Assembly: GCA_963791435.1 (NCBI GenBank)
Contig: CAWBSL010000001.1
Span: 1,553,817 to 1,617,816, forward strand
Direction of reading: 5' to 3'
Source: Candidatus Dormiibacterota bacterium
GTDB lineage: Bacteria > Chloroflexota > Dormibacteria > Aeolococcales > Aeolococcaceae
DNA: 64,000 bases
In this document: positions 1 through 64,000 of the stretch, piece by piece
Layout of the letters: each line of letters starts with the position of its first letter
Numbering within the stretch: the stretch's first letter is position 1
The notes under the pieces: generated by a model
Database searches by the model: none
The model's input: the letters and a program-made list of their open reading frames with translations, nothing else
What the model was told of the DNA's origin: nothing
Program-made: the position numbers and the translations under genes

Positions 1-387
1 CTGGCAGGTGGGTACTACTTCGAGCCCACGGTGTTGCAGGGCAACAACAAGATGCGCGTCTTCCAGGAGGAGATCTTCGGACCGGTGCTTGCAGTCACGA
101 CCTTCAAGGACGAGGCTGAAGCCATCGAGATCGCCAACGACACCCTCTATGGCCTGGGGGCCGGAGTGTGGACGCGCGACGGCAGCCGTGCATACCGGAT
201 GGGCCGGGCGATCAAGGCAGGCCGGGTCTGGACCAACTGCTACCACCTGTATCCTGCCGGCGCTGCGTTTGGTGGCTACAAGATCTCGGGTGTGGGACGC
301 GAGAACCACCAGATGATGCTGGAGCACTACTCGCAGACCAAGAACCTCCTCGTGAGCTACAGCGCCAAGGCGCTGGGCTTCTTCTAG
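1..387 (+). CDS. aldehyde dehydrogenase, C-terminal fragment (5' end outside window)
   Basis: Frame 1 from base 1 translates [29 protein letters not shown]...[12 protein letters not shown]..., the conserved ALDH C-terminus. Stop TAG at 385-387. Confidence 0.85.
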
Positions 388-401
388 AGGCTCGAGGCAA
401 G

Positions 402-740
402 GTGAGCGACCACACCGCCACGGCAGTGTCCCCCGCGCGTGTGGTCGCCACCTCGGCCGCCCTCGAGGCGATCAGCGACCTGGTTGCGGAACGGGGACGG
501 CTGATGTTCTTCCAGTCGGGAGGTTGCTGCGATGGCAGCCTCCCGATCTGCTTCGATCTCGGCGAATTCGTGGTGAGCGATCACGACATCCTGCTCGGCA
601 ACGTGGGTGGCTGTCCCTTCTACATGGACCACCGCCAATTCGCCGTCTGGCAGCACACGCAACTGATCCTCGACGTCAGCGACGGATTGCCCGAGGGGTT
701 CTCCCTGTCCGCGGGCCGGAATCGGCACTTCGTGACTTAA
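402..740 (+). CDS. DUF779 family protein (classically encoded just downstream of an ALDH)
   Basis: GTG start 15 nt after the ALDH stop. MFFQSGGCCDGSLPICFDLGEFVVSDHDILLG...FYMD..QF.VWQHTQLILDV matches the DUF779 Cys-rich core. Confidence 0.8.
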   Translation: MSDHTATAVSPARVVATSAALEAISDLVAERGRLMFFQSGGCCDGSLPICFDLGEFVVSDHDILLGNVGGCPFYMDHRQFAVWQHTQLILDVSDGLPEGFSLSAGRNRHFVT

Positions 741-869
741 TCGCGCGTCTATGCTCCTGGCGAGACACCGGTCGGCGCGGTTTCGGGCGAGCGGCCTGGT
801 CGGTGACGGTGCGACGGACGTTGCGCATCAGTGACGTTCGGCGCGGGATCGTCGACGTTGCTACATCCC

Positions 870-1241
870 TCAGTCGGGGATCACGTGGACGGCGGCGTCC
901 TCCGCGGATTCGTCGTCATCGTCCGGTGTGTCCGAGAGGTCGCGCTCACCACGCACGAGCGCAATGTCATCGTCACCCGACTCCGGACCCTGGAGTTCGC
1001 CCGCCTCATCCTGTTCGGCAAGCGAGGTCCGATCAGGCTCCTCTTCGCTGAGGCGCTCATCGAGCGTATCGCGACGGTATTCGTCGACATCGTGCAAGCG
1101 TCCCGCCAGCGACGCGTCACGGCGTGCCGGGTCGTCCTCGTCGCCGCTCACCTCCGCTGGGTCGGGCTCGCCGCTCCCGAGCGGCGCGTCGGAATCGGCG
1201 GGTGCGTCATTCCAGGGCAGGTCTTCGGGATGATCGCTCAT
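870..1241 (-). CDS. highly acidic hypothetical protein (Asp/Glu-rich, low complexity)
   Basis: 123-aa ORF with about 35% D/E that fills the gap between flanking plus-strand genes. No recognisable catalytic motif. Weak RBS. Confidence 0.4.
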   Translation of the reverse strand: MSDHPEDLPWNDAPADSDAPLGSGEPDPAEVSGDEDDPARRDASLAGRLHDVDEYRRDTLDERLSEEEPDRTSLAEQDEAGELQGPESGDDDIALVRGERDLSDTPDDDDESAEDAAVHVIPD

Positions 1242-1312
1242 ATCTTCATGATGGACGAAGGCTCCGGGTCAGTGAGGCCTCGCAGCCCGCATCACGCCCA
1301 AGGAGGTACTCG

Positions 1313-1819
1313 ATGACAAGCGCTGAGTTGCTCGCGGACGCGTTCGGGCGGATTCGCGACGTCGTCCATCGCGTCACGGACGGCCTGAGCCCAGAGGAAC
1401 TCTCTACGCGGCTCGATCGCGACGCGAACTCGATCGGATGGCTGATCTGGCATCTCACTCGCATCCAGGACGACCATGTGGCCGGCGTGGCAGGGGCCGA
1501 ACAGGTCTGGACGTCGGGCGGCTGGGTGGATCGATTTGGACTTCCGTTCGACCGTCTCGACCACGGGTATGGGCACACCTCGGATCAGGTCGCGTCCGCG
1601 ACCGTCGATGCCGAGGAGCTCCGTGAGTACTACGACGCCGTCCATGTCGCGACCCTGGCGTACATCGCGGAACTCACGGATGCGGACTTCGATCGGGTCG
1701 TCGACGAGCGCTGGGATCCGCCGGTCACCCTGGGCGTGCGCCTGGTGAGCGTCATCAACGACGATGTGACGCATGCGGGACAGGCAGCGTTCATTCGAGG
1801 GATCCTCGAGCGCCGCTAG
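1313..1819 (+). CDS. DinB-like / DUF664 (mycothiol-dependent maleylpyruvate isomerase N-terminal-like metal-binding) protein
   Basis: AGGAGG RBS 6 nt upstream of the ATG. The IGWLIWHLTRIQDDHV...HAGQAAFIRG pattern with His is typical of the DinB_2 four-helix bundle. Confidence 0.7.
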   Translation: MTSAELLADAFGRIRDVVHRVTDGLSPEELSTRLDRDANSIGWLIWHLTRIQDDHVAGVAGAEQVWTSGGWVDRFGLPFDRLDHGYGHTSDQVASATVDAEELREYYDAVHVATLAYIAELTDADFDRVVDERWDPPVTLGVRLVSVINDDVTHAGQAAFIRGILERR

Positions 1820-1828
1820 GCCAGGTGG

Positions 1829-3760
1829 CTACGCGCCGTCGCCGCCCGGACGATTGGCGTCGTCCTGTTTCGAGTAGAGGCGTTCGATGTCGACCGCGAA
1901 ATGCTCGGCCACGACTTTGCGCCGCACTTTAAAGGTCGGTGTCAGCTCGACACCAACCACAAACTCTCGAGGCAGCAGCAGCCAGCGCCGGATCTTCTCG
2001 ACGTTCGCGAGGTTCGTGTTGACCGCGTCCACACGCCGTCCCACCGCTTCGAGGACTTTCGGATGCCGGAGTAGCTCGTCGGCCTTCTCGATCAGGCCGT
2101 GCCGGTCGGCGAAGGACTCGAGACCCGACATATCGAGCGTGAGGAGGGCGACGAGGTACGGGCGCCCGTCGCCGATCACCACCGGATTCGCGATCAGCTC
2201 GCTGCGCAACTCGTCCTCGATGTTGGAGGGCGAGACATTCTTCCCGCCCGCGGTGATGATCAGATCCTTCTTTCGATCCGTGATCCGCAGATACCCATCC
2301 GCGTCGAGCTCGCCGATGTCCCCGGTGTGCAGCCAGCCGTCGACCACCGCTTCGGCAGTCGCCTGCGGATCCTTGTAATAGCCGGCGAACAACACATCGC
2401 CGCGCATGCAGATCTCGCCGTCATCGGCGATGCGCACTTCGACCCCGGGGATGACCTGTCCGACTGAGCCGAGGCGAGCGTGCCCGCGTCGATTGACGCT
2501 GGTCACGGTCATGTTCTCGCTCATCCCGTAGCCCTCGAGGATCTCCAGACCGAGGGCGTGAAAAAACCGCAGAACGTGGGGCGAGATCGGCGCTGCCCCG
2601 GTGATGAGCGTGTGCGCCTGATCAAGTCCTGTCTCCTCGCGAATGTGTCGAAGCACGAGGCGATCAGCGAACCGGTGACGCATCATCTGCACCCGCGACG
2701 ACGGCACCCCACGCTGGCCGCGATCGACAGCCTGCTCGCCGACGGCGATCGCCCAGCGTGCGATCCGGCGCCGTGGCCCCGGCAGGGCATCGATGGTGGA
2801 GTCGATGGTGGCGGCCATCTTCTCCCACACTCGAGGGACTCCGACAAAGCAGGTTGGCCGCAGGTCCCGGATCTCAGCGGGCATCTCGGCGATCGATGCC
2901 GCGAACCAGAGCGGGTTGCCCGCGCAATACAGGCGTATCTCGCTGTTGAGGCGTTCGAGGATGTGGGCCAGGGGCAGGTAGCTCAGGACCCGGTCATCCG
3001 CCGAGAGGTCAACGATGGGTCCCAGGGCATTGATCGCCGCGATCAGGTTCCTGTGTGTCGCCATGACCGCCTTGGGTGGCCCCGTCGTTCCACTCGTATA
3101 CACGAGGGTCGCGACGTCGTCCGCTGCCACAGCACTACTGCGTGTGTCCAGATCGCCGGCGATTGTCGCCAGAGAAGCAGTGCCGCGCTGCATCGCCTGC
3201 GCCCAGGAGATGACGAGGGTCTCGTCTCCGGCAGGGGCGTCGCCTTCCATGAGGACGACGCAGCGCAGCCCAGGAAGGCGATCGCGTATCTCGAGCACTC
3301 GAGTGAGCAGTGCCTGGTTCTCGACCACCGCGATGGGCGCGTCAGAGTGCGCGAGGACGTAGGCCGCCTCCTCGGCGCTCAGTGTCTGGTAGAGCGGCGC
3401 CGTGGAGGCCCCGGCGAGCAGGGTTCCGGTGCTCGTGATGACGAACTCCGGGCGATTGAAGGACCAGATCGCGACGTGCTGGCCCGGCTGCAGTCCGAGG
3501 CTCATGAAGAATGCTGCCAGGCGGCGAGCCTGCGCAGCGTACTCGTCCCAACCGATGGACTCCCACCGATCGCCCTCCCGGTGGAACATCGCCGGCTTGT
3601 CTCCACGTGACGCGGCCTGGCGTAGGAAGAGTTCGACCAGGGTGGGCTCCGCAACGGGTCCGATCCGCCTCCCCGCGCGGGGCGACTGCGACCGTGTGTC
3701 GATTCCAGAAAGAGGAGGTCGCGTTGCCGTGGCCACTGATGCTCGCCTCACTGCCCGCAA
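1829..3760 (-). CDS. long-chain fatty-acid--CoA ligase (AMP-dependent synthetase)
   Basis: AMP-binding motif LVYTSGTTGPPKAVMATHRNL. TGD and C-terminal lysine region present. Exact start uncertain, so the longest ORF is used. Confidence 0.85.
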   Translation of the reverse strand: MRAVRRASVATATRPPLSGIDTRSQSPRAGRRIGPVAEPTLVELFLRQAASRGDKPAMFHREGDRWESIGWDEYAAQARRLAAFFMSLGLQPGQHVAIWSFNRPEFVITSTGTLLAGASTAPLYQTLSAEEAAYVLAHSDAPIAVVENQALLTRVLEIRDRLPGLRCVVLMEGDAPAGDETLVISWAQAMQRGTASLATIAGDLDTRSSAVAADDVATLVYTSGTTGPPKAVMATHRNLIAAINALGPIVDLSADDRVLSYLPLAHILERLNSEIRLYCAGNPLWFAASIAEMPAEIRDLRPTCFVGVPRVWEKMAATIDSTIDALPGPRRRIARWAIAVGEQAVDRGQRGVPSSRVQMMRHRFADRLVLRHIREETGLDQAHTLITGAAPISPHVLRFFHALGLEILEGYGMSENMTVTSVNRRGHARLGSVGQVIPGVEVRIADDGEICMRGDVLFAGYYKDPQATAEAVVDGWLHTGDIGELDADGYLRITDRKKDLIITAGGKNVSPSNIEDELRSELIANPVVIGDGRPYLVALLTLDMSGLESFADRHGLIEKADELLRHPKVLEAVGRRVDAVNTNLANVEKIRRWLLLPREFVVGVELTPTFKVRRKVVAEHFAVDIERLYSKQDDANRPGGDGA

Positions 3761-3905
3761 CCCTTTCCCGGGGCCGATGGGTCACCAACGAGTATGACCG
3801 GCTGCTCACGGCAGCAGGTCATCGATCAACCAGTTCGGCCGGGTGCAGTGGGGCTGCTGCGCTCGATGGCAGTTGATGAGAACTCCGAATCGGCCGCTTT
3901 CCTCT

Positions 3906-4991
3906 TCAAGCGACTGCCGCAGCGTTCGGCACCGCGTCGAGGCACTCGTCGATGATCGCGTGGACGAGCCGGTCGACGCGTTGCTCACCAAGCCGTGGTG
4001 CGCGCCGCGACAATCGTTCCACGATTTCGTGCTCGCGCACGGCGTCACGCTCGGGCAGCAACGCGGCCAGCTTGCGCTGCTGCACCGCTTCCACCGTCGC
4101 AGCACGGTACTCGAGCAGCCGGAACACCGCGTCGTCGATGGTATCGATCACGTCGCGACACTCCTCGACCGAATCCGCGACCGCAGGTCGAGTCATCGCG
4201 CACAGTGCCCGGGCGGTCTGCACGATCCGGCCGAGCACCTCTGGCGTGATGGCCTGCGCGGCGTCGCACAGCGATGCCGCAGGATCCGGATGACACTCGA
4301 TGAGCAGCGCGTCCGCGCCGGCGGCCAGGGCGGCCACGGCAAGCGACGGAACCCACGCGGCGTTGCCTGCGGCGTGGCTCGGATCCACCGCGATGGGGAG
4401 ATCGGTCATGTCGCGAAGCACCGCGATCGCGCTCACGTCCAGTGTGTTCCGCGTGGCAGTCTCGAACGTGCGGATACCGCGCTCGCACAGCACGACCTGG
4501 CGATCGCCCTCGGTGGTGACGTAGTCCGCGGCGGCAAGCCACTCCTCGTACGTGGCCGACATCCCGCGCTTGAGGATCACCGGCATGCCGCTCTGTCCTG
4601 CCGCTCGCAACAGCGGCGTGTTGTGCATCGACCGTGCACCGATCATCAGGGCGTCGACATGGTGGCGCAGCAGCTCGATGTCGTCGGCGTCGAGCGGCTC
4701 TGCGATGACCGGCAGGTCTGTGATGCGCCGTGCCTCGTCGAGCAGTGGCAGCCCGGAGATACCAAGGCCCTGGAACGAGCCGGGCCGGGTGCGAGGTTTC
4801 AGGACGCAACCGCGCAGCGCCGATGCACCAGCTCGTTGCGCCGCAACCGCGTGAGCGACGTAGCCATCCTCGACAGCGCACGGGCCGGCGATGACGGGCA
4901 CCGTGTCACCGCCGATCGCAACGGCGCCGATGCGCACCTGATGTGTGTCGTGTCGTCGGGTCGCGCTGATCAGCAGCGGCTCGATGGGCAC
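3906..4991 (-). CDS. 3-deoxy-7-phosphoheptulonate (DAHP) synthase, type I-beta, with C-terminal chorismate mutase (AroQ) domain
   Basis: GGAGG RBS then GTG at 4991 gives VPIEPLL...VIAGPCAVE...KRG...DPSHA (KDO8P/DAHP synthase fold). The last ~100 aa (CRDVIDTIDDAVFRLLEYRA...RE.EIVERL) resemble AroQ chorismate mutase. Confidence 0.8.
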   Translation of the reverse strand: MPIEPLLISATRRHDTHQVRIGAVAIGGDTVPVIAGPCAVEDGYVAHAVAAQRAGASALRGCVLKPRTRPGSFQGLGISGLPLLDEARRITDLPVIAEPLDADDIELLRHHVDALMIGARSMHNTPLLRAAGQSGMPVILKRGMSATYEEWLAAADYVTTEGDRQVVLCERGIRTFETATRNTLDVSAIAVLRDMTDLPIAVDPSHAAGNAAWVPSLAVAALAAGADALLIECHPDPAASLCDAAQAITPEVLGRIVQTARALCAMTRPAVADSVEECRDVIDTIDDAVFRLLEYRAATVEAVQQRKLAALLPERDAVREHEIVERLSRRAPRLGEQRVDRLVHAIIDECLDAVPNAAAVA

Positions 4992-5211
4992 TGTATGGCA
5001 CCTCCGTGTGGTGATGGGCCACCACACGGGATCCGGGGCTGACCCATCTCTGATGAACCAGCCCTGGTGAAAACTGCGCGGTCGGGTTAGAAGACCCCCG
5101 GCAGCCTTACGGCTGGCGGGCCAAAGTATCGACGCGCAGTTGTCGCCATTTCCTCAAACCCTAGCACAGCACCGGGGTCGCGGACCCGTAACTTGATCTG
5201 ACCGCTCGAGC

Positions 5212-9734
<4,523 letters not shown>

Positions 9735-9735
<1 letters not shown>

Positions 9736-11168
9736 TGGGGGCGCGGACCGGCTTCCTCGAGCACACCCGCCACACCGCCCACAAACGACCGGTGTCGGAA
9801 CGGGTCGCCGACTACCGTGAGGTGTACCTCCCGCTTCCGGTGCAGGTGCTGCGCGAGCAGGGGTCACGGTGCATGGACTGCGGCGTCGCGTTCTGTCACA
9901 GCGGCTGCCCGCTCGGCAACCTCATCCCGGAGTGGAACGATCTCGTGTATCGCGACGACTGGAAGGCAGCCGTCGAACGCCTCCACGCCACCAACAACTT
10001 CCCGGAGTTCACCGGGCGTCTCTGTCCGGCGCCATGCGAGCCCGCCTGCGTGCTCGCCATCAACGATGACCCGGTCGCGATCAAGCAGATCGAGCAGTCG
10101 ATCATCGACCGCGCGTTCGATGAAGGATGGATCCGTGCCGAGCCGCCGTCGCATCGGACCGGACGTCGTGTTGCGGTCGTTGGTTCCGGGCCTGCCGGAC
10201 TCGCGGCCGCGCAGCAGCTCAATCGCGCCGGACACCGAGTCACCGTGTTTGAGCGCTCGGACCGGATCGGTGGGCTCCTTCGCTACGGCATCCCCGATTT
10301 CAAGATGGAGAAGTGGGTGCTCGACCGCCGCGTCGACCTGCTCGAGGCAGAGGGGATCACGTTCGAGACCGGCTACGACATCGGTGTCGACGTCACCGCG
10401 GCGCAATTGCGGGAGCGTTTCGATGCAGTCGTGCTCGCCGTCGGCGCCGATCGGCCTCGCGATGTCGCGGTGCCGGGTCGTGGACTGACGGGCGTGCACT
10501 TCGCGATGGACTACCTGGTGCAGCAGAACCGCAGGGTTGCGGGCGATCGCGTCCATGCGGTTCCCGAGATCAGCGCGCGCGGTCGTAACGTCGTGATCAT
10601 CGGCGGCGGCGATACGGGCGCCGACTGTCTCGGCAACGTCATCCGTGAGCAGTGCACTGACGTGCAGCAGCTGTACATCTACGCGCAACCGCCGGACACA
10701 CGGCCCGGGGACAACCCGTGGCCGCAGTGGCCGTTGATCCTCAGGACCTATCCCGCCCACGACGAGGGCGGCTCGCGCGAGTTCGGTCTGATGGTCACGA
10801 GCTTCGATGGCGAGAACGGCGCCGTGCAACGGGTTCGCGCTGCTCGTGTTGAGGCGCGGCGGGAGGACGGGCGGCGCAGCTTCGTCGCGCTTCCCGGTGA
10901 AGACGTGGCCCTGGAAGCCGACCTCGTGCTCATCGCGATCGGCTACGACGGCGCCACCCGCTCCGGCCTGCTCGACGACCTGTCGGTGACGTTTGACAAC
11001 GCGGGCAACCTCGCCGTCGACGATGCCTTTGCGTGCACGCAGTCCGGTGTGTTCGCAGCCGGCGACGCGGTGCGCGGCGCGTCACTGATCGTGTGGGCAA
11101 TCGCCGACGGACGCGCGGCGGCCCGCAGCTGCGACACGTACCTCACCGGCAGCGTGCGACTGCATTAG
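9735..11168 (+). CDS. gltD: glutamate synthase small subunit (NADPH-dependent)
   Basis: ATG overlaps the gltB TGA (TGATG). CxxxCxxxC Fe-S cluster, VAVVGSGPAGLAAA and IIGGGDTGADC FAD/NAD Rossmann motifs. Confidence 0.93.
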
Positions 11169-11175
11169 GCGATCG

Positions 11176-13362
11176 TCAGCCCGCAGTTGGCGCCGGTGTG
11201 GGAGTGGGCGCCGGGCTCGGGCTGCTGGGTGCCGTTGGCGGTGCGGTGGGGGATGGAGTCGGTGAAGGCTGCGTCGAGGGGCTCGGCGACGCCGACGGGC
11301 TCGGCTGCGCACTGGGGGTTGCGCTCGGCGACGCCGATGGCGACGGGGTCACATCGGGCAGCGGCCCGAGCTTGAGGTCCGGGACGATCTTGCCAATGCT
11401 GGGCAGGTCGGTCTGCGGCCCGCCAAACGGTGCATTGGTGCTCGGTGCGGCGATCACGAGCGCCCCTACGACTGCAGCAGCAGCGAGTCCGGTGAGCGCG
11501 AGCGGTAGGGCGACGGGCCGGCTGCGTTCCGGCCTGTCGCCGGTGTTCTGCGGCGACCGGGCATACGCACGGCGCTCCGGCGTGAGGATGATGCCCTCGG
11601 CGGCGAGACTCGCCCATGGCGCGTTGGAATACACGAACGCCTCGAAGACGAGCAGCAGCGCGAGCACGATCGTCGCTGCGCTCGGCGAGCGTACCAACAT
11701 CGCGGCTGCGCCCGCGACGCCCGCGATGGTGAGCAGCGTCTCCGCGCGCGACGAGCGCATCGCGCTCAGCAGCGAGCGTCCGTCCTTGCTCTTCGCGGTG
11801 CGAAGGAATTCCGCGTGCTTCTGCAGAAGACCACGGACGCACGCGAGCGTGACCACCCAGGACAGGGCGAACCAGACTCGCAATGCGTTGATCGCATCCC
11901 GCGTGCTTGCATGGCAGGCGCGGCGGAGCGCCCAGATCGCCCGCAGCATCCCCGTTGCTGCGAATGCCAGCGGCACCACGAGCACCGCTCCCGTGAGCTG
12001 ACGCACCGGGAGCCGCTCGTGGAGGGACGCCGCGAGTGCCGTCGCGAGCAGCAACACGGTGAATGTGGCGGTGAGCACTTCAGCGAACCACTGCACGCTG
12101 CCCAGGAGGTAGTGGATGCGCTGCGCGAGGGTGAGTCGCATCCGGTGCCGAGCGAAAGGAAGCATATCGCGCCAGTGGAACTTGAGGATCTGAATACCGC
12201 CGAGGGCCCAACGGAACCGCTGCTTCTTGAGGCCGTCGAAGTCAAGCGGCATCAACCCCTGCCCATACGCGGCCGGGTCATACACGCCGCGATACCCGGC
12301 GCCGAGCATGCGCAACGACGCCTCGGCATCCTCGGTGATGCACTCCTGGTTCCAACCGCCGATCTCGCTGAATGCCGAGCGGCGGATGAGCCCCATGGTG
12401 CCGCAGAAGATGATCGCGTTGCGATGGCTGCGCGCGATCATTGTGATGTCGAAGAAGTATCTGAAGCTGTAGAAGAGGCCGCGCAGATACGTGTTGTCGC
12501 GCCAGTCGCGATAGTGCTGCGACGTCTGCATGAACGCGACGGTCGGGTCGTCGAAGTACCCGATCGTGTTGCGCAGCCACTGGGGATGCACCTGGTAATC
12601 GGCATCGACGATGCCGAGGATCTCGACTTCGGCAGGGAGCCGCGGCGTCGCTTCGTTGAGCGCACCAGCCTTGTATCCCGGCCAGTTCTCGAGGTGAACG
12701 AACGTGAAGCGTGGCCCGAGTTGCGCGCAGAGTTCCTCGATGGGTTTCCAGAGCGCCGGGTCGGTGGTGTTGTTGTCGACGACCTGGACGATCAGATGGG
12801 GGTAGTCGATCTGCGCGAGTGATTCGAGGGTGGGTCGGACCACCTCGACGGGCTCGTTGTACGTCGGCACCTGCAGGGCGACCCACGGCTCGCGCGTGAG
12901 CGGCGGAGGCACCCGGCGGCGTTCGCGTCGGGAGAGGACGTCGCAGATCTCGAAGGTGAAGGACACCGACAGCGCAAGGGCAAGGATCTCGAAGACGAGC
13001 AGAACGATCGATGCGAGCAGCGCGCCGATCGGGAGTCCGTCGAAGAACGTCTGCACCGCGGCATACGTGAGGTAGCAGGTCGCGGCGGCCGTGACGGCCA
13101 GGAACAGCTGCGCACCGACCCAACTCCACCGCGGTTGGATGACGCGCATGACGACGATCAGGAGGATCGCCGCGATCCCAAGCGAGGTCATCCCCGGCTC
13201 GTCGTGCTCGATCTCGAGGAACGCGGCGCCCGCCCCGGCCAGGGCGATCGCGCAGAACGGAAGACCGAGCCACGCCCGCGCGGTCATGGCCGCCGGCAGC
13301 ATCGCGACGATCAGCGTTGCGGCGAGGAGGAGGGCGAAAAAGATGACGCTCTCGAGGATCAT
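11176..13362 (-). CDS. membrane-embedded family-2 glycosyltransferase of the processive beta-glycan synthase type (cellulose/chitin/NodC-like), with C-terminal Pro/Ser/Thr-rich tail
   Basis: 728 aa. N-terminal TM helices, GT2 core with VVDNNT, DAD(Y) and QRFRWALGG (Q-x-x-R-W), then more TM helices and a ~70-aa SPSASPSAT... low-complexity tail. No PilZ domain. Confidence 0.8.
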   Translation of the reverse strand: MILESVIFFALLLAATLIVAMLPAAMTARAWLGLPFCAIALAGAGAAFLEIEHDEPGMTSLGIAAILLIVVMRVIQPRWSWVGAQLFLAVTAAATCYLTYAAVQTFFDGLPIGALLASIVLLVFEILALALSVSFTFEICDVLSRRERRRVPPPLTREPWVALQVPTYNEPVEVVRPTLESLAQIDYPHLIVQVVDNNTTDPALWKPIEELCAQLGPRFTFVHLENWPGYKAGALNEATPRLPAEVEILGIVDADYQVHPQWLRNTIGYFDDPTVAFMQTSQHYRDWRDNTYLRGLFYSFRYFFDITMIARSHRNAIIFCGTMGLIRRSAFSEIGGWNQECITEDAEASLRMLGAGYRGVYDPAAYGQGLMPLDFDGLKKQRFRWALGGIQILKFHWRDMLPFARHRMRLTLAQRIHYLLGSVQWFAEVLTATFTVLLLATALAASLHERLPVRQLTGAVLVVPLAFAATGMLRAIWALRRACHASTRDAINALRVWFALSWVVTLACVRGLLQKHAEFLRTAKSKDGRSLLSAMRSSRAETLLTIAGVAGAAAMLVRSPSAATIVLALLLVFEAFVYSNAPWASLAAEGIILTPERRAYARSPQNTGDRPERSRPVALPLALTGLAAAAVVGALVIAAPSTNAPFGGPQTDLPSIGKIVPDLKLGPLPDVTPSPSASPSATPSAQPSPSASPSPSTQPSPTPSPTAPPTAPSSPSPAPTPTPAPTAG
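11187..11400. repeat. degenerate short tandem repeats (gctcggcgacgccgayggc-like) encoding the Pro/Ser/Thr-rich tail of the GT2 protein
   Basis: Repetitive GC-rich DNA visible in the sequence. It encodes SPSASPSATPSAQPSPS... Confidence 0.5.
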
Positions 13363-13651
13363 GCGTCCTTGTTCCCGTGGGCTCGCGCGGGAAGGGCACG
13401 AGCATCTAATCTACTAGTAGAACTAGCAGGTTTTATCCGCGTTACGGTATCAGACGTGTGCTCCTGCAGAAGAAGCCAGGGCCTCGGACGCAGTTCAGCG
13501 TGAGTTCACGGCCCTCGCCCGCGTCGCCGAACCGGCCGAGGATCGACCTTCCCTTTCTGGTACCTATATGATAGTCTCGCTGTAAGATTCAGATACAGCC
13601 TCTATGGCAAGCTATCTGACGCAAGCCAGCGAGAAACAAGGAGGTAGATCA
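13363..13651. promoter_or_regulatory. AT-rich divergent intergenic/promoter island with perfect 10-bp palindrome ctactagtag (13411-13420)
   Basis: Local GC drops well below the ~70% window average. A TATATGATAGT-like stretch and the palindrome lie between the divergent GT2 gene and the small membrane protein gene. Confidence 0.4.
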
Positions 13652-13894
13652 ATGGGCATCGGAGTAGGCATCTTCCTGATCGCCATCGGAGCCGTGCTGA
13701 CCTTTGCGGTCCACGTCGCCACGACCGGGATCGATCTGCATACGGTCGGGATCATCCTGATGGCCGCCGGTGGATTCGGCGTGGTGCTGTCGCTCATCTT
13801 CTGGTCGTCCTGGGGAGGCCCGAACGCCTGGAGGCGCGACGGGACACCTGTGGTCAACTCCCGCGGGACGCCAATCGACAACCGACCGATCTGA
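13652..13894 (+). CDS. small membrane protein (DUF6458-like, 2 TM)
   Basis: AGGAGG RBS 7 nt upstream of the ATG. MGIGVGIFLIAIGAVLTFAV... with two hydrophobic helices. Confidence 0.55.
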   Translation: MGIGVGIFLIAIGAVLTFAVHVATTGIDLHTVGIILMAAGGFGVVLSLIFWSSWGGPNAWRRDGTPVVNSRGTPIDNRPI

Positions 13895-13955
13895 CGGTGG
13901 CCGTCGCCACCACCACTGAAAGCACTGTCAAATTCGCAACACAAGGAGTCGAGGC

Positions 13956-14111
13956 GTGATCATTCTGGGCATCATCCTGCTGATCATCGGATTGGTGGCA
14001 GCGCTACCGATCCTGGTCACCATCGGCGTCGTGCTGATCGTCATCGGGCTCGTCCTCGAGCTCATGGGAAGTGCTGGGCACGCACTGGGTGGCCGGCGCC
14101 ACTACTACTGA
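13956..14111 (+). CDS. very small hydrophobic protein (51 aa, 2 predicted TM)
   Basis: AAGGAG RBS, GTG start. VIILGIILLIIGLVAALPILVTIGVVLIVIGLVLELMGSAG.... Not in the ORF track because it is shorter than 60 aa. Confidence 0.4.
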   Translation: MIILGIILLIIGLVAALPILVTIGVVLIVIGLVLELMGSAGHALGGRRHYY

Positions 14112-14112
14112 C

Positions 14113-14127
14113 GGGGAGGTCCTCCCC
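14113..14127 (+). terminator. GC hairpin ggggaggtcctcccc immediately after the small ORF stop
   Basis: Perfect inverted repeat seen in the sequence. No clear U-tract. Confidence 0.3.
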
Positions 14128-14143
14128 GAACCAAGGCTTGTTC

Positions 14144-14173
14144 AGAGACACGTCCCGCGCGGGGCGTGTCTCT
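14144..14173 (+). terminator. second hairpin agagacacg-N12-cgtgtctct
   Basis: 9-bp perfect stem. Could be a terminator or attenuator upstream of the PsiE-like gene. Confidence 0.25.
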
Positions 14174-14236
14174 TGCCGTTAATCGACGACGACGGTCCCT
14201 CGAAGACCGACACGGCCTTACACTGCAACGCACTTC

Positions 14237-14773
14237 ATGTCTGACACGCCGGAGCCGGTCCGCGGGACGCAACCACCCGAGGCGAGAACATCGGGCGGAG
14301 GCGGCATGCTGTCCTGGCCGGAAATACGCCGTGGAACGCCGCTGCGGGCGTTGATCGATCTCGTTCAGTACGGCGTCGCCATCGTGTTGCTCGTGCTTGC
14401 GGCGATCGTGCTGGTCAAGAGCTTTATCGATTTCGTGACGTCTCTCAACAACTACCCGACCCCATTGATCAGCGCCGTGGACGGCGTGCTCGTGGTGATC
14501 ATCCTCATCGACATCATGCGGACTGTCCTGACACATCTCGAAGGGTGGGGGTTTCCGTTTCGACCCTTCCTCGTGATCGGCATCATCGCAGCGGTTCGAG
14601 ACATTCTGGCCGTCTCGACGCGGCTGACTCTCTCCGCAAGCCCGAGCGGTGGATCGATCACGCAGTCGTTGTTCGAACTTGGGACCAACGCCGGCGTCAT
14701 CCTCGTGTTAGCGCTCGCGCTCTTCCTCACTCGTGGCCAGAACGTCGACGCCGAGACGGACCCCCGGCAATAG
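14237..14773 (+). CDS. PsiE-family (phosphate-starvation-inducible E-like) membrane protein
   Basis: 178 aa with four hydrophobic helices (VAIVLLVLAAIVLV, VLVVIILIDIMRTVL, LVIGIIAAVRDIL, GVILVLALALFL) in the PsiE arrangement. Confidence 0.6.
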   Translation: MSDTPEPVRGTQPPEARTSGGGGMLSWPEIRRGTPLRALIDLVQYGVAIVLLVLAAIVLVKSFIDFVTSLNNYPTPLISAVDGVLVVIILIDIMRTVLTHLEGWGFPFRPFLVIGIIAAVRDILAVSTRLTLSASPSGGSITQSLFELGTNAGVILVLALALFLTRGQNVDAETDPRQ

Positions 14774-15061
14774 GGCGCGGTTGATGAGGGTGGTCTCGTC
14801 AACGGGCTCACCCATCGTCCAGTACTCCCATTCACCCAGCTCGAGATAGGTGTGGTGGTACCGAGGATTGCTCGAATCGCGAGGCCACGGCTTGACGATC
14901 CCCGCGCTGCGGATGAGCGCGACGAACGCTCGGAACTCGGGCTCCAGGTCAGTCCGCCACTGCAGCACCGTGTACTCGTGGGGCCACTGGGGCATCGTCT
15001 TCGCGAACTGCCAGCGGACCTTGGCGATGTAGGCGCAGGCGTCGTCTGTCGTGTAGGGCAT
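14708..15061 (-). CDS. conserved hypothetical protein, Trp-rich (MPYTTDDACAYIAKVRWQFAKTMPQWPHEYTV...)
   Basis: 118 aa from the ATG at 15061. Good GC3 coding bias. Its 3' end overlaps the PsiE-like 3' end by 66 nt. Confidence 0.5.
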   Translation of the reverse strand: MPYTTDDACAYIAKVRWQFAKTMPQWPHEYTVLQWRTDLEPEFRAFVALIRSAGIVKPWPRDSSNPRYHHTYLELGEWEYWTMGEPVDETTLINRALLPGVRLGVDVLATSEEERER

Positions 15062-15114
15062 AGGAGCAACTCTGACCGCCGCCGGCGACAGGTGTGTGTC
15101 GCAACGCAATGCCG

Positions 15115-15741
15115 TCAGCGAGGTTGAGGACGGTCCAGGTTCCAGTGGCGCCCGACGATCGCGAGCCACGACCCATTGGGCGTTGCGGTGAGCATGAACC
15201 TGCTGATCATCCGCTGCCCGCCCTCGTGGTCTCCGTAGAGCAGGTCGATCGTCACGTTGTGACGAGCGGTGGCCGCAGCACGCGCGATGCCGAAGATCGG
15301 CTCGTTCTGGTCGCGAAACGCGCCTTGCCAGAAGCCCGTATCGCCGGCGGGAACGTAGATGTCCCGCGTGAGACGGCGAAAATCAGCGCTCTTCGGCGGA
15401 TCGGTGAGCACTCGCTCTGGATAGAAGTACCAGCCGTGGAGGACCGCGATACCGGAGCCGGCATTGCGCAGCCCGATGACGAGATAGATCGCTTCGGGAC
15501 CGACTTCGAACGCCGCATGACCACCGTCGATGGTCACCCAGTGCTGGTCGGCGAACGAGACCTTCTGCGGCAGATCCTGCAGACGCGAGGGCATCAGCAC
15601 CGGGCGCAATCCCGCAAGCAACGATCGCTCCGCTGCGCGTGCCGCTCGGTTCGCCGACCGCACCGATGAGAACGTCGCGACGGCGAGCACGAGCGTCCCG
15701 CCCGCTGTCGCAAGCGCTGAGATGGTCACCCAATCCGCCAT
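15115..15741 (-). CDS. hypothetical membrane-anchored protein
   Basis: N-terminal TM helix (WVTISALATAGGTLVLAVATF) then a ~180-aa soluble domain with no recognised motifs. Probably co-transcribed with 14708-15061. Confidence 0.5.
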   Translation of the reverse strand: MADWVTISALATAGGTLVLAVATFSSVRSANRAARAAERSLLAGLRPVLMPSRLQDLPQKVSFADQHWVTIDGGHAAFEVGPEAIYLVIGLRNAGSGIAVLHGWYFYPERVLTDPPKSADFRRLTRDIYVPAGDTGFWQGAFRDQNEPIFGIARAAATARHNVTIDLLYGDHEGGQRMISRFMLTATPNGSWLAIVGRHWNLDRPQPR

Positions 15742-15796
15742 GACGCCCGGAGCTTACCGACCTCGCCTCATGGACCGCGAGGTCGTCTGCCCTCGC

Positions 15797-16273
15797 TTAT
15801 GCGCGGCCGGAGATCAGGCCGGCGAGCTCGTGTCCACGGCTCTGCACCACCTCGACGTCGCGCGACTCGATCGCTTCGCCGCACGATGAGCACACGAGCA
15901 CAGCTTCGGTGAACGCTCCGCATGCCTTGTGCGTCACGCGAAGGGGAGGACCGGCGGGCGCCGCGTAGCGGTCGCCCCATTGGCGCATCGCAGTCAGCAC
16001 GGGCCAGAGATCGCGGCCCTTGTCGGTGAGGCGATAGTCGTGCCGCGGTGGATGTTCCGAGTACGGCACTCGCGTCAACACCCCTGCGTCGACGAGCGTG
16101 TTGAGCCGGTCGTTGAGGATGTTCCGGGAGATGCCGAGGCGGCGCTGGAAGTCGTCGAACCGGGTCACGCCGAGAAACGCGTCGCGGACGATGAGCATGC
16201 TCCACCACTCGCCGACGACCTCGAGGCACTGCGCGACGGAGCAGTCCATCCCGCTGAAGCTCTTGCGATCCAT
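15797..16273 (-). CDS. HxlR-family winged-helix transcriptional regulator with C-terminal Cys-containing extension
   Basis: CSVAQCLEVVGEWWSMLIVRDAFLGVTRFDDFQRRLGISRNILNDRLNTLVDAGVL is the HxlR signature. C-terminal CGAF..x..CSSCGE. Confidence 0.8.
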   Translation of the reverse strand: MDRKSFSGMDCSVAQCLEVVGEWWSMLIVRDAFLGVTRFDDFQRRLGISRNILNDRLNTLVDAGVLTRVPYSEHPPRHDYRLTDKGRDLWPVLTAMRQWGDRYAAPAGPPLRVTHKACGAFTEAVLVCSSCGEAIESRDVEVVQSRGHELAGLISGRA

Positions 16274-16290
16274 GGCTTCAGGATAGTGAG

Positions 16291-16308
16291 TTGCATAATA
16301 GAACGCAA
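16291..16308. promoter_or_regulatory. candidate operator TTGCataatagaacGCAA in HxlR/MFS divergent intergenic region
   Basis: Inverted TTGC/GCAA half-sites in a 47-bp divergent spacer. Confidence 0.25.
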
Positions 16309-16320
16309 GCTCGTAGAGTG

Positions 16321-17787
16321 ATGCCCGTGGCCGAGCAGAACGCCGCCTCGACACCCGCCGCACCGGTCATCCGCCGGCGCATCGTCTTCATCGTCACCGC
16401 GCTCGGCGCTTTCATGGCGTCACTCGATCTCTCGATCGTCAACGTCGCCTTCCCGGCGCTCGAACGATCGTTCCCGAGCGATCCGCGCGCGACGCTCGCG
16501 TGGGTGATCACCAGCTACGGCATCGTGTTCGGCTCCCTTCTCGTGATCGCGGGACGCACCGCGGACCGGCTCGGCAGCCGGCGGGTGTTCATCGCGGGCC
16601 TCACGGTCTTCACCATCGGCTCGGCGCTGTGCGGGCTGGCTCCTTCGGTCTCGCTGCTCATCGCGGGGCGCGTCATCCAGGGCTTCGGCGCCGCCGCCCT
16701 GCTGCCGGCCTCGCTGAGCCTGCTTCTCGGGGCATTCCCTGTCGAACGCCGCTCGCAGGTAGTCGCCCTCTGGGGCGGCGTCGGCGCGCTCGCCGTTGCA
16801 ACCGGCCCGTCGCTCGGAGCGGCGCTCATCACCATCGGTGGGTGGCGATCGGCCTTCTTCGTCAATGTTCCGATCGGTGTTGTTGCCTGGATTGCGGGAC
16901 GGCGAGTGCTCGTCAATTCGCGAGCCGGGACTCCGGGAGTGGCGCCGGACTATGCCGGTGCAGCGCTCATCGCAGTGACGCTTTCGGCATTGGTCCTCGG
17001 CATCACCGAAGGCCCCACGTGGGGCTGGGATTCAGCGCCGGTCCTCGCATGCTTCGCCGGGGCGGTGATCGTCGGCGCGGGCTTCCTGTACCGGTCTGCG
17101 CGCCATCCCGAACCGGTCCTGGACCTCACCCTTTTCAGGGCTCGATCATTCAGCGTCGCCAATGTCGCGACGTTCCTCTACGCGATGGGGTTCTTCGCGA
17201 TGCTGCTGGGGAACATCCTGTTCCTCACGAGCGTGTGGCACTACCCGATTCTGGAAGCGGGTCTCGCCGTCACGCCGGGTCCACTCGTGGTCGCGGTGGT
17301 GTCCGGACCCGCGGGACGGGTGGCGTCTCGCGTTGGGTTCCGCAGGGTGCTGCTCGTCGGTTTCACGGTGTTCTTCCTCGGGCTCACGTGGTTCGCAACA
17401 CGTGTCGGTCTGCAGCACGACTACCTCACGGTGTGGTTGCCCGGCACGCTGATCATCGGTCTGGGCATCGGACTCACCTTCCCGGTGCTGAGCGCAGCAG
17501 CCGTGTCGAGCCTGCATCCGAATCGCTTCGCCGTGGGAAGCGCGGTGAATCAGACAGCTCGTCAGATCGGCGGCGCATTCGGTATCGCGTTGCTGGTGGT
17601 GATCCTCGGCACGCCGCACAGCCTCACCGGCGCGCTCACCGCCTTTCACCACCTGTGGTGGTACGCGGCCGCAACGGCGTTGCTGTCCGGCGTCGCCTGC
17701 ACGCTCATCAGCCACAAGCCGCGAGCTCAGGTGGAATCGATCGCGTCCGTCGCCGCGTCTGCTGAGGAGACCCGCGTCGCCGTGTAG
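16321..17787 (+). CDS. MFS transporter, DHA2 (EmrB/QacA) family, 14 TM
   Basis: LDLSIVNVAFPAL, GRTADRLGSRRVF and GFGAAALLP motifs. Divergent from the HxlR regulator. Confidence 0.85.
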   Translation: MPVAEQNAASTPAAPVIRRRIVFIVTALGAFMASLDLSIVNVAFPALERSFPSDPRATLAWVITSYGIVFGSLLVIAGRTADRLGSRRVFIAGLTVFTIGSALCGLAPSVSLLIAGRVIQGFGAAALLPASLSLLLGAFPVERRSQVVALWGGVGALAVATGPSLGAALITIGGWRSAFFVNVPIGVVAWIAGRRVLVNSRAGTPGVAPDYAGAALIAVTLSALVLGITEGPTWGWDSAPVLACFAGAVIVGAGFLYRSARHPEPVLDLTLFRARSFSVANVATFLYAMGFFAMLLGNILFLTSVWHYPILEAGLAVTPGPLVVAVVSGPAGRVASRVGFRRVLLVGFTVFFLGLTWFATRVGLQHDYLTVWLPGTLIIGLGIGLTFPVLSAAAVSSLHPNRFAVGSAVNQTARQIGGAFGIALLVVILGTPHSLTGALTAFHHLWWYAAATALLSGVACTLISHKPRAQVESIASVAASAEETRVAV

Positions 17788-18857
17788 CCGGCGAGCACCC
17801 GGCGCGATTCGCGCGCCATCTCCACGTCCTCGCGTGCCGTGACCACGACGACAGCAGGTGGGTGATCAGGAATCCCGATCACTGCGTCGCCGTCGGCGGC
17901 GAGCAGTGTCTCCGGAAGTCCGAACAAACCGAGCCGCGCGCACACGCGGCCACGGATCAAGGCCGAGTGCTCACCGACTCCGCCGGTGAACACGAGCGCA
18001 TCGAGCCGATCGAGCGATGCCGCGAGCCCGCCGATCACGCGGCACAGGACGTGCACGTACACGTCGAGCGCCAGCAGGCACGACGCATCACCGGCAGCAG
18101 CCTCGCGTTCCACCTCGCGCATGTCGGACTGGCCGCAGAGGCCCATGAGTTCACTGCCGTGTTCCAGTGAGCGGGTCATCGCACCGACCGAGACGCCGTG
18201 ATGTTCCTGGAGCCAGAGCAACGCGCCCGGGTCCACTGTCCCGCTCCGCGTCGCCATCACTGCGCCTTCGAGCGGCGTGAAGCCCATGCTCGTATCGACG
18301 CTGCGACCTTCGCGAACGGCGCATGCGGAGACTCCCGACCCGATGTGCGTGATCACGACCTGCAGCTGCTCGACCGGTCTGCCGAGCAGCTCCGCGCTGC
18401 GTCCGCTCGCCCACGCGTAGGACAGGCCGTGAAAGCCGTAGCGCCGCATGCCGAACTCTCGCCAGTGCGCGGGGACCGCATACGTTGTGGCGTAGGTGGG
18501 GATGCGCGCGTGGAACGAGGTGTCGAGACACACGACCTGTGGACGGTCGATCGACTTGCGGGCGACGTCGAGGAGCGCCAGCGCCGGCGGGAGATGCAGC
18601 GGAGCCAGCTCGATAGCCGCTTCGAGCTGCTCGCGGACCTCGTCATCGACGAGCGTTGCATGCCGGACGGCGGCTCCGCCATGCACGAGGCGGTGAGCGA
18701 CAGCGTCGATCTCGCCGGCTCGCGCTGCGAAATCGTCAAGCGTGCTGACGGGATCGGCGTCGCCGTCCACCTCCTGCGCCTCTTCGACTGTGTCGCTCTC
18801 GCCGATGACACTCAGCTTCAGGCTGCTCGAGCCTGCGTTGACCGCAAGAATGCGCAT
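17727..18857 (-). CDS. ackA: acetate kinase
   Basis: MRILAVNAGSSSLK N-terminus and GFHGLSY, ITHIGSG and TGGVGEHS motifs. Confidence 0.9.
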   Translation of the reverse strand: MRILAVNAGSSSLKLSVIGESDTVEEAQEVDGDADPVSTLDDFAARAGEIDAVAHRLVHGGAAVRHATLVDDEVREQLEAAIELAPLHLPPALALLDVARKSIDRPQVVCLDTSFHARIPTYATTYAVPAHWREFGMRRYGFHGLSYAWASGRSAELLGRPVEQLQVVITHIGSGVSACAVREGRSVDTSMGFTPLEGAVMATRSGTVDPGALLWLQEHHGVSVGAMTRSLEHGSELMGLCGQSDMREVEREAAAGDASCLLALDVYVHVLCRVIGGLAASLDRLDALVFTGGVGEHSALIRGRVCARLGLFGLPETLLAADGDAVIGIPDHPPAVVVVTAREDVEMARESRRVLAGYTATRVSSADAATDAIDST

Positions 18858-18860
18858 CGA

Positions 18861-21284
18861 TCAGGCCGATGCTTCGGGGCGCGTCCCATTCGCGTTCGGT
18901 CCGGGCCAGCGCCAGTTGCGAATCTCGGGCATGTCCTCGAAGTGTTCGCGAACGTAGTCGTGATGACGAAGCAACTGGTCTCGACAGAACCTGTTGAGAT
19001 CGTCAGCACCGGCGGGTGTTCGCCGAGACCGATGCAGTGCCTCCATCACGAGGTGGTACCGGCTCATCTCATTGAGCACCACCATGTCGAACGGCGTGGT
19101 GGTCGTGCCACGTTCGTTGTATCCCCGAACATGGAACCGAGGAGCGTTCGGGCGGCCGTGCACGACCTGGTGAAATGCCCGCGCATAGCCGTGAAACGCC
19201 ATCACCACGTCGGTGTCATCGGTGAAGAGCTCGGTGAACGTCTCGGCACTGAGCGCATGCGGATGGAACGGCGCCGGGCTCATCGCCAGGAGGTCAACGA
19301 TGTTGACGAGCCGGAAGCGCAGGTCAGGCACGTACTGGCGAAGCAGGGCCGCGGCGCCGAGTGTTTCCAGCGTCGGGATATCACCGGCGCACCCGAGCAC
19401 GACGTCCGGCCGGCCGTCACCGGGGTTCGACGCCCAGCCCCACACCGACGCGCCACGTACGCAGTGCTCGATCGCCGCGTCCATCGACAGATACTGCAGT
19501 TCGGGCTGCTTGTCGATCACGATGAGGTTGACGTAATTGCGGCTGGAGAAGCAGTGGTCGGCGACGGAGAGCAGGCAGTTGGCGTCCGGAGGCAGATACA
19601 CGCGGACGACGTCGCCACTCATCGCCATGACGGTGTCGATGAGGCCCGGCCCCTGGTGACTGAAGCCGTTGTGGTCATTGCGCCAGCACGTGGAAGTCAG
19701 GAGCACGTTGAGCGACGCGACCGGCTCACGCCAGCGCAGGTCACGGGCAGCCTCGAGCCACTTTGCGTGCTGGACCGTCATCGATGCGGAGACCATCGCG
19801 AAGGCTTCGTATGTAGCGAAGAGCCCGTGCCGTCCGGTCAGCAGGTAGCCCTCGAGCCAACCTTCGCAGAGGTGCTCTGACAGCACCTCCATCACGCGTC
19901 CACCGGCGCTGACGTGATCGTCGATCGGGATGGTGGCTTCCTCGAAGCAGCGGGTCTCGATGTCGAAGACTGCGCCGAGGCGATTGCTGTTGGTCTCATC
20001 CGGACAGAAGAGGCGAAAGTTGTCCGGGTTGGCGCGGTAGATGTCGCGAATCCACTCACCGAGACGGCGCGTCGACTCGGCGACGGTGACTCCGGGGTCG
20101 ACGGGCATTGCGTAGTCCGTGAACACCGGCAGCTTCAGGGGGCGGAGGATCCTGCCGCCGTTGGCATAGGCGCTTGCGCCCATGCGCTTGTCTCCTTCGG
20201 GCATGACTTCGGTCACCGCGCTGACCGGAGTGCCGCCGCTGTCGAACAGTTCCTCGGGTCGATAGCTGCGCATCCATTCCTCGAGTTGCGCAAGGTGTTC
20301 CGGGTTGGTCCGCACGTTGTCGAGCGGAACCTGGTGGGCGCGAAACGTTCCCTCCACCGGGAGACCGTCGACGAACTTCGGTCCGGTCCAGCCCTTGGGC
20401 GTCCGCAGAACGATCGCGGGCCACGTGGGCCGGCCGTCGCTTGCGCCACGCCGCGCCGTCGCCTGGATCTCGCGAATCCTGTCGTAGCAGCCGTCGAGGG
20501 TTCGTGCGAACTCCTCGTGCACGGTCTGCGGGTCGTTACCGCTGACGACCTGGACGTCGTATCCGTGCGCGCTGAGCAGCCCGATGACGTCGCGCTCGTG
20601 AGCTCGCCCGAGAACGGTTGGTCCGCTGATCTTGTAGCCGTTGAGCTGCAGGATCGGGAGCACTGCCCCGTCGCGTCGTGGATCGAGAAAGCTCACGCCC
20701 TTCCACGATCCTTCGAGCGGGCCGGTCTCCGCCTCGCCGTCGCCGACCACGCACGCCGCGATCAAGTCGGGGTTGTCAAAAACTGCGCCGAACGCGTGCA
20801 CGAGCGCGTAGCCCAGCTCGCCGCCCTCGTGGATCGAACCGGGAGTTGGGACGCTGACATGACTCGGAATGCCGCCCGGTGTGGAGAACTGGCGTACCAG
20901 CCGGAGAAGGCCGGCCTCGTCGCGCGTGACCTCCGGGTAGATCTCCGAATACGTGCCTTCGAGATACACGTTGGCGACCACGGCCGGACCGCCATGCCCG
21001 GGGCCTGCGACGTACAGCACGTCGCAGTCGCGCTGCTGGATCAGACGGTTGAGCTGGACGTAGATCAGGCTCAACGCCGGGGACGTTCCCCAATGGCCGA
21101 GCAGCCGGGGCTTGATGTGCTCGGCCGCTAGGGGCTCGCGGAGCAGCGGGTTCGCCTGGAGGTAGATCTGCGCGACGGTCAGGTAATTGGCCGCCCGCCA
21201 CGTGGTGACGAGCGCATCCGTATCGATCGTGCCGGTGGATGGGGTCATGGTGGTCACCAAGGGCATCGTAGCGGCGGGGGCCAT
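18861..21284 (-). CDS. xfp: xylulose-5-phosphate/fructose-6-phosphate phosphoketolase
   Basis: Colinear with bifidobacterial Xfp across ~800 aa (WRAANYL, GHWGT.P, GPGHGGPA, EGGELGY, GDGEAETGP...). Start placed at the ATG at 21284 (MAPAAT...). The 869-aa ORF from 21470 gives an N-terminus longer than homologs. Confidence 0.9.
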   Translation of the reverse strand: MAPAATMPLVTTMTPSTGTIDTDALVTTWRAANYLTVAQIYLQANPLLREPLAAEHIKPRLLGHWGTSPALSLIYVQLNRLIQQRDCDVLYVAGPGHGGPAVVANVYLEGTYSEIYPEVTRDEAGLLRLVRQFSTPGGIPSHVSVPTPGSIHEGGELGYALVHAFGAVFDNPDLIAACVVGDGEAETGPLEGSWKGVSFLDPRRDGAVLPILQLNGYKISGPTVLGRAHERDVIGLLSAHGYDVQVVSGNDPQTVHEEFARTLDGCYDRIREIQATARRGASDGRPTWPAIVLRTPKGWTGPKFVDGLPVEGTFRAHQVPLDNVRTNPEHLAQLEEWMRSYRPEELFDSGGTPVSAVTEVMPEGDKRMGASAYANGGRILRPLKLPVFTDYAMPVDPGVTVAESTRRLGEWIRDIYRANPDNFRLFCPDETNSNRLGAVFDIETRCFEEATIPIDDHVSAGGRVMEVLSEHLCEGWLEGYLLTGRHGLFATYEAFAMVSASMTVQHAKWLEAARDLRWREPVASLNVLLTSTCWRNDHNGFSHQGPGLIDTVMAMSGDVVRVYLPPDANCLLSVADHCFSSRNYVNLIVIDKQPELQYLSMDAAIEHCVRGASVWGWASNPGDGRPDVVLGCAGDIPTLETLGAAALLRQYVPDLRFRLVNIVDLLAMSPAPFHPHALSAETFTELFTDDTDVVMAFHGYARAFHQVVHGRPNAPRFHVRGYNERGTTTTPFDMVVLNEMSRYHLVMEALHRSRRTPAGADDLNRFCRDQLLRHHDYVREHFEDMPEIRNWRWPGPNANGTRPEASA

Positions 21285-21360
21285 CTCCCTCGGTTGTGAG
21301 CCGGTTATGAGGCCTCCTCCTACGGGCATCGGGCGTGTCACATTGTCCCTTGCACCAACG

Positions 21361-22458
21361 ATGCAAGGTCGAATCGAGAACGAGCCCATTGAGAGGGGCC
21401 GACGCCGCTTGAACGCGCGATCCGTGATCGCGTTGCTGTCCGCGATCGCCGTCGCGGGGGCGATCGGCATCGCGATCTCCCTCGCGCAACACAGGGCAGC
21501 GCCGCTCGCTCAGCACGCGCCGGATCCGTTCCGGCCGCAGCCGGTTACCCCCTCGCCTGTTCCGAATGAGCCCCAGGCGGGTCTGGGCTTCACCGTCGCC
21601 GATGACCCCGCAACCCACGAGGTCGTCCTCTTCGGTGGGGTTGGCGACTACCCGAGCACCTGGCTGTGGAACGGCTCTCGATGGACGCTGGCGCATCCCG
21701 CAACGAGCCCCGAGGGACGCTTCGGCGCATCCGCCGCGTACGACCCGCAGACGAAGACGGTGGTGATGTTCGGGGGGCGGCTCGAGGACGGCACTCCCAT
21801 CCACGACACGTGGGCTTGGGACGGCACCACCTGGAATGATCTCGATAGCGGCGCAGGCGGTCCACCGCCCGGTGAGGGGTCGGACATGGCCTGGGACGCG
21901 GCGACCACACAGATGATCTTGATCACGAGCTCTGGGGTCATCTCGAACCCTGCGGAGACCTGGATCTGGGCCGGCACGCACTGGAGCCACCCGTCAGGGG
22001 CTGTGCTTCCACCAGGCGCGGACTACAGCCCGATGTCGTTCGATCCCGTGAGCAAGTCGCTGCTTGCAGTGGGTTGCTGCGTCGGCCCTCCGCCGTCCAC
22101 CGGCGCGGCGAGCACCACCTGGCGGTGGACCGGCGCGACGTGGAGGTTGGTGCCCACCCCGGCCGTCGCGCCCGTCAACGGGTCGACCATGCAACTGGAC
22201 CCGGTGACCCATCACCTCGTGCTGTGCGCGTGTGGCGAATCGACGCTGCCGCAGCCGGAGTTCTGGGTCTGGAACGGCGCCGAGTGGGCCAGGTTCTCGA
22301 CTGCGTTGCCGGCGGCCGGCGGGACGGAGATCACCGATGACAACGACCTGCTGATCTTTGGGCCATCGAAGTCGAACTCGCAGTCACAAGCGCCACCGGT
22401 CGATGTCTGGGTGCTGACCCCGAGATCGATGTGGTCGCAGCTCGACCGGAACGGCTAG
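21361..22458 (+). CDS. membrane-anchored Kelch-repeat (galactose-oxidase-like beta-propeller) protein
   Basis: N-terminal signal anchor (SVIALLSAIAVAGAIGIAISLA), then repeated ..W.W.G..W.. blades (WLWNGSRW, WAWDGTTW, WIWAGTHW, WRWTGATW, WVWNGAEW). Confidence 0.65.
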   Translation: MQGRIENEPIERGRRRLNARSVIALLSAIAVAGAIGIAISLAQHRAAPLAQHAPDPFRPQPVTPSPVPNEPQAGLGFTVADDPATHEVVLFGGVGDYPSTWLWNGSRWTLAHPATSPEGRFGASAAYDPQTKTVVMFGGRLEDGTPIHDTWAWDGTTWNDLDSGAGGPPPGEGSDMAWDAATTQMILITSSGVISNPAETWIWAGTHWSHPSGAVLPPGADYSPMSFDPVSKSLLAVGCCVGPPPSTGAASTTWRWTGATWRLVPTPAVAPVNGSTMQLDPVTHHLVLCACGESTLPQPEFWVWNGAEWARFSTALPAAGGTEITDDNDLLIFGPSKSNSQSQAPPVDVWVLTPRSMWSQLDRNG

Positions 22459-22486
22459 CGAGTCCTCAACTGCAAAGCGAGGACGT

Positions 22487-23023
22487 CTAGCTGCAAGCCC
22501 CGGCGACCATCTGCTGATTGATCTGCCCGGGGGAAGACGCAGATCCGAAGTTCCAGTTGTTCTCGGCAAACGCCAGTGAAGCCTCTGTCGTGACGAGCGG
22601 AATCGTCCCGGCATTCGGAGCCGGCGCACTGAGATCCTCGCAGGCGGCGCTCATCACCTCCGTGGCCGTGGCATCCGGTCCCAGCGACAACAGCTTTGAT
22701 GGAATCTTCGCGAAGAAGGTGATCGCGCCCACGTTCGGGCGCCCGTCCGGACACACCGCCGGTGAGACGTTGCCGTCCTGTGCGATGACGACGGAGCCGC
22801 AGTTCTCGGGGTGGCCGGGAAAGGGCCACGGCGTCGGACCGGGCGGCGTCGCCACCGGGGCCGACAATGACGACGCCGTCGGAGTCGGCGCCGAAGAGCT
22901 GGTGGGCGCGGATGTTGCGGGCGATGGCGTGGTGCTCCCGCACGCCACCACGGCGAGCGAGCACGTTGCGGCGATGATCGCCGTGCGCAGCGGGTCGAAT
23001 CTTGCGTACCACATACGACGCAT
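22487..23023 (-). CDS. secreted lipoprotein with Ser/Pro/Thr-rich linker
   Basis: Signal peptide ending in lipobox-like LAVVAC|GS, then low-complexity TPSPATSAPTSSSAPTPTASS and a small Cys-containing domain. Confidence 0.5.
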   Translation of the reverse strand: MRRMWYARFDPLRTAIIAATCSLAVVACGSTTPSPATSAPTSSSAPTPTASSLSAPVATPPGPTPWPFPGHPENCGSVVIAQDGNVSPAVCPDGRPNVGAITFFAKIPSKLLSLGPDATATEVMSAACEDLSAPAPNAGTIPLVTTEASLAFAENNWNFGSASSPGQINQQMVAGACS

Positions 23024-23130
23024 ATAACGACCGCCTGCATCAAGGGATACGCTGCGTGCGGGTGAAGTCGGGCGCGCCGTCCGAGCATGTAGGCTGGCCG
23101 GGTATCACGGCCACGTACCTCACTGGAGCA

Positions 23131-23834
23131 GTGACGACGCCACCGGCAACACGAGACGTGCATTTCCCGTCGCGAGGCTCCACCTTCGGCGCCTCCTGGC
23201 GTTGCCCGACGGCGACGGACCGCACCCCGGCGTCGTGGTCATTCACGAGGCATTCGGTCTCAACGCCAACATCCGAGACATCGCCAGGCGGTTCGCGAGC
23301 GAGGGCTATGCGGCGCTTGCCGTCGACCTCTTCACCGATCACAGCCGGGCCGTCTGCATGGCGCAACTCATGCGGTCGATGCTCACCGGTCGCGAGCCTG
23401 CATCGATCCAGGACCTTGCTGCCTCGCTCGACTATCTGAGTGGGTTGCCCGAGGTCGACGGAGAACGCGTGGGTGCCATCGGGTTTTGCATGGGCGGCGG
23501 CTTCGCAATCGCGTGGGGTCGCCGGGACCGCCGCCTGCGCGCGATCGCGCCCTTCTACGGCACCAATCCGCGCCCCGTTGAGGCGATCCGCCGCATGTGT
23601 CCTGTCGTGGGCAGTTACCCGGGCAAGGACTTCACCGCGCGCTCCGGTCGCAGGCTCGACAAGCATCTCGCCGAGATCGGCGTCGCGCGCGACATCAAGG
23701 TCTACCCGGGCGCGCGCCACTCGTTCTTCAACGACACGGGCAAGCTGTATGACGCCGAAGCCGCGACGGACGCGTGGCAACGGACTCTCGACTTCTTTGC
23801 CGAGCACGTGCGAACAGTGCGCGCACCGCAGTGA
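23131..23834 (+). pseudogene. dienelactone hydrolase family protein, interrupted by a 1-nt deletion-type frameshift near 23190-23200
   Basis: The frame starting at GTG 23131 gives VTTPPATRDVHFPSRGSTFGA. The downstream frame gives LALPDGDGPHPGVVVIHEAFG...GFCMGG...H (catalytic triad region). Restoring one base (gcctcctg to gcctacctg) yields the canonical ...STFGAYLALPDG.... Confidence 0.7.
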
Positions 23835-24424
23835 CCGAACCGATCGACGTTCGCGAGCGTCGTGAGATCTGCGACCTGTTCGTCGAAGTCGGGCCCGACG
23901 CTCCGACACTGTGCGAAGGATGGACGACCGCCGATCTTGCCGCGCACCAGGTGCTTCGCGAGCACTTCCACCGCTGGCCCGATGCAAAGCTGGCGGCCGA
24001 GAAAGCCAAGGGGTTTCCCGCGGTGGTGGCGCGTCTGCGCGCCGGTGCACCGCTGATCCCGTGGCGCATCCCACGCCTTCGCAACGTCCTCAACGGCTTG
24101 GAATTCTTCATCCACCACGAGGACGTGCGCCGCGCCAACGGACGTGAGCCACGTCCCGCGATGCCTGACCTGGAAGCGCTGTCGTGGCGGATGTCGGGAT
24201 ACAGCGCACGCCGGATCGCGCGCGCGATCCGCCCCTGCGGGATCGAGCTGGTCAACCCGGACGGCGCGAAGCGAAGCTTCGGGTCGGGAGCGATGGCAAC
24301 CCTCACAGGACCGGCAACGGAGATCGTCCTCTACATGAGCGGCCGGAGGGCCACGGCGCACGTCACCCTCAGTGGCAATCCCGACGCTGTCGCTGCAGTC
24401 GAGCGCACCAAACTACGGGTCTGA
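23831..24424 (+). CDS. TIGR03085-family protein (mycothiol-dependent maleylpyruvate isomerase-like N-terminal domain protein)
   Basis: GTG overlaps the preceding stop (GTGA). ...RRERAEICDLF.E.GPDAPTLCEGWTTADLAAHQVLRE. Confidence 0.7.
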   Translation: MTEPIDVRERREICDLFVEVGPDAPTLCEGWTTADLAAHQVLREHFHRWPDAKLAAEKAKGFPAVVARLRAGAPLIPWRIPRLRNVLNGLEFFIHHEDVRRANGREPRPAMPDLEALSWRMSGYSARRIARAIRPCGIELVNPDGAKRSFGSGAMATLTGPATEIVLYMSGRRATAHVTLSGNPDAVAAVERTKLRV

Positions 24425-24461
24425 GCCGTCAGAAGCGGCGTCGAGCGCATGGGGAGAGTTC

Positions 24462-24860
24462 GTGACTGAGTCGGTGACCCGGATGATGGCCGATGACTCC
24501 GCGTCGCGGTCGCTCGGTATCGAGGTGCGCGACGTCTCCGTGGGAGCAGCCACGGCGACCATGACGATCCGCGCAGACATGGTGAACGGACACGGCATCA
24601 CGCACGGCGCATTTGTCTTCGCAGTCGCGGACACCGCGTTCGCGTGCGCGTGCAACAGCCACGGTCCGCTCACCGTCGCAGCCGCGGTGGACATCGCCTT
24701 TGTCGCGCCCTCGCGTCTGGGGGACGTGCTCGAAGCACGAGCCGTGGAACGCACTCGATTCGGTCGCTCCGGGATCTATGACGTGACCGTGCGACGTGGC
24801 GACGACGTCATCGCCGAGTTTCGTGGAACCAGCCGTACCATCGGCAAGGACAGCCTGTGA
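24462..24860 (+). CDS. paaI: PaaI-family hotdog thioesterase
   Basis: GGGGAGAG RBS, GTG start. ...GIEV..V..G.A...M.....N.HG..HGG..F..AD.A.A.A.NS pattern. 132 aa. Confidence 0.75.
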   Translation: MTESVTRMMADDSASRSLGIEVRDVSVGAATATMTIRADMVNGHGITHGAFVFAVADTAFACACNSHGPLTVAAAVDIAFVAPSRLGDVLEARAVERTRFGRSGIYDVTVRRGDDVIAEFRGTSRTIGKDSL

Positions 24861-26167
24861 GCCGCCTCGGCGCCGCGCCCCCGCCAGAGCTCCTCGACGC
24901 GGGAGAACGCCTGAGCCGGGACGCCTTGCTCGCGCTCCAGCTCGAGCGGTTGCGCTGGTCGCTGCGTCACTCGTACACGAACGTGCCCCATTACCGCAGC
25001 GCGTTCGATGCCGCGGGCGTCACCCCGGATGACTGCGAAAGCCTTGCCGACATCGCGAGATTCCCCTTCACCACCAAGGCCGATCTCCGCGACCATTATC
25101 CGTTCGGCATGTTTGCGGTGCCGCAGCCGGAGGTGCGCCGCGTGCACGCGTCCAGCGGCACGACAGGGCAGCCGACGGTGGTGGGGTACACGCAGGACGA
25201 TCTCGACATCTGGGCAGATCTCATGGCGCGGTCGATACGCGCCGCCGGTGGTCGCCGCGGCGACATCGTGCACGTCGCATACGGATACGGACTCTTCACG
25301 GGAGGGCTCGGTGCGCACTACGGCGCCGAGCGACTCGGCTGCACCGTCGTTCCGATTTCAGGTGGGATGACGCCGCGACAGGTACAGCTGATCCGCGATT
25401 TCCAGCCCGCGATCATCATGGTCACGCCGTCATACATGCTCGCGCTCATCGACGAGTTCGAGCGCCAGGGCGTCGACCCGAGGACCTGCTCGTTGCGCAT
25501 CGGCATCTTCGGCGCGGAGCCCTGGACCGAGGCGATGCGTGGAGAGATCGAGCAGCGGCTGGACATGCACGCGGTGGACATCTACGGGCTGTCCGAGGTG
25601 ATGGGACCGGGCGTGTCCCAGGAATGCGTCGAGACCAAGGATGGCCTCCACGTCTGGGAGGACCATTTCTACCCGGAGGTGATCGACCCGGTGAGCGGCG
25701 AGGTGCTTCCGGACGGGGAGACCGGCGAGCTGGTGTTCACGTCATTGACCAAGCAGGCGCTGCCGATCATTCGCTACCGGACCCGCGATCTCACGCGGCT
25801 GCTGCCAGGCACGGCGCGTCCGGCTTTCCGGCGCATGGAGAAGGTCACGGGGCGGAGCGACGACATGATCATCCTGCGCGGTGTCAACGTCTTTCCCACG
25901 CAACTCGAGGAGCTCGTCGTCGGCACCGGCGGCCTCTCGCCGCACTTCCAGCTGATTCTGGGACGCGACGGTCGCCTCGACACGCTGACGGTGCGCGTCG
26001 AGGCTCGTCCGGACTGCGCGCCCGACCGCCGTGTCACCGCCGCGAGCGTCCTGGCGCGCGAGGTGAAGGACCGCGTCGGGGTCAGCGTTCTCGTGGAGGT
26101 CGTCGACCCCGAGACCCTCGAGCGTTCAGCCGGCAAGCTCCAGCGGGTGATCGACCGCCGGTCGTAG
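24857..26167 (+). CDS. paaK: phenylacetate--CoA ligase
   Basis: GTGA overlap with paaI. SSGTTGQPTVVGYT, YGLSE and PaaK C-terminal domain. 436 aa. Confidence 0.9.
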   Translation: MSRLGAAPPPELLDAGERLSRDALLALQLERLRWSLRHSYTNVPHYRSAFDAAGVTPDDCESLADIARFPFTTKADLRDHYPFGMFAVPQPEVRRVHASSGTTGQPTVVGYTQDDLDIWADLMARSIRAAGGRRGDIVHVAYGYGLFTGGLGAHYGAERLGCTVVPISGGMTPRQVQLIRDFQPAIIMVTPSYMLALIDEFERQGVDPRTCSLRIGIFGAEPWTEAMRGEIEQRLDMHAVDIYGLSEVMGPGVSQECVETKDGLHVWEDHFYPEVIDPVSGEVLPDGETGELVFTSLTKQALPIIRYRTRDLTRLLPGTARPAFRRMEKVTGRSDDMIILRGVNVFPTQLEELVVGTGGLSPHFQLILGRDGRLDTLTVRVEARPDCAPDRRVTAASVLAREVKDRVGVSVLVEVVDPETLERSAGKLQRVIDRRS

Positions 26168-26218
26168 ACTGCGCCAGCCGATCACCAAGTCAGAGCGGGT
26201 CACGGGAGGTATCTCGGG

Positions 26219-26686
26219 GTGGATCGCTTTCTCCTGTACCGGACCTTCGACGAGCTGGAGGTCGGGCAGACCCAGCGCACCCGGGGCCGGACCATCACCG
26301 AGGGCGACATCGTCAACTGGTGCGCGCTCACCGGGGACTGGTTCTACCCGCACATCGACAAGGTGGCGGCGGAGCGATCGATGTTCGGGCAGCGCGTCGC
26401 GCCGGGGATCATGGTGTTCGCGCTCGGCACCGGACTCGGCGTTCCGGCCGATGCCACCACGATCCTTGCCAATTACGGCACCGACCGTCTTCGCTACACC
26501 GCACCGACGTGGATCAACGACACCATCTATCTCGACATCGAAGTGGTTGAGAAGTCCGACAAGGACCCGAAGTCCGGACTGGTGACGTATCGCTGGGACA
26601 TCCTCAACCAGAACGCCGTCACCGTCTGTGCGAGCCAGCTCAAGATCCTCACCGCCAAGGAGCGCGCCGCGTATGCCGGAATCTGA
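26219..26686 (+). CDS. MaoC-like (R)-specific enoyl-CoA hydratase/dehydratase (hotdog)
   Basis: RTITEGDIVNWCALTGDWFYPHID...FGQRVAPG. Confidence 0.8.
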   Translation: MDRFLLYRTFDELEVGQTQRTRGRTITEGDIVNWCALTGDWFYPHIDKVAAERSMFGQRVAPGIMVFALGTGLGVPADATTILANYGTDRLRYTAPTWINDTIYLDIEVVEKSDKDPKSGLVTYRWDILNQNAVTVCASQLKILTAKERAAYAGI

Positions 26687-27465
26687 CGGCGGCCCTGTCC
26701 TGCTGACGATCGATGGCGGCGTCGCGGAGTTGGTGCTCAACCGGCCGGACAAGATGAATGCGATGAACCTCGAGATGGTTCACGACATCGCCGAGAGCTC
26801 TCGACGCCGTCGAAGCGGCCGGTGCGCGGGCCCTGCTGGTGCGCGGCGAGGGGCGTGCGTTCTGCAGCGGGCGCGACCTGGCCGGCGCGGATCCGCTCCA
26901 CGAGGACGGCGAGGCGATCCTGCGCGACGTGTTCAATCCCCTGATCGAGCGGATGGCCGGCGTCGCGGTGCCGACCATCGCAGCGGTGCACGGCGCCTGT
27001 CTCGGCACGGGCCTCGGTCTCGCCCTTGCATGCGACATCGTCTATGCGGCTGATGACGCCCGAATCGGCTCGCCGTTCGCGCGCATCGGTGCGGTGCTCG
27101 ACAGCGGCGCGCACGCGGCGTTCGTGTCGGGCGTCGGATCGCATCGGGCGCTCGAACTCGTCTACACCGGACGACTGCTCTCCGGCCGCGAGGCGGCGGA
27201 GTGGGGGCTTGTCAACCGCAGCGTGGCCGGCGCCGACCTCGTCCGGCGTGCACGCGAGGTGGCCGCCTCCATCGCACGAGGGCCGACATCGGCCTTCCTC
27301 GAGTTGAAGCGTCTGGTGCGGGCCATCACCGACGGCTCGCCGTCCTTTGCGGACGTGCTCGCCGCCGAGGCCGCGGCGCAGGGACGCGCCTCGCGAACGC
27401 ACGACTACCAGGACGGCATCTCGGCGTTCCAGGAAAAGCGCAAACCGTCCTTCACGGGCCACTGA
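26673..27465 (+). pseudogene. enoyl-CoA hydratase/isomerase (crotonase), interrupted by a 1-nt insertion-type frameshift near 26793-26800
   Basis: The ATG at 26673 overlaps the MaoC stop. MPESDGGPVLLTIDGGVAELVLNRPDKMNAMNLEMVHDIAE continues in the +1 frame as ALDAVEAAGARALLVRGEGRAFCSGRDL...VPTIAAVHGACLGTGLGLALACD. An extra base sits in gccgagAgctctc. Confidence 0.75.
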
Positions 27466-27473
27466 GCGCGCAG

Positions 27474-28286
27474 ATGAGCGACCTCGCCACCGCATTTCCC
27501 AGCCTCATCTTCGACCGTCCCGAGGACGGGGTCCTGGTGATCACGATGCAGGCGGAGGGCCGCCTCAACGCCGCCGATGCAGCGATGCACCGCGACCTCG
27601 CCGAGGTCTGGCGCGCGGTGGACACCGACGCCGAGACGCGCGCGGTCATCATCCGCGGCGCGGGCGGGACCTTCTCCGCGGGAGGCGACTTCGACCTCAT
27701 CGAGTCGATGGTCGCGGACTTTGCGGTGCGCGCCCGGGTGCTCCGCGAGGCGCGAGACCTCGTCTACAACGTCATCAACTGCAGCAAGCCCATCGTCTCG
27801 GCGATGGACGGGGTGGCGGTCGGCGCCGGGCTCGTGGTCGGCCTGCTGGCGGATATCTCGATCGCCGGACGATCTACCCGTCTCATCGATGGTCATACGC
27901 GGATCGGCGTCGCCGCCGGCGACCATGCGGCGATCATCTGGCCGCTGCTTTGCGGCATCGCCAAGGCCAAGTACCACCTCCTGCTCTGCGAGCCGGTGAG
28001 TGGTGAGGAGGCGGAGCGGATCGGCCTTGTCTCGCTGAGCGTTCCCGACGATCAGGTGCACGCCAGGGCACTCGAGGTCGCTCGAAAGCTCGCGGCCGGG
28101 TCGCCGACGGCGATCAGCTGGACCAAATACGCCCTCAACAACTGGCTGCGGGCGGCCGGTCCGATCTTCGACAGCTCGCTCGCCCTGGAATTCCTCGGCT
28201 TCACCGGGCCCGACGTCGTCGAGGGTGTGGCCGCGAGACGCGCCAAACGGCCGGCGGATTTCGGCGACCGCGGTCCGCAGCAGTAG
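27474..28286 (+). CDS. enoyl-CoA hydratase/isomerase family protein
   Basis: [19 protein letters not shown]...[21 protein letters not shown] crotonase motifs. 270 aa. Confidence 0.8.
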
Positions 28287-28297
28287 GATCGAAGCAC

Positions 28298-29419
28298 GTG
28301 AGTGTGGAGGTGTCGTCGGCGACCAGTGGGCCGTCCTCATTTTCAGGGCCGTCGAAGGCCGCCTGGCAGGACGTCGCAGCTGAGGGATCCCTCAGCCAGG
28401 CGCTTCCCCACGACGTCGAGCTGACTCACGACCAGCTCCGGAGCCTCTACCGGCTCATGGCGCTGAGCCGGCGCATCGACCGCCAGGCGATCAACCTCAC
28501 TCGCCAGGGTGCGCTCGGGGTCTTCGCCTCGAGCCACGGCCAGGAAGCCGCCCAGGTGGGTTCGGTCTTCGCGCTCGAGGCCGACGACTGGCTCTTCCCC
28601 ACCTACCGCGAGACCGTGGGAACGTTCGCGCGCGGCGTGGACGTCGTCGAGCTCCTCGCGCTGTTCTCGGGGAGCTGGCACTGCGGTTTCGACCCGTATC
28701 AGTACCGGGTGGCGCCGCTCACAACGCCGCTCGCCACCCAGGCGCTGCACGCGGTCGGACTGGCGATGGCCGCGAAGATCAAGCACGATCCGATCGTCGC
28801 GCTCACCTTCTTCGGGGACGGCGCCGCCAGCGAGGGCGATGCCCACGAGGCGATGAACCTGGCCGCGGTCTATGCGGCGCCGGTGGTGTTCGTCGTCCAG
28901 AACAACGGCTACGCAATCAGCGTTCCGTACCACCTGCAGACCAAGGCCTCCTCGGTAGCGCTGCGCGCGGCAGGGGTTGGGATGCCCGGTATCCGCGTCG
29001 ACGGCAACGACGTCATCTCCGTGTACGGCGCGGTTCGCACTGCGGTGGAGCGAGCGCGGCGCGGCGACGGACCGACGCTGGTGGAGGCGGTCACCTACCG
29101 CCTCGAGGCGCACACCACGGCCGACGACACGAGCCGCTATCGCAGCGACGACGAGGCCGCGGGGTGGCGGGAGCGCGATCCGGTGGCCCGGTTCCTCGGC
29201 GTCCTTCTGGAGGCAGGCGTCGTCGACGAATCGTTTCTCGCGGAGGTCGACGCTGAAGGCGAGGCCGAGGCCGCGCGGATGCGCGACTTCCTGTTCGGCG
29301 CCCCGGCCGGCGATCCTCGCGAGATGTTCGACCACGTGTATGCCACGCCGACCCCGCTGCTCGAGGCCGAGAGGGCGATGCTCCAGCAGGAGCTCACGGC
29401 CGCCGAGGAGACGACCTGA
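28298..29419 (+). CDS. 2-oxoacid dehydrogenase E1 component alpha subunit (TPP-dependent; branched-chain/pyruvate type)
   Basis: [39 protein letters not shown]-binding motif, YR.EAHTT.DD. Confidence 0.9.
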
Positions 29420-30393
29420 TGGAGGTCACCATGGCGGGCGCGCTCAACGCCGCGCTGCGCAACTCGATGCGCGAGGACGACTCCGTGGTGGTCTACGGCG
29501 AGGATGTCGGCCGCCTCGGGGGCGTCTTTCGGATCACCGACGGTCTCCAGACGGAGATGGGCGCCGACCGCTGCTTCGACACTCCTGTCGCCGAGTTGGG
29601 GATCGTCGGGACGGCCATCGGCATGGCGCTCTACGGGATGCGTCCCGTCGTCGAGATGCAGTTCGACGGCTTCTCGTACCCCGCGCTCAACCAGGTCATC
29701 AGCCACGTGGCGAAGTACCGGAGCCGGACGCGTGGCCGCGTTGGCCTGCCCCTGGTCATCCGCATTCCGTACGGCGGTGGGATCGGCGCGGTGGAGCACC
29801 ACTCCGAGAGTCCCGAGGCGTACTACGCGCACACGGCGGGACTCACCGTCGTGTCCCCGGGGACACCGGCGGACGCGTATGCGCTCCTTCGCGCGTCCAT
29901 CGCCTTCGAAGACCCGGTGATCTTTCTCGAGCCCAAGCGCCGGTACTGGCTCAAGGAGGATCTCGACCTCCCGGTGACCGCTCCACCAATTGGCAAGGCG
30001 ATCGTGCGGCGCCCGGGAACGACTGCGACAGTGATCGCCTATGGGCCGATGGTCACCACGGCGATGGAGGCGGCCACTCGGGCCGCGGAGGAGAGCGGGC
30101 TCGACCTCGAGGTCATCGACGTCCGGACGCTGTCGCCGCTCGATATTGAGACACTGGTGACCAGCGCCACCAAGACCGGACGCGTGGTTGTGGTCCACGA
30201 GGCCGCGCGGTTCGCGGGATACGGCGCGGAGATCGCCGCGGAGCTGAACGAACGCGCCTTCGGCTACCTCGCGGCGCCGGTCCTGCGCGTCAGCGGGTGG
30301 GACGTGCCCTACCCCGCCGCCAAGATCGAGCGTCATTTCCTTCCCGACGCCGACCGCATCCTGGATGCCGTCGCCCGGCTGCTCGAGTACTGA
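29419..30393 (+). CDS. 2-oxoacid dehydrogenase E1 component beta subunit
   Basis: EDVGRLGGVFRITDGLQTEMGADRCFDTPVAELGIVGTAIGMALYGMRPVVEMQF. Confidence 0.92.
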   Translation: MEVTMAGALNAALRNSMREDDSVVVYGEDVGRLGGVFRITDGLQTEMGADRCFDTPVAELGIVGTAIGMALYGMRPVVEMQFDGFSYPALNQVISHVAKYRSRTRGRVGLPLVIRIPYGGGIGAVEHHSESPEAYYAHTAGLTVVSPGTPADAYALLRASIAFEDPVIFLEPKRRYWLKEDLDLPVTAPPIGKAIVRRPGTTATVIAYGPMVTTAMEAATRAAEESGLDLEVIDVRTLSPLDIETLVTSATKTGRVVVVHEAARFAGYGAEIAAELNERAFGYLAAPVLRVSGWDVPYPAAKIERHFLPDADRILDAVARLLEY

Positions 30394-30394
30394 T

Positions 30395-31630
30395 CCAGTG
30401 CTGACGGTTCGCGACTTCCTCATGCCCGATCTCGGCGAGGGGCTCACCGAGGGAGAGATCAATCGCTGGCTCGTGGCCGAAGGCGATGTCGTGGTTGTGG
30501 ATCAGCCGATCGCCGAGATCACCACCGAGAAAGCCGTGGTGGAGGTGCCGACGCCGTTCGCCGGACGAGTGGCCGCGCTGCACGGCACGGAGGGTCAGAG
30601 CATCGCCGTGGGCACACCGCTGATCAGCATCGAGGTCGCGGCTGCTCCCTCCGAGGGTGCGTCGGGCAACGTGCTGGTCGGGTACGGGACGAGTGAGTCG
30701 GCGCCGAGAGCGCGGAGGAGTCTCACGCCGGCGCCGTCGACTGCCGGTGCGGCCGGGCAGGCGTCCGCATCGCCGCCGGCGTCTCCGCTGGTGCGGCGTC
30801 TCGCCGCGGAGCTGAGCATCGACCTCAGCACGGTCGCCGGCAGTGGCCCGGGCGGGATGGTGACCAGGGCCGACCTCGAGCAGGTCGCCTCTCGCGAGGC
30901 TGCCGGCGCGGGTTCCGAGACGGCGCCGACATCCGAAGGGGCCGTTCGTATCCCGCTGACCGGCGTGGACCGGATCGCCGCGGAACGGCTCACACGGTCG
31001 CACCACGATGCCCCGAGCGCGTCCGCATGGCTCAGCGCCGACGCGACCCGTCTCATGGAGCTGCGCGCCGAGCTCCCCGCCGGATCGACCGATCCGTCCG
31101 TGACGCCCTTCGCCATCATCCTGCGGCTCACCACTGTCGCATTGCGGAAGTTCCCGCGGCTCAACGCCCACTTCGACACCGAGACGAACGAGGTCGTGCG
31201 TTTCACGCCGATCCATCTCGGGGTTGCGGTGCAGACGGACCGTGGGCTCGTTGTCGCAGTGATTCGCGACGCTCAGAAGAAGTCGCTGCGCGGCATCGCC
31301 GACGAGTTGCAGCGTCTTGCCGGCGCCGCGCGAGATGGCTCCATCGACGCGGCCGAGCTCCGCGGCAGCACGTTCACCGTGTCCAACTTCGGCGCGTTCG
31401 GCGTCGACGGCGGTACGGCGATCATCAATCCGCCGGAAGCGGCGATCCTCGGTGTCGGCCGGATCTCCACGCGGCCCTGGGTCATCGACGACGAGGTGGT
31501 GCCCCGCTCGGTCGTGGAACTGTCGCTCGTCTTCGATCACCGCGTCGCGGACGGCGGTGTCGCCGGAGGCTTCATCCGGCACCTCGCGAATCTCATCGAA
31601 ACACCCGACGAGGCGATGACAGATGACTGA
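30395..31630 (+). CDS. dihydrolipoamide acyltransferase E2 component
   Basis: Lipoyl domain (MPDLGEGLTEGEI..W....GD.V..DQP.AEITTEKAVVEVP), Ala/Pro-rich linker, and a catalytic domain ending DHRVADGG. The GTG at 30395 or the ATG at 30422 could be the start. Confidence 0.88.
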   Translation, partial: PVLTVRDFLMPDLGEGLTEGEINRWLVAEGDVVVVDQPIAEITTEKAVVEVPTPFAGRVAALHGTEGQSIAVGTPLISIEVAAAPSEGASGNVLVGYGTSESAPRARRSLTPAPSTAGAAGQASASPPASPLVRRLAAELSIDLSTVAGSGPGGMVTRADLEQVASREAAGAGSETAPTSEGAVRIPLTGVDRIAAERLTRSHHDAPSASAWLSADATRLMELRAELPAGSTDPSVTPFAIILRLTTVALRKFPRLNAHFDTETNEVVRFTPIHLGVAVQTDRGLVVAVIRDAQKKSLRGIADELQRLAGAARDGSIDAAELRGSTFTVSNFGAFGVDGGTAIINPPEAAILGVGRISTRPWVIDDEVVPRSVVELSLVFDHRVADGGVAGGFIRHLANLIETPDEAMTDD

Positions 31631-32594
31631 AACCCCAACCAAAGCGCCCGTCACCCAGGCCGAGTTGCGCCGCGCGCAGGCGGACACGTGGGTGTATTTC
31701 GACGGCGAGCTGCGCCGCTACGGCGACGCGCATCTCGGTCTGCTCACGCACGCGCTCCACTACGGCACCGGGTGTTTTGAGGGGATCCGCGCGTACTGGA
31801 GCGAGCGCCAGCACCGGATCAACGTCTTCCGTATGTCGGATCACTTCGCGCGCATGACCGGCAACGCGCGGATGCTTCACATGCAACTCCCGCACAGCGT
31901 CGAGGAGTTGTGTGACATCACCGTGGAACTGATGCGCCGCAATGACTTTCGCACCGACGTGTACATCCGTCCGCTGGTGTTCAAGGCGAATGAGGAGATC
32001 GGAATTCGCTTTCACAACCTGCGCGACGGATTCATGATTGTCCCCGTGCCGTTCGGCGCCTATGTGGACACCACGGGCGGGATCCGCTGTCAGGTGTCGA
32101 GCTGGCGTCGCATCGACGACAACGTCGCGCCGGCACGGTCGAAGGCTTCAGGCATCTACATCAACAGCGCGCTTGCCAAGACCGAGGCCTTTCTCAACGG
32201 CTTCGATGAGGCGATCCTCATGACCCAGGACGGCCATGTCTGCGAGGGCAGCGCCGAGAACCTCTTCATCCTTCGCCGGGGCCGGCTGATCACGCCACCG
32301 GCATCGGAGAACATCGTCGAAGGGATCACACGCGCGGTGCTGATGCAGTTCGCGCGCCAGGAGCTGGGCATCGACGTCGTCGAGCGGGCGATCGACCGCA
32401 GCGAGCTCTATGTCGCCGACGAGGTGCTGCTGTGCGGCACCGGCGCCGAGGTGTCAGCGGTGATCGAGATCGACCGGCGGATCATCGGCACGGGTGAGCC
32501 CGGCGAGGTGACCCGCAAGCTCCAGGACCTCTATTTCGGTGCCTGCAAAGGCGAGGACGACCGTTTCGCCAGCTGGCTGACGCCGATCGGCTGA
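31623..32594 (+). CDS. ilvE: branched-chain amino acid aminotransferase (fold type IV)
   Basis: HYGTGCFEGIRAY, ...K.SG.Y.NS.LAK.EA and E.SAENLFI motifs. The ATG overlaps the E2 stop. Confidence 0.9.
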   Translation: MTETPTKAPVTQAELRRAQADTWVYFDGELRRYGDAHLGLLTHALHYGTGCFEGIRAYWSERQHRINVFRMSDHFARMTGNARMLHMQLPHSVEELCDITVELMRRNDFRTDVYIRPLVFKANEEIGIRFHNLRDGFMIVPVPFGAYVDTTGGIRCQVSSWRRIDDNVAPARSKASGIYINSALAKTEAFLNGFDEAILMTQDGHVCEGSAENLFILRRGRLITPPASENIVEGITRAVLMQFARQELGIDVVERAIDRSELYVADEVLLCGTGAEVSAVIEIDRRIIGTGEPGEVTRKLQDLYFGACKGEDDRFASWLTPIG

Positions 32595-33319
32595 TGCCGG
32601 AGACCTTTCCAATGCCGAACGAAGCACTGCAATCGCGCTTCGCAAAGCTGACGACCGCCCACGTCGCTGATGCGTGCATACGTGCCCAGGTCAAGGTTCG
32701 TTGCGCGCCGGCGTCGCTGCAGGCACTTGTGCCGGGGAGTCACATCGCGGGCCCAGTGTTCCCCGCCCGGCATTACGGCAGCGTCGATGTCTTTCTGGAA
32801 GCGATCAGCCTCGCGGCCGAAGGCGATGCCCTGGTGATCGACAACAGCGGACGGTTGGACGAAGCCTGTATCGGCGATCTCATCGCACTCGAAGCTCACG
32901 CCGCGGGAATCGTGGGGGTCGTGATCTGGGGACTGCATCGCGATTCGGCCGAGATACGAGCCATCGGGCTTCCCGTTTTCAGCCTGGGAGCGACGCCGGT
33001 GGGGCCGCAGCGTCTCGATCCCCGCGATCCGGGGGCGTTGCAATCCGCCGAGGTTGGTGACTGGACCGTCGGGCACGACGACGTGGTGTTCGGCGATGAC
33101 GACGGTGTGCTCTTCGTGCCGGAATCCCAGGTCCCCGAGATTCTGAACATCGCGGAGACGATTCGCGACACCGAGGTGCGCCAGGCGGACCGGGTTCGAG
33201 AGGGTAACCTGTTGCGGCAGCAGTTTCACTTCGAGGCATACCTGGCTGCGCGCGAGGCGGCACCGTCACTGACGTTTCGCGACTACCTCCGGTCCATCGG
33301 CGGAGCGGTCGAGGTCTAG
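32594..33319 (+). CDS. RraA-family protein (RraA / 4-hydroxy-4-methyl-2-oxoglutarate aldolase-like)
   Basis: TAHVADACIR..., GDALVIDNSGRLDEACIGDLIALEAHAAGIVGVVIWGLHRD. The ATG overlaps the ilvE stop. Confidence 0.8.
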   Translation: MPETFPMPNEALQSRFAKLTTAHVADACIRAQVKVRCAPASLQALVPGSHIAGPVFPARHYGSVDVFLEAISLAAEGDALVIDNSGRLDEACIGDLIALEAHAAGIVGVVIWGLHRDSAEIRAIGLPVFSLGATPVGPQRLDPRDPGALQSAEVGDWTVGHDDVVFGDDDGVLFVPESQVPEILNIAETIRDTEVRQADRVREGNLLRQQFHFEAYLAAREAAPSLTFRDYLRSIGGAVEV

Positions 33320-33326
33320 CAACGCC

Positions 33327-34439
33327 TCACTGGTCGAAGTCGAGGACGACCGTCGGCGTGGTGGGATGCGACTGGCAGGCAAGCACGAAGCCCGCGTCGA
33401 TCTCTCGCTGTTCCAGTGCGAAATGCTGGTCCATCTCGACACTACCGCTCACCAGCTTCGCACGACACGTTCCGCATACGCCGCCCTTGCACGCGTAGGG
33501 CGCATCGGCGCGCACGCGCAACGCGGCGTCGAGGATCCGCTCCCCATCCGGTTCGACAGGAAACGTCGAGCTGCGGCCGTCGAGAATGATCGTCACCTCG
33601 GCCGCTCCTGGAGCGGTGCCTGATGACGCCGCGGCATCGCGGACCGGGCGCGGCGCATCGTCCGCATGGAAGAGCTCGGCGTGCAGATGCTCCTCCGCAA
33701 CACCGCGCTCGAGGAGCACTGCTCGCGCAGCATCAATCATGTCGCGCGGTCCGCAGAGAAACCACTCGTCGACACCGTCGGTCCGCACCAGCTGATCGAG
33801 GAACGCGGTGAGCCTGGGCGCGTCGATGTGTCCGTGGAAAAGCGGCACCTCCTGCTCCTCGCGCGAGAGGACGTGATAGAGGGCAAACCGCTCCGGATGC
33901 TCGTTCTTCAGGTCCTCGAGCTCCTCGAGAAACATGATGTCCTTGACGGTCCGGTTCCCGTAGATGAGCGTCACCGAGCTGAGTGGCTCGACGGCGAGGA
34001 TGGTGCTGAGAATCGACAGGATCGGTGTGATGCCACTCCCCGCCGCGATCATCACGTAGGACGTTGCGCGGCTCGGATCGAGCGGTGTATTGAAGTGGCC
34101 GATCGGCGTCACGACCTCCATCGTTTCGCCGGGCTTGAGCTGCTCGAACGCGTACGCGGAGAAGACTCCGCCGGGCAGGCGCTTCACGGCCACGCGCAAC
34201 CGCCCGGAGCCTGCGGCGCTGCAGATCGAGTAGCTCCGGCGCACGTCGTCCCCGGTCGCCTCGCAGCGCAGCGACACGTGCTGTCCGTGGGTGAACGAAT
34301 ATTCAACGGCCAGCTCCGGTGGAATGTCGAACTCGATCACCACCGAGTCGTCGGTCAGCGGTTCCACGCCCTTGACGCGCAGGGGGTGGATCGTCGCGCG
34401 CCGATGTCCAACAGTTGCTTCGGCAACCGGCGGCGTCAC
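33327..34439 (-). CDS. paaE: 1,2-phenylacetyl-CoA epoxidase reductase subunit (FNR-like + 2Fe-2S ferredoxin)
   Basis: RSYSICS FAD-binding motif, MIAAGSGITP NAD motif, and C-terminal CKGGVCGTCRAKL...LACQ plant-type ferredoxin. GAGGG RBS then GTG at 34439. Confidence 0.88.
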   Translation of the reverse strand: MTPPVAEATVGHRRATIHPLRVKGVEPLTDDSVVIEFDIPPELAVEYSFTHGQHVSLRCEATGDDVRRSYSICSAAGSGRLRVAVKRLPGGVFSAYAFEQLKPGETMEVVTPIGHFNTPLDPSRATSYVMIAAGSGITPILSILSTILAVEPLSSVTLIYGNRTVKDIMFLEELEDLKNEHPERFALYHVLSREEQEVPLFHGHIDAPRLTAFLDQLVRTDGVDEWFLCGPRDMIDAARAVLLERGVAEEHLHAELFHADDAPRPVRDAAASSGTAPGAAEVTIILDGRSSTFPVEPDGERILDAALRVRADAPYACKGGVCGTCRAKLVSGSVEMDQHFALEQREIDAGFVLACQSHPTTPTVVLDFDQ

Positions 34440-34449
34440 CGTCAAACCC

Positions 34450-34929
34450 TCAGTGCTCCTTGAAGTGCGGGAACGTCTCGCCGCACGCGTGGCACGTGCG
34501 CATCGCCTGGCACTGGGTGGAGCCGAAGCGGGCCACCTCGTGCGTCCGCGACGAGTTGCACTGCGGGCATTCAATGGCGACTTTCAGCACCTGCACGTCG
34601 AATACCTGCTGACGCGGGGGTGCGATGCCGTACTCCCGGAGCTTGACGCGGCCTTCCTCCGACATCCACTCGGTCGTCCATGCCGGCGAGAGCACCACAC
34701 GCACGGTGACGTCGTCGTATCCCTGGTCCCGTATGCAACGCTCCACGTCCTCACGGATGGTGTCAAGCGCGGGACAGCCGGAGTATGTCGGCGTGATGTC
34801 GATCTCGACACGGCCGGCGCTGTCGACGCGAACGTCACGCAGGATGCCGAGGTCGGCGATGGTGAGCGCGGGCATCTCCGGGTCCGGGATCGCACCGGCA
34901 GTGCGACGGATCTCGTCGACCGGGGTCAC
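34450..34929 (-). CDS. paaD: 1,2-phenylacetyl-CoA epoxidase subunit D
   Basis: GTGA overlap with the paaC stop. ...ITPTYSGCPAL... plus C-terminal CPQC...CHACGE zinc ribbon. Confidence 0.85.
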   Translation of the reverse strand: MTPVDEIRRTAGAIPDPEMPALTIADLGILRDVRVDSAGRVEIDITPTYSGCPALDTIREDVERCIRDQGYDDVTVRVVLSPAWTTEWMSEEGRVKLREYGIAPPRQQVFDVQVLKVAIECPQCNSSRTHEVARFGSTQCQAMRTCHACGETFPHFKEH

Positions 34930-35690
34930 CAGACAGCCCCGGGAAATGACCGATGGAGGTGCTGCATCTCCGCAACCATGTACCCAAACGGCTCGGTGTG
35001 CAGTCCTCGCCTCCCGCCGGTGGGTCGCCAGGTGCTCTCCGGCACCACCAGCGTTGCGTCGGCCAGCACGCGGTGGACGTACCCGTCCCACTCGGGACGG
35101 AAGGACTGCGGATCGGGCCCGTAGCCAGTGGCAGCCGCGTCGCGCGACACATCGTCGCTCTCGAAGAGCTCGAAGGTGAACGGCCAGAGGTCGGCGAGCG
35201 CTCGCTCCATGCGCGCGTGACTCTCGTCAGTGCCGTCTCCAAGCCGAAGAGTCCAGTCGGTTGCATGATCGCGGTGATACGACGCCTCCTTCACGGACCG
35301 AGCCGCGATCGCCGCGACCTGTGCGTCGGTCGAATGCGTGAGCGCCTCCCACTGCGCGAGCTGGAACGTCGAGCAGAGGAGCTGCCGGACCATCGTCCGC
35401 GCAAAGTCGCCGTTCTCCTGCTCGACGAGCAGGCAATTGACGAACTCGCGCTCGTCACGCATGAACGCGTAGTCGTCCTCGGAGCGACCGGTCCCATCGA
35501 GCTCCGCGCAGCGCTCATACAGCGCGCGTGCCTGGCCGAGCAGGTCCAGGGCGATGTTCGTCAGCGCGATGTCGTCCTCCAGCGCCGGCGCCCGTGAGGA
35601 CCACTGTGCGAGACGGTGCGAGAGCACCAGGCAATCGTCCGCGATGCGCAGCGTGGAGACGGCCGCCGCGCCGGCGACCACGAGGGTCAC
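34926..35690 (-). CDS. paaC: 1,2-phenylacetyl-CoA epoxidase subunit C
   Basis: Ferritin-like fold with LRIADDCLVLSHRLAQW....ALTNIALDLLGQAR. ATGA overlap with the paaB stop. Confidence 0.85.
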   Translation of the reverse strand: MTLVVAGAAAVSTLRIADDCLVLSHRLAQWSSRAPALEDDIALTNIALDLLGQARALYERCAELDGTGRSEDDYAFMRDEREFVNCLLVEQENGDFARTMVRQLLCSTFQLAQWEALTHSTDAQVAAIAARSVKEASYHRDHATDWTLRLGDGTDESHARMERALADLWPFTFELFESDDVSRDAAATGYGPDPQSFRPEWDGYVHRVLADATLVVPESTWRPTGGRRGLHTEPFGYMVAEMQHLHRSFPGAVW

Positions 35691-35977
35691 AGCTGCTGCA
35701 CTTCCTTCGGTATGGAGTAGAAGGTGGGGTGCCGGTAGGGCTTGTCCGCCGCTGGTTCGAAGAACGAGTCCTTCTCGTCCGGGGAGCTCGCCGTGATCAG
35801 CGCCGACGGAACGACCCAGATGCTCACGCCCTCGAGCCGCCGCGTGTACACGTCACGCGCGTTGCGCAGCGCCATCTCCGCGTCGGGCGCATGCAGGCTG
35901 CCCACGTGGTTGTGGGAGAGGCCTCGCTTGCTGCGGATGAAGACCTCCCACAGTGGCGCCGGCGTTTCCTCGCTCAT
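35687..35977 (-). CDS. paaB: 1,2-phenylacetyl-CoA epoxidase subunit B
   Basis: [38 protein letters not shown] is the PaaB signature. 96 aa. Confidence 0.88.
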
Positions 35978-36954
35978 GCCGCAGCGCTGGACGTCGCGTG
36001 CTTCGCAGCATACGCAGCCGCGGCCGCGCGCACCCACGCACCCTCCTCTTGCGCTTTGCGGTGATGCTCGGCGCGCTGGCGGTTGCACGGTCCATCGCCG
36101 CCGACGACGCGACGCAACTCCTCGAAATCGGGTTCGCCGAAGTCGTAGTGTCCGCGCTCCTGATTCCAGCGAAGGTCGAGGTCGGGGGGAACAAGACCGA
36201 GCACCACCGCCTGCGGCGCGACCATGTCGACGAATCGCTGCCGCAGCTCATCGTTCGAGAAGCGCTTGATGCCCCACGCCATCGATTGCGCGCTGTGCGT
36301 CGACTCGGTGTCGGGCGGGCCGAGCATCTCGATGGACGGCCACCACCAGCGGTTGACCGCGTCCTGCGCCATCGCGTGCTGCTCGGGCGTCCCATGCGAC
36401 AGGGCGTACAGCGACTCGAATCCCTGGCGCTGATGGAAGGACTCCTCCTTGCAGACGCGCACCATCGCCCGCGCGTACGGGCCGAATGAGCAGCGACAGA
36501 GGGGGATCTGGTTGGTGATCGCCGCACCGTCGACCAGCCAGCCGATCGCTCCCACGTCGGCCCAGGTGAGCGTCGGGTAGTTGAAGATGCTCGAGTACTT
36601 CTGCCGTCCCTGGTCGAGGAGGTCGATGAGCTCGGCGCGGTCCACGCCGAGGGTCTCGGCCGCGCAGTAGAGGTAGAGGCCGTGCCCCGCCTCGTCCTGC
36701 ACCTTGGCCATGAGGATCGCCTTGCGCCGCAGCGACGGGGCCCGGGTGATCCAGTTGCCCTCGGGTTGCATGCCGATGATCTCCGAGTGGGCGTGCTGCG
36801 CAATCTGGCGGATCAACGACTTCCTGTAGCCGTCAGGCATCCAGTCGCGCGGCTCGATGCGCTGGTCCGACTCGATCAGCGCCTGGAATTCGGCTTCCCG
36901 AACGCCGTCGCCGGCCGTCGCAACCCCCTCGTCGATCTGGCCCCGTGAACTCAT
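35974..36954 (-). CDS. paaA: 1,2-phenylacetyl-CoA epoxidase catalytic subunit A
   Basis: Nearly colinear with E. coli PaaA ([53 protein letters not shown]...). Confidence 0.92.
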
Positions 36955-36973
36955 GCTCCTACAATAGAACCAC

Positions 36974-38074
36974 ATGGTTCAGGTAGCCGAGGTAGCCGTG
37001 CCCGTGCTCGAGGGCACCGACCACGTCGAGTTGTGGGTGGGGAATGCGCGCCAGGCCGCGTACCACTACCGCAAGGCCTTCGGATTCGACGTCATCGCGT
37101 ACGCCGGGCCGGAGACGGGCATCCGCGACCGGGCCAGCTACGTCCTCCAGCAGGGCAAGGTCCGCCTCGTGCTCACGGCGCCGCTGCAACCCGAGGGCGA
37201 CATCGCCGATCACCTGAGGCTTCACGGTGATGGCGTCCGCACGATCGCGCTCCGCGTCGCCGATGCCACCGCCGCATATGAGGCCGCCACCGCCCGTGGC
37301 GCGCGCAGCGTCGCCGAGCCGAGCAGGGCGGAGGACGAACACGGTGTCGTGACCTCGGCATCGATCGCCACGTTCGGGGACACCGTGCACACCTTCGTCG
37401 AGCGCGATGAGTATTCCGGTGTCTTCTGGCCGGGGTACCGCGCCGACAACCGCAGCGGCGGCGGTGTGGGGCTTCGCTTCATCGATCACACGGTGGGCAA
37501 CGTCGACACCGGCAAGATGGACGACTGGATCTCGTTCTATTCCGAGGTGTTCGGGTTCACCGTCTTCCAGGAATTCGACGAGAAGGACATCGCCACGCAG
37601 TACAGCGCGCTCCGCTCGAAGGTCGCGCGCGACCCGCGGACGCAGATCACGATGCCCATCAACGAGCCGCACGTCGGCCTCAAGAAGTCGCAGATCCAGG
37701 AATACCTCGACTACTACCGAGGCAGCGGCATTCAGCACATCGCGGTGCACACGGACGACATCGTCAGCACCGTCTCGGACATGCGCGATCGCGGGGTCGA
37801 ATTCCTCACCGCCCCGGGCGCCTACTACGACGCGCTGGGCGATCGCGCCGCCGGCATCAGCGAGGACCTCGACCGCCTGCGCTCCCTGAACATCCTCATC
37901 GACCGCGATGACGACGGCTACCTGCTGCAGATCTTCACGCGCCCAGTCGGGGACCGACCGACGCTCTTCTTCGAAGTGATCCAGCGCAAGGGCTGCAAAG
38001 GATTCGGCAAAGGAAATTTCAAAGCCCTGTTCGAGAGCATCGAGCGCGAGCAAGCTGAACGGGGCAACCTCTAG
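36974..38074 (+). CDS. hppD: 4-hydroxyphenylpyruvate dioxygenase
   Basis: Colinear with Streptomyces HppD, including C-terminal [46 protein letters not shown]. Divergent from paaA, with only ~19 bp between the chosen starts. Confidence 0.9.
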
Positions 38075-38115
38075 TCACTGATGTTCGCCGTCGAAGGTCG
38101 GCACAGAGGGTGTAA

Positions 38116-38234
38116 GGCGAGAGGGGACGGGCGGAACCCAGCGAATTTGGCCGCTCCCGAACGAGTGCGACAATCGGCTTGCGCGAGCGAGGGAGCGGAC
38201 AAGCTGAGCATGGTGCCGCCCGTCCCCTCTCGCC
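38116..38234. repeat. palindromic REP/MITE-like element, copy A (19-bp perfect terminal inverted repeat ggcgagaggggacgggcgg / ccgcccgtcccctctcgcc, inner IR ccgctccc/gggagcgg, core gcgacaatcggcttgcgcg)
   Basis: Seen directly in the sequence, lying between the convergent 3' ends of hppD and the Mop gene. Homologous core to copy B at 61509-61623. Confidence 0.7.
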
Positions 38235-38259
38235 GGCGGCGCTGACGCTCCGGAGACCT

Positions 38260-38456
38260 CTACTCGACGGCGAGCATCACGTCGGACGCCTTCACGATCA
38301 CGATCACGTCGCTGCCGGGCTTGATGCCGAGCTCGTCCACGGCGTCCACGGTGATCGCGGCTGTCATTGACATGCCGTTCACCACGACCGACACGTTGGC
38401 CGTGGCGGCACCGCGCGTGATCTGTCCACCCGACCGGGGAGCTTGTTGCGCGCGCT
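38260..38456 (-). pseudogene. TOBE/Mop (molybdopterin-binding) single-domain protein, interrupted by 1-nt deletion-type frameshift near 38407-38420
   Basis: GGGGAAGG RBS, then the ATG at 38456 gives MKISARNKLPGRVD. It shifts into the frame giving QITRGAATANVSVVVNGMSMTAAITVDAVDELGIKPGSDVIVIVKASDVMLAVE. Restoring one C (gtggacCagatc) gives a canonical 68-aa Mop protein. Confidence 0.65.
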
Positions 38457-38474
38457 GATTTTCATTGCCTTCCC

Positions 38475-38486
38475 CCGTGATCTGGC
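38475..38486. promoter_or_regulatory. perfect 12-bp palindrome ggcgatatcgcc upstream of Mop gene / divergent from small ORF
   Basis: Seen in the sequence. Position is consistent with an operator. Confidence 0.25.
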
Positions 38487-38618
38487 GATATCGCCCCAAC
38501 TCTAGCCCACGTCAAGAAGATGTGGCCGCGCAGGATCGAACGCGTCGAACGGAGCAACCGATGTGCGATGATGTTCGGGCGGCGTGCTGCTTCGGCATGG
38601 CGGAAGGGGGTTTGGTAC

Positions 38619-38834
38619 ATGGACAGTGGAGAAGACGCGTGGACGCACGTCTTGCGATTGATGCGTGAGCTCGAGGCGCTGCTGCTTGTCATCAAGGAGG
38701 CTGCGATCCCGGTGCTCACCGGCGGATCACCGGATGAGGCCTGGAGGACGCGCCGCTTCCTGAGGCTGGCGGACCGGATGGTCGAGGACATGCACGGGCT
38801 TCAGTTCGGTTCGGAGGAGCCGAACGGGGGCTGA
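38619..38834 (+). CDS. small hypothetical protein (71 aa)
   Basis: GAAGGGGG RBS 9 nt upstream of the ATG. Strong GC3 bias. No recognised motif. Confidence 0.35.
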   Translation: MDSGEDAWTHVLRLMRELEALLLVIKEAAIPVLTGGSPDEAWRTRRFLRLADRMVEDMHGLQFGSEEPNGG

Positions 38835-38846
38835 GTCAGCCCCGGA

Positions 38847-39260
38847 TCAGAGCGGCGGCCAGATGTCCGGCGAGGGCTCCATCCGCACCTTGTCCGCCCA
38901 GTCGTCGCGAGGCGGGGAGAAGCTCTCGACGATGGTGCAGCCGGCGGTGCCGGCGCGCTCGACCTTGTGCGGCACGCCGGGAGGAATCACCCACATGTCG
39001 CCAGGCTTGCGCACGCGCGTCTCGCCGCCGACGGTGAAGGTGAACTCGCCTCGCAGCACGATGCCGACCTGCTCGTTTGGGTGCTGATGCTCGGGCATCA
39101 CGGTTCCGGGGTCGAGCTCGAAGACTGCCAGTGTGATGCGCTCGCCGCTGACCGCTCGTACCCGCAGTCCTTCCATGAGAGCGAGTGGTACGAGCTCGCT
39201 GACGGTGGCGAACTCGTGGTCGGCGGAACCTTCAGATGCCGTCATTGACGGCGAAACCAT
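38847..39260 (-). CDS. cupin-domain protein
   Basis: G.V.PEHQHP.EQVGIVL.G...F.VGGE......GDMWVIPPGVPH is the conserved-barrel cupin motif pair. Start taken at the ATG at 39260 or 39245. Confidence 0.6.
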   Translation of the reverse strand: MVSPSMTASEGSADHEFATVSELVPLALMEGLRVRAVSGERITLAVFELDPGTVMPEHQHPNEQVGIVLRGEFTFTVGGETRVRKPGDMWVIPPGVPHKVERAGTAGCTIVESFSPPRDDWADKVRMEPSPDIWPPL

Positions 39261-39267
39261 ACCCAAT

Positions 39268-39678
39268 TCACTGCTGCGGCCCCTCGACATTGACGACCGA
39301 TTCACCGTCACCTGAACGAGTGACCACGAGCATCGCGACTGCGTCGGTCGTGTTGCCCTCGCGATGGATGGTGTGCGGCGGGACGTAGACGAAGTCACCC
39401 GGCTGTGCGTCGAAGACGTCGTGTCCGTTGACCCCGGACTCCATGCGGAGCGAGCCACTTGCCACGTAGATCACGGATTCGTGTGCGCCGTGATGGTGCC
39501 AACCGGAGACGGCGCCCGGCGCGGTATGTACCACGCCGGACCAGACCTTCTCGGTGGCGACTGCCTCCCTGCGGCCCATTCCCGGGGTGGACGGCCCCGG
39601 CGCGAACTCGTCAGGGGTGATTCTCCGGACGCCACCTGCAGACCCCGCAGCCGGTCCCCGATCCTCCGGGGGCATCAC
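39268..39678 (-). CDS. cupin-domain protein
   Basis: WHHHGAHESVIYVASGSL......GDFVYVPPHTIH cupin motifs. ATGA overlap with the upstream dehydrogenase stop. Confidence 0.65.
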   Translation of the reverse strand: MMPPEDRGPAAGSAGGVRRITPDEFAPGPSTPGMGRREAVATEKVWSGVVHTAPGAVSGWHHHGAHESVIYVASGSLRMESGVNGHDVFDAQPGDFVYVPPHTIHREGNTTDAVAMLVVTRSGDGESVVNVEGPQQ

Positions 39679-40643
39679 AACTCCGAGGGCGCGTAGCCGA
39701 GGTGTTTGTCGATGACGTTCAGCAGCGGCTCACCGCGCTGGAACCTCTCGAGATTGCTCAGGAACAGCTGCGCGATGTCCTCCTGCCAGGTGGGGTGATC
39801 CCCTGACATATGTGGCGAGACGATCAGGTTCGGCAGATCCCACAGCGGCGAATCCTTGGGGAGGGGCTCCGGGGTCATGACGTCGAGCGCGGCGCCGGCA
39901 AGGCGGCCCTCGCGCAGCGCCGCGGCAAGCGCGTCCTGGTCAAGGGTCACACCGCGGCCCACATTGATCAGACGAGCGGTCGGCTTGAGCGCGCTCAATG
40001 CCGTCGCGTCGATCATGCCGGCCGTCTCCGGTGTGCTGGGGAGGATCATCACGACGTAGTCCGCGTTCTCGAAGAACGACGGCACGTCGCCGGGACCCCC
40101 GATGTCGCCAAAATCGGGGTCGCCGTCGCGGGCGCTCCGGCCGATGCCGCGAACCGACATGCCCAGCGCCTTCGCCAGTTGGGCCGTTCTCCGCGCGATC
40201 GGTCCGACGCCCAAAAGGACCACCGACTTTCCTGAGACCGTGTCGCTCAGTCGTGACACCCACTCGTGCTCGGTCTGATACCGGAAGGTCGTCTGCAGGT
40301 CCTTGCTGAGCGCGAGCATCAGCGCGATGGTGTATTCGGCGAGCGCCTGGTCGAAGATGTGCCGCGCGTTGGTGAGCGTGACGTCACTCGCGACGAGCTC
40401 CGGAAACAGCATGCGATCCACGCCGGCGCTGCCCACCTGGATCCACCGGAGCCGGGTGAATTCGCTCCAGTGCCTTCGAATGTACCCGCCGCGGACATTC
40501 CAGATGAGAAGCGCGTCGGCGCCGGCGGCCTCATGCGAGGGCGGCGACGCGGGATCGATGAAAACGTACTCCACACCCGCTCTCGGCTCGAGCACGCCAT
40601 TACTCGGGGTGTTGCCGTCGATGACGCCGATCACGAGGCTCAT
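39675..40643 (-). CDS. D-isomer-specific 2-hydroxyacid dehydrogenase (glycerate dehydrogenase/hydroxypyruvate reductase-like)
   Basis: VVLLGVGPIARRTAQLAKALGM NAD-binding motif, INVGRG, PEPLP and SPHMSG catalytic region. The 596-aa ORF's N-terminal extension overlaps the next gene and is rejected. Confidence 0.85.
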   Translation of the reverse strand: MSLVIGVIDGNTPSNGVLEPRAGVEYVFIDPASPPSHEAAGADALLIWNVRGGYIRRHWSEFTRLRWIQVGSAGVDRMLFPELVASDVTLTNARHIFDQALAEYTIALMLALSKDLQTTFRYQTEHEWVSRLSDTVSGKSVVLLGVGPIARRTAQLAKALGMSVRGIGRSARDGDPDFGDIGGPGDVPSFFENADYVVMILPSTPETAGMIDATALSALKPTARLINVGRGVTLDQDALAAALREGRLAGAALDVMTPEPLPKDSPLWDLPNLIVSPHMSGDHPTWQEDIAQLFLSNLERFQRGEPLLNVIDKHLGYAPSEL

Positions 40644-40731
40644 GCATCGCTCGCGGCGTGCTCGAATCGCTCGATGGCACGCCTGCAGCCGGTGAGGTCC
40701 CGGGCTCCTGGCACGCTCATACTGTGCCACG

Positions 40732-41826
40732 TTGATCACACGTGAGATCCAGGTGACCCCGGACCAGCGAGCGGCGCTCGATGCCGCGCGCCGAGAGTTC
40801 TCCGCCGACGTCATCTTTCTCAACTCAGCAACGATGGGACTGCCGCCGCGGCGCACCATCAAAGCGCTGCAGGACTCGATGACCGAGTGGGCCTCCGGAA
40901 GAGGGGACGGCCCCGCATACGACATCCCGGTCGCGACAGCGCGGGAGCTGTACGCCGGCCTCGTCGGCTGCGACCCTGGAATGGTCTCGGTCGGCAGCCA
41001 GGTGTCGGTCTTCGCGGGCCTCATTGCCGCATCGCTGCCGCCAGGGAGTGAGGTCCTCACTGCCACGGGGGATTTCACGAGCATCCTGTTTCCGTTCCAT
41101 GCCCAGGCGGCTCGTGGGATCACGGTGCGCGAGGCGCCGCTCGAGCACATCGCCGATGCCGTCACGTCGCAGACGACGCTTGTCTCGGTGTCCGCGGTGC
41201 AGTCCGCCGACGGACGCATCGCGGATCTCGATGCGTTGACGGCTGCGTGTGCGGCAAAGGGGACTCGGATCCTGCTCGATACCACGCAGGCGGTCGGCTG
41301 GCTCCCAATTGATGCACGCCGGTTCGCGTACACCGTGAGCGGCGGATACAAATGGCAGCTTTCACCCCGCGGCACCGCGTTTCTCACCATCCAGCGTGAG
41401 CTGCTCGACGAGCTGACGCCGAACAACGCGGGCTGGTATGCCGGTGCCGAACGCTGGAGCAGCATCTACGGCGCGCCGCTGCGCCTCGCTGCTGATGCGC
41501 GCCGCTTCGACGTCTCGCCCGCGTGGCTTCCCTGGGTTGGTGCGGTGCCGTCGCTCGAGCTTCTCACCGACGTCGGCCGCGACGCATTGCACGCGCACGC
41601 CGTCGGCCTCGCACACCGATTCTGTGCCGGCGTCGATCTGCCGTACCACGGTTCCGCGATCGTCTCGGCCGTTGCAGACGCCGAGGTCCCCGCGCTGATG
41701 CGATCGGCCGGCATCGTCGGGGTCACCAGAGCCGGGAGGCTCCGTCTGTCATTTCATGTCTCAACGAGCCAGGAGGACGTCGACCGCACGGTCGAGGTGC
41801 TCTCCGGTCACCTGCGCTCGTCGTAG
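40732..41826 (+). CDS. class V (PLP fold type I) aminotransferase
   Basis: ...VIFLNSATMG..., SGGYKWQLSPRGTAFL (PLP-lysine region). 364 aa. Alternative GTG start at 40753. Confidence 0.8.
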   Translation: MITREIQVTPDQRAALDAARREFSADVIFLNSATMGLPPRRTIKALQDSMTEWASGRGDGPAYDIPVATARELYAGLVGCDPGMVSVGSQVSVFAGLIAASLPPGSEVLTATGDFTSILFPFHAQAARGITVREAPLEHIADAVTSQTTLVSVSAVQSADGRIADLDALTAACAAKGTRILLDTTQAVGWLPIDARRFAYTVSGGYKWQLSPRGTAFLTIQRELLDELTPNNAGWYAGAERWSSIYGAPLRLAADARRFDVSPAWLPWVGAVPSLELLTDVGRDALHAHAVGLAHRFCAGVDLPYHGSAIVSAVADAEVPALMRSAGIVGVTRAGRLRLSFHVSTSQEDVDRTVEVLSGHLRSS

Positions 41827-41870
41827 CGACGCGCGGTGCCCAACTCGCATCCATCAGAGGAGAGGACGCC

Positions 41871-43209
41871 ATGACCGTTCAGGTCACACAGAGCCGCATG
41901 ACCAGCGAAGAGATCGCGCGGTTGTCGAAGGAGCACACGTTCTTCTCGTGGTCGGTGCAGGGTGCAGTCGATCCCATCGCCATCGATCACGCGGAAGGAG
42001 TCTGGCTGTACACGCCTGAAGGCAGGCGCATCCTCGACTTCAACAGCCAGCTCATGTCGGTGAACATCGGACACGGCGACCAGCGGGTCGTGCAGGCGAT
42101 CACCGAGCAGGCCACCAAGCTGCAGTTCGTGCAACCGGCATTCGTCACCGAGATTCGCGCGCGCCTCGGTGAGAAGTTGACGTCGCTCCTGCCCGGAGAC
42201 CTCGACAAGGTCTTCTTCACACTCGGCGGGGCGGAGGCCATCGAGAACGCGATCAAGATCGCGCGTCAGTACACCGGCCGATACAAGATCCTCGCCCGGT
42301 ACCGCGCCTATCACGGGGCCACGATGGGCGCAATGACGCTGACCGGCGATCCACGCCGCTGGGCGACGGAACCCGGACTCGTCGGCGTTGTCCGGTATCC
42401 CGATACGCATCGCTGGGGTGAGCACGAACCGAGACCCGTGGCAGAAAGCCTTCAGGGTCTCGAGGACGTGATCCGTTACGAGGGACCGCACACCATCGCG
42501 GCCATCTTCCTCGAGACCATCGTCGGCACCAACGGCATCCTGATTCCACCGGACGGCTACATCCAGGGCGTCCGCGAGCTCTGCGATCGGCACGGCATTC
42601 TGATGGTCGCGGACGAGGTGATGGCGGGTTTCGGGCGTACGGGGAAGTGGTTCGCGGTCGAGCACTGGAATACCGTCCCGGACCTGATGACCATGGCCAA
42701 GGGTCTGACGTCCTCGTACCTGCCACTCGGGGCGGTGGCGATGCGCCGTCACATCGCCGAGAAGTTCGAACTCGATGATGTACTACGGCGGCCTCACGTA
42801 CTCGAGCCATCCCGTGTCACTCGCCGCGTCGCTGGCCACGCTCAACGTCTACGAGGAGGATCACCTCATCGAGCGCTCGGCTGCGCTCGGGCCGGTGATG
42901 CGCGCCCACCACGAGCGCCTGGCTGCGAAGCACCCGAGCGTCGGCACGCATCGCAACCTGGGGTTGTTCGGCATCCTCGATCTCGTGCGTCAGCAGGATC
43001 CGTACACGCCGATGACGGCGTTCAACGCGTCGAGCGGGGAGATGGCCGCCATCGGCAGGTATCTGCGCGAGCACGGCGTGTACACGATGATCTCCAACAA
43101 CTCGATCCATACCAACCCGCCGCTCTGCATCAGCGAGGACGAGCTCGCGCACGGATTCGAGGTCATCGACGGCGCGCTTTCGATTGCCGACAAGGCCGTT
43201 CTGGGCTAG
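41871..43209 (+). pseudogene. class III aminotransferase (omega-aminotransferase family), interrupted by 1-nt insertion-type frameshift near 42771-42785
   Basis: GGAGAGGA RBS then ATG. ...GGAEAIENAIKIAR...DEVMAGFGRTGKWFA...AKGLTSSYLPLGAV...AEKFELD continues in the +1 frame as MYYGGLTYSSHPVSLAASLATLNVYEE.... The extra base lies in the gatgatg repeat. Confidence 0.8.
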
Positions 43210-43238
43210 CGTCTGATCCCCCACGTGGTCGACCAGCC

Positions 43239-45887
43239 GTGAGCGACGACGCCGAGCGCGCGCAACTCCGTGATGATCCGGCCGGCTGGCGGCGCTGGGG
43301 TCCGTACGTCAGCGAGCGTGCCTGGGGGACGGTGCGCGAGGACTACAGCGCCGACGGTGACGCGTGGGCTTATATCCCGCATGACCAGGCGCGGTCGCGC
43401 GCGTTCCGCTGGAGCGAGGAGGGGCTCGGTGCGATCTGTGACGAGCACCAGTTGCTCTGCCTCGCATTCGCGTTCTGGAATGGCGTGGATCCCATCCTCA
43501 AGGAGCGCATCTACGGACTGACCAATCCGCAGGGAAACCACGGCGAGGACGCAAAGGAATACTGGTGGTACGTCGATTCGACACCGACGCACTCGTGGAT
43601 GCGCTGGCGGTATCTGTATCCCCACCTGGCTTTTCCCTACGACGATCTCCTCGCCGAGAACCAGCGCCGCAGCCAGCAGGAGCCCGAGTACGAGCTTGCC
43701 GACACCGGCGTGCTCGACAACGGTTTCTGGGACATCACGGCGGACTACGCAAAGGAGACGCCGGAGGATCTCGTGATCGAGCTCCGAGCCCGAAATACCG
43801 GCAGCACGGGACAGACACTGCACGTGCTGCCGACGGTGTGGTTCCGCAACACCTGGGTGTGGGGCATCACCGACACGGTCCCCTCATTGCATGTTGAGAA
43901 CCAGCGAATCGTCTGCGACCACACGGTTGTCGGCCGCATGTTCCTCACCGGCGACGGCGACTACACGCCGCTGGTCTGCGACAACGAGTCGAACGCGGCG
44001 CGACTCTGGGGGGCGCCTCCCCGAACCGCATTTCCCAAAGATGGCATCAACGACCACGTCGTCAACGGCGCAAGCACCGTCAACCCGGCGCAGGTGGGGA
44101 CGAAAGCCGCGCTCCACTACATACTCGAGGTCGAAGCCGGATCGACCGCGACCATCAGACTCCGCTTCGGTCGCCGCGAGACCGATGCCGTGGACGGTGC
44201 GGCGGCGGCGCTGGCATTGCGCCGGAGCGAGGCGGATGCGTTCTACGCGAGCCTCATGCCGGATCGCCTCACGCCGGACGAGCGTCTGGTGACGCGGCAG
44301 GCGCTGGGCGGCATGCTCTGGGGGAAGCAGTTCTACCACTACAACGTGACCCGCTGGCTCGACGGCGATCCTGCCGAACCTCCGCCGCCCGCCTCGCGAC
44401 TCGCAGGACGGAACGCCGGCTGGCGGCACGTCGACACGGCCGACATCATGTCGATGCCGGACAAGTGGGAGTACCCGTGGTTTGCCGCCTGGGACCTCGG
44501 GTTTCAGTGCGTCGCGCTGGCGCATGTCGATCCCGAGTTCGCCAAGGATCAACTCATCCTGCTGTGCCGCGAGTGGTACATGCACGCCAACGGACAGCTG
44601 CCCGCCTACGAGTGGTCGTTCGACGACGTCAATCCACCCGTGCACGCATGGGCGGCGCTGCGAGTCTTCGAGATTGACGGAGCAAAGGACTACCAGTTCC
44701 TCGCGCGAGTCTTCCACAAGCTGCTCATCAACTTCACGTGGTGGGTCAACCGCGAGGATGCCGAGGGCAACAACATCTTCGAAGGCGGTTTCCTGGGGCT
44801 CGACAACATCGGGCCATTCGACCGCTCGATGCTGCTTCCCGCGGGCGGTCATCTCGAGCAGTCCGACGGCACGGCATGGATGGCCATGTATTCGCTCAAC
44901 CTGCTCGAGATGGCGCTGATCCTCGCCACCTTCGATCGCGCATACGAGGACGTGGCCACGAAGTTCTTCGAGCACTTCGCGGCCATCGCAACGGCGATCA
45001 ACGAGCAGGGACTCTGGGATGAGGACGCGGGTTTCTATTACGACAGCTGGCGATTCGCCGACGGCACGCGAATCCCGATCCAGGCCCGTTCGATCGTGGG
45101 ACTCATCCCGCTCTGCGCCGCAACAACACTCGGCAACGACACGCTGAGTCTGTTGCCCGACTTTGCCGCGCGCCTGCGTCTGTTCATCAAGCTCAAACCA
45201 AGATATGCGGCTGCTGTCTCGCTCGAGCTCGAGGAGCGGGAACGCGAGAGCCGTCTGCTCGCGATCGTCGACCCGGAACGGCTGCGCCGCATCCTCTCGT
45301 ACGCGCTCGACGCGTCGGAGTTCCTCAGTGACCACGGGCTGCGTGCGCTTTCGCGATATCACGCCGACCATCCTCTCGACATCGATCTCGGCGGCATGGT
45401 GGCGCGCCTCGACTACGAGCCGGCGGAGTCGACGTCACGCCTCTACGGCGGCAACTCCAACTGGCGTGGGCCCGTGTGGTTTCCGGGCAATCATCTGATC
45501 GTCGAGGCGCTGCGTGTATACCACCGGTTTCTCGGCGACACCTGGACGGTCGAGTACCCGCGCGGTTCGGGCCGGCAGCACCATCTCGGCGAGGTCGCGG
45601 ACGATATCGCCGCGCGGCTTGCATCGATCTTTCTCCGAGCCGCCGACGGCATTCGCCCGGTGGTCGCGGGCATCGACCTCTACGCACGCCCGGACCTTGC
45701 CGACGCGATCCCGTTCCACGAGTACTTTCACGCGGAGACCGGCAAGGGACTCGGCGCGTCGCATCAGACCGGATGGACCGGGCTCGTCGCCGATCTGCTC
45801 CTGCGCAGGACCGCTTCACGCGACCGATTTGACATCGCCTCGCTCCGCGGCCCCGACGGTGCCGGGCCTCGTGAGGACCTGCACTAG
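43239..45887 (+). CDS. GH63-family (MGH1-like) glycoside hydrolase, putative glucosylglycerate/mannosylglycerate-type glucosidase
   Basis: 882 aa. [30 protein letters not shown] and (alpha/alpha)6 barrel motifs typical of GH63 (processing alpha-glucosidase/YgjK/GgH family). The 1454-aa ORF from 41523 is a read-through artefact. Confidence 0.78.
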
Positions 45888-45898
45888 ACTGCAACCTC

Positions 45899-46792
45899 AT
45901 GACTGGGACGAGCACGGTGCACGGCACCATCGCGGCTGCGGTGACGCCACTCACCGGTACGAACGGCTCCATCGACGCCGACGGCATCGGCGAGGTTGTC
46001 GACTTCTACGTCCGTGCGGGGCTCGACGGCGTCCTCGCCCTCGGCACGACCGGGGAGGGAATCCTCTTCTCGGTGGATGAGCGCCGGTTGGCAGCCGATG
46101 AGTTCGTGACTGCGGCACATCACCGTCTGACTGTGGTGGTGCACTGCGGAGCACAGACCACGCACGACACGGTGGTGCTCGCCGAGCATGCGGCAGGCCA
46201 TGGCGCGGATGCCGTTGCAGTGATTCCCCCGCCGTATTTCGCGCTCAACGCGGAAGCGGTCTGGCGCCACTTCAATGCAGCGGCGAACGCGTGCGCACCA
46301 CTGCCCTTTTTCATCTACGAGTTCGCGGCCCGCAGCGGGTACGCCGTGCCGATCGACGTCATCCGGCGGCTGCAGGAATCGGCGCCGAACCTCGCCGGCC
46401 TCAAGGTCTCTGATTCGCCGTTCAGCGCCGTGGCACCGTACCTGATTCCAGGGCTCGACGTCTTCATCGGGGCCGAAGGCCTGATTGCTCAAGGGGTGGA
46501 ATCCGGCGCCGCCGGCGCGGTGTCGGGGCTTGCCGCTGCGTTTCCCGAGCTGACCATCGACGCAGTGCGCTTGCGCACACCGGAGGCGAGTGCGCGCGCC
46601 GCCCGTGTGCGTACGTCGATCGAACCGTTCCCCTTTCAGTCGGCGCTGAAGTTCATCCTCCAACGGCGCGGCGTCGCGATCGAGGATGCTGTCCGATCGC
46701 CGCTGCTCACCCTCGACGACGCGCAGCGTCGGTCCCTTGGCGCTATGGCCGACGATCCGGCGGGGGAAATCGCGGGGATCATCGCTGCCTAG
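45899..46792 (+). CDS. dihydrodipicolinate synthase/N-acetylneuraminate lyase family (DapA-like) class I aldolase
   Basis: AAVTPLT...LGTTGEG...Y..K (Schiff-base lysine region, GLKVSD). Confidence 0.8.
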   Translation: MTGTSTVHGTIAAAVTPLTGTNGSIDADGIGEVVDFYVRAGLDGVLALGTTGEGILFSVDERRLAADEFVTAAHHRLTVVVHCGAQTTHDTVVLAEHAAGHGADAVAVIPPPYFALNAEAVWRHFNAAANACAPLPFFIYEFAARSGYAVPIDVIRRLQESAPNLAGLKVSDSPFSAVAPYLIPGLDVFIGAEGLIAQGVESGAAGAVSGLAAAFPELTIDAVRLRTPEASARAARVRTSIEPFPFQSALKFILQRRGVAIEDAVRSPLLTLDDAQRRSLGAMADDPAGEIAGIIAA

Positions 46793-47970
46793 AGGATTGC
46801 GGTTTCCACGACCGCTCCGGCCTGGGCGAAACGGCTGAGCCGCAGGGAATGCAGGTCGAATGTCGTGGACGCACCGTTGACGATCAACTCCGTGACGGCC
46901 TGTCCCGCCGCGAACGAGTGCATGATCCCGTGGCCGCCGAAACCGACGCACTGGACGAACCATGGGGTCTCTGCGGGCGCGTCGATGATGGCGTGATGAT
47001 CGGGTGTCTCGGGATAGAGGCCGGCCCAGCACTTGCGCGGGCTGATCGGGACATCCTCGAGGAACGGAAAGCGGTTGCCGACTCGTGCGGCGACGGCGTC
47101 GAGAAATGCAGGATCGAATCCCGTGTCGGTGCTCGGAGGATCGGTCGGGTCCGAGAAGCCGATGAGAAACCCGGCTCCCTCGCGGCGGATCAGCACTCCG
47201 GTGTCGTTGTCGACGCACATCGGAATCGCGTCGGCGATGCCGCTCACGGGCTCGGTGCATGCAAGGTTTCTCCGGCGGGAGATCACTGGCAGGTCGATGC
47301 CGGCCATCGCCGCGACCCCCCGCGCAAACGGCCCAGCGGCGTTGACGACGAACTCGGCCTCGATGTCACCTGACGTCGTGCGCACGCGGGCCGGCGAGCC
47401 GTGCGCGACGTCGAGCACATCGGTATCGAAGAGGAACGCGGTCTCGAGGCGCCGGCACTCCGCCCAGAGCGCGCTCACAACGCCGTGCGGGTCGATCACA
47501 CCATCTCCGGAGCAGAACGTTGCTCCGGACAGGCCGTCGACATTGACGAACGGCGTCTTCTTGATGACGTCGGCTGCCGAAAGCCACCGCACGTCCACGC
47601 CGAGGGAGCGCTGCAACTCCCAGCTTCGCCGGAGCGCGATCGCGCCGGCGTCGGTTCCGGTGAGGAAGAGATAGCCCACCGCACGGAAGCCCACCACGCC
47701 GCCAGAGATCTCGTGCAACTCCCGGAGCTTCTCGATCGTGAACTGCGAGAACGCGATGTTGATCGGTGTCGTGAACTGAGCCCGCACCCCGCCGTTCGCG
47801 CGGCTCGTCGATCCCATCCCGGCCGACGCATTGCGGTCGACGACCACCACTCCGTCGACGCCTGCTCGTCGAAGCTGCAGCGCCACCGCGAGACCGACGG
47901 CGCCTGCGCCGACGACCACGACACGGGCACGGCGCTCAGCGCGCGTCGCGACGGCGACCGGCCCGCTCAC
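46789..47970 (-). CDS. FAD-dependent oxidoreductase (DAO / sarcosine oxidase beta / glycine oxidase family)
   Basis: VVVGAGAVGLAVALQLRRAG dinucleotide motif. Convergent with the DapA-like gene (4-nt overlap). Confidence 0.8.
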   Translation of the reverse strand: MSGPVAVATRAERRARVVVVGAGAVGLAVALQLRRAGVDGVVVVDRNASAGMGSTSRANGGVRAQFTTPINIAFSQFTIEKLRELHEISGGVVGFRAVGYLFLTGTDAGAIALRRSWELQRSLGVDVRWLSAADVIKKTPFVNVDGLSGATFCSGDGVIDPHGVVSALWAECRRLETAFLFDTDVLDVAHGSPARVRTTSGDIEAEFVVNAAGPFARGVAAMAGIDLPVISRRRNLACTEPVSGIADAIPMCVDNDTGVLIRREGAGFLIGFSDPTDPPSTDTGFDPAFLDAVAARVGNRFPFLEDVPISPRKCWAGLYPETPDHHAIIDAPAETPWFVQCVGFGGHGIMHSFAAGQAVTELIVNGASTTFDLHSLRLSRFAQAGAVVETAIL

Positions 47971-49361
47971 CGCCTTCCTGCCCCGTCAACGGTCGTGAGC
48001 AGGGCGACGGGCAATCCACGGATGGAAGCGTCGAGCAACTCCACGGGGTGTACCACCGGCAGTGGATGCCCGGCCCGCCGCAGTCCCGCCTGGATCTGGA
48101 GCAGACATCCGCCGTTGCCGGCGGTGAGCAACTCCGCGCCGCTCACGATGACGTTGGCGGCCTTGCGAGCGCCGAGATCATCGGCGGCTTCCGGCGCGAC
48201 GAGGTTGTAGATGCCGGCGCTTCCACAGCAGACGTCCGACTCCTGCAGGGTCACGAGCTCGAGGCCGGGGATGCGATGCAGCACCTCCCGGGGTTGGAGA
48301 CGCACCCCCTGCGCATGCGCAAGATGACAGGCATCGTGATACGCGGCACGCGCGGGGAGCGGATGGAGTTGCGCAGGGAGTTGCACCTCGAGCTCGGCGA
48401 GTACCTCCATGACGTCGCGAACCCGTGCCGAGAACTGTGCGGCGCGTGCCGACCAGAATGGATCATCGGCGAGCAGCGCTCGGTACTCCTTCATCGCCGA
48501 CCCGCAGCCGGCACTGTTCACGACGATGTGGTCGATGTCGAGCGCCTCCATCTGCGCGATGAGGTTGCGCATCCGCTCCAGCGCGGGACGCTCGCGTCCG
48601 GCGTGGAGCTCGAGCGCGCCGCAGCAACTCTGCAGTGGCGGAACGAGCACTTCGCAGCCGTGCGCCGCGAGGACCCGTGCGGTGGCGCGGTTGACATGTG
48701 CGAAGAACGCGCCCTGCACGCAACCGGTGAGCACCGCGACCCGCTTGACCTGCCGGCCCTTCGGGACGAGGTGACGCGGTCCGCGGAGATTCATGTCAGC
48801 GACGCGAAGCGACGGTGCCATGTCATCGAGGCGACGGAGCGTCCGCGGAACCAGACGCTGCAAGGGCTTGACGTGCAACGCGGCGCGAAGTCCCACGGCC
48901 TGAGTCACCGCTACCGCGGAGGCGACCGTCCGCATCCGGCGCGGATGGGGAAGCACCGCGAAGAGTGCTGCGCGTGATGCTCGAGCCCGCCATGAGCGCG
49001 CGAACCGCCGTTCCACCTGCGGCCGGACCTGTTCGACGAGACGGTTGTACTGCACGCCGGATGGACAGGCGTCGACACACGCCATGCAGCCCAGGCACGC
49101 GTCCCAGTGGCGCACGACTTCCGTGCTCATCCCCACTTCGCCACGGGCCGCGAGATCCATGAGCAGGATGCGACCGCGCGGGGAATCCATCTCCTCGCCC
49201 CAGAGCAGATAGGTCGGACAGGCCGGCAGGCAGAAACCGCAGTGGACGCAGTCGGCGATCAGCGCCGGATCCGGCGCGTGATGGTCGTCGAAGGCAGCGG
49301 TTCTCGCGTCACCACGAGGATGCCCCTGGATCCGAGGCGGTCCGGCGCTCACCGCAGCCAC
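47967..49361 (-). CDS. glcF: glycolate oxidase iron-sulfur subunit / (Fe-S)-binding protein with two CCG domains
   Basis: CVHCGFCLPACPTY and CLGCMACVDACPSGV 4Fe-4S motifs plus CCG repeats. Confidence 0.85.
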   Translation of the reverse strand: MAAVSAGPPRIQGHPRGDARTAAFDDHHAPDPALIADCVHCGFCLPACPTYLLWGEEMDSPRGRILLMDLAARGEVGMSTEVVRHWDACLGCMACVDACPSGVQYNRLVEQVRPQVERRFARSWRARASRAALFAVLPHPRRMRTVASAVAVTQAVGLRAALHVKPLQRLVPRTLRRLDDMAPSLRVADMNLRGPRHLVPKGRQVKRVAVLTGCVQGAFFAHVNRATARVLAAHGCEVLVPPLQSCCGALELHAGRERPALERMRNLIAQMEALDIDHIVVNSAGCGSAMKEYRALLADDPFWSARAAQFSARVRDVMEVLAELEVQLPAQLHPLPARAAYHDACHLAHAQGVRLQPREVLHRIPGLELVTLQESDVCCGSAGIYNLVAPEAADDLGARKAANVIVSGAELLTAGNGGCLLQIQAGLRRAGHPLPVVHPVELLDASIRGLPVALLTTVDGAGRR

Positions 49362-49362
49362 G

Positions 49363-50584
49363 TCAGATGCCTCCAGCCTGGCGTCCGGGACTCAGTGTCC
49401 GCGATGGATCGAGCTGCAGCTTGACGGAGCGCATGAGTTCCAGCGCGACAGGGTCATCCACCACTCCGGCCGAGGGCGAATCGCCGCGTCTGATCACCAA
49501 GCGGCCGCCCACCGCGCGCACCGCTGCGCGAACGGCCCCAAGCGCTTCAGGCGCGAAGCACACCTCTCCGGTGCCGAGCAGGGGTCGGAATGCGATCGCC
49601 TCACATGTAGCAGACAGAGTCGACAGTAACTCGACGGCGCGCGGCGGCAGCACCGCAACGGCACACACCATCCCTCCGCCGTTCCACGGGGATCCGAGAA
49701 GCGACGCATACATCACGCCGGCCTCACCCTCTGCAAGGATCCGGCCTCCGACGTCGTGCACCACGCGCTCGGCCTGGACCGCGGCACCGGCCTCCGAGCT
49801 GTCGAACCGCACCAGTGCCACACCGTGTGGCCAGTGGATGTCGACGAGAGAGGGAGTCAACCTGCAGCCGACCCACGCGTGCGGCGAAGCCGCACAGCTC
49901 CGAGGTGGATCGCGACTCGAGGACGACCGTCCGTGAGGCATCGGGCACGGGATGCAGGCGGAAAGCCACCTCGGTGATGACCGCGAGCGTCCCGAGCGAT
50001 CCCACGAGCAACTTGGCGACGTCGAACCCCGCGACGTTCTTGACGACCTTGCCTCCGCTCCTGCCCACCGTGCCGTCGGAGAGCACGAAGCTCGCGCCGA
50101 TCACGAGGTCGCGCGCGGTACCGAAACGCGTGCGCAGCGGACCGCTCGCAGCGGTCGCGACGACGCCGCCGATGGTCGCAGCGCCTCCGTGGGGTGGATC
50201 GAGCATCAGACGCTGGCTGAATCCCGGGGCTGCGGCGAGGGTCTCCTGAAGAAGCGCGAGCGGCGTCCCCGCCCGCACCACGCAGACGAGGTCTGCGGGC
50301 TCGTGGTCGACGATGCCGGTGATGCGGGATGTCGAGAGCACGATCTCGCAGCGCTCAGGCGGCGAGCCCCACCCGAGCTTCGTGCCGCCACCACGCGCGA
50401 CGACCGCCAGGCCGCGGGCCGTCGCGGCCGACAGGACCGAGGCGACCTCAGCTTCGTCAGCGGGCGAAACGACAAGTCGCGGCATGACGCCGCCGACCGA
50501 GTCATCGGCGCCGGGCATTCGCACGTGCGCGGCGCCGACCAGCTCTGTGAACAGGCTCAATTCCTGCGACGTCGAGACCGTCAC
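49363..50584 (-). pseudogene. glcE: glycolate oxidase FAD-binding subunit, interrupted by 1-nt insertion-type frameshift near 49845-49870
   Basis: GTGA overlap with the glcD stop. FAD-binding PCMH N-terminal part ends ...ELCGFAARVGRLQV. The C-terminal part (...PSLVDIHWPHGVALVRF...LMRSVKLQLDPSRTL) is in the +1 frame. Confidence 0.75.
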
Positions 50585-52033
50585 AGCCGCTCCGCGAGTC
50601 CGGTCATCTCGATCGCGTGCGGCCGGTACATCCCGGGCACCTCGCCGCAGAGTTGCGGGGTGGGAAGCGCCTTGCCGGGGTTGCAGAGATCGCTTGCGTC
50701 GAACGCGTCGCGGACCCGCCCCATGACCGCAATCGAACCCGGGCTGAACATCTTCGGCATGTAGCAGGCCTTGTCGGATCCGACTCCGTGCTCGCCGGTG
50801 ATCGAGCCACCCGCGGCAATGCAGGACTCGAGGATGAGCCCCGCGAGCTCGAGCGCGCGAGCGGACGCGCCCGGCTCAGTGTCGTCGTACAGGACCAGCG
50901 GATGCAGGTTGCCGTCTCCTGCATGGAAGACGTTGGCGACGCGCAGCCCATAGCCGGCCGACAGGGTGCCGATCTCTTCGAGCACCTCGCGCAGACGAGT
51001 TCGCGGGATCACGCCGTCCTGCACGTAGTAGTTCGGGCTGATCCTTCCCATGGATGCGAACGCCGCCTTGCGTGCCTTCCAGATCAGCGCCCGCTCTGCC
51101 TCGCTCGCGGCCACCCGCGTCTCGGTCGATCCGCTCGCGGAACAGATGTCGAGCACCTGGCGAAGAAAGGCGCTCGAACTCGACTGCAGGCCCGTCGAGC
51201 TCGACGATCAGCGCGGCGCCGCAGTCCGGATATCCCGCGTGAACGATCTCCTCGCAGGCCTGGATCGCGAGACGGTCCATCATCTCGATGGCGGCCGGTG
51301 TGATGCCCGCAGCGATGATGCGTGACACTGCCTCGCCGGCGTCGCCCATTGTGGAGAATGCCGCCAGCACCGTCTCAGTCGACTCCGGAACGCGAACGAT
51401 GCGGAGCACAACCTCCGTCACGATGCCGAGCGTCCCTTCGCTGCCGATCACGACGCCCAGCAGGTCATAGCCGGGGGCGTCACGCACGGAGCCCCCGAGC
51501 TGCGCGATCTCGCCGCGCGCGGTGACGAAGGTCGCCGCCAGAACGTGGTGCGTTGTGAACCCGTACTTCAGGCAATGCGCGCCGCCCGAATTCTCGGCGA
51601 CGTTGCCCCCGATGGTGCACACCTGCTGCGACGATGGATCCGGTGCGTAGAAATACCCGAGTGGTCGCACCGCCTTGCTCACCTCGAGATTGGTGACACC
51701 GGGCTGCACGGTGACCTGCTGATTCTCGAGGTCGATGGCGAGGATGGCCCGCATCCGGCTCAGGCCGATCACAACGCCGTCTGCGACGGGGAGCGCACCA
51801 CCGGAAAGTCCTGTGCCGGCGCCGCGTGCCACGAAGGGCACGTTGCTGTCCGCACAGGCGCGGACGACCTCTGCCACCTGCTCTGTGGTGGTCGGGAGCA
51901 CAACCGCTGCGGGAGAGACGCGGCGGCCCGTGAGACCGTCGCACGCATACGTCTGCAATGCCGCGGGCTCGGTGATCATGCCGTCGTCGCCGACGGCGTC
52001 GCGCAGACGGTGCTGCAGCGCAACGTCAAGCAT
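50581..52033 (-). pseudogene. glcD: glycolate oxidase subunit (FAD-linked oxidase), interrupted by 1-nt insertion-type frameshift near 51150-51165
   Basis: N-terminal part (ARGAGTGLSGGALP... IVELDGPAVEFERLSS) joins C-terminal part (VLDICSASGSTETRVAASEAERALIWKARK...HAGDGNLHP) when one C is removed from tcgCcaggtg. The reconstructed linker matches the GlcD consensus. Confidence 0.8.
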
Positions 52034-53138
52034 GCGACGCCATCGCCGCCGCCGCGGCATCGATCGTGCGGGCAGCCTCCGCCTCGGTGACGGTCCCCAT
52101 GTGACCGATGCGGATGCCTCGCCCGGCCCACGGGCCGAGGCAACCCGCAATCACCACACCGCGATCGCTCATGCCGGCGCGCAGCGTCGCGTCGTCGACC
52201 CCTTCGGGAAGCGCGAGAACACTCAACGTCGGTGCGAGCAACGCGCTGTCGGTGAGGGGGGTAAATCCGAGCTCTGCCATCCCGTCGCGCACCATCCCTG
52301 CGATGCGACGGTGGCGCTCGTAGCGCGCGGGAAGTCCCTCCGCGAATATGCCGTCGAGCGACACCTCGAGCGCCCGCAGCAGCGACACGGCATGCGTCGA
52401 GAAGTACTTGCGCGGGTCGTCGACGGACGCGTCCCAGCGGCGGAGGTCGGCGTAGTACGCATGAATTTCGCCGAGCGACTCGCGGCGGCGGCGCGCGCGT
52501 TCGGAAACAGCAAGGAGTGCCAGACCCGGTGGCACGCTCAGTGCCTTCTGCGCACCCGTGAGCAGGACGTCAACGTCCCACGCATCCATCTTCTCGTCGA
52601 CACCACCGGTCGCGCAGACGCCATCGATGACGACCAGCGCATCCGGAGCCGCAGCGCGAATCGTCGCGGTGAGCGCGGCGCAATCCGCGAGCACGCCGCT
52701 GCTCGTGTCGACGTGGGTCATGCAGACCATTGCCGGCTGATCGCCGTCGAGTATCAGGGCTCGAAGCGCATTGGTGTCCGCGTGCTGACCCCAATCGACT
52801 CGCATCACATCGGCGCGCATTCCGAGCGCGCCGGCCACCTCGGTGAACCGGTCGCCGAAGTATCCGTGGCTGACGACCACGACCCGATCGCCCGGTGACG
52901 CGTGGTTGACCAGTGCCGCCTCCATCGCCAGCGTCCCTGCTCCCGCGAAGCAGTGGACCCGCGCATGTGCCGATCCCATGAGCTCGCGGATACCGGCCTG
53001 GATGCGCAGCATCGTGGCGGCGTTCTCGGGACCCGTATGGCTGCGAACGGGCTCGGCGAGCGCAGCGAGGACTTCCGGTGCCACCGGCGTCGGTCCGGGG
53101 ATCATGAGCAGCGGCGACGTTGTCATGAGCGCTCCCAT
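52026..53138 (-). CDS. alanine--glyoxylate / serine--pyruvate aminotransferase (class V)
   Basis: LLMIPGPTPV... and TGAQKALSVPPGLA (PLP lysine). Confidence 0.85.
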   Translation of the reverse strand: MGALMTTSPLLMIPGPTPVAPEVLAALAEPVRSHTGPENAATMLRIQAGIRELMGSAHARVHCFAGAGTLAMEAALVNHASPGDRVVVVSHGYFGDRFTEVAGALGMRADVMRVDWGQHADTNALRALILDGDQPAMVCMTHVDTSSGVLADCAALTATIRAAAPDALVVIDGVCATGGVDEKMDAWDVDVLLTGAQKALSVPPGLALLAVSERARRRRESLGEIHAYYADLRRWDASVDDPRKYFSTHAVSLLRALEVSLDGIFAEGLPARYERHRRIAGMVRDGMAELGFTPLTDSALLAPTLSVLALPEGVDDATLRAGMSDRGVVIAGCLGPWAGRGIRIGHMGTVTEAEAARTIDAAAAAMASHA

Positions 53139-53208
53139 GCTGCCACACGCGCCGCCGCCCCCGTGATCGGTAGCTTCGCCCGCCGATCGGGTGAGGGCGG
53201 CTCAGCCG

Positions 53209-53395
53209 CTAGATGGAGTCGCGGCGAAAGGCGGCGATCACGATGGGCGCGTCCTCGCGCACCGCGACGTCGGTGCCGTCGACGAAGGAAATCCGAGTGG
53301 ATCCCACGGATTCCTGGCGAACCTGGGTCACGGCCTCCACGTTGATGTAGGTCGACGCCTCATCGGCGGCCAGGTGGAGCACGACCCATTTCGCC
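53209..53395 (-). CDS. small hypothetical protein (62 aa, MAKWVVLHLAADEAS...)
   Basis: Only the C-terminal 62 aa of the 229-aa track ORF have coding character. It lies upstream of the AGT-glcDEF operon. Confidence 0.35.
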
Positions 53396-53731
53396 ATGCC
53401 CCGCAGTCTATCAACCGGCCGGAACGCGTCCAGACACGCGGATGACACGAATGGGCCCTTGCGAGGACGGGTGATGCGGGACGGCCGGGTGACGCTTGTC
53501 ACAGTCCTGAACGCGCGTCGATCTGCGCTCCCACTAAGTACCCTGTCGAACAGACGCCCCCGCGCGGCTCCGGCAGATTTGGGCCTCGTGAGCAACACGG
53601 AAGCTGACACCGCGGTGGGCGGGGACAACTGGTAACACCAGATCGGGTGACCGCGTCGCACCGACCGAAGGAGACTTCGACCGTGACCACCCGTAGCGCA
53701 CGGTCGCAGATTCACCGGATCTAGCGCGCTC

Positions 53732-55708
53732 GTGTCATCTCGCCGGCTGTTCATCATCGTGACGGCGTCGATCGCCGTCCTCGTCAGCGTCTTCGTGAGT
53801 GCGTCGCTGCTCGGCTTCGGTGAGAACGTGTTGCTGTGGGTGTCGCTCGCGCTTGTCGGCCTGACGCTCACACCAATGTACCTGGCGCTGTATCTCAACC
53901 TCGGGCTCGGCAGGGCGCTGGCACATCAGGCGTCGCACGATTCGCTGACCGGATTGCCGAACCGAACGCTGCTGCGGCGGCGCCTGGAGCGCGAGCTTGC
54001 AGCATTCGCGACCGCGGAACAGAGCATGACATTGCTGATGCTTGACCTGGATGGTTTCAAGGAGGTCAACGACACCTTCGGTCATAGTGCCGGTGACCAG
54101 GTGCTGGTCCAGGTTGCGCAGCGGATCGTTGCCAGCGTTCGGGATGGCGATGCGGTTGCCCGTCTTGGGGGCGATGAGTTTGCCGTCCTCCTGGCGGACG
54201 GGCCCGGGGAAGACGCCGCCATCCTTGCACGACGTGTGCTCGCCGCACTGGAGCTGCCCCTTGCGTTGCAGACGACCACGGTAAGCGTCGCCGCGAGCGT
54301 CGGCATCGCCTCAGCAGGGCGCGGCGCGACGGCGGATGAGCTGCTGCGCAACGCGGACCTCGCGATGTACGCGGCAAAGTCCACGGGCGGCAACGGTTTC
54401 GCACTCTTCAAACCGTCCATGCACACGGCGGTGGCGGAGCGTGTGCGCGTGGAGACCGGACTGCGCACGGCGTGGCTCACCGGCGATCTGATCGTGCACT
54501 ATCAGCCGATCGTCGACCTCGAGAATGGTCGACTGATGTCGGTCGAGGCGCTCGCACGGTGGAAGCATCCGGACGGCGACATCATCACTCCGGACGTCTT
54601 CATCCCGATCGCGGAGCGCACCGGTCTGATCATCCCGATCGGCGCGCGGATCCTCAATGAAGCGTGCCAGCAGCTCGCGGCCTGGCAGGGTGAGTACGGC
54701 CCCGCCGCCGACATCACGATGAGCGTCAACGTGTCGCCACGACAGCTCTACTCCGGCGACCTCGAGGCAATCGTCGAGGAGGCGATTCGCAGCGCAGCGA
54801 TACAGCCCAGCAGCCTGATCCTCGAGGTGACCGAGACGTCGGTCATGGACGACATGGACAGCGCGATCCGGATTCTCGGCCGCCTCAAGGCGCTCGGCGT
54901 TGCGCTCGCCATCGACGACTTCGGAGTTGGCGCATCGTCGCTGGCCCGGCTGCGCCGTCTTCCGGTTGCGGTGGTGAAGATCGACAAGTCGCTGGTCGAC
55001 CACGTTCCTGATGGGCACGTGGCGAGCGCGCTCCTCGACGCCGTTGTCGGCATCGTCCGTGCACTGCAGCTACGTACGATCATCGAAGGGGTGGAGCGCG
55101 CCGATCAGGCCGAGCACTTGCGCGTCGCGGGCTACGATCTCGCGCAAGGGTTCTACTATGCACGGCCAATGGAGGCCGAGGGCATCGCGCGTGCACTAGC
55201 TGCCGCCCGGGCAGAAGACGCCGGGAGGGCGGTGTTCCCGGTCGATCTCGATCATCAAGCTGCGCCGCCGCACAAGCGGCCCGGACGCGCTGTGGTCGTG
55301 GACGACGACCAGTTCGTGGGGGCGACCGCCTGCCGGATCCTTGAGCGGTACGGCATGCGCACTGTGCTCGTGCCGACCCTCCGCGAAGCGATGGCGGAGC
55401 TGTCCCACGAGACCGATGTGATGGTTGTCGATATCGGCCTTCCCGACGGCGATGGATGGGACCTCATCACCCACGTGCGCAACGGCACCGTGCACGCGCA
55501 CATGCCGATGGTGGTGATGACGGGTTTGCTCGACAGCGCGGACGTCCTCAACCGCGCCTATGAGCTGAAGTGCGAATACCTGGGCAAGCCATTCGCTCCC
55601 GAGGCACTGATCGCGAAGATCGAATCGGCCAGGCGCATGGTCGCGGTCGCCGTGCCACCGGTCATCGACTCCGAGCTCGACACCCCCGTCGCCGCAGCCA
55701 ACGCCTGA
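53732..55708 (+). CDS. membrane-anchored diguanylate cyclase/phosphodiesterase (GGDEF-EAL) with C-terminal response-regulator receiver (REC) domain
   Basis: Two N-terminal TM helices. GGDEF with intact RxxD I-site (RDGDAVARLGGDEF). EAL domain with EAL, DDFGVG, KID and EGVE motifs. C-terminal REC (VVVDDD...VVDIGLPDGDG...VMTG...KPF). Confidence 0.88.
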   Translation: MSSRRLFIIVTASIAVLVSVFVSASLLGFGENVLLWVSLALVGLTLTPMYLALYLNLGLGRALAHQASHDSLTGLPNRTLLRRRLERELAAFATAEQSMTLLMLDLDGFKEVNDTFGHSAGDQVLVQVAQRIVASVRDGDAVARLGGDEFAVLLADGPGEDAAILARRVLAALELPLALQTTTVSVAASVGIASAGRGATADELLRNADLAMYAAKSTGGNGFALFKPSMHTAVAERVRVETGLRTAWLTGDLIVHYQPIVDLENGRLMSVEALARWKHPDGDIITPDVFIPIAERTGLIIPIGARILNEACQQLAAWQGEYGPAADITMSVNVSPRQLYSGDLEAIVEEAIRSAAIQPSSLILEVTETSVMDDMDSAIRILGRLKALGVALAIDDFGVGASSLARLRRLPVAVVKIDKSLVDHVPDGHVASALLDAVVGIVRALQLRTIIEGVERADQAEHLRVAGYDLAQGFYYARPMEAEGIARALAAARAEDAGRAVFPVDLDHQAAPPHKRPGRAVVVDDDQFVGATACRILERYGMRTVLVPTLREAMAELSHETDVMVVDIGLPDGDGWDLITHVRNGTVHAHMPMVVMTGLLDSADVLNRAYELKCEYLGKPFAPEALIAKIESARRMVAVAVPPVIDSELDTPVAAANA

Positions 55709-55748
55709 ATCGCTCGCCCGATCGGGCCGTCGCGTACCGCGTGGCAAG

Positions 55749-56783
55749 ATGCGCACCGTGTCCCGTCAACTGCGCTTCGGATACAAGGTGTCGGCGGAGC
55801 AGTTCGGCCCCTCCGCACTGCTCGATTTCACCGTGGCGGCAGAGCAATGCGGGTTCGACACCGCGGCCATCAGCGACCACTTTCAGCCCTGGCGGCACAC
55901 CGGCGGTCACGCGCCCTTCTCGCTTGCATGGCTGGGCGCGGCTGCTCAGGCAACCACGCGTATCGCGCTCGGCACAAGCGTGCTCACCCCGACATTCCGC
56001 TATCACCCCGCGGTGGTCGCCCAGGCGATGGGAACGCTCGGGAGCATGTTCCCCGGCCGGTTCTGGCTCGGGGTGGGGACCGGTGAGTCGATGAATGAGG
56101 CGCCGCTCGGCATCGAGTGGCCGGATACCAAGGAGCGGTTCGCTCGCCTCAAGGAGGCGGTCACGCTCATCCAGACGCTCATGACAACCGATCGCGTCAC
56201 CTTCGACGGCACGTATTACCGGACGCGCAACGCCACCATCTACGACCGTCCCGCGCAGCCGATCCCCATCTACATCGCGGCGGCGGGCGCATCAGCTGCG
56301 CGGCTCGCCGGCAGGGTCGCCGACGGGCTGATCTGCACCAGCGGCAAGGGTATGGAGCTCTACGCGGACACGCTTCTCCCGGCGGTCGCGGAGGGCGCTC
56401 GCGCGGCAGGACGCGAACCCGACGCGGTGGAACTGACCATCGAGATGAAGGTGTCCTTCGACAGGGATCTGGACAGGGCTCGAGAGGACACGCGCCACTG
56501 GTCGGCGCTCGCACTGTCGCCCGAGGAGAAGACCGGCGTCGAGGACGCCGTCGAGATGGAACGGCTCGCCGACGCGCTCCCAACAGACCGGGCGGCGAGC
56601 CGCTGGATCGTCTCCTCAGACCCTGACGAGCACGTGGACAGCATCCGCCCGTACCTCGATCTCGGGTTCACCCACCTCATCTTCCACGCGCCCGGCCCCG
56701 ATCAGCGCCGCTTCCTGGACCTGTACTCGCGCGAGGTCCTGCCACGTCTGCGCGCCATCGGCCGACGAGTCAGCGCCGCCTGA
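55749..56783 (+). CDS. fgd: F420-dependent glucose-6-phosphate dehydrogenase (LLM luciferase-like family)
   Basis: Colinear with mycobacterial FGD1 (GYK.SAEQF.P..L....V.AE..G.D.A.ISDHFQPWRH.GGHAPFSL.W...TPTFRYHPAV.AQA...WIVSSDPDE...HLIFHAPG.DQRRFL.L). Confidence 0.85.
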   Translation: MRTVSRQLRFGYKVSAEQFGPSALLDFTVAAEQCGFDTAAISDHFQPWRHTGGHAPFSLAWLGAAAQATTRIALGTSVLTPTFRYHPAVVAQAMGTLGSMFPGRFWLGVGTGESMNEAPLGIEWPDTKERFARLKEAVTLIQTLMTTDRVTFDGTYYRTRNATIYDRPAQPIPIYIAAAGASAARLAGRVADGLICTSGKGMELYADTLLPAVAEGARAAGREPDAVELTIEMKVSFDRDLDRAREDTRHWSALALSPEEKTGVEDAVEMERLADALPTDRAASRWIVSSDPDEHVDSIRPYLDLGFTHLIFHAPGPDQRRFLDLYSREVLPRLRAIGRRVSAA

Positions 56784-56789
56784 CCCGTC

Positions 56790-57200
56790 TTATCCCTGGG
56801 CTGTGGGGCCGCTCCGGTCGACGCTGATGCGCAGCAGAACACGGCGGTCTCGCACCATCGCCGCGCGGTAGTCGTTCCAGTCCGGATGCTCGCCGCTGAC
56901 CCGCCGGTAGTAGTCGACCAGCGGTTCCATCGCCTCGGGGAGGCTCACGATCTCGACGCTGCCCTCCAGGCTGTGCCACTCACCGAAGAACTGCTGGCTG
57001 AAGACGCAGAGCGCCGCGCGCGGCGTGCGCCGGAGATTGAGCGTCTTCATCGCCCCCTCGCGGGTGCTGATCACCACGCGATCTTCCGCATCGACGGTTG
57101 CGCTGACCGGCGAGAGTTGCGCCTGGCCATCGCGTCGATAGGTTGCGAGCACCGCGCGCGGGTTCGCGCGGACGAAGTCGAGCACGAGTTCATGAGCCAT
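56790..57200 (-). CDS. PPOX-class F420-dependent oxidoreductase (pyridoxamine 5'-phosphate oxidase-like split barrel)
   Basis: 136 aa. ...ANPRAVLATYRRDGQAQLSPV....VVIST... pattern. Confidence 0.75.
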   Translation of the reverse strand: MAHELVLDFVRANPRAVLATYRRDGQAQLSPVSATVDAEDRVVISTREGAMKTLNLRRTPRAALCVFSQQFFGEWHSLEGSVEIVSLPEAMEPLVDYYRRVSGEHPDWNDYRAAMVRDRRVLLRISVDRSGPTAQG

Positions 57201-58119
57201 CGAGCGACTCTAGGCTGTGGAGCAGCGAGCGGGCGAAACGCTGCTCTCCACCGGAGCCCTCCATCACCGTGTCGTCGACCAGCGTGTGCATCCCAAGCGA
57301 ACGGATCTGCCCGATCAGCCCGAGGTCCGCGCGGTCGATGACGATGGTTGCCGCGACGCCGGCGTAGTGGCGAGCCACGCCGAGCGCGGTGGCCTCCTCG
57401 CCCATCTGCTGGAGCATCGACACGGTCGGACCTTTCAGGGAGCGCCCGCCCACCACGGGGGATACGACGGTAACCCGTTCGCGATCGAGCTCATCGCCGA
57501 GGACGGCGAGGATCGGGTCGACGCTCAGGAGCGGATTCGACGGCCCGATGACCACGGCGTCCGCGTTTCGCACTGCGGTGACCGCCTCGGGCGAGGGGGC
57601 GGCCGACTCGATGCCGGCAAGGCGGATGCTTCGCACCACCGGCGCGCACCGCTCGCCGACGAACCACTCCTGCATGCTCAATTCCCCGGCATCGGTCCGG
57701 ATGTGGGTGCGGACGGGGTCGTCGCTCATCGGGATCACGCGCGCCTGAATGCCGAAGCTGCGCGCGAGATGCGCCACCGCCTCACTGAGCCGAAGGCCGT
57801 TGCGGAGGAGCATCGCGCGGAGCAGGTGAACGCCGATATCGCGGTCGCCGAGCTGGAACCAGGTCTGCTCACCGAGGCTCCCGAGCATCGCCTGCGCGTG
57901 AAAGGTGTCGTCACGAACGCCGAACCCGGTCAGCTCGTTGAACACACCGGCGAGCCGGTAGAGGATCGCGTCGACGTCCGGGCTCACGAGCAGACCCCAG
58001 AACTCGTCGTCATCGGCGGTGTTGGCGATGATCGCGAGGTCCTCCGGCGGCAGCTCGGCCGCAAGCCCGCTTGCCAGCCTGGCACCCCCGGTCCCTCCCG
58101 ACAGCAACGCGACTTTCAC
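57190..58119 (-). CDS. cofD: 2-phospho-L-lactate transferase (F420 biosynthesis)
   Basis: MKVALLSGGTGGARLASGL N-terminus and CofD/UPF0052 core. 309 aa. Confidence 0.9.
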   Translation of the reverse strand: MKVALLSGGTGGARLASGLAAELPPEDLAIIANTADDDEFWGLLVSPDVDAILYRLAGVFNELTGFGVRDDTFHAQAMLGSLGEQTWFQLGDRDIGVHLLRAMLLRNGLRLSEAVAHLARSFGIQARVIPMSDDPVRTHIRTDAGELSMQEWFVGERCAPVVRSIRLAGIESAAPSPEAVTAVRNADAVVIGPSNPLLSVDPILAVLGDELDRERVTVVSPVVGGRSLKGPTVSMLQQMGEEATALGVARHYAGVAATIVIDRADLGLIGQIRSLGMHTLVDDTVMEGSGGEQRFARSLLHSLESLDGS

Positions 58120-58853
58120 CGGAAGAGATCCAGCTCCGAGGGCCGCACCAGCTCCTGTCCGGATCCGGGCACGCCTTCCAGGTCGCCAAGTCCCTGGACG
58201 ACCACCACCGGGACGCGCCGCGTTTTGCCCATCACCAGCTCCGCGGCCGCCGCGAGCTCGTCCGCGATCGCCACCACCGTTGCCTGCAACGGCATCCCGA
58301 AGTCATCCGGCTGTCCGCGGTAGTCGAGCATCGCGGGAATCCCCGCCACGCCGAGCGCGACATTGACGAGTCCCATCCGCCAGGCGCGGCCGAACGTGTC
58401 GCTGACGATCACACCGACGCGGACCCCGGAGAGCGCCTCGACCCGGTCGCGTAGCACTCGCGCGCTGGCGTCACAGTCCACCGGGAGCAGGCAGACGTCG
58501 TCCGTGCCGTCCATGTTGGACCGATCGACGCCTGCATTCGCGCAGACGAATCCCTGGTGCGTCTCGACGATGAGGACGCGGTCGGCACGGACGATACGGA
58601 CCGTCTCGTCGAGCACCACCTGGACCATTCGTGCGTCGGCATCGAGGCCCACCGCCAGCGTCCGTGCCTGCTCGGACGGCGTCACCTCCGAGAGGCGCCG
58701 AATCCTCCCCTCGGCCTTGGAGACGACCTTCTGGGCGATCACGACGGCGTCGCCGTCGTGCAGCGTTCCGGAGTGCTCGACGATCAGCGCGGCCAGGTCG
58801 TCACCCGGGTGGATCTCCGGCAGACCCTCGACGCCGCGAAGCTCGAGGTTCAC
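58116..58853 (-). CDS. cofE: coenzyme F420-0:L-glutamate ligase, single-domain form
   Basis: ...GDDLAALI...DGDAVVIAQKVVSKAEGR...CANAGVD.SN... 245 aa, so it lacks the C-terminal nitroreductase-like domain of actinobacterial FbiB. ATGA overlap with the cofD start. Confidence 0.88.
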   Translation of the reverse strand: MNLELRGVEGLPEIHPGDDLAALIVEHSGTLHDGDAVVIAQKVVSKAEGRIRRLSEVTPSEQARTLAVGLDADARMVQVVLDETVRIVRADRVLIVETHQGFVCANAGVDRSNMDGTDDVCLLPVDCDASARVLRDRVEALSGVRVGVIVSDTFGRAWRMGLVNVALGVAGIPAMLDYRGQPDDFGMPLQATVVAIADELAAAAELVMGKTRRVPVVVVQGLGDLEGVPGSGQELVRPSELDLFR

Positions 58854-59455
58854 CCGGTCGGCTCGAGCCGGCGCCAGGCGGTGAGGTCGGCCGGCTCGTC
58901 GAGATCGAGAGCGAGACTCGGATCTTCATGGACCACGAACCGCCGGCCGCGGATTCGGGCCTCCTCGGCGAATTTCGGCAGGGATGCCGCTCCGAAGTGG
59001 AGTCCGAAGTGGTCCGGCGGTCGGAGGTACAGCGCGTTGGTGCCCTGGCGGCCGTCTGCGGGTGCAGCGACCACAAGGCTCCCAGGCTCCTCGGCGACGG
59101 CAAGGAGCCGGCGCAACGCTGCCTCGTCCACGAGTGGGAGGTCGGAGCTGAGGAGCAGCACCGCCGATGCGCCGCGCTGCGACGCCTCCTCGAGGCCGCG
59201 CATCGCGGCGGGATTCTGTCCGCTCGGGGAAGCCTCGACGACCAGTGCGGCGCCGCGGGTCCGGGCCAGTTCCGCAGCCTCGATCGATCCGCATACGGCG
59301 AGGGTCGGTGCAAGCCCGAGGGCCGCGTCGAGCGCCCGCGCGGCGGTCATCTCGGCGAGCCTTCGTCGCGCCTGTGGCTCCAGCACCGACGCGAGCCTCG
59401 TTTTCGCGGTGGTGAAGTCCTTGATCAGCACCACGATCCAGAAGGTGGGCGCCAT
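58850..59455 (-). CDS. cofC: 2-phospho-L-lactate (or PEP/3PG) guanylyltransferase
   Basis: WIVVLIKDFTTAKTRL is the hallmark of the CofC/FbiD N-terminus. MobA-like NTP transferase fold. ATGA overlap with cofE. Confidence 0.85.
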   Translation of the reverse strand: MAPTFWIVVLIKDFTTAKTRLASVLEPQARRRLAEMTAARALDAALGLAPTLAVCGSIEAAELARTRGAALVVEASPSGQNPAAMRGLEEASQRGASAVLLLSSDLPLVDEAALRRLLAVAEEPGSLVVAAPADGRQGTNALYLRPPDHFGLHFGAASLPKFAEEARIRGRRFVVHEDPSLALDLDEPADLTAWRRLEPTG

Positions 59456-59462
59456 CGACTGC

Positions 59463-60482
59463 CTAGGATCCGACTTCGGCGGGCACCGGCACATCGGCGG
59501 CCTCGTGCGGCGTCTCGACGACATCGCGCCGCTTCAGCAGGTTCAGCGTCGTGACCACGGCGATCAGGAGCAAGGCACCGACGATCTCGATCCCGTACAG
59601 GGGAAGGCCGAGGCCGACCGGAGCGGGGAGCGAGAACACCAGGAACAGCGTGCACGGGTACCCAAGCTCGGCGATCGATGCGAGCGATGCCGGCGTGCTC
59701 GCCAGCGCTCGGTAGTACAGAAGCATCGCGAGCAGGCCCGGGATGAGCGCGATCCCGATGAAGCTCGGAATCTGGTGCACCGAGAAGGTTCCGAGGTGGC
59801 CGCCTCCGACGTTGGTCAGCATGAGAATGAGCAACACCGGGAGTGCGAGCGTGAAACGCATCGCTGCCGTTGTCACGAACGAGACGTTCGAAAGGCTGTA
59901 GCGGCCGAACACCGTGCCCGACGCCCAGAGAATCACGGCGCCGAGAATCAGGATGGCCGCGAGCAGTTGATCGTGCTCCACCGCGGAGAACGGGGCGAAC
60001 GGGTTCTGCGGAAAGACGATGAGATACACGCCGACGATGGCGACTGCAGCGAGCGGCCAGAAGTACGGCTTGCGGCGCTCCTTCAGGAAGATGCGCGCCA
60101 TTGCGATGCCGAACACCGGCTGCAGCATGTACAGCAGGTACACCTCGTTCTCCACATTGAAGTCGGGGGCCGCATGCGCCGGGAAGGCATAGCTCAGCGC
60201 CTGCGTGAAGAGCACGGTGGCGAACGCCTGCGCGCCCAGCGCGATGATGCCCATGGCGATCCACTGACGGAGCGGCAGGTGATGGAGCTCACGGCGAATG
60301 CGACCCGCCAGTGGCAGAAAGCACAGCGCGATGAGCAGCGACTCGACGAAGACGATCTGGCTCGCAGTGAGCTGCTTGGTCAGCTCGGGTCGGAAATACG
60401 GGTCGGTCGCCCACATCGCGGCGGCGACGGCGACAGCCAGTGGTCCCATGCGGCCGATCAGACCGCCCGCTCTCGATGCCAC
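59463..60482 (-). CDS. DMT-superfamily (EamA-like) transporter, 10 TM
   Basis: Two EamA repeats. Directly upstream of, and co-directional with, cofC. Confidence 0.8.
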   Translation of the reverse strand: MASRAGGLIGRMGPLAVAVAAAMWATDPYFRPELTKQLTASQIVFVESLLIALCFLPLAGRIRRELHHLPLRQWIAMGIIALGAQAFATVLFTQALSYAFPAHAAPDFNVENEVYLLYMLQPVFGIAMARIFLKERRKPYFWPLAAVAIVGVYLIVFPQNPFAPFSAVEHDQLLAAILILGAVILWASGTVFGRYSLSNVSFVTTAAMRFTLALPVLLILMLTNVGGGHLGTFSVHQIPSFIGIALIPGLLAMLLYYRALASTPASLASIAELGYPCTLFLVFSLPAPVGLGLPLYGIEIVGALLLIAVVTTLNLLKRRDVVETPHEAADVPVPAEVGS

Positions 60483-60604
60483 GCTTACGGGACCCTGGCC
60501 TCGCGGGGGCGAGAGGACGGCCGGCCTGGGAAGTGCACCGGTAAATTACACTCGAAAGCACGCCCCCCGGCGTCGGGATACCAGCCACTTGCGGAGATGC
60601 GCTC

Positions 60605-61009
60605 ATGCTGTTCGGTCAAGACCACGTGGATCGATACGTCGCCACCAACGGTGACGAGGGGTATTCGTGGAACAAGGGCACCGAGATTCTGATCCTCACC
60701 ACCACAGGACGGAAGACCGGTCAGGCACGCAGCAATGCGCTCATCTTCGGCCGTCACGGTGACGACCTCCTTGTCGTCGGCTCGAAAGGCGGAGCGCCGA
60801 AACCGCCCGCGTGGTATGTGAATCTCACTGCCAACCCGGAGGTGCAGGTCCAGGTGAAGGGAGACCGCTTCGCGGCTCACGCTCGCACGGCAACTGCGGA
60901 AGAGAAGCCCGAGCTCTGGAAGATCATGACGGCATCGTGGCCGGACTACGACCAGTATCAGCAGCGCACCGAGCGCGAGATCCCCGTGGTCATCCTGACT
61001 CGCGACTGA
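60605..61009 (+). CDS. deazaflavin (F420H2)-dependent nitroreductase family protein (Ddn-like, DUF385)
   Basis: ...ILILTTTGRKTGQARSN.LIF...DDLLVVGSKGGAPKPPAWYVNL.ANPEVQVQV. Confidence 0.8.
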   Translation: MLFGQDHVDRYVATNGDEGYSWNKGTEILILTTTGRKTGQARSNALIFGRHGDDLLVVGSKGGAPKPPAWYVNLTANPEVQVQVKGDRFAAHARTATAEEKPELWKIMTASWPDYDQYQQRTEREIPVVILTRD

Positions 61010-61018
61010 GAGGGCACC

Positions 61019-61477
61019 ATGACCACGACCGTCACAAGCGTCGCCGAGTTGACCGCGTTGACCGGCAGGCATCTGGGCTACTCCGAGTGGCGCGAGATCA
61101 CGCAGGAGCAGGTCAACACCTTCGCCGACGCGACCGACGATCATCAATGGATTCACGTCGACGCGGCACGTGCGGCGTCCGGTCCTTTTGGAACGACGAT
61201 CGCGCACGGGTTCCTCACGCTGTCGCTGCTCGTGCCGATGTGGAGCGAGATCCTCCGCTACGACGGCGTGCGACTCGGCATCAACTATGGCCTGAACAGG
61301 GTGCGGTTTCCCTCACCTGTGCCAGTCGGTTCGAAGATCCGCGCTGGTGCCACGCTCGTCTCCGTTGAAACAGCGGCGGACGGTAGCCTGCAGGTCGTGG
61401 TCGACTTCGTTGTCGAGCGCGAGGGCGCGGACAAGCCGTGTTGCATCGCACAGGGTCTGTACCGCTTTTACGGCTGA
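61019..61477 (+). CDS. MaoC-family dehydratase (hotdog)
   Basis: FADATDDHQWIHVDAARAA.GPFGTTIAHGFLT. Confidence 0.8.
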   Translation: MTTTVTSVAELTALTGRHLGYSEWREITQEQVNTFADATDDHQWIHVDAARAASGPFGTTIAHGFLTLSLLVPMWSEILRYDGVRLGINYGLNRVRFPSPVPVGSKIRAGATLVSVETAADGSLQVVVDFVVEREGADKPCCIAQGLYRFYG

Positions 61478-61508
61478 TTCCTCAAAGAGGGCAGAGCGCG
61501 CCGCGGAT

Positions 61509-61623
61509 CAGGAGGGGTGACCCGCGCCAGCGCTCAGCTTGCCCGCTCCCTCCTTCGCGCAAGCAAATTGTCGCGCTCTCTCGGGAGCGGTCAAATTCGC
61601 CGTGGTGCGGGTCACCCCTCCTG
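61509..61623. repeat. palindromic REP/MITE-like element, copy B (17-bp perfect terminal inverted repeat caggaggggtgacccgc / gcgggtcacccctcctg, inner IR cccgctccc/gggagcgg, core cgcgcaagcaaattgtcgcgc)
   Basis: Between the convergent 3' ends of the MaoC gene and the acyl-CoA synthetase. The reverse complement of its interior aligns with copy A (cgcgcaagcNNattgtcgc conserved). Confidence 0.7.
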
Positions 61624-61649
61624 CTCCGCTGGGTCACCACGTGGTTAGA

Positions 61650-63335
<1,686 letters not shown>

Positions 63336-63392
63336 GCGCTCCTCATCTTCTGTGGGATCTGGCGCACGATTCTGACGGTCCTTAGGTGCGGT

Positions 63393-64000
63393 TCATGCAC
63401 TCCGTGAGCGTATCGCCCGAGCCGTGTCCATGAGGCGCTCAGCGCGTGCCGGGTCCACCCGGCTCCAGGTATCGCCGTCGACCTTCAGGCTGGTGCCGAC
63501 GATCACACCGTCGGCGACGGCGAAAATCTCGTCGAGTCGCTCCGCGTTGACGCCGGTGTTGGCGAAGACCGGCATGTCGGGCACCGCATCCTTGGCGGTG
63601 CACAGGTCGCTCATCGCGAAAGGCACGCCGGCTGCCGGGCCGGAGATGAGGATCGCATCGACACCCAGGAAGGCCGCGCTGCGGGCGCGATCCGCGATCC
63701 CGCGAGTGCCGAGCGCGCTGCTGAACTCCGGCGAGATGTTGTCGAAGAGGGCCACGTCATCGGCGCCGATGGCGGTGCGATACCCGGCGAGATCGCCGAT
63801 CGCCGGCGCGATGACACCGAGGTCACTTTCGTAGACGCCGGTGAGCACCTCGCGGATGAACGTCGCGCCTGTCGCCCGAGCGACGGCGAGGGTCGACTTC
63901 GCGTCCCAGAGGATGTTCACTCCGAAGGGAACTCGGACCGACGCGCGCAGCTCGCCGATGACCGCCGCCATCGCCGCGGGTATTTCGGGTCCGACCACAA
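63393..64000 (-). CDS. BtpA/SgcQ-family TIM-barrel protein (3'-partial in window; N-terminus beyond 64000)
   Basis: ...GVNILWDAKSTLAVA...GVDAILISGPAAG...VFANTGVNAERL pattern. The ORF runs off the window end. Confidence 0.7.
   Translation of the reverse strand, partial: VVGPEIPAAMAAVIGELRASVRVPFGVNILWDAKSTLAVARATGATFIREVLTGVYESDLGVIAPAIGDLAGYRTAIGADDVALFDNISPEFSSALGTRGIADRARSAAFLGVDAILISGPAAGVPFAMSDLCTAKDAVPDMPVFANTGVNAERLDEIFAVADGVIVGTSLKVDGDTWSRVDPARAERLMDTARAIRSRSA

Follow-up and report, generated by a model that had tools for sequence, protein, structure and literature searches.

Which polymer is made by the large membrane-embedded family GT2 glycosyltransferase encoded at this locus, and how could that polymer leave the cell when no gene for an export partner lies beside it? 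The gene belongs to a Candidatus Dormibacteria genome, that of an uncultured soil bacterium placed as sister to or within Chloroflexota, and it was studied within a stretch of 64,000 nucleotides, hereafter the window. The uncultured Candidatus Dormibacteria occur widely in soil and are prominent where soils are cold and nutrient-poor. We know of no information on their surface polymers, and a full-text literature search found no paper joining “Dormibacterota” with “cellulose synthase.” Our findings suggest, with a rough probability of 0.55, a single-polypeptide processive β-glucan synthase-translocase with the BcsA fold that carries out its own export and whose product is most likely a cellulose-like β-1,4-glucan. 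This product is favored because relatives couple the synthase gene to a gene for a BcsZ-type GH8 endoglucanase lipoprotein.

The coding sequence is complete (Table 1), its codon GC pattern fits a real gene (GC3 = 0.85), and an identical protein is encoded on a 3.03-Mb contig. The dN/dS of the core is 0.09-0.12, and the synthase is under strong purifying selection. As the original prediction held, the gene is convergent with gltD, with 7 bp (GCGATCG) separating the gltD TAG, which ends at 11168, from the synthase stop, which starts at 11176. The AT-rich island reported upstream is also present and falls in the lowest 0.5% of 241-bp windows by GC content; a promoter scan not designed for this phylum gave a sole sigma-70-like match, on the plus strand, and none on the minus strand upstream of the synthase.

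The annotated neighbors in the window (~1.8 to 22.5 kb) encode an AMP-binding enzyme, DAHP synthase, GltB, GltD, a DUF6458 protein, PsiE, HxlR, an MFS protein, AckA and phosphoketolase, together with two unassigned ORFs. As previously noted, no adjacent bcsB-, pgaB- or kps-like gene was seen among them. The Kelch-repeat membrane protein and the lipoprotein with a PST linker that had been proposed as the nearest secretory partners are both encoded there, the Kelch ORF ~8 kb from the synthase, but the partnership itself found no support; neither gene is among the neighbor families that recur in at least four loci. Considered as a GlxA-like partner, the Kelch ORF was rejected, with no PDB sequence match at E ≤ 1, GlxA and galactose oxidase included.

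Table 1. Features of the synthase gene and its surroundings (positions in the window; residues of the synthase).
Feature	Position	Strand	Basis or remark
Lipoprotein with PST linker	22487-23023	-	Lipobox VVAC
Kelch-repeat membrane ORF	21187-22458	+	Weak Kelch Pfam matches
Presumed promoter region: comparatively AT-rich spacer that separates the synthase from the divergent DUF6458 gene	13363-13603	.	GC 0.573 vs 0.669 for the window
42-bp junction in place of the ~1.28-kb GH8 gene of L005	13366-13407	.	blastn of flanks
Complete synthase ORF	11176-13362	-	728 aa plus stop; ATG start, TGA stop
Membrane bundle of five predicted helices at the N-terminus (residues 1-143)	12934-13362	-	AF2 helices and hydropathy
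Cytoplasmic GT2 (GT-A) catalytic domain, residues 144-375	12238-12933	-	Pfam; aligns to BcsA GT domain
D196-N-N-T, UDP-binding Asp; family version of BcsA DDG	12766-12777	-	Invariant in 51 homologues
D253-A-D255 (DxD)	12598-12606	-	Motif alignment; 51 homologues
I318-F-C-G-T322, equivalent of the BcsA FFCGS acceptor-site motif	12397-12411	-	Motif table
T343-E-D345, finger helix, catalytic base	12328-12336	-	Motif alignment; 51 homologues
Q381-R-F-R-W385 on interface helix IF2	12208-12222	-	Motif alignment; AF2; 51 homologues
Channel-forming part (residues 401-588): two TM helices, then IF3 and the gating loop, then a further two TM helices	11599-12162	-	AF2
F519-L-R-T-A-K524 in the gating loop; F-x-R-T-[PAS]-K across the family	11791-11808	-	F, L, R, T and K invariant in 51 homologues
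Conserved cytoplasmic segment, residues 589-613, at the BcsA PilZ-linker position	11524-11598	-	Mean identity 0.79
Extra C-terminal TM helix, residues ~614-640	11443-11523	-	Hydropathy 2.38; AF2 helix 622-638
Predicted extracytoplasmic tail, residues 641-728	11179-11442	-	Hydropathy, AF2, composition

Pfam assigns only GT2 families to the protein (PF13641, PF00535 and PF13632), along with a weak Cellulose_synt match. The D, DxD and Q-R-F-R-W motifs and the transmembrane (TM) arrangement of cellulose-synthase-type enzymes, on which the original prediction was built, are present in both the translation and the AF2 model. The complete catalytic signature (D196 in the context VVDNNT, DxD, TED and QRFRW) is intact and invariant in 51 homologues. 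The core is modeled confidently, with ~nine TM helices. Those of the N-terminal bundle span residues 2-20, 30-52, 55-75, 81-107 and 112-143 (pLDDT mostly 75-95), and the helices of the channel region span 412-448, 456-483, 487-513, 539-558 and 562-588. The helices of the TM channel, for which an AlphaFold check had been proposed, are present in the model. The F-x-R-T-[PAS]-K gating motif is found in nearly all of the 82 fetched loci, ~138 residues after QxxRW; compared with the FxVTxK of BcsA, its F, T and K are kept in place and V is replaced by an invariant R (FLRTAK). In such an enzyme, the gating loop would open and close over the active site, with UDP-glucose as the probable donor, and the glucan chain would be pushed out through the channel formed by the TM helices of the enzyme itself.

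The C-terminal region departs from this common plan. No PilZ domain was found by Pfam, even at E ≤ 10 on residues 517-728, in agreement with the original prediction. A cryptic or remnant PilZ domain was also rejected: R598xxxR602 is present but conservation does not extend to R602, and no region is large enough for a β-barrel. At the PilZ position lies the short segment 589-613 (T-P-E-R-R-A-Y-x-x-S-P-Q-N-T-G-D-R-P), which matches no Pfam domain, equals the GT domain in identity, and holds R597, S603, Q605, G608, R610 and P611 invariant across 51 homologues. Because a PilZ domain is lacking, control by c-di-GMP in the manner of BcsA would be absent.

An additional TM helix follows in all members of the monoderm clade. 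AF2 gives the last TM helix and the tail a pLDDT below 50, and their position is not fixed by the model. The tail begins with a semi-conserved juxtamembrane stretch (641-660) and continues as a disordered Pro/Ser/Thr/Ala-rich stretch (661-728), which bears out the ~70-residue Pro/Ser/Thr-rich tail described earlier, with 24 P, 15 S, 9 T and 9 A among 68 residues. In most complete Dormibacteria orthologues these four residues make up ~0.8-0.95 of the last 60, and TRF found no tandem DNA repeat from which the tail could have arisen. Helix counting and the positive-inside rule predict an extracytoplasmic location, as had been proposed; the extra helix would thus place the tail outside the cell.

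Family placement was based on curated-family HMM scores, a structural ranking, and an NJ tree for which a fragment of RsBcsA, taken from an alignment, served as the root. With the synthase model as query, Foldseek placed BcsA first (E 3e-20), with CesA, HAS and chitin synthases behind it, and 497 residues of the model superpose on RsBcsA at 3.0 Å. The scores for TIGR03030 (133.8 bits vs a cutoff of 699.1) and NF008558 (98.2 vs 992) indicate that the synthase is not a BcsA equivalog. Nor did BcsA, PgaC, NodC or HasA, among which the original prediction proposed to place the protein, turn out to be closest; by sequence, the nearest characterized relatives are the NdvB-type GH17-GT2 synthases.

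With these it forms a superfamily marked by DNNT, G[FY]KAGA and the F-x-R-T-[PAS]-K gating loop, whose three clades group together away from BcsA in the NJ tree, each tied to a different glucanase. Proteobacterial members carry a fused GH17 domain (NdvB-type cyclic β-1,3-glucan synthases; GH17 was seen in loci L048 and L056). Those of Actinomycetota have an adjacent GH12-like gene, whose best PDB match is a P. furiosus endoglucanase, and their neighbors are GH12 and signal-peptidase genes, not glxA. In the Dormibacteria/Chloroflexota clade, a translationally coupled gene for a BcsZ-like GH8 lipoprotein was verified in at least seven relatives. Separately, GGDEF genes adjoin the synthase in a few loci, roughly at chance level, and an apparent synthase-GGDEF/EAL fusion in L040 proved to be an artefact: the ORF is in the wrong frame and reads through masked Ns into the GGDEF-EAL gene that follows.

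In L002, L005, L008, L010 and L020 the GH8 gene immediately precedes the synthase in the same orientation, with a 3-bp gap or a 4-bp overlap at the junction and GGAGG inside the GH8 end; L086 and L087 show the same arrangement. Adjacency was found in 5 of ~40 species-representative Dormibacteria/Chloroflexota loci, and 13 GH8 matches fell on contigs of exactly the same size as those with synthase matches. Every partner GH8 carries a lipobox as well as TSEGQSY, the catalytic-acid context, BcsZ is its sole NCBIfam match, and its best PDB matches are the endo-β-1,4-glucanases BcsZ, CMCax and CelA (E 1e-19 to 1e-22). In the comparison of neighborhoods in relatives that had been suggested as a check, GH8 coupling holds in some; across 82 loci no neighbor gene is universally conserved and partners are clade-specific only.

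This genome has lost the GH8 gene by clean deletion and retained the synthase. L005 is a syntenic relative, and residues 1-671 of the synthase are 84% identical in it; there the GH8 gene occupies the site of the 42-bp junction, and the flanks of the two loci align around it. A GH8 pseudogene remnant upstream of the synthase was ruled out by tblastn at E ≤ 10, and no GH8 orthologue was found on the 3.03-Mb contig. The earlier description of the synthase as an orphan of export partners stands insofar as no partner gene was seen among the window neighbors, but it becomes less remarkable given a presumed monoderm host. The family itself is not partnerless, as the coupled GH8 of relatives shows. 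Dormibacteria have been grouped, by inference, with the monoderm Terrabacteria (PMC10608941); if that placement holds, no outer-membrane partner of the BcsC, PgaA or Kps type is expected.

Which linkage the enzyme forms is a finer matter. Its acceptor-site IFCGT and TED resemble FFCGS and TED of BcsA, not IQHGT and CED of NdvB-type enzymes, and the role of the FFCGS acceptor-site motif in BcsA has been described (PMC10237404). This likeness is a weak sign of β-1,4 linkage, since no sequence feature is known to predict linkage (PMC6821405, PMC10237404). Counting against the β-1,4 reading, GH8 is absent from this genome and adjacent in a minority of loci, and the closest characterized relatives are of the NdvB type (43-47% core identity vs 33% for BcsA), which has been linked to β-1,3-glucan (PMC10237404).

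That kinship is what gives weight to a curdlan- or laminarin-like β-1,3-glucan synthase, in which a processive channel of the same kind would join glucose through 1,3 bonds, as in the GT2 half of NdvB-type GH17-GT2 proteins; we consider it unlikely, although it deserves attention. The signature of DNNT, G[FY]KAGA, F-x-R-T-P-K and QRFRW is common to the GH17-fused proteobacterial proteins, which belong to the “Orphan”/NdvB family, including that of Methylomonas (PMC10237404), the three clades stand apart from BcsA, and linkage is not readable from sequence. On the other hand, no GH17, GH16 or other β-1,3-glucanase gene was found fused or adjacent in any Dormibacteria locus, IFCGT, TED and QTSQ differ from the IQHGT, CED and QSPQ of NdvB-type proteins, and the coupled hydrolase is instead a BcsZ-type GH8. 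To our knowledge, GH8 has no β-1,3-glucanase members (CAZy).

A mixed-linkage (1,3;1,4)-β-glucan, like that of BgsA from Sinorhizobium or RiGT2 from the Gram-positive Romboutsia, seems improbable. GH8 and GH12 both include lichenases (CAZy), which also tells against a strict β-1,4 reading. The synthase motifs are intermediate between the BcsA and NdvB types, and one monoderm is known to have a mixed-linkage synthase that does not depend on BcsB (PMC10374906). However, RiGT2 needs PilZ and BgsA has a c-di-GMP-binding C-terminus, neither of which the synthase has, and the best GH8 matches are cellulases of the BcsZ/CelA group.

Still less probable is a polymer not built from glucose, such as one resembling chitin/chitosan, PNAG, mannan or xylan. 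The GH8 family also includes chitosanases and xylanases, and the synthase gives sub-threshold matches to the PgaC (104.9 vs a cutoff of 422.3) and NodC (46.5 vs 550) HMMs. Both scores, however, lie below the CelA score of 133.8, hyaluronan and chitin synthases rank under BcsA and CesA structurally, and no deacetylase gene was found among the window neighbors or the neighbor families recurring in at least four loci. The partner GH8 matches xylanases in the PDB at ~1e-4, far from its glucanase values, and no chitosanase, and a TreT-like NDP-glucose enzyme recurs in the synthase cluster. Finally, a non-processive membrane GT2 of minimal cellulose-synthase-like fold, making a glycolipid or a lipid-linked sugar, is very improbable: as the original prediction expected, the enzyme is not of the dolichol-phosphate type, PcManGT aligning over 321 residues vs 455-497 for BcsA with channel helices included, while QRFRW, the F-x-R-T-x-K gating loop and ~nine TM helices are invariant and the gene is coupled in relatives to a secreted endoglucanase-type gene.

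The preferred reading, a self-exporting β-1,4-glucan synthase, is compatible with the bare surroundings of the gene: no BcsB-like subunit is encoded nearby, and an outer-membrane exporter would not be needed in a monoderm. The enzyme represents an undescribed branch of a known class and not a new kind of system, as it shares fold, chemistry and logic with processive GT2 synthases already known. More tentatively, the Dormibacteria/Chloroflexota enzymes might be self-sufficient monoderm cellulose synthases of a third type, in which the extra C-terminal helix supplies in cis the TM anchor of BcsB or GlxA, the segment of 25 residues replaces PilZ control, and the PST tail threads the wall; more broadly, the superfamily would be one core coupled independently to GH8, GH12 and GH17, with linkage or product processing differing by clade.

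The conservation of the synthase and the strong purifying selection on it suggest that Dormibacteria make an extracellular glucan, which could aid desiccation or cold tolerance, aggregation and soil carbon. The family also supplies naturally occurring versions of the BcsA machine that lack PilZ and BcsB, and its series of GH8, GH12 and GH17 clades could help to locate the determinant of β-1,3 vs β-1,4 linkage, which the literature treats as an open question (PMC6821405).

Among known systems, BcsA (R. sphaeroides 4HG6/4P00; E. coli 9FMV) is the best structural match. The order of elements is the same (N-terminal TM helices, GT-A and IF2 with QxxRW, followed by a pair of TM helices, IF3, the gating loop and a second TM pair), the two proteins have D, DxD, TED, QRxRW and the FCG[ST] acceptor motif in common, and a BcsZ-type GH8 partner gene is shared by BcsA systems and relatives of the synthase. 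Overall identity to BcsA is nevertheless 24% (33% in the core), and the synthase has DNNT for DDG, G[FY]KAG for HAKAG and FxRTxK for FxVTxK. Unlike BcsA, it lacks PilZ and has one more N-terminal helix, an extra C-terminal TM helix and the PST tail. The bcsB, bcsC and other bcs genes of the BcsA system are found neither near the synthase nor in neighbor families that recur in four or more of the 82 related loci.

NdvB-type “Orphan” GH17-GT2 proteins (Pseudomonas NdvB and its Methylomonas and Azospirillum homologues; PMC10237404) are ~38% identical over residues ~120-555. They share DNNT, G[FY]K.G, QRFRW and an F-x-R-T-P-K-type gating loop, likewise lack PilZ, and are encoded away from any bcs operon. 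Motif by motif, we counted FLRTAK, GYKAG and QRFRW of the synthase as agreeing with FFRTPK, the reported NdvB-type gating-loop form (PMC10237404), GFKGG and QRFRW. The NdvB-type proteins differ in their N-terminal periplasmic GH17 domain (PF00332-PF13641), absent from the synthase, in stopping ~12-65 residues after the last TM helix with no PST tail, and in their diderm hosts.

CslA-GlxA of Streptomyces offers a monoderm cellulose-synthase-like GT2 that needs neither BcsB nor outer-membrane components; an endoglucanase gene, cslZ, is associated with it, and it makes β-1,4-glucan in vitro (PMC11022532). CslA, however, needs the membrane-anchored copper oxidase GlxA from the same operon, whereas no glxA adjoins the synthase, and it has FXVTXK, a partial PilZ and a c-di-GMP response (PMC11022532), where the synthase has FLRTAK and no PilZ. 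RiGT2 (Romboutsia ilealis) and BgsA/CrdS are further GT2 enzymes of the BcsA fold that function with no BcsB encoded alongside, their fold making 1,4-, 1,3- or mixed linkages (PMC10374906, PMC6821405). RiGT2 has and needs PilZ, CrdS and BgsA carry ~100 soluble residues at the C-terminus, and all keep FxVTxK; in their place, the synthase has its conserved segment of 25 residues, an extra TM helix and a tail that is predicted to be external.

The synthase ORF was found on the minus strand at exactly the positions given by the original prediction, and its GC3 of 0.85 and codon-position GC pattern are as expected for a genuine gene in a genome of 67% GC. Every detail reported earlier for the gene and its surroundings was confirmed. 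The last 68 residues of the proposed P/S/T-rich tail contain 24 P, 15 S, 9 T and 9 A, the gltD and synthase stops are separated by the predicted 7 bp, and the AT-rich island on the promoter side corresponds to an intergenic region with 57.3% GC (66.9% for the window), within the lowest 0.5% of windows. Pfam matches were limited to GT2 families plus a weak Cellulose_synt; neither PilZ, described as absent, nor any other domain was detected from residue 517 to residue 728 with a cutoff as loose as E<=10.

The Kelch membrane protein and the PST-linker lipoprotein named in the prediction are both present as ORFs, and their genes are convergent. The product of the Kelch ORF spans the membrane once, carries about five Kelch-like repeats of the WxW type and resembles no solved structure in sequence; the true start of this gene probably lies 3' of 21470, because the longest ORF overlaps with phosphoketolase. 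On the other side of the synthase, the longest gltD ORF extends over the 3' end of gltB. The public gene call, a 477-aa protein (MGARTGF...), would start at the ATG at 9732 and overlap the gltB stop by 4 bp, which suggests translational coupling. A phosphoketolase (XFP) and acetate kinase pair adjoins an MFS transporter and an HxlR regulator, a block that is syntenic in L004 and L005, two of the fetched loci carrying related synthases (L numbers).

Coordinates of the synthase, its motifs and associated features, in the window unless a locus is named
Feature	Position	Strand	Detail
Synthase ORF	11176-13362	-	728 aa, ATG start, TGA stop
VVDNNT aspartate	D196		read from translation
DxD	D253-A-D255		read from translation
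IFCGT	residues 318-322		read from translation
TED	T343-E-D345		read from translation
QRFRW	Q381-R-F-R-W385		read from translation
Conserved cytoplasmic segment	residues 589-613; 11524-11598		T-P-E-R-R-A-Y-x-x-S-P-Q-N-T-G-D-R-P
Upstream intergenic region	13363-13603		AT-rich
gltD/gltB overlap	9648-9735		longest gltD ORF
XFP and acetate kinase	17727-21470
Kelch-repeat membrane ORF	21187-22458
PST-linker lipoprotein	22487-23023	-
Long clade 2 extensions	L046:1041-3869; L053:9262-12171; L066:9959-12748; L047:9788-12553		C-terminal ~260 aa; also L070, L080
TreT-like GT4 with GH8/synthase	L002:8753-13630; L008:1509-6353; L034:8544-12259; L088:6001-8648
GGDEF or GGDEF-EAL neighbours	L016:12003-14051; L037:1349-4714; L040:3556-7197 (downstream part)		also L024, L061, L078
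~220-aa membrane protein	L035:5529-6200		homologues in L023, L030, L031, L036, L038

The AlphaFold2 model, built from an alignment of 51 homologues, has a mean pLDDT of 76 and a pTM of 0.75, with most of residues 1-600 above 80 and residues 610-728 below 50. It shows a BcsA fold with intact catalytic and acceptor-binding motifs and a conserved gating loop. Five N-terminal helices lead into the GT-A domain; next come an interface helix with QRFRW, a pair of TM helices and a broken amphipathic helix (IF3). The loop with F519-L-R-T-A-K524 is followed by a second pair of TM helices, a short helical stretch, a further hydrophobic helix (622-638) and the disordered tail. Foldseek retrieved BcsA (E 3e-20, 574 columns), with plant CesA, hyaluronan synthases and chitin synthases at lower ranks.

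Judged from its sequence, the window synthase is not a BcsA orthologue. The curated CelA model (TIGR03030) scored 133.8 bits against a cutoff of 699.1. A scan limited to one genome per species yielded 574 relatives, the best 80 of which fall into three groups. All three clades share DNNT, G[FY]KAGA and a gating-loop F-x-R-T-[PAS]-K located ~138 residues after QxxRW, whereas BcsA has DDG and HAKAG at the sites equivalent to the first two; BcsA, CrdS and BgsA retain an FxVTxK gating motif (PMC6821405). A neighbour-joining tree of catalytic-core sequences places these clades together, far from R. sphaeroides BcsA.

Motifs of the three synthase clades and core identity to the window protein
Group	Taxa	Motifs	Core identity
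Clade 1	Dormibacteria, Chloroflexia, Limnocylindria	IF[CAG]GT, QT[SP]Q, TED	49-53% (Chloroflexia and Limnocylindria)
Clade 2	Actinomycetes, Acidimicrobiia, Thermoleophilia	PFVGT, QTFEG, [SC]ED, DADD	42-44%
Clade 3	Azospirillum, Methylomonas, other Proteobacteria	IQHGT, QSPQD, [CT]ED	43-47%
Outgroup	R. sphaeroides BcsA	FFCGS, QTPH, TED	33%

In clade 3, the synthase has a GH17 domain at its N-terminus. This clade is the "Orphan BcsA-like", NdvB-type family described by Spiers et al. 2023 (PMC10237404), who explicitly include Methylomonas and whose motif table (CED, QRFRW, IQHGT, FFRTPK, GFKGG, QSPQ, no PilZ) matches it.

The protein lacks PilZ, and no BcsB gene occurs among the annotated neighbours in the window. 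The position of the BcsA PilZ domain is taken by a 25-residue cytoplasmic segment, one more TM helix and an extracytoplasmic extension. The segment (589-613), located after the eighth or ninth helix, has a mean identity of 0.79, equal to the conservation of the GT domain, with R597, S603, Q605, G608, R610 and P611 invariant; it matches no known domain and is a candidate replacement for PilZ as a regulatory or gating element. The tail is predicted to be extracytoplasmic from the cytoplasmic GT domain, the helix count and the positive-inside rule (six K/R in residues 580-620 vs two in the tail). BcsB and GlxA each supply a TM anchor that their synthase needs or is stabilized by (PMC11022532), and the extra C-terminal TM helix of plant CesA serves trimerisation (PMC10374906). 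The extra helix here might act in either way, a hypothesis only because the model is not confident in this region.

In Dormibacteria, the extension comprises a semi-conserved 20-residue stretch and then a disordered, PST/A-rich tail some 40-100 residues long. Clade 2 extensions are repeat or propeller-like, span 140-280 residues and have no Pfam match; clade 3 proteins stop soon after their final TM helix and have the GH17 domain at the other end of the chain instead. Thus every clade is predicted to place some module on the outer face beside the channel exit. Two actinobacterial extension types were observed, one with two ~110-aa repeats (...LVDTF...V.SF.E.LSG.P.GSVSL) and the other with a GYWLVGSDGSVY.FGDA propeller-like repeat; genes for a GH12-like protein and an S26 signal peptidase lie beside the long-extension synthases.

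No neighbour is conserved throughout all 82 loci; every clade is nonetheless tied to a glucanase. In clade 3 this is the fused GH17, and in clade 2 a GH12-like gene, whose product has a P. furiosus endoglucanase as best PDB match, adjoins the synthase in 6 loci. In clade 1 it is a GH8 gene, immediately upstream and co-oriented in L002, L005, L008, L010 and L020, with a 3-bp gap or 4-bp overlap (ATGA) and GGAGG within the GH8 3' end. The arrangement was also verified in the more divergent contigs L086 and L087 (synthases 59% and 57% identical to the window's), and 13 GH8 matches lie on contigs of exactly the same bp size as synthase-bearing contigs. The clade 1 GH8 proteins carry a lipobox (LA[GA]C), show the TSEGQSY catalytic-acid context and match only BcsZ in NCBIfam.

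In relatives, the synthase is linked to the gene of a secreted BcsZ-type hydrolase that is missing here. Gene order in the window is shared with L004 and L005 (xfp, ackA, MFS, PsiE, DUF6458, synthase, gltD, gltB), and where L005 carries about 1.28 kb with GH8 between DUF6458 and the synthase, the window has 42 bp with flanks that align on both sides and no detectable GH8 remnant. The gene appears to have been lost rather than moved, because the best 120 of 653 matches include no homologue of at least 48% identity on contigs of 3,026,395, 787,054 or 62,148 bp. Over residues 1-640, comparison with five close relatives gave a dN/dS of 0.09-0.12, which points to strong purifying selection on the synthase despite the loss; four of the five likewise have no GH8 next to the synthase.

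The window protein is very probably a processive β-glucan synthase-translocase, and we give the complete statement, including the β-1,4 linkage, a probability of about 0.55. UDP-glucose would be the donor; the chain would be elongated at its non-reducing end against W385 and pushed out through the enzyme's own channel as β-1,4-glucan. The tail would sit outside the cell, and activity would not be c-di-GMP-gated in the BcsA manner. The best PDB relatives of the clade 1 GH8 are endo-β-1,4-glucanases (BcsZ of E. coli and P. putida, CMCax, CelA; E 1e-19 to 1e-22).

Although unlikely, β-1,3-glucan is the main rival product: the nearest characterised relatives are NdvB-type enzymes, a family linked to cyclic β-1,3-glucan (PMC10237404), and nothing in the sequence is known to determine linkage (PMC6821405, PMC10237404). 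The window protein has the superfamily signature, yet its acceptor-site FCGT and TED are nearer to BcsA than to the NdvB type. A mixed-linkage glucan, which fits the lichenase activities of GH8 and GH12, is improbable. We consider a non-glucose polymer very improbable; the PgaC/IcaA and NodC models gave 104.9 and 46.5 bits (cutoffs 422.3 and 550), GH8 xylanases matched the clade 1 GH8 at only about 1e-4, and its PDB matches included no chitosanase. A non-processive enzyme is scarcely credible: neither a dolichol-phosphate-type placement nor a missing TM channel was found, and the superposition on R. sphaeroides BcsA spans 497 residues and so must take in both the GT domain and the channel helices.

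Named close homologues all come from Candidatus Dormibacterota/Dormibacteria MAGs, a few labelled Chloroflexi, and the best 120 listed are 55-100% identical to the window protein. An identical synthase in the same gene arrangement lies on the 3,026,395-bp contig, approximately a whole Dormibacteria genome in size (median 2.87 Mb; PMC10608941). Dormibacteria are a sister group to, or a class within, Chloroflexota, which are counted among the monoderm Terrabacteria (PMC10608941), and the host is presumably monoderm as well. The protein had been called an orphan of export partners. BcsC-, PgaA- and Kps-type exporters are indeed absent nearby, but their absence would be expected, and so unremarkable, in a monoderm. 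Dormibacteria-type synthases (55-61% identical, IFCGT or IFAGT) also occur on contigs from MAGs labelled Micrarchaeaceae archaeon (L036), Acidiferrales (L030, L035) and Actinomycetes (L026); these contigs are probably mis-binned.

A second recurrent neighbour is a TreT-like GT4 (253 bits, below the trehalose-synthase cutoff). The order is GH8-synthase-GT4 in L002 and L008 and GT4-synthase in L034; in the L003 genome, GT4 adjoins GH8 about 115 kb from the synthase. The relocated L003 synthase gene is two genes away from one for a GH15/TREH_N trehalase-like protein. Trehalose and glucan metabolism may be linked. GGDEF or GGDEF-EAL genes adjoin the PilZ-less synthase in several loci, at a frequency not clearly above chance, and could point to an alternative mode of c-di-GMP control. 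In one Dormibacteria sub-clade, a gene for a ~220-aa membrane protein without Pfam match immediately precedes the synthase gene in the same orientation at 5 of 6 loci; its product is a possible clade-specific partner.

Our literature search found no paper describing the Dormibacteria enzymes. Their synthase fold, chemistry and export logic belong to a known class. What appears new is a Dormibacteria/Chloroflexota clade distinguished by its C-terminal architecture, the membership of that clade, alongside NdvB-type enzymes, in the DNNT/FxRTxK superfamily, and the pairing of a single synthase core with three different glucanase families.

Follow-up and report, generated by a model that had tools for sequence, protein, structure and literature searches.

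Six single-base frameshifts in a Dormibacteraeota assembly window are most likely long-read consensus errors

Systematic errors induced by base modification in Oxford Nanopore bacterial assemblies were reportedly described by Lohde et al. in 2024. In the accessible portions of two accounts, methylation-linked errors in Nanopore assemblies are documented at only some copies of a motif (PMC12392509; PMC11610603). The Microflora Danica long-read MAGs are Nanopore-only Flye assemblies that received one round of Medaka (PMC12313526). Here, we analyzed a window of 64,000 nucleotides from a soil bacterium, Candidatus Dormiibacterota, in which six genes are each interrupted by a single-base frameshift. 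We consider it highly probable (roughly 0.93) that all six arose as consensus errors in a metagenome assembly of the long-read, Nanopore type and are not biology.

Frameshift sites and the proteins they interrupt

Three-frame translation and comparison with relatives placed one single-base indel in each of six genes, four insertions and two deletions, as an earlier note on this DNA had proposed. The site positions given in that note were off by 0 to 23 nt (within about 25 nt); it was silent on the minus-strand location of Mop and on the motif association described below. A GC3 frame plot with Viterbi segmentation, too noisy alone to prove a frameshift, served only as a guide. The features concerned are the following.

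23056-23834, plus strand: dienelactone hydrolase (DLH); a T is absent between 23195 and 23196, where the window reads GCCTC-CTGG
26673-27465, plus strand: crotonase (enoyl-CoA hydratase); surplus C at 26798, where the window reads GAGAG[C]TCTC
38260-38465, minus strand: Mop/TOBE molybdopterin-binding protein, 68 aa; a base is absent between 38424 and 38425
41871-43209, plus strand: class III aminotransferase; surplus A at 42769/70, GA[A]CTC where the intact reading is GACTC
41871-45887, plus strand: artefactual chimeric ORF of 1338 codons, in which the aminotransferase N-terminus reads into an MGH1-like glycoside hydrolase
49363-50584, minus strand: glcE-like FAD-binding subunit; surplus A at 49859/60, plus strand GAGTCA[A]CC
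50581-52033, minus strand: glcD-like FAD-linked oxidase; surplus A at 51177/78, plus strand CTCGA[A]CTCGAC where the intact reading has GACTC

The intact DLH allele is GCCTCTCTGG (CTC[T]CTGG), and that of crotonase is GAGAGTCTC, whose GAGTC motif is destroyed by the surplus C (GAG[C]TC). At Mop, the C absent from the plus strand corresponds to the G of a coding-strand GAG codon, leaving GA-. At the aminotransferase site, the intact reading would be TTCGACTCGATG and the frameshifted reading is TTCGAACTCGATG. Downstream, the glycoside hydrolase gene (43239-45887) lies in the same frame as the aminotransferase N-terminus, with no stop from 41871 to 45885; the chimeric stretch is listed as ORF 41523..45887 (1454 aa), and the glycoside hydrolase is called separately, at 882 aa, in assembly ERZ25039604. 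Homologues of the aminotransferase carry the JGI label taurine--2-oxoglutarate transaminase.

Restoring one base yields a single Pfam match spanning the junction in crotonase (ECH_1, residues 13 to 262), Mop (TOBE), the aminotransferase (Aminotran_3, residues 35 to 435), and glcD (FAD-oxidase_C, residues 216 to 454). The DLH junction falls just upstream of its Pfam domain, and homologues keep the conserved N-terminus 'TTPPATRDVHFPSRGSTF' in frame; the Mop junction region reads GRVEQITRG in relatives. The aminotransferase is a single ORF in more than 10 relatives, and glcE and glcD are likewise single ORFs in theirs. A search for further decay within the broken genes found no in-frame stops and no deletions. 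Downstream of the breaks, GC3 remains at 0.84 to 0.87 and full-length domain matches are retained.

Restored Mop and restored glcE (406 aa) have verbatim matches in the protein collection. For the restored forms of the aminotransferase, glcD, and crotonase, no exact match turned up in the same collection, probably owing to strain SNPs or start choice; glyoxalase, an intact window protein of 366 aa as translated, also lacked an exact match there, and sibling assemblies call it at 358 aa. The best homology-search matches were 96% identical for restored glcD and 93% for the restored aminotransferase, with no same-strain full-length copy among them. In metagenome_contigs, an exact-pattern scan for the glcD site gave no match, and a protein-guided scan for glcE recovered only relatives at ≤77% identity, which fed the census of other genes and not the same-strain check.

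Programmed ribosomal frameshifting, transcriptional slippage, or phase variation at simple repeats, the first of which the earlier note had left open, has nothing in its favor beyond the existence of the frameshifts. In relatives, one uninterrupted frame encodes each of the six proteins, and programmed frameshifting is ruled out on that ground. Moreover, the sites contain runs of only 1 to 3 identical bases, with no slippery heptamer or long repeat, and both +1 and -1 changes occur, spread across six unrelated genes. We regard the probability of any such mechanism as negligible.

Intact alleles and private errors in same-species assemblies

Comparison with orthologous loci in close relatives, one of the checks that the earlier note had suggested, revealed an intact allele in public same-species assemblies (99.1 to 99.85% nucleotide identity) at every site except the aminotransferase, i.e., at 5 of 6. 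Logan contig L161 aligns to window positions 21174 to 25292 at 99.85% identity over 4120 bp, with 5 mismatches and a single gap, which is the DLH base. DLH is also intact, called at 259 aa, in ERZ25039590, ERZ25039604, and ERZ25039468; the same three assemblies read GAGAGTCTC at the crotonase site, where a 263-aa ECH_1 protein is called. For Mop, ERZ25039604 and Logan contigs from two further runs carry the intact gene; for glcE, ERZ25039590 and ERZ25039604 do. At glcD, ERZ25039604 encodes an intact protein (483 aa), while ERZ25039590 has the same surplus A as the window. Both glcD and glcE are thus intact in ERZ25039604, which speaks against the joint pseudogenization of these two genes that the earlier note had entertained. 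The window sequence differs from every assembly compared. In ENA, the contig names of the closest assemblies follow the Flye style, and the closest MAGs are Microflora Danica Nanopore MAGs; we infer a probable Nanopore origin for the window itself.

The sibling long-read assemblies have private frameshifts of their own at positions where the window is intact. Private indels break PaaA in ERZ25039590 and both E1-beta and CofD in ERZ25039604; about 14 are found in ERZ25039468, and the glycoside hydrolase, GltB, and other genes are also broken by private indels across ERZ25039590, ERZ25039604, ERZ25039468, and ERZ25039497. Contig_18946 of ERZ25039497, at 3.03 Mb, represents a nearly complete relative. 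At 42001 and 54205, the window retains the conserved reading frame and other assemblies do not. The many indels of ERZ25039590 within 50.9 to 52.8 kb were considered as possible window errors and rejected, as ERZ25039604 matches the window there and the window frames are kept. Between 8.8 and 60.6 kb, all other indel differences to near-identical assemblies are errors of the other assembly or non-coding. Neither the near-identical assemblies over this interval nor the census of distant relatives revealed any further broken gene, so the claim that all other genes of the window are intact held for 8.8 to 60.6 kb; the window ends (1 to 8.8 kb and 60.6 to 64 kb) were covered by ORF inspection only. 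In relatives from MEGAHIT-, SPAdes-, and JGI-style assemblies, no supported frameshift was found across ~200 kb of homologous sequence.

These comparisons bear on whether the frameshifts are genuine strain-specific pseudogenes, that is, real indels with loss of DLH, crotonase, Mop, the aminotransferase, and the glycolate oxidase subunits. The frameshifts do stand in the sequence as given, the one in the aminotransferase occurs in four assemblies and the one in glcD in two, and the samples or strains differ by 0.15 to 0.9%, so that private mutations are conceivable. However, five of the six sites are intact in near-identical genomes, and the set of broken conserved genes differs from one long-read assembly to the next, with none broken in short-read-style relatives. 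A ratio of ~1 frameshift per 5 to 10 substitutions, unaccompanied by nonsense mutations or in-frame indels, is unlike natural decay, and codon bias and domain integrity persist downstream of the breaks. The link to GAGTC described below, which recurs at a homologous site in Nanopore MAGs of other species, also argues against pseudogenes, and we consider this explanation very unlikely. Taken together, the intact alleles in near-identical genomes, the private errors of each assembly, and the motif association point to error rather than gene loss, in line with the preference of the earlier note for residual long-read or MAG indel errors over true pseudogenes. On these sequence comparisons, at least five of the six frameshifts appear to be sequencing or assembly mistakes, and probably all six are. 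All six enzymes are almost certainly encoded intact in the organism itself.

Motif association and the aminotransferase site

All four insertions lie in or adjoin GAGTC/GACTC: GAG[C]TC in crotonase, GA[A]CTC in the aminotransferase and glcD, and GAGTCA[A] in glcE. Four of the six window sites thus fall at a motif occupying 1.15% of positions (binomial P = 2.6e-7, for a motif picked post hoc). The motif was chosen after inspection of the data; events in other assemblies subsequently confirmed it, with at least 9 private indels falling at GAGTC/GACTC. Mismatches between long-read assemblies are likewise enriched at the motif (9 of 45 for L169, P = 1e-8; 0 of 32 for Logan contigs). Motif-linked frameshifts also occur in two further Dormibacteraeota species represented by Nanopore MAGs: in one (L025), the homologous aminotransferase codon reads GAGT[T]C, and in the other (L001), GACT[T]C occurs twice. 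An insertion at the homologous aminotransferase position was seen only in sequences with GAGTC there. A general GANTC (CcrM-type) motif was rejected, as four Nanopore MAGs with GATTC at this position are unaffected. The DLH and Mop deletions fall outside GAGTC/GACTC, and a motif common to the two was also rejected, since TCTG is present at both but at different offsets.

We propose that the four insertions would be systematic errors at GAGTC/GACTC, usually by duplication of an A beside the A of GACTC. Judging from the error pattern, the underlying cause may be base modification at GAGTC, most plausibly m6A from a GAGTC-specific methyltransferase; the modified base would shift the pore signal, leading basecaller and polisher to insert one base too many at a few percent of the copies of the motif. 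The DLH and Mop deletions would be sporadic consensus errors. Alternatively, GAGTC/GACTC may be genuine indel hot spots in this lineage, where nicking or repair at a recognition site of PleI/MlyI/N.BstNBI-type restriction-modification could be the source. Some of the frameshifts would then be real, recurrent mutations, with the aminotransferase frameshift, common to four assemblies, as the foremost candidate. We regard such hot spots as highly improbable.

The aminotransferase site requires separate consideration. Its surplus A is common to the window and to ERZ25039590, ERZ25039604, and ERZ25039497, four long-read assemblies in all, and each of the latter three calls only a 144-aa aminotransferase fragment, an instance of the splitting or dropping of genes by annotation that had been anticipated. 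The databases searched hold no intact same-species copy, the best full-length protein being 93% identical. The identical insertion in four assemblies and the lack of an intact same-species record would fit a real, species-wide mutation of this gene alone, with the other five sites as errors. However, the change from GACTC to GAACTC is the commonest error class observed here, found also at 36302, 51177, 55668, and 57606 and, in complementary form, at 42001 and 43989, and two of those assemblies have a second motif-linked insertion within the same gene. The C-terminal 144 aa are still 82 to 88% identical to relatives, with a GC3 of 0.87, and all four assemblies look to be of the same long-read kind, so that a deterministic error would be common to them. 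A real mutation here is therefore unlikely in our view, and the aminotransferase is the only site at which we see a small possibility of a genuine frameshift.

Implications and comparison with known error classes

If the frameshifts are consensus errors, as we favor, gene loss has probably not occurred at this locus, and metabolic reconstructions should count DLH, crotonase, Mop, the aminotransferase, and glcD/glcE as intact genes. Annotation pipelines may otherwise call a false aminotransferase-glycoside hydrolase fusion of 1338 codons. More broadly, an error specific to GAGTC/GACTC seems to recur in MAGs of this phylum built from Nanopore data alone, and targeted or methylation-aware polishing could clear it. 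Indirectly, the error pattern also leads us to predict that several Dormibacteraeota species share a conserved GAGTC methylation system.

Three kinds of described lesion invite comparison. Pseudogenes of reductive genome evolution resemble the present case in that conserved metabolic genes are frameshifted. They differ in that here near-identical genomes are intact, neither nonsense mutations nor deletions are seen, codon bias is not relaxed, and the set of lesions varies from assembly to assembly and tracks a sequence motif. Homopolymer indel errors (PMC9262707; Homopolish, PMC8011154) are closer, since they too are single-base indels that break conserved ORFs and fragment gene calls, and are exposed by comparison with homologues. 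Unlike those errors, the window sites have runs of only 1 to 3 bases; the homopolymer class fits only the C-run error at 54205, an error of the other assemblies from which the window is free.

The third kind comprises the modification-induced Oxford Nanopore errors. As far as the available portions of the two accounts extend (PMC12392509; PMC11610603), GAGTC does not figure as an error motif, and its methylation in Dormibacteraeota would be a prediction of the present error pattern. The same portions describe substitutions, whereas single-base insertions dominate in the window. In other respects, the errors described (PMC12392509; PMC11610603) resemble those in the window: they concentrate at a short motif or a few bases from it, affect only some motif copies, survive Medaka-type polishing and persist in the consensus, and reappear at identical sites when assemblies are independent.

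Detection and confirmation of the frameshifts

At 67% G+C the window is crowded with spurious ORFs, and for that reason three-frame translation was used at each of the following sites:

23056-23834 (+), dienelactone hydrolase (DLH); T lost between 23195 and 23196
26673-27465 (+), crotonase; insertion at 26798
38260-38465 (-), Mop; C lost between 38424 and 38425
41871-43209 (+), class III aminotransferase; insertion at 42769/70
49363-50584 (-), glcE; insertion at 49859/60
50581-52033 (-), glcD; insertion at 51177/78

Five of the six breaks (crotonase, Mop, class III aminotransferase, glcE, and glcD) were visible by eye in these translations. The crotonase N terminus runs as "...LNRPDKMNAMNLEMVHDIAE" and then continues one frame on with "ALDAVEAAG...", and on the minus strand Mop reads "MKISARNKLPGRV" and then "QITRGAATANV...". 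The DLH break was harder to see because the Pfam DLH domain begins just past the junction; it was settled by homologues, which have the conserved N terminus "TTPPATRDVHFPSRGSTF(G/R)A(Y/S)LALP" within one reading frame. Once one base was added or removed, each protein gave a single full-length Pfam match, and matches to ECH_1, TOBE, Aminotran_3, and FAD-oxidase_C crossed the junctions of the restored proteins. DNA alignments with relatives narrowed the insertions to one duplicated base each. The six single-base frameshifts described in the earlier note are thus confirmed, and exact positions return the same tally of four insertions and two deletions.

Homology and exact-sequence look-ups found sequences 99.1 to 99.85% identical to the window, comprising same-species Logan contigs (runs ERR12916267, ERR10755948, and SRR28023569) and large contigs from four same-species ENA assemblies (ERZ25039590, ERZ25039604, ERZ25039468, and ERZ25039497). 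One Logan contig (L161) has five mismatches to window positions 21174-25292, and its only gap falls at the DLH site. The intact DLH allele is present in this contig and in ERZ25039590, ERZ25039604, and ERZ25039468, and the same three assemblies carry intact crotonase. Intact Mop was found in ERZ25039604 and two Logan contigs, intact glcE in ERZ25039590 and ERZ25039604, and intact glcD (483 aa) in ERZ25039604, while the extra A in glcD is common to the window and ERZ25039590. The protein collection contains verbatim copies of two restored products, Mop and glcE (406 aa). The extra A in the aminotransferase is common to the window, ERZ25039590, ERZ25039604, and ERZ25039497.

The window was assigned to Candidatus Dormibacteraeota by protein-guided scanning of species-representative genomes, in which the aminotransferase reached at best 92% identity; relatives are syntenic across 29 to 60.5 kb at 74 to 84% nucleotide identity. 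Microflora Danica (MFD) MAGs account for many of these relatives; they are Nanopore-only Flye assemblies with one round of Medaka polishing (PMC12313526). A tblastn census, with all ORFs from about 20 related loci as queries, recovered exactly three junctions supported by many relatives in 29 to 60 kb, namely, those in the aminotransferase, glcE, and glcD. Mop is below the census length; its "GRVEQITRG" is intact in three relatives. Comparison with orthologous loci, a check proposed earlier, supports the aminotransferase, glcE, glcD, Mop, and DLH breaks through single-frame orthologues. Programmed frameshifting, which the earlier note had left open, and slippage are now excluded, since orthologues are single-frame and the sites are without slippery or repeat tracts.

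Private indels of the sibling assemblies

Pairwise indel tables showed that the other assemblies each break different genes, at which the window is intact. In ERZ25039590, PaaA is split, 4HBT is shortened, GH is truncated, and 50.9 to 52.8 kb is very noisy; in ERZ25039604, E1-beta is shortened and CofD is split; and ERZ25039468 carries some 14 insertions of its own within 22 kb, with two crotonases merged by an indel into a single call of 537 aa. The window is unlike both ERZ25039590 and ERZ25039604 at 42001 and 54205, and distant relatives confirm that the window keeps the conserved frame (AEGVWLYTP and a GGDEF domain, respectively). From these frames and the pairwise comparisons, we conclude that the coding lesions of the window over 8.8 to 60.6 kb are exactly the six reported. 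The earlier statement that all other genes are intact accordingly holds over that range, where same-species DNA was compared, while 1 to 8.8 and 60.6 to 64 kb were judged by ordinary full-length ORFs.

The difference at 54201-54205 is an extra C in a C-run of ERZ25039590 and ERZ25039604, within the coding region of a response-regulator/GGDEF/EAL protein (ORF 53687-55708 of the window); since the window reads through "RLGGDEFAVLL," the extra C is a homopolymer error common to both assemblies. At 38610, immediately upstream of a hypothetical ORF of 71 aa, ERZ25039604 and Logan ERR10755948 have a single A following five Gs (GGGGG[A]TTT) that the window, ERZ25039590, and Logan SRR28023569 lack; this non-coding difference is either polymorphic or a homopolymer-adjacent error. 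In ERZ25039590 contig_49827, the equivalent of window 50.9 to 52.8 kb differs by about 5% from both the window and ERZ25039604 and holds some 20 one-base indels within 2 kb, the remaining contig being about 99.8% identical. This stretch may be either a poorly resolved mixed-strain consensus or a recombined segment.

The GAGTC/GACTC motif and the origin of the frameshifts

GAGTC or its complement, GACTC, contains or adjoins all four window insertions (crotonase, GAG[C]TC; aminotransferase, GA[A]CTC; glcE, GAGTCA[A]; glcD, GA[A]CTC). Counted with 1 nt on either side, copies of the motif make up 1.15% of the window (P = 2.6e-7 for 4/6 sites). Because the motif was spotted post hoc, independent events were used to test it. 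The private indels of other assemblies that fall at the motif number at least nine (9174, 24497, 28423, 36302, 42001, 43989, 55668, 56769, and 57606), most commonly as GACTC to GAACTC or its complement. Long-read mismatches are enriched there (9/45 in L169, a sibling-assembly locus, versus 1.4% expected; P = 1e-8), and mismatches to Logan contigs at the motif number 0/32. At the aminotransferase codon homologous to that near 42001, an insertion occurs only in carriers of GGAGTC, among them L025, a closed Nanopore MAG from another species; relatives with GGCGTC or GGTGTG there are without it. General GANTC was ruled out as the motif, GATTC at the aminotransferase site being unaffected in four Nanopore MAGs.

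A reverse census, in which a frameshift had to be backed by at least four other loci, confined frameshifts to the window and three related loci, L001, L025, and L017. The first two are MFD Nanopore MAGs: of the three junctions in L001, two lie at GACT[T]C (~15167 and ~19289), and L025 has one at GAGT[T]C (~10127). The L017 junction, located at a run of N, was dismissed as an artefact. In relatives of MEGAHIT, SPAdes, or JGI style, which together gave about 200 kb, this census found no supported frameshifts. These results suggest that the motif is modified throughout the lineage and that such MAG catalogues contain a class of error that recurs and could be corrected.

Genuine strain-specific pseudogenes are very improbable: the conserved genes damaged would have to differ from strain to strain, at about one frameshift per 5 to 10 substitutions without nonsense or in-frame changes, and the same pentamer would have to be preferred across several species, yet in Nanopore data only. 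A real frameshift in the aminotransferase alone is unlikely. It would agree with the lack of a same-species intact copy in the databases searched, but the change is of the commonest error type, and a second motif-linked insertion is found in the same gene in two of the assemblies; this frameshift, too, is very probably an artefact, though with less confidence than the set as a whole. Private single-base indels, near-identical intact alleles, a cross-species motif confined to Nanopore data, and undisturbed downstream codon bias and domains therefore lead us to systematic consensus error, in support of the earlier preference for assembly errors over pseudogenes, and we put the overall confidence that these frameshifts are artefacts at 0.93.

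In the cases described in PMC12392509 and PMC11610603, Nanopore errors from base modification affect a partial subset of motif copies and resist Medaka. Given such documented errors, we infer that GAGTC may be modified in this lineage, most plausibly as 6mA. The putative modification would produce systematic consensus error at some motif copies, and hence the four insertions, while the two deletions (DLH, CTC[T]CTGG; Mop, GGA[G]CAG), which are off the motif, would be ordinary sporadic errors. TCTG near the lost base was considered as a common cause of both deletions; the offsets differ, and it was unconvincing.

A false fusion ORF and the significance of the breaks

The aminotransferase frameshift opens a 1338-codon chimeric ORF (41871-45887, +) that joins the aminotransferase N terminus to a downstream MGH1-like glycoside hydrolase (43239-45887, same frame). 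This reading frame appears as a 1454-aa ORF in the window ORF listing, and automated annotation could report the chimera as a novel fusion protein.

Pfam marks on sibling contigs place phosphoketolase and acetate kinase, two adjacent crotonase paralogues, a MaoC dehydratase, an AMP-ligase, a branched-chain 2-oxoacid dehydrogenase E1/E2 set, and a paaABCDE phenylacetyl-CoA oxygenase cluster in 18.8 to 38 kb, and glcDEF and the F420 biosynthesis genes cofC, cofE, and cofD in 47 to 60 kb.

That the GAGTC/GACTC motif is apparently conserved among Nanopore MAGs of Dormibacteraeota is of technical use, and the error pattern predicts a GAGTC methylation system; neither lends the six "pseudogenes" interest of their own. 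The six frameshifts are very probably not a biological feature. Gene-splitting long-read indels and modification-linked errors are a known kind of artefact, and the six breaks of the window fit it.

Follow-up and report, generated by a model that had tools for sequence, protein, structure and literature searches.

A family of ~120-nt intergenic hairpins with a covarying closing stem and a conserved core in Candidatus Dormibacterota

The ERIC or IRU sequences of enterobacteria are imperfect palindromes of ~120–130 nt that lie in transcribed intergenic regions and whose function is unclear, and they resemble the element described here. The Correia or NEMIS repeats of Neisseria, which are 100–150 nt long and are co-transcribed with their neighbours, are also similar to it in being intergenic and in forming hairpins; RNase III cleaves Correia elements, which also contain boxes that resemble promoters. 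TRIT, a motif of Mycobacterium tuberculosis from the RNIE study, is reportedly a conserved terminator-like hairpin that lies downstream of genes, often convergent ones, and has no good U-tract. REPINs are interspersed extragenic palindromes that form long hairpins in single-stranded DNA or mRNA and show compensatory changes in their stems (Bertels and Rainey 2011, PMC3116915). The family presented here comes from Candidatus Dormibacterota, uncultured bacteria that are abundant in peat, permafrost and desert soils and for which essentially no regulatory RNAs or repeat families have been described.

Two copies of the element lie in the window, by which we mean the whole 64-kb stretch of DNA that was analysed. 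Copy A (38116–38234, + strand, which is the family '+' orientation) is a complete hairpin element of 119 nt that scores 146.9 bits (E = 5e-31) with covariance model R1, and copy B (61509–61623, − strand) is the same element with a class-beta closing stem and scores 124.2 bits. The initial annotation had described a perfect 19-bp terminal repeat and a nested 8-bp repeat in copy A, and both were confirmed in the sequence: GGCGAGAGGGGACGGGCGG at 38116–38134 has its exact complement at 38216–38234, and CCGCTCCC at 38151–38158 faces GGGAGCGG at 38191–38198. The terminal repeat can be extended to 23 nt at 96% complementarity, so that the inverted-repeat search delimits a G-rich 5' arm (38116–38138) and a C-rich 3' arm (38212–38234) of a variable closing stem, with the conserved core between them (38139–38211, +). 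The arms of copy B are perfect over 17 nt and 93% complementary over 27 nt (61503–61529 with 61603–61629), and the two copies are the strongest inverted repeats of the whole window. The copies had been said to share a core in opposite orientation, and when copy A was compared with the reverse complement of copy B the ~73-nt cores were indeed ~90% identical; the arms differed, and each arm pair was perfect. Three core 20-mers occur exactly twice each in the window, once per copy, against ~0–0.1 expected from shuffles. Both strands of both copies fold with energies of −77 to −82 kcal/mol (z = −8.3 to −9.8), which none of 200 shuffles matched.

Both copies lie between convergent gene ends, as had also been claimed, with stop codons 25–41 nt from the hairpins. 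The neighbours of copy A are the gene for 4-hydroxyphenylpyruvate dioxygenase (HPPD; 36974–38074, +, with Pfam Glyoxalase and HPPD N-terminal domains), whose stop codon at 38072–38074 is 41 nt upstream on the sense side, and an ORF with a Pfam TOBE domain (stop-to-stop span 38260–38511, −), whose stop codon at 38260–38262 is 25 nt away on the 3' side. Copy B is flanked by a MaoC-like dehydratase gene (Pfam; 61010–61477, +, stop codon 61475–61477, ~30 nt away) and an AMP-binding acyl-CoA synthetase gene (Pfam; 61650–63392, −, stop codon 61650–61652, ~25 nt away), the latter on the same strand as the family orientation of copy B. No third copy was found within the window with the covariance model; a match at 18687–18775 (−, 15.6 bits, E = 0.86) lies within apparent coding sequence and was judged to be due to chance.

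To place these copies in a wider family, an 18-mer core seed was searched over one genome per species of bacteria and archaea and gave 74 matches, ~30 of which were chance matches inside genes of unrelated phyla. The full element accompanied 44 matches in 37 loci, all of them from Candidatus Dormibacterota metagenome-assembled genomes (MAGs) that contain several copies each; the Stordalen 'palsa' MAGs are among those with the element. The genome copies served to build a covariance model, which added 3 divergent copies in the same loci, bringing the genome copies beyond A and B to 47, in ~20 Dormibacterota MAGs, and a second seed, made from the apical helix and loop, found 64 additional copies in contigs of soil and peat metagenomes. 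What had been proposed from two copies is thus a real repeat family. Among true genome matches the element is restricted to the phylum Dormibacterota, and a core 20-mer gave no matches in viral contigs. By the count of the exact 18-mer seed, which misses about half of the variants, a MAG has 1–9 copies and a complete chromosome of 3.2 Mb has 1. Rfam 15 gave no matches in the window at the gathering threshold; at a permissive E-value the only models to appear were those of long plant and animal miRNA-precursor hairpins, at 35 bits against a threshold of 168, and these were dismissed. Our literature search found no description of repeats or RNA motifs of Dormibacterota, or of the element's own sequence. 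Judged by these searches, the hairpin family is undescribed, as the initial annotation had supposed it might be.

The element is a single long hairpin in which a closing stem is followed inwards by the conserved core of ~73 nt. The closing stem has 22 modelled pairs, or ~25 with its extension, and is constant in length and free in sequence; at least four unrelated classes of it occur, and copies A and B belong to two different ones. Within the core are a short helix (AUUUG with CAAG(C)U), an inner 8-bp helix (CCGCUCCC with GGGAGCGG) and a symmetric 6 x 6 internal loop in which GANNGA lies opposite GANNGA. In copy A the apical 6-bp helix consists of GTGCGA (38165–38170) and TTGCGC (38179–38184) around an 8-nt loop (38171–38178), and tandem G·A/A·G pairs are present at three sites (38143·38207 with 38144·38206, 38159·38190 with 38160·38189, and 38163·38186 with 38164·38185). 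An attempt to read the core as coding sequence was abandoned, since by-eye inspection found no ATG and no concentration of the variation on third positions.

Outside the stem, class-alpha copies, among which copy A is included, carry a conserved and unpaired sequence at either end, with GGCACAnnGGnTGTAA as the 5' flank and CCnnACCACnGnGCG as the 3' flank, and these motifs are confined to the neighbourhood of hairpins (17 of 18 matches for the 5' motif). The conserved element of copy A begins 16 nt before 38116, with GGCACAGAGGGTGTAA at 38100–38115 (+), an unpaired class-alpha flank conserved in most non-orthologous copies; the class-alpha 3' flank is absent from copy A. TGTAA precedes the base of the stem in class alpha, where classes beta to delta have other sequences, and the 3' flanks read CCnnACCAC (+ strand) and TTACAC (− strand). 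Mutual pairing of the conserved 5' and 3' flanks and an origin of these flanks as target-site duplications were both considered and rejected, because the flanks are direct rather than complementary and do not co-vary within a copy. An outer inverted repeat of GGACTACGnCACA occurs in the type-2 subset only. Many class-alpha copies are followed by a second short repeat module, ACCACnGnGCGAnnGTGACTGCGGAG (in the 3' flanks of L001, L047, L065 and others), which is sometimes in tandem and shares the words GACT(A/G)CGG and CACAGAG with the 5' flank in swapped order. At locus L059 a segment of the 5' flank is duplicated.

The differences between the arms had been interpreted as covariation that preserves a long stem, and this interpretation was upheld by compensated pairs in the genome set, in the metagenome set and in the output of RNAalifold. 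Over 43 genome copies, 19 of the 22 outer pairs show double changes and 94.9% of cells are paired, values that none of 500 shuffles reached, although such shuffle controls overstate significance because the copies are not phylogenetically independent. Among 60 distinct metagenome copies, double changes affect all 22 outer pairs and 6 of the 12 inner-helix pairs, and 96.7% of cells in the outer helix are paired; overall, the proportion is 93.2%, against 36–47% when the partner is slid by 1–3 columns. RNAalifold independently yielded the same fold, with compensation in 26 of 38 pairs. The covariation effect is nevertheless large, and it was reproduced in two samples drawn with different seeds; both the fold and its covariation are established.

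The inner helix itself exists in several forms. Two of these, CCGCUCCC/GGGAGCGG and CAGCGCCC/GGGCGCUG, are two compensated pairs apart, a third has a tandem G·A/A·G in place of two Watson-Crick pairs (25 of 60 copies), and a fourth has an extra compensated swap of C-G to G-C. The remaining three sites of tandem G·A/A·G persist in 56–60 of the 60 copies. Copy B and its orthologues at the same flanking gene ends (L078 and L098) differ by two compensated inner-helix pairs, one orthologue having a G·U intermediate. Variants with GGGAGCGACC (L018, L009 and L042) had been taken for an inverted 5' arm, a reading that was dropped when the larger set revealed tandem G·A replacing two Watson-Crick pairs.

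Mismatches are not tolerated equally on the two strands. On the family '+' strand of the metagenome copies, the outer stem has 42 G·U against 8 A·C and 25 G·A against 4 C·U, and in the genome set G·U exceeds A·C by 24 to 11; this asymmetry is established. The purine-purine platforms, moreover, become pyrimidine-pyrimidine mismatches on the opposite strand. Together, the mismatch asymmetry and the platforms indicate that one strand folds, the + strand in copy A and the − strand in copy B, and this points to an RNA or a single DNA strand rather than to a double-stranded protein site or a cruciform.

Comparison between species indicates that the family has been kept in place. At the X/Y junction, between the genes for a DUF6812 protein and a small membrane protein, the element is present across 13 species. 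A copy also sits at the HPPD/TOBE junction, both in the window and at six or more further loci (L014, L032, L049, L084, L114 and L132); the window is 83–87% identical over 5–8 kb to Dormibacterota loci with the element at this junction, which assigns it to the same phylum. Orthologous copies are 93% identical in the core and 86% in the stem, same-genome paralogues 91% and 80%, and random pairs 90% and 77%, the core being ~90% identical even across non-orthologous copies of different species. By comparison, the third codon or synonymous positions of a neighbouring, fully conserved protein are only 68% identical in the same species. No same-genome pair is identical, the closest being 95.8% identical and the median 88%, and there is weak homogenisation of copies within genomes. 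Because the core is conserved far above synonymous sites, the junctions are orthologous and paralogues are never identical, the family is old, vertically inherited and selected. On these comparisons the core is under purifying selection, which we regard as established, and the stem evolves by compensation in place.

The neighbouring DUF6812 protein (171 aa; L058 4981–5493, with orthologues in 12 other loci) is encoded beside the most widely conserved element site. Its last 60 residues are 100% identical in 9 of the 11 species compared, and in the remaining two their identity is 97%, which, set against the 68% identity at third positions, indicates an unusually strong constraint on this protein.

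Some loci also show signs of turnover at the level of DNA. A complete element is nested in a split and partly deleted older copy at ~6900–7260 of L022, the core and 3' arm are tandemly duplicated with a single 5' arm in common at 4987–5274 of L049, and head-to-head pairs of elements lie between the same two genes at L047, L052 and L068. The orientation of the element at one junction also varies between species. These orientation differences were considered as flipping of the interior through recombination between the arms, an idea that was rejected because the flanks move together with the interior and because some loci have two copies head to head. These same two facts suggest that differential retention accounts for most of the orientation differences, and the single-copy states at the X/Y junction look like alternative survivors of a two-copy state; the L006/L063 pair instead looks like an inversion of a whole cassette of ~190 nt. 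The spacer of ~150–210 nt in the head-to-head pairs (L047 2957–3168, L052 6059–6213 and L068 2842–2989) contains a short conserved stretch, TAACGAGCGCGGACG.

Copy A is itself bracketed by an additional inverted repeat of 16 nt. The left arm (38079–38094) is a relic of the TOBE gene 3' end just past the HPPD stop codon, and the right arm (38264–38279) lies inside the 3' end of the TOBE coding sequence. In L014 and L032, where the element has the opposite orientation at the HPPD/TOBE junction, the mirror image is found, with a relic of the HPPD end beside the TOBE stop codon, which suggests local inverted duplication or inversion around the palindrome. Such an outer bracketing repeat derived from a gene end is not family-wide, since only 3 of 43 copies exceed the control.

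In order to relate the family to its genes, context was assigned with a crude GC3-based gene filter. The copies are intergenic and adjoin stop codons, so that a position at gene 3' ends is established. A convergent context is frequent but not universal, being found for 24 of 37 genome copies and 17 of 39 metagenome copies (44%); a divergent context is found for 1 of 37 and 3 of 39 (8%), respectively. The neighbours have no common theme and are, according to Pfam, unrelated housekeeping genes, which include those for an aminotransferase, an L,D-transpeptidase, DNA ligase, a CHAP/LysM peptidase, a response regulator, a thiolase, a decarboxylase, a methyltransferase, HPPD, a TOBE-domain protein, MaoC dehydratase and acyl-CoA synthetase. 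The 3' side of the element faces an opposite-strand stop more often than the 5' side faces a same-strand stop (58 versus 32 strict calls), and the distance to the stop codon is tighter on the 3' side (median 27 versus 55 nt). With the opposite-strand stop closer to the 3' side, the mRNA of the nearest gene would carry the '−' version of the element. There is thus a conflict between strands, the G·U and G·A pattern favouring the '+' version and the gene context the '−' version.

The hairpin was initially proposed to act as a bidirectional terminator, and for a terminator of the canonical intrinsic type this was not borne out. Neither strand of copy A or copy B has a U-tract following the hairpin, so that termination of the classical intrinsic kind would not be expected, and a terminator scan gave no terminator-like site overlapping either copy. 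A search 5' of the element found no conserved promoter.

The best-supported reading of these results, to which we give a probability of roughly one half, is that the element is a structured RNA module at transcript ends. The active molecule is most probably RNA, judging from the one-sided mismatches and the covarying fold. The conflict between strands and the lack of a conserved promoter 5' of the element speak against this reading. The element would be an old, vertically inherited, Dormibacterota-specific module set just past the stop codons of ordinary genes. As the closing stem is free in sequence yet obliged to pair, it would place a very stable duplex at the end of the transcript. A possible role for this duplex could be to block 3' exonucleases; alternatively, it may hinder read-through between neighbouring and often converging genes, or may serve as a double-strand processing site. 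The stem would at the same time present the 73-nt core, which is constant in its sequence, in its G·A platforms of non-Watson-Crick type and in its apical loop of 8 nt, a pattern that is characteristic of sites to which a particular protein or RNA partner binds. Of the functions listed in the initial annotation, an mRNA stabiliser or a structured sRNA would be the best-fitting.

We can also suggest, very tentatively and while considering it unlikely in this specific form, that the core is a functional RNA module of a new class, which might be released from the closing duplex by an RNase III-type enzyme or might be bound in place by a dedicated Dormibacterota protein through the G·A platforms and apical loop. 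If so, a single post-transcriptional handle would be common to about a dozen unrelated genes in each genome, and the family would amount to a phylum-wide RNA regulon or a multi-copy small RNA.

A simpler explanation of the position at gene 3' ends, often convergent, is that the element is a generic hairpin, a U-tract-independent bidirectional terminator or exonuclease barrier whose core is kept by common descent or gene conversion and has no partner of its own. The near-equal folding of both strands and the tolerance of either orientation at one junction would fit such a hairpin, but the identity of ~90% between the cores of non-orthologous copies, against 68% at synonymous sites, would not, and neither would the weak homogenisation within genomes. 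Invariant unpaired G·A platforms and an invariant apical loop would also be superfluous in a simple hairpin, as would a strand-specific mismatch spectrum be unexpected, and we think it quite improbable that the hairpin alone is the whole explanation. It is also conceivable that the element bears a promoter, since on the family '+' strand the core contains a sigma-70-like TTGACC-16 nt-GACAAT that could fire through the 3' arm and produce an RNA antisense to the converging gene, whose stop codon the 3' side of the element faces at a tight distance. The scan match falls inside copy B (61567–61594, −) with 0.0 expected in shuffles, and the same position is occupied in all copies; the two hexamers are the sole A+T-rich, near-invariant patches of the core, and A2 and T6 of the −10 hexamer are retained in variant copies. 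However, copy B matches at no more than 9 of 12 positions, and the threshold of the scan is not reached in copy A. Type-IV copies, moreover, carry CCGG for TTTG with compensation on the other arm, suggesting that pairing and not a −35 box is preserved, and a transcript starting from the apical loop would lack the 5' arm and leave the strong covariation of the stem unexplained. A promoter is for us the least credible of these explanations and very unlikely to be the function of the element.

The strand-asymmetric mismatches that favour a structured RNA would also fit strand-specific recognition of single-stranded DNA, which is also a property of HUH transposase substrates, and the element might instead be non-autonomous mobile DNA of the REPIN/REP or MITE kind, a single-strand hairpin moved by a RAYT/IS200-type HUH transposase encoded elsewhere, with the core as recognition site. 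The element is interspersed and palindromic, and it is mosaic, as the nesting in L022, the tandem partial duplication in L049 and the head-to-head pairs in L047, L052 and L068 illustrate; its orientation at one junction differs among species, and a CTAC motif lies ~20 nt upstream in a subset of copies only. REPINs, too, form long hairpins with compensatory changes (PMC3116915). Against mobility, the X/Y orientation differences are explicable by differential retention from a two-copy state, exact-seed copies number only ~1–9 per MAG with one in the complete 3.2-Mb chromosome, orthologues cluster, and the core is conserved far beyond neutral sites. No transposase was present among 16 flanking gene products in a Pfam scan, nor were any copies in viral contigs. 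The REP/MITE label of the initial annotation is not supported, and further points against it are that the terminal arms are the most variable and least conserved part of the element, that there is no target-site duplication, that same-genome copies are never identical or nearly so, and that the junctions are orthologous. Mobile DNA is therefore an explanation that we hold to be unlikely, and a structured RNA at transcript ends is the reading that we favour.

As a structured motif the element is well supported, since over 100 copies are known and three helices covary, and it has a defined genomic grammar, following closely on stop codons and recurring at the same junctions from species to species. 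It could be used as an entry in an RNA family database and as a lineage marker in metagenomes, and it could be tested against peat and permafrost metatranscriptomes. We consider it a solid new motif, whose pattern of conservation is unusual and whose function can be tested, and not a new principle.

The likeness to REPINs extends to clusters, nested insertions and location at gene ends, which both have in common (PMC3116915). In REPINs, however, the terminal REPs are conserved and the spacer varies, whereas the Dormibacterota element has a variable terminal stem around a conserved centre. A REP is 20–40 nt long and occurs in tens to hundreds of copies, whereas this element has few copies by the exact-seed count and shows no sign of recent spread. 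The GTAG or CGTC tag that is the hallmark of REPs is absent from the stem base across stem classes alpha to delta, and there are no conserved terminal REP 16- to 25-mers, all 22 terminal pairs being covarying. Of the traits of MITEs, conserved terminal inverted repeats are absent, as the arms vary freely, and no target-site duplications were found in the flanks of 44 copies, where the CACAGAG-like motifs are conserved family sequence. Recent transposition, another MITE trait, is not indicated either, there being no near-identical copies and orthologous sites being occupied across species, with no empty sites seen among the loci compared. Intrinsic terminators are likewise G+C-rich hairpins tens of nucleotides past a stop codon, but they are 20–40 nt long with a U-tract, whereas the element is ~120 nt long without a U-tract and has a conserved interior sequence. 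Conserved structure backed by compensatory substitutions, by which structured non-coding RNAs are recognised, is present in the element.

Like the Dormibacterota element, ERIC sequences occur in either orientation, keep orthologous sites and have a low to moderate copy number. ERIC is conserved over its whole length and belongs to a different phylum, and we know of no sequence relationship between the two, nor of a freely varying closing stem or G·A-rich symmetric loops in ERIC. Correia elements differ in having conserved terminal inverted repeats of 26 bp, a TA target duplication and copies in the hundreds, features that the Dormibacterota element does not share. TRIT is similar in being lineage-specific, sequence-conserved and repeated in a high-G+C genome, and its hairpin is much shorter. 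Since the defining features of REPs and REPINs, MITEs and intrinsic terminators are mostly lacking, the element is filed under none of them. As far as its sequence and distribution allow us to judge, it is a new form among the interspersed intergenic palindromic or structured elements, and to our knowledge the first to be described in its phylum. The inverted conservation pattern, a free stem around a fixed G·A-rich core, separates it from REPs, REPINs and MITEs, and it suggests that palindromic intergenic repeats can be long-lived, selected elements of their host and not selfish DNA.

Follow-up and report, generated by a model that had tools for sequence, protein, structure and literature searches.

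The gene and its domains

The window analysed here is a 64-kb stretch of DNA from Candidatus Dormibacterota, a phylum that is widespread in soils and is not known to include any cultured member. Toward one end of the window lies a gene for a protein of 658 amino acids, in which a pair of membrane helices is followed by GGDEF and EAL domains and by a response-regulator receiver. The gene faces a small divergent ORF across a conserved spacer. The features of the locus are as follows.

53209-53397, reverse strand: divergent 62-aa ORF, always paired with the GGDEF-EAL-REC gene in relatives (same position in L002-L006, L085 and L095)
53398-53731, no strand assigned: conserved intergenic spacer, 334 bp long, between the GGDEF-EAL-REC gene and the divergent 62-aa ORF at 53209-53397
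53488-53503, no strand assigned: palindrome GGTGACGCTTGTCACA (GTGAC-N4-GTCAC), candidate regulator-binding site, in a nearly invariant block of the leader alignment
53668-53724, forward strand: Shine-Dalgarno sequence AAGGAG (53668-53673) and 13-codon upstream ORF, or uORF (GTG at 53683 to TAG at 53722-53724), in conserved leaders
53732-55708, forward strand: coding sequence with GTG start, 658 aa, comprising a transmembrane (TM) hairpin, GGDEF, EAL, flexible linker and receiver (ORF list and Pfam)
53747-53815, forward strand: TM helix 1, residues 6-28, ancestral helix 1 of 10 (alignment, hydropathy, AF2 helix 2-27)
53819-53824, forward strand: deletion junction G30/E31, between nucleotides 53821 and 53822 (blastn against L002 and L003)
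53828-53902, forward strand: TM helix 2, residues 33-57, ancestral helix 10, running unbroken into GGDEF (AF2 helix 31-73)
53930-54394, forward strand: GGDEF domain, residues 67-221 (Pfam E 1.7e-46)
54461-55168, forward strand: EAL domain, residues 244-479 (Pfam E 2.7e-68; alignment with MorA 4RNH)
55202-55285, forward strand: linker, residues 491-518, predicted flexible (AF2 pLDDT; variable in alignment)
55286-55645, forward strand: receiver (REC), residues 519-638, with phospho-acceptor D567 at nucleotides 55430-55432 (Pfam, alignment, AF2)

The order of two TM helices, GGDEF, EAL and receiver, as first proposed from the sequence, is borne out by Pfam, by hydropathy, which places two hydrophobic segments N-terminal to the GGDEF domain, and by an AF2 model of the whole protein (mean pLDDT 85.8), in which the N-terminal helices span residues 2-27 and 31-73. 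The receiver is indeed the last domain, ending 20 residues short of the C-terminus; it is modelled as a (beta-alpha)5 fold with pLDDT above 90, and is preceded by a linker in which pLDDT is 58-62 over residues 500-520 and below 50 over residues 507-515. Pfam scores for all three domains are far above chance: 158.4 bits against a cut-off of 23.8 for GGDEF (PF00990), 230.3 bits against 31.3 for EAL (PF00563), and 51.6 bits (E 1.2e-13) against a gathering score of 30.2 for Response_reg (PF00072), the last matched at residues 521-631, where the first-pass annotation had expected a REC domain at about 540-650.

On closer alignment the GGDEF and EAL motifs are intact rather than degenerate. In the GGDEF domain, the window protein has the motif itself (G146-G-D-E-F150) as well as the metal- and GTP-binding residues D105, D107, N113 and D114, all of them retained by 97-98 of 98 relatives; the I-site R137-D-G-D140, correctly read as intact at the outset, sits five residues N-terminal to the motif, with R137 found in all 98 relatives and D140 in 97. 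The EAL residues E272-A-L, R276, N333, E365/E368, D395/D396, K416, E452/E455 and Q472 align with those of MorA and are likewise kept in 97-98 of the 98. The domain thus holds the complete metal- and substrate-binding set with which it had been credited, its sole departure being loop 6, DDFGVGASS, in which D, F, G, G, S and S are retained, V399 is valine in 92 relatives and isoleucine in 6, and A401 is alanine in 89 of the 98. The usual loop 6 consensus, DFG(T/A)GYSS, is associated with active enzymes; the difference at two positions from this consensus was counted against the explanation put forward below.

The receiver aligns over its full length with the receivers of PhoB and KdpE. Every phospho-acceptor residue claimed for it was found, namely D524/D525, D567, T597, Y616 and K619 (the last followed by P620), which align with PhoB E9/D10, D53, T83, Y102 and K105. 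D525, T597, Y616 and K619 are invariant among the 98 relatives and D567 is kept in 97. Since 97-98 of the 98 family members retain each catalytic, I-site and phospho-acceptor residue, the three domains are under selection.

Origin of the two-helix form

Judged by synteny and sequence identity, the window gene is orthologous to one in Candidatus Dormibacterota whose product typically measures about 918 amino acids and carries a 10-helix membrane domain. The orthologue group was defined by syntenic position together with more than 70% identity across GGDEF-EAL-REC. All relatives compared have the same order of genes (FAD/FeS oxidase genes, Aminotran_5, the 62-aa ORF, the GGDEF-EAL-REC gene, Bac_luciferase, PNPOx, CofD, CofE and CofC), and this synteny holds in contigs L001-L006, L085 and L095, with 70-89% identity across GGDEF-EAL-REC. 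The long forms (for example P0002, P0003, P0005 and P0020) are proteins of 917-933 amino acids that share 84-88% identity with the window protein and align colinearly with it apart from one missing block, the GGDEF-EAL-REC core and the leader being common to both.

What is absent from the window copy is about 780 bp (260 codons) encoding helices 2-9 of the long-form orthologues, with the reading frame kept. Only helices 1 and 10 of the 10-helix domain are left, and TM helix 2 of the window protein is near-identical to '..DVLLWVLLALVGLTLTRMYLALYMNLGLG' of the long forms. Comparison by blastn with L002 and L003 places the break at window position 53820/53822, skipping positions 8135-8915 of L002, and the long form carries an imperfect direct repeat, GGCGACGT / GAGGACGT, at both breakpoints. 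These alignments identify the two-TM window protein as a recent in-frame deletion derivative, in which membrane topology and the stalk from helix 10 to GGDEF were preserved. The lost 10-helix domain itself has no match in Pfam, and a word-indexed homologue search returned only four fragments of it.

Two less constructive views of the short ORF bear on this history. One is that it is an artefact, a repeat collapsed during long-read assembly, as might be suspected from indel differences in the window that are typical of such assemblies; however, contig L085 of an independent Logan short-read assembly (SRR28042155) codes for exactly the same 658 residues in the same gene context, and across the junction ENA contig L001 and the window are colinear. 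Given these two contigs, the deletion is not an assembly artefact, and that view is essentially refuted. The other, which we regard as improbable, is that the short allele is a decaying remnant, inactivated in signalling by the loss of helices 2-9 and on its way to becoming a pseudogene. The junction seen in the window (type A) was found only in the source lineage, and two genes neighbouring the GGDEF-EAL-REC gene differ from L085 by single-base frameshifts, as might be expected of decay. Yet these frameshifts are probably long-read errors, because they are absent from the short-read contig, which independently encodes the same protein; moreover, the deletion is in frame and conserves topology, and the gene retains an unbroken reading frame and all functional residues. 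Other two-TM forms arose at different junctions in other lineages, persisted, and diversified into many clusters, and the family comparison indicates that two-TM forms are viable. At least four different deletion junctions, in addition to one single-TM form, are seen in the family, and this recurrent in-frame loss of eight membrane helices is a neat case of modular evolution in a signalling protein.

Gene neighbourhood and leader

The immediate neighbours of the gene are the 62-aa ORF, Aminotran_5, Bac_luciferase and F420 genes, with no kinase gene adjoining. The earlier observation that no kinase is encoded nearby holds throughout the window, since a Pfam scan of essentially all called ORFs in the 64 kb detected no HisKA, HATPase_c, Hpt or second receiver domain, only metabolic genes; nor were kinase, Hpt or REC genes found within 8 kb in the flanks of the relatives. 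No PilZ or other c-di-GMP receptor was detected in the window, its cellulose-synthase-like GT2 included. A scan of a genome collection yielded, among the matches listed, at least two Dormibacterota loci, along with generic GGDEF-EAL genes. Across 80 clusters, every one from Dormibacterota or metagenomes, the 62-aa ORF shows 73-98% identity, and it has no relative in the PDB. Its Pfam matches, to DUF6897 and FlbD, fall below threshold (best E 0.0013; the window copy scores about 16 bits, the cut-off being 24.7) and come from members 73-98% identical to one another; an FlbD-like assignment would be tentative at most.

The spacer between the two divergent genes is 68-85% identical to 10 orthologous spacers, whereas third codon positions in the neighbouring coding sequence show 53-76%, and by this measure the spacer is under purifying selection over its 334 bp. 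A 336-bp upstream region had been described as unusually long; a spacer of nearly that size is present, but its length is unremarkable beside the 283-330 bp of relatives, in a divergent arrangement with no co-directional gene upstream. Within it, a strong ribosome-binding site is followed by the uORF, which ends 7 nt before the main GTG; 10 of 11 orthologous leaders conserve a uORF with the same start, stop and length. The uORF of L002 has been joined in frame to the gene by a 5-nt deletion, and in L095 the uORF start codon now serves as the start of the gene itself. Translation therefore probably begins from the conserved ribosome-binding site and short uORF, an arrangement suggestive of translational coupling. 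The palindrome is the sole match to GTGACNNNNGTCAC in the window, where 0.14 would be expected by chance, and is a candidate binding site for a regulator.

A known riboswitch and a structured leader RNA were also considered and rejected. Rfam gave no match at gathering score anywhere in the window, and none within 53100-53900 even at E values up to 5; for the 11 orthologous leaders RNAalifold returned a covariation term of +0.85, which lends no support to structure. A 13-bp hairpin that takes in the ribosome-binding site and the start of the uORF is 99% paired, has no compensatory change and cannot be distinguished from shuffled sequences, and the window leader folds no better than its shuffles (z -0.07). 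Because covariation is absent and folding is indistinguishable from that of shuffles, no RNA structure is claimed. A scan of 53150-53800 for sigma-70 promoters and terminators found nothing.

Proposed function and relation to known systems

The explanation we favour, with some confidence, is that the protein is a membrane-anchored enzyme of phosphorylation-gated c-di-GMP turnover, driven by a kinase encoded elsewhere. The two-helix hairpin would hold the enzyme in the membrane and, with an external loop of only about 4 residues, would therefore provide no external sensor; helix 2 would run on, as a stalk, to the diguanylate-cyclase (GGDEF) domain with its product-inhibition I-site, followed by an EAL phosphodiesterase domain and then, through a flexible linker of about 30 residues, a PhoB-like receiver. 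The 780-bp in-frame deletion, bounded by microhomology, took out helices 2-9, and since the membrane sensor is gone, the receiver would be the sole input left. Phosphorylation of D567 by an unlinked histidine kinase, an Hpt protein or a small phosphodonor could then change the conformation or dimerisation of the receiver and so shift the balance of c-di-GMP synthesis and hydrolysis, probably by way of the neighbouring EAL domain. From its conserved motifs, the protein probably both makes and breaks c-di-GMP, and gating by phosphotransfer is a reasonable proposal in view of the conservation of the acceptor residues in 97-98 of the 98 relatives. Attachment of the receiver through a flexible linker was counted against this explanation. 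More speculatively, the family as a whole might constitute a dual-input c-di-GMP switch, in which an N-terminal 10-helix sensor and a C-terminal phospho-receiver both operate, the latter acting on EAL, and from which the membrane input has been repeatedly removed to leave natural "receiver-only" alleles.

Other interpretations assign a different role to one of the domains. The protein could be a pure phosphodiesterase in practice, with GGDEF serving as an allosteric module that binds GTP or c-di-GMP, as reported for some tandem GGDEF-EAL proteins, and with the receiver tuning hydrolysis only. The receiver does adjoin EAL, not GGDEF, and the best NCBIfam similarities are to phosphodiesterases (DibA, PdeR-like PRK10060 and DosP), each below its cut-off. 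However, a purely regulatory GGDEF usually has a degenerate motif, whereas here the 98 relatives show little or no variation in the motif, the Mg2+- and GTP-binding residues or the I-site, and the closest solved structure, MorA (4RNH/4RNF), was named a tandem diguanylate cyclase-phosphodiesterase by its depositors; we consider this interpretation rather unlikely. Less likely still is that no kinase targets the receiver, which would instead serve for constitutive dimerisation or scaffolding, act as a phosphate sink, or respond only to small phosphodonors such as acetyl-phosphate. The lack of a kinase or Hpt gene in the 64 kb or in the relatives' flanks, and the flexible tether predicted by AF2, would fit such a role. 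Against it, pseudo-receivers normally lose some acceptor residues, and the full set is kept in 97-98 of 98 members here; orphan receivers with distant kinases are, moreover, common.

When the EAL-REC junction was used as the search query, about 40 of the best 150 cluster representatives contained a contiguous EAL-to-REC stretch, and at least 17 of these 40 or so clusters have the form X-GGDEF-EAL-REC. The order had been called unusual, and it is uncommon, but it is not unique, being found in at least 40 divergent protein clusters, including some from Acidimicrobiales and Aeromicrobium. Proteins from Aeromicrobium sp. (WP_290512557.1) and Acidimicrobiales (HUP86523.1, MHB8329725.1) share the order X-GGDEF-EAL-REC and are 25-41% identical to the window protein over EAL-REC, but differ from it in their N-terminal inputs, which include PAS domains, other TM regions and extra receivers. 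These sequences, from uncultured Actinomycetota and relatives, are annotated just as "EAL domain-containing protein". In the literature we found no published description of a GGDEF-EAL-REC or EAL-REC arrangement, of a C-terminal receiver with EAL, or of c-di-GMP in Dormibacterota.

A receiver placed behind EAL thus occurs in dozens of uncultured lineages, and raises the question of how it acts on the catalytic domains. If it works unlike N-terminal receivers, for example through phosphorylation-driven dimerisation that clamps the EAL dimer, it would represent a new regulatory mode for c-di-GMP enzymes. The locus offers a compact test case, with a receiver-only protein beside close relatives that retain the membrane sensor, and would count among the earliest regulatory modules to be described in concrete terms from Candidatus Dormibacterota; should the leader, with its ribosome-binding site, 13-codon uORF and palindrome, add a layer of control, the module would also be the first of the signalling kind reported from this phylum.

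The best matches to residues 59-488, in both sequence and fold, are tandem GGDEF-EAL structures from Pseudomonas aeruginosa, namely MorA (4RNH/4RNF), PA0575 (5M3C) and RbdA/PA0861 (5XGB), with E 6.6e-94, 39-41% identity and a Foldseek E of 9e-41. These are membrane or PAS-input proteins with intact catalytic motifs but, unlike the window protein, have no receiver after EAL, and the longest PDB alignment covers no more than about 440 of the 658 columns. Single-catalytic-domain regulators of the REC-EAL and REC-GGDEF types (RocR 3SY8 and PvrR; PleD 1W25 and WspR) differ also in carrying the receiver at the N-terminus, from which it controls one c-di-GMP domain through changes in oligomerisation. 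Receiver-controlled c-di-GMP enzymes are well known but, to our knowledge, only with the receiver in front, and the present finding extends current understanding without overturning it. The same three domain types as in the window protein occur in the REC-GGDEF-EAL regulators, including Lpl0329/Lpg0277 of Legionella and RavR of Xanthomonas. Both catalytic domains of such regulators can reportedly be active, and phosphorylation of the receiver shifts the balance between cyclase and phosphodiesterase (10.1101/604611; see also PMC6707612). As a precedent for the proposed gating, phosphotransfer to Lpl0329 is reported to reduce cyclase activity, and in another such regulator the kinase switches the protein from cyclase to phosphodiesterase (10.1101/604611). 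Those regulators are soluble, with an N-terminal receiver and an adjacent kinase gene, whereas the window protein is predicted to be membrane-anchored, carries its receiver at the C-terminus after EAL, and has no linked kinase.

A receiver downstream of the EAL domain

The ORF at 53732-55708 on the forward strand opens with GTG and encodes 658 residues. The first-pass annotation had read it as two transmembrane helices followed by GGDEF, EAL and a C-terminal receiver (REC), an order borne out by Pfam matches to all three domains:

residues 67-221, GGDEF domain, E 1.7e-46
residues 244-479, EAL domain, E 2.7e-68
residues 521-631, Response_reg (receiver), E 1.2e-13, 51.6 bits, above the gathering score of 30.2

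Every catalytic, I-site and phospho-acceptor motif listed in that annotation is present. The I-site (R137-x-x-D140) lies five residues upstream of G146-GDEF, in a domain that also carries D105, D107, N113 and D114; the EAL residues E272-AL, R276, N333, E365/E368, D395/D396, K416, E452/E455 and Q472 align one-to-one with those of MorA; and the receiver, which aligns end to end with those of PhoB and KdpE, has D524/D525, D567 (the predicted phospho-acceptor), T597, Y616 and K619-P620. The sole motif departure is EAL loop 6, DDFGVGASS, where DFG(T/A)GYSS is typical of active EAL enzymes. In an AlphaFold2 model built on 98 relatives (mean pLDDT 85.8), a helical hairpin (2-27 and 31-73) has its second helix continuing directly into the GGDEF domain, the receiver adopts a confident (beta-alpha)5 fold (519-638), the linker at ~500-518 is of low confidence and the tail is disordered. 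No solved structure covers GGDEF, EAL and REC together; the best PDB matches, MorA, PA0575, RbdA and DosP, end where the EAL domain ends. Since its NCBIfam matches to named phosphodiesterases and cyclases are all sub-threshold, the protein lies outside every curated equivalog.

Nearly all homologues come from MAGs of Candidatus Dormibacterota or from metagenomes of soil and peat, and almost every one has GGDEF, EAL and REC. The GGDEF and EAL catalytic residues, the I-site and the receiver acceptor set are each retained in 97 or 98 of the 98 family members. All three domains are under purifying selection, which argues against a decorative or pseudo-receiver.

Residues 400-658 (EAL end, linker and REC) were also searched against 1.84 billion cluster representatives, and about 40 of the best 150 matched in one contiguous stretch running from EAL to REC, with identities of 25-41% to the query. 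Re-annotated with domain HMMs made from the window protein's own family, at least 17 of these have the order X-GGDEF-EAL-REC with the receiver last, about 9 are REC-...-GGDEF-EAL-REC and about 12 are REC-EAL-REC or EAL-REC; the named examples among the 40, which belong to MAGs of Acidimicrobiales and to Aeromicrobium sp. (WP_290512557.1), are all annotated solely as "EAL domain-containing protein". Full-text literature searches brought up neither a description of a GGDEF-EAL-REC architecture nor any paper about c-di-GMP in Dormibacterota. Given these matches and the silence of the literature, the receiver-after-EAL order is a recurrent, unstudied variant and no one-off. The receiver's C-terminal position is real and conserved in the family, though not unique to it.

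Loss of the membrane domain

The closest relatives of the window protein are 84-88% identical to it and 917-933 aa long, and their alignment with it is colinear apart from a block of ~260 residues. Its N-terminus, MSSRRLFI...ASLLGFG, corresponds to helix 1 of this long form, and ENVLLWVSLALVGLTLTPMYLALYLNLGLGRALAHQ to the last helix and stalk. In blastn comparisons with two long-form loci the match breaks at window position 53820/53822 and skips ~780 bp (8135-8915 of locus L002), with an imperfect direct repeat, GGCGACGT / GAGGACGT, at both breakpoints of the long form; such repeats are the hallmark of an in-frame deletion mediated by microhomology, to which the sequences point. The long-form N-terminal region has 8-10 hydrophobic segments by hydropathy and is confidently modelled as ten helices (pLDDT 82.9, pTM 0.77); of these, helices 1 and 10 are thus the ones left in the window protein, still an even number, so that the catalytic part stays cytoplasmic.

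Gene order is the same in every relative examined: FAD/FeS oxidase genes (glycolate-oxidase-like), a class-V aminotransferase, an opposite-strand 62-aa ORF and the gene of interest, then an F420-type luciferase-like oxidoreductase, PNPOx, CofD, CofE, CofC and EamA. This shared position indicates that long and short forms are orthologues. An artefactual origin of the short allele is ruled out: a short-read Logan contig (SRR28042155; L085) encodes exactly these 658 residues amid the same neighbours, and a long-read contig from ENA (L001), 98.6% identical to the window, is colinear with it.

Elsewhere in the family, the membrane domain has been independently removed, with various junctions, at loci L004, L006 and L095 and in proteins P0031, P0033, P0049, P0053 and P0105. 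The 98 members include 59 long forms (at least 890 aa), 19 proteins of 650-670 aa and 11 of 610-625 aa, and the short forms differ in junction:

Short forms and their retained helices
type A, the window protein: helices 1 and 10 kept
type B1, P0031 and P0038: helices 1 and 2 kept, junction ..RSR/GFGKVLAHQ
type B2, P0033 and P0055: helices 1 and 2 kept, junction different from B1; nearest relative the long form P0022 (85%), not B1
type C: one helix left, the start codon of an upstream ORF serving as its own start
type D, P0049: helix 1 and a hybrid of helices 2 and 10
type E, P0105, of a distant sub-clade: helices 9 and 10 kept

Likewise, the window protein lies nearest to a long form, with 89% identity across the part they share compared with 79% to any other short form. 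These differing junctions and long-form nearest relatives therefore show that the ten-helix domain was lost several times, independently.

The conserved leader and its surroundings

The region upstream of the gene, initially considered unusually long, is of normal length for the locus (283-330 bp in relatives). Its features and the adjoining ORF are:

53398-53731, spacer of 334 bp between the gene of interest and the divergent 62-aa ORF
53433-53451, 53488-53503, 53538-53556 and 53668-53724, conserved spacer blocks
53668-53673, perfect Shine-Dalgarno AAGGAG, with a GTG (53683) 9 nt further on
53683-53724, upstream ORF (uORF) of 13 codons, MTTRSARSQIHRI, GTG at 53683 and stop at 53722-53724, ending 7 nt before the main GTG
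53209-53397, reverse strand, 62-aa ORF, MAKWVVLHLAADEAST..., always the divergent partner of the GGDEF-EAL-REC gene

Identity of the spacer to 10 orthologous spacers is 0.68-0.85, against 0.53-0.76 at third codon positions of the adjacent CDS in the same comparisons; the spacer is thus better conserved than the flanking gene is at its synonymous sites. Its invariant blocks include the Shine-Dalgarno with the uORF and, at 53488-53503, a palindrome, GGTGACGCTTGTCACA (GTGAC-N4-GTCAC), found only here in the window (0.14 occurrences expected by chance). No separate ribosome-binding site serves the main GTG. The uORF keeps its start, stop and length in 10 of 11 leaders, and its peptide is variable (~10 non-synonymous versus 5 synonymous variants, counted by reading alignments). 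A 5-nt deletion in L002 joins the uORF in frame with the gene, and in the ~620-aa forms (L095) the Shine-Dalgarno and GTG of the uORF are now the gene's own start; both cases argue that the site truly initiates translation, and we infer translational coupling of uORF and gene. A structured leader RNA is unsupported: the leader had no Rfam match, RNAalifold found no covariation among leaders, and the one plausible hairpin showed neither compensatory changes nor excess stability. Across 80 clusters, each from Dormibacterota or an unnamed metagenome, the 62-aa ORF is 73-98% identical and so better conserved than its large neighbour; its Pfam matches (DUF6897, FlbD) are sub-threshold only, and it has no PDB relative.

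Virtually every plausible ORF of the 64-kb window was scanned with Pfam, and no HisKA, HATPase_c, Hpt, other REC or PilZ domain was detected, so the earlier remark that no kinase is encoded nearby holds, and the 8-kb flanks of relatives have no kinase, Hpt or REC genes. The ORFs are metabolic genes only, among them glutamate synthase, phosphoketolase, phenylacetate catabolism, a branched-chain 2-oxoacid dehydrogenase complex, glycolate-oxidase-like genes and F420 biosynthesis. The genes at 49724-50584 and 50581-52150, both FAD-binding and glycolate-oxidase-like, are frameshifted by extra single bases relative to L085 at 49859 and 51177; indel errors of the long-read assembly are the probable cause, rather than decay into pseudogenes, and the gene of interest is unaffected. 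A further 2-nt difference from L085 falls at 53724-53725, between uORF stop and main start. Three other regions were noted:

11176-13362, reverse strand, 728-aa family-2 glycosyltransferase with a cellulose-synthase-like region (PF03552, E 5e-8), 40 kb from the GGDEF-EAL-REC gene
41523-45887, forward strand, 1454-aa ORF with class-III aminotransferase (151-416) and MGH1-like glycoside hydrolase (984-1200) domains
55749-60700, F420 cluster immediately downstream: luciferase-like oxidoreductase, PNPOx, CofD, stand-alone CofE and CofC

It is conceivable that the glycosyltransferase, in which no PilZ domain was detected, is a c-di-GMP-controlled polysaccharide synthase. The MGH1-like hydrolase is a separate protein of ~880 aa in relatives, and the 1454-aa ORF could be a true fusion or another indel artefact. 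Synteny of the F420 cluster with the signalling gene is kept clade-wide, relatives' loci extending past it to EamA and an F420H2-dependent quinone reductase.

The receiver as the probable remaining input

The window protein is membrane-anchored, with complete, conserved GGDEF, EAL and REC domains and no external loop for sensing. Judging by what is established for these domain families, GGDEF dimers would synthesize c-di-GMP under I-site feedback, the EAL domain would hydrolyze it, and phosphorylation of D567 would move T597 and Y616, altering the receiver surface or its dimerization. In the simplest model phosphorylation would alter EAL activity and so shift net output, since the receiver is PhoB-like and adjoins the EAL domain, whose activity depends on dimer geometry. 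With the membrane input deleted, the receiver would be the only input left in this lineage. We moderately favor this account of phosphorylation-gated turnover; its identity and deletion components are near certain, and for the gating itself the chances appear about evenly divided.

A pure phosphodiesterase with a regulatory GGDEF domain is a distinctly less probable reading, though one to be taken seriously; the near-complete retention of the GGDEF catalytic residues and the I-site among relatives speaks against it. That no kinase feeds the receiver seems unlikely: the kinase searches of the 64 kb and of relatives' 8-kb flanks were empty, which favors it, but the conserved acceptor set is difficult to square with a decorative or pseudo-receiver. 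Decay of the short allele, which has lost some 260 residues, is more improbable still, and the persistence and diversification of two-helix proteins argue for their being functional. An assembly artefact is essentially excluded by the identical protein in L085.

The first-pass observation is confirmed and its interpretation partly supported. Comparison with relatives gave more specific results: the sensor was deleted recently, family members have undergone such losses repeatedly, and the leader with its uORF is conserved. Precedent for phosphorylation-gated c-di-GMP output is found in regulators of REC-GGDEF-EAL order: as summarized in 10.1101/604611, phosphotransfer reduces the cyclase activity of Lpl0329, and another such regulator is switched by its own kinase from cyclase to phosphodiesterase.

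Follow-up and report, generated by a model that had tools for sequence, protein, structure and literature searches.

A probable coenzyme F420 tail-assembly operon with a conserved EamA-family transporter and a PPOX-class protein in Candidatus Dormibacterota

Clusters in which cof genes stand together with those for Fgd, FDOR and LLHT proteins have already been described (PMC8498797), including the Chloroflexi-type cluster of Thermomicrobium roseum, which has the order cofE-fbiE-cofD-cofC with LLHT and FDOR genes; for Chloroflexi, the part of the same paper that cites Braga 2020 also describes a stand-alone FbiE. The mycobacterial system (fbiA/fbiB/fbiC/fbiD) has homologous enzymes in CofD/FbiA, CofC/FbiD and the ligase domain of FbiB, with Fgd and Ddn-type enzymes as the main reducer and consumer of F420. 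The archaeal pathway relies on CofC, CofD and CofE (Methanocaldococcus, Methanosarcina, Archaeoglobus), and the choice between 2-phospholactate (2-PL) and phosphoenolpyruvate (PEP) is equally a question there (PMC6450877). In Mycetohabitans (Paraburkholderia) rhizoxinica, which has a 3-phosphoglycerate (3-PG) F420 pathway, an adjacent ABC-type transporter is the proposed cofactor exporter (PMC8498797).

We found that the window, the whole 64-kb stretch of DNA that was analysed, contains on its minus strand the genes EamA/DMT transporter-cofC-cofE-cofD-PPOX, head to tail, with a convergent fgd and a divergent Ddn-like gene. All seven genes exceed curated family cut-offs, given below in bits as score/cut-off.

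55749-56783, plus strand: fgd, 344 aa; TIGR03554 equivalog over its full length, 467/420; predicted activity
56790-57200, minus strand: PPOX-class protein gene, 136 aa; TIGR03618 115.6/79; last gene of the operon
57190-58119, minus strand: cofD/fbiA, 309 aa; TIGR01819 equivalog 265.2/257.45, residues 4-297; PF01933
58116-58853, minus strand: cofE, 245 aa; TIGR01916 281/181, residues 4-245; PF01996 237 bits
58850-59455, minus strand: cofC/fbiD, 201 aa; TIGR03552 119.5/105
59463-60482, minus strand: EamA/DMT-family transporter gene, 339 aa; PF00892 in two stretches, 80 bits; first gene of the operon
60538-60562, no strand assigned: invariant AT-rich element inside the 122-bp divergent intergenic region
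60605-61009, plus strand: Ddn-like (FDOR-A) gene, 134 aa; PF04075 164 bits; TIGR00026 123/46

The cofC/cofE and cofE/cofD overlaps are 4 nt each and read GTGA, with both cofE and cofD being GTG-initiated, the cofD/PPOX overlap spans 11 nt (ATGGCTCATGA), and 7 nt separate the transporter stop from the cofC ATG, which together indicate that these five genes are co-transcribed. The stop codons of fgd and PPOX lie 6 nt apart. Gene positions and family scores bear out the gene identities, operon structure and single-domain, 245-aa CofE of the original prediction, and the clustering of Fgd, PPOX and Ddn-like enzymes with the biosynthesis genes; the overlaps, however, had been described as ATGA, and fgd falls just outside the interval 56790-61009 in which the F420 neighbourhood had been placed. 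The cluster very probably encodes the tail-assembly half of the coenzyme F420 pathway of a Candidatus Dormibacterota bacterium, organized as one transcription unit.

Besides the window's own contig, gene order and spacing are repeated in six further GTDB Dormibacterota MAG loci, with CofE identities of 76-90%, and the arrangement is thus not due to chance. Tetranucleotide correlation with the window is at least 0.990 in these six clade loci and at most 0.971 in every other locus of the GTDB scan, and the closest genomes are Candidatus Dormibacterota MAGs. Across 80 GTDB loci, cofD is found near cofE in 63 and cofC in 53, while CofE carries a C-terminal nitroreductase domain in none and is fused to CofC in seven; its length is 243-253 aa in 120 of the 120 closest homologues. 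In L011/L012, cofE and cofD are 3 kb apart with unrelated genes between them, which rules out fbiC at that position. Taken with the published clusters (PMC8498797), the GTDB loci and homologues establish a single-domain CofE and linked cofC, cofD and cofE as the normal state outside Actinomycetes. The locus had been judged unusual by comparison with mycobacteria, but these are the wrong yardstick since the host is a member of Candidatus Dormibacterota and not an actinobacterium. The F420 tail-assembly cluster is therefore real but largely ordinary. In the literature searched, a link between Dormibacterota and F420 was absent beyond two incidental mentions, and the locus would extend both the making of F420 and its use (by Fgd, Ddn-like and PPOX proteins) to this abundant uncultured soil phylum.

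The window shares with Chloroflexi-type clusters the single-domain CofE, the linked cofC, cofD and cofE, and the presence of a luciferase-like F420-dependent dehydrogenase and a PPOX-class FDOR, and the nearest relatives of its F420 genes include those of Chloroflexota. It differs in its order (cofC-cofE-cofD), in the EamA transporter at its head, in host phylum and in lacking a stand-alone FbiE between cofE and cofD, where the overlap of the two genes leaves no room for one. Compared with the mycobacterial system, cofC is linked rather than dispersed. As to the archaeal pathway, CofE has the same length as that of A. fulgidus and matches it end to end, but the host of the window is a bacterium, its genes form one operon, and the accompanying enzymes (Fgd, Ddn-like, PPOX) are typical of aerobic bacteria.

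Judging from family membership, CofC would activate a three-carbon acid with GTP, CofD would move the activated acid onto the deazaflavin Fo, and the single-domain CofE would attach gamma-glutamates. Fgd would recharge F420 by hydride from glucose-6-phosphate, and the PPOX-class and Ddn-like proteins would consume F420H2, the latter having as its best solved match M. tuberculosis Ddn (3R5L, E 9e-30), in keeping with FDOR-A. Our best guess is that Fo is supplied by genes beyond the window or by an extracellular source.

CofC, called by ENA as 201 aa with an ORF extendable to position 59524 (224 aa), belongs to the CofC/FbiD family by its TIGR03552 score and by its conserved Mg- and substrate-binding residues, with the catalytic Lys, Asp, Thr and Ser kept; K12/K18, D105, T139, G155, S158, D184 and D186 align to FbiD K17, D116, T148, G163, S166, D188 and D190. 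Its best solved match is the MycB3 CofC of M. rhizoxinica (7P97, E 4e-16), in which use of 3-PG is diagnosed by Ser162, with Ser or Thr at that position (PMC8764529). The equivalent residue is Gly155 in the window and Gly in 53 of 53 CofC proteins of related loci, and His145, Met91 and Cys95 are replaced by Gln, Gln and Ala; this contradicts the 3-phosphoglycerate chemistry that had been offered as one alternative, and the M. rhizoxinica system differs further in its transporter family (ABC instead of EamA). At the level of sequence, the predicted side chain is clearly of the classical lactyl type and not of the glyceryl (3PG) type. The best guess for the substrate of CofC and CofD is PEP or 2-PL, between which the properties of CofC do not discriminate according to the authors of PMC8764529, and the similarity of CofC and CofD to FbiE-linked as against FbiE-less clusters likewise gave no separation.

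If PEP is used, the enol intermediate dehydro-F420-0 would, as a best guess, be reduced by an enzyme that is unfused to CofE and encoded outside the cluster. CofE aligns from end to end (residues 1-245) with the archaeal CofE structures 2G9I, 2PHN and 7ULD (E 6e-54), and with the two-domain FbiB model (NF009810 / TIGR03553) only at positions 12-243 of 449, scoring 247 bits where the cut-off is 304. The C-terminal FMN-binding nitroreductase-fold domain of FbiB is absent from it, and there is no room for one since the TGA that ends cofE overlaps the GTG that opens cofD. That such a CofE leaves the reduction step open was a legitimate inference. We took as FbiE a gene of about 200 aa with a nitroreductase fold, TIGR03553 as its top nitroreductase family and the signature W-x-C-A-P-x-F-C, in or near the cluster. 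FbiE-like reductases are absent from the 64-kb window (tblastn) and from six-frame ORFs of 13 Dormibacterota loci up to 10 kb from cofE (hmmsearch), and the same 64 kb and 13 neighbourhoods also lack fno and the radical-SAM genes cofG/cofH/fbiC (TIGR03550 / TIGR03551), so that completeness of the pathway is an assumption. The locus adds a lineage to the single-domain-CofE organisms whose lactyl group may arise either by 2-phospholactate supply or by dehydro-F420 reduction.

It is a serious possibility, if short of probable, that the clade takes a PEP route and, as in Thermomicrobium, reduces dehydro-F420-0 by a stand-alone FbiE whose gene lies unlinked at another site of the genome. In Ktedonobacteria and Chloroflexia an FbiE-like gene separates cofE from cofD, in Nitrososphaeria one adjoins cofD, and such genes are also present in dozens of high-GC metagenome loci; the three stand-alone genes scanned score 151-159 bits with TIGR03553. 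The kinship with Chloroflexota is in keeping with this route. An unlinked FbiE-like gene also exists (L088), in a locus whose tetranucleotide correlation with the window of 0.80 rules it out as a clade member. Yet FbiE is usually found in the cluster where it is present, contrary to the 13 Dormibacterota loci. A profile search of a 5.8-billion-protein database for FbiE returned only Ktedonobacteraceae and other Chloroflexi and no Dormibacterota; among 50%-identity representatives, P0127 as query matched 150 proteins, of which 52 carry the FbiE signature, and look-ups of clusters for 20 of these and of contigs for three revealed no link to Dormibacterota. A codon-biased scan of metagenomes for the FbiE motif found no clade signature among at least 120 loci (best correlation among the matches listed 0.966, against at least 0.990 in the clade), a motif-dependent and thus weak negative.

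The use of 2-PL by CofC and CofD, as proposed for methanogens, is possible but doubtful; it would make a reductase unneeded and would fit both the archaeal single-domain type of CofE and a cluster without FbiE. In vitro, 2-PL was preferred by every tested bacterial and archaeal CofC except two Mycetohabitans enzymes, but enzymes whose natural substrate is PEP also prefer 2-PL in vitro (PMC8764529). Furthermore, an enzyme making 2-PL is known in no organism (PMC6450877, PMC8498797), the literature searched identified none, and the window contains no lactate kinase-like gene.

Beyond these routes, the operon supplies two concrete candidates, a transporter that is well conserved and a PPOX protein whose gene is translationally coupled, and if both fail the cluster is a routine cof operon. 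The PPOX-class protein is an FDOR-B, Rv1155-like split-barrel protein, with Rv1155 as its best solved match (1W9A/4QVB, E 7e-20). TIGR03618-type genes recur in other phyla beside cofE, fbiE or an LLM gene: one lies between cofE and fbiE in two loci (L175, L180) and beside fbiE or an LLM gene in four (L120, L154, L157, L184), and the domain is fused to CofG in L085/L086. A related PPOX domain, TIGR03668, forms one protein with FbiE in Rubrobacteraceae and in at least 14 metagenome loci; the literature searched contained no report of PPOX-FbiE fusions. Linkage or fusion to enzymes of F420 biosynthesis is a recurrent trait of PPOX-class domains.

This linkage, with the 11-nt overlap with cofD, would favour a part for the operonic PPOX protein in the reduction step, either reducing dehydro-F420-0 with F420H2 from Fgd or passing electrons to a reductase, which we consider improbable. 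Its identity to the non-Dormibacterota examples is just 29-38%, which makes orthology uncertain, and F420-using genomes have many FDOR paralogues. PPOX and FbiE genes occur together in L043, L047 and L053, which disfavours PPOX as a simple substitute for FbiE. PMC8498797 describes the reduction of activated C=C bonds by FDOR enzymes but lists Rv1155-like proteins under biliverdin reductases.

The transporter has the two EamA repeats, its only NCBIfam match is far under the cut-off (39 against 230), and the structure search found no solved relative. It is 82-97% identical across the six other clade loci, exceeding CofC, CofE and CofD in conservation. In Rubrobacteraceae (L201, L209-L212), a homologue of the same EamA subfamily with 37-38% identity (E 3e-43 to 3e-53) adjoins the PPOX::FbiE gene in a module LLM-PPOX(TIGR03668)::FbiE-EamA, which thus also joins PPOX-class and luciferase-like proteins to an F420 biosynthesis gene. 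There, however, the transporter comes after fbiE, whereas in the window it precedes cofC, and the PPOX domain is of another subfamily and fused to FbiE. Related MAGs of the same family (L026, L031) have their PPOX::FbiE gene some 10 kb away from cofD and a cofC::cofE fusion. The fbiE linkage of the Rubrobacteraceae homologue lends some weight to the earlier suggestion that the transporter could move F420 or a precursor, but points to no particular substrate.

Import of Fo or another deazaflavin from neighbours by the co-transcribed transporter, in a clade without Fo synthase, is highly improbable: the missing cofG/cofH/fbiC and a transporter that heads the operon, is its most conserved gene and has fbiE-linked relatives would suit it, but many F420 producers have their Fo synthase genes away from cofE, so that a lack of them in 20-64 kb says little, family, structure and riboswitch searches gave no substrate clue, and an organism that has Fgd and two FDORs at a single locus seems committed to using F420.

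We consider it unlikely, taken as a whole, that the transporter and the PPOX-class protein are no passengers but so far overlooked accessory components of the F420 pathway in bacteria, the former moving deazaflavin species (Fo uptake, re-uptake or export) and the latter serving dehydro-F420-0 reduction or Fo-forming steps. This reading is left open by the transporter's conservation and fbiE adjacency in a second phylum, by the PPOX::FbiE and CofG::PPOX fusions and by the repeated cofE-PPOX-fbiE order. If it is true, single-domain-CofE organisms without FbiE answer the missing-reductase problem of PMC6450877 differently. The two kinds of fusion make a role of PPOX in cofactor synthesis directly testable.

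As to regulation, an Rfam scan of the window matched no family and hence no riboswitch or RNA regulator, and scans for consensus promoters and terminators yielded nothing informative; the single terminator-like match overlaps the AT-rich element and is probably spurious. The element itself (TTCGAGTGTAATTTACC) is identical in seven of seven clade loci, with variable flanks, and is putatively a shared -10 element or operator.

Genes were located from an ORF listing together with a GC3-based gene call, and were assigned to families at the curated cut-offs of NCBIfam and Pfam. We recovered the whole F420 gene cluster of the original prediction, with all seven genes exceeding these cut-offs and five of them forming a minus-strand series.

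Genes of the F420 cluster (positions in the window; paired values are score/cut-off)
60482 to 59463, minus strand: EamA transporter (PF00892, two repeats)
59455 to 58850, minus strand: cofC (TIGR03552, 119.5/105)
58853 to 58116, minus strand: cofE (TIGR01916, 281/181)
58119 to 57190, minus strand: cofD (TIGR01819, 265/257)
57200 to 56790, minus strand: PPOX-class gene (TIGR03618, 116/79)
55749-56783, plus strand: fgd (TIGR03554, 467/420)
60605-61009, plus strand: Ddn-like gene (PF04075, 164 bits)

The fgd gene converges on the PPOX-class gene, with stops 6 nt apart, and the Ddn-like gene diverges from the transporter gene across 122 bp. Transporter and cofC are separated by 7 nt and cofD and the PPOX-class gene overlap by 11 nt; overlaps are present at cofC/cofE and cofE/cofD as had been described, with GTGA instead of the reported ATGA. 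As far as family assignment identifies it, the cluster is an operon for F420 tail assembly, accompanied by F420 enzymes. Overall, the original observation stood and its interpretation did so in part, the portions that fell away being 3-phosphoglycerate (3-PG) chemistry and the comparison with mycobacteria.

When one genome per GTDB species was scanned, the closest relatives were Candidatus Dormibacterota MAGs (CofE identity 76-90%), among them the complete chromosome OY970307.1; two long ENA metagenome contigs (770 and 787 kb) carry a gene for exactly this CofE. Six MAG loci, which with the window we call the clade loci, match it in order and spacing from the Ddn-like gene through the GGDEF/EAL response regulator past fgd, and their tetranucleotide correlation with the window is r >= 0.990, versus <= 0.971 for all other loci of the scan. 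In more distant Dormibacterota the genes are fgd-cofC-cofE(-cofD), and both the transporter and the PPOX-class gene are missing. Since the nearest relatives are Dormibacterota MAGs, the host is not an actinobacterium, and mycobacteria, the yardstick against which the cluster had looked unusual, do not apply. On F420 in Dormibacterota, the literature searched has no more than incidental mentions. The GGDEF-EAL protein (53732-55708; 658 aa, C-terminal receiver domain) is encoded directly before fgd in the same orientation, across a 40-nt gap, and the six other clade loci keep it in place (73-86% identical). In L002, from another ENA assembly of this organism, cofD is in pieces of 209 and 75 aa and the GGDEF/EAL gene is truncated (10735-11665 and 13147-14706), which shows indel errors of these long-read assemblies; the window copy of cofD is intact.

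The short single-domain CofE in a compact cluster is indeed present, although it is not unusual as had been proposed: all of the best 120 homologues from a database of 5.8 billion proteins measure 243-253 aa. Across 80 GTDB loci, none has a nitroreductase domain after the CofE ligase domain and seven have CofE fused to CofC, with cofD found within 10 kb of cofE in 63 and cofC in 53. Additionally, archaeal CofE structures match the window CofE over its full length. FbiB is described as having arisen in Actinobacteria when cofE fused to the reductase gene fbiE, and cof clusters have been drawn together with genes for Fgd, Fno, FDOR and LLHT proteins (PMC8498797). The window cluster is therefore a case of the common non-actinomycete arrangement. 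The CofC::CofE fusions, single ORFs with CofC N-terminal, occur in Rubrobacteraceae, some Actinomycetota and one Rokubacteria MAG (comparison loci L023, L026, L027, L031, L054, L060 and L084).

Regarding the C3 acid, 3-PG use depends on Ser162 of Mycetohabitans CofC, aided by His145, Met91 and Cys95, and Ser or Thr at the Ser162 site is diagnostic for it (PMC8764529). That protein is the best solved match of the window CofC (7P97). Residue mapping and a 56-sequence alignment place Gly at the Ser162 equivalent in the window CofC and all 53 related CofC sequences; the His145, Met91 and Cys95 equivalents in the window are Gln, Gln and Ala, and the metal- and substrate-binding residues are all retained. 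Sequence thus decides between lactyl and glyceryl, and the glyceryl (3-PG) side chain, one of the alternatives first considered, is not supported. Whether 2-phospholactate or PEP is used in vivo does not show in CofC properties, and CofD has a share in the outcome (PMC8764529). FbiE-linked and FbiE-less clusters did not separate in similarity to the window CofC or CofD. In eight loci of MAGs labelled Gaiellales, Thermoleophilia or Actinomycetes (L028, L035, L065, L066, L073, L077, L079, L083), cofC-cofD-fno-cofE is directly followed by a conserved 351-aa gene (e.g. L065:10744-11799) with a class II aldolase/adducin domain (PF00596, 61 bits). A class II fuculose-phosphate aldolase provides lactaldehyde for the archaeal 2-phospholactate route, and this gene may bear on lactyl-precursor supply.

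Clustering all ORFs of the 80 GTDB loci recovered a nitroreductase family of about 200 aa. Among nitroreductase-family models, the one for the FbiB C-terminal domain fits it best (TIGR03553; the three stand-alone examples scanned gave 151-159 bits). It is the already known FbiE solution, a stand-alone dehydro-F420-0 reductase. In eight loci from Ktedonobacteria and Chloroflexia its gene separates cofE from cofD, and in two from Nitrososphaeria it neighbours cofD. Further F420 biosynthesis genes did not turn up in homology searches of the window, and neither the 64 kb nor 13 Dormibacterota loci (10 kb around cofE) contain an FbiE-like gene, cofG/cofH or fno. A profile search and a representative search with cluster and contig look-ups gave no unlinked FbiE of the clade, and a codon-biased FbiE motif scan of JGI metagenomes, weak in being motif-dependent, returned none with the clade's tetranucleotide signature among the matches listed.

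Only the associations of the transporter and of PPOX-class proteins could raise the cluster above the routine. In Chloroflexota and Acidobacteriota, and in many metagenome loci too, TIGR03618 PPOX genes adjoin cofE, cofD, fbiE or a luciferase-like gene; L175 and L180, for instance, read cofE-PPOX-fbiE-cofD. This co-occurrence with FbiE disfavours PPOX as a simple FbiE substitute. Furthermore, a 507-aa CofG::PPOX protein (CofG TIGR03550, 357 bits; C-terminal TIGR03618 domain, 79.5 bits) comes first in a complete cofG::PPOX-cofH-fbiE-cofD-cofC-cofE cluster, with the same product in two independent assemblies (L085:7236-8759, ENA ERZ25074053 ctg471170, 2.13 Mb; L086:106-1629). At least 14 loci carry single-gene PPOX::FbiE fusions, with an N-terminal TIGR03668 (Rv0121-type) PPOX domain and a C-terminal FbiE-like nitroreductase (L091, L103, L111, L117, L124, L134, L137, L160, L170, L174, L176, L178, L199, L201, L209-L212 and L026:13233-13834), often with an overlapping luciferase-like (TIGR03619-type) gene upstream; the searched literature yielded no mention of this architecture.

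Within the clade no other protein of the cluster is as well conserved as the transporter (82-97% identity, versus 74-90% for CofC, 76-90% for CofE and 71-87% for CofD). Its HMM matches only one other ORF in about 200 F420-related loci, a Rubrobacteraceae EamA protein, 37-38% identical, directly downstream of a PPOX::FbiE gene. Three more contigs keep the trio of luciferase-like, PPOX::FbiE and EamA genes, which an insertion interrupts in a fourth. By a rough estimate, it is very improbable that the transporter adjacency in a second phylum is coincidental. These linkages and fusions with F420 biosynthesis genes suggest that PPOX-class proteins, and possibly the transporter subfamily, take part in making F420 and not only in using it, but identity between the window PPOX and examples outside the clade is no more than 29-38%, and F420-rich genomes have many FDOR paralogues.

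Rfam gave no family match in the window. In the 122-bp transporter/Ddn-like intergenic region, the 17-nt AT-rich TTCGAGTGTAATTTACC (operon strand; 60538-60562) does not vary among the seven clade loci although the GC-rich DNA around it does, and is most simply a putative shared -10 element or operator.

By eye, positions 1-52000 look like ordinary heterotroph metabolism, including glutamate synthase, branched-chain keto-acid dehydrogenase, phenylacetate degradation (paa) genes, phosphoketolase with acetate kinase, and glycolate oxidase. Finally, a class-III aminotransferase-like frame shifts near 42770 (41523-45887 and 42775-43209), probably through a frameshift or long-read indel error, and the long ORF past this point continues into what appears from its sequence to be a large putative glycoside hydrolase.
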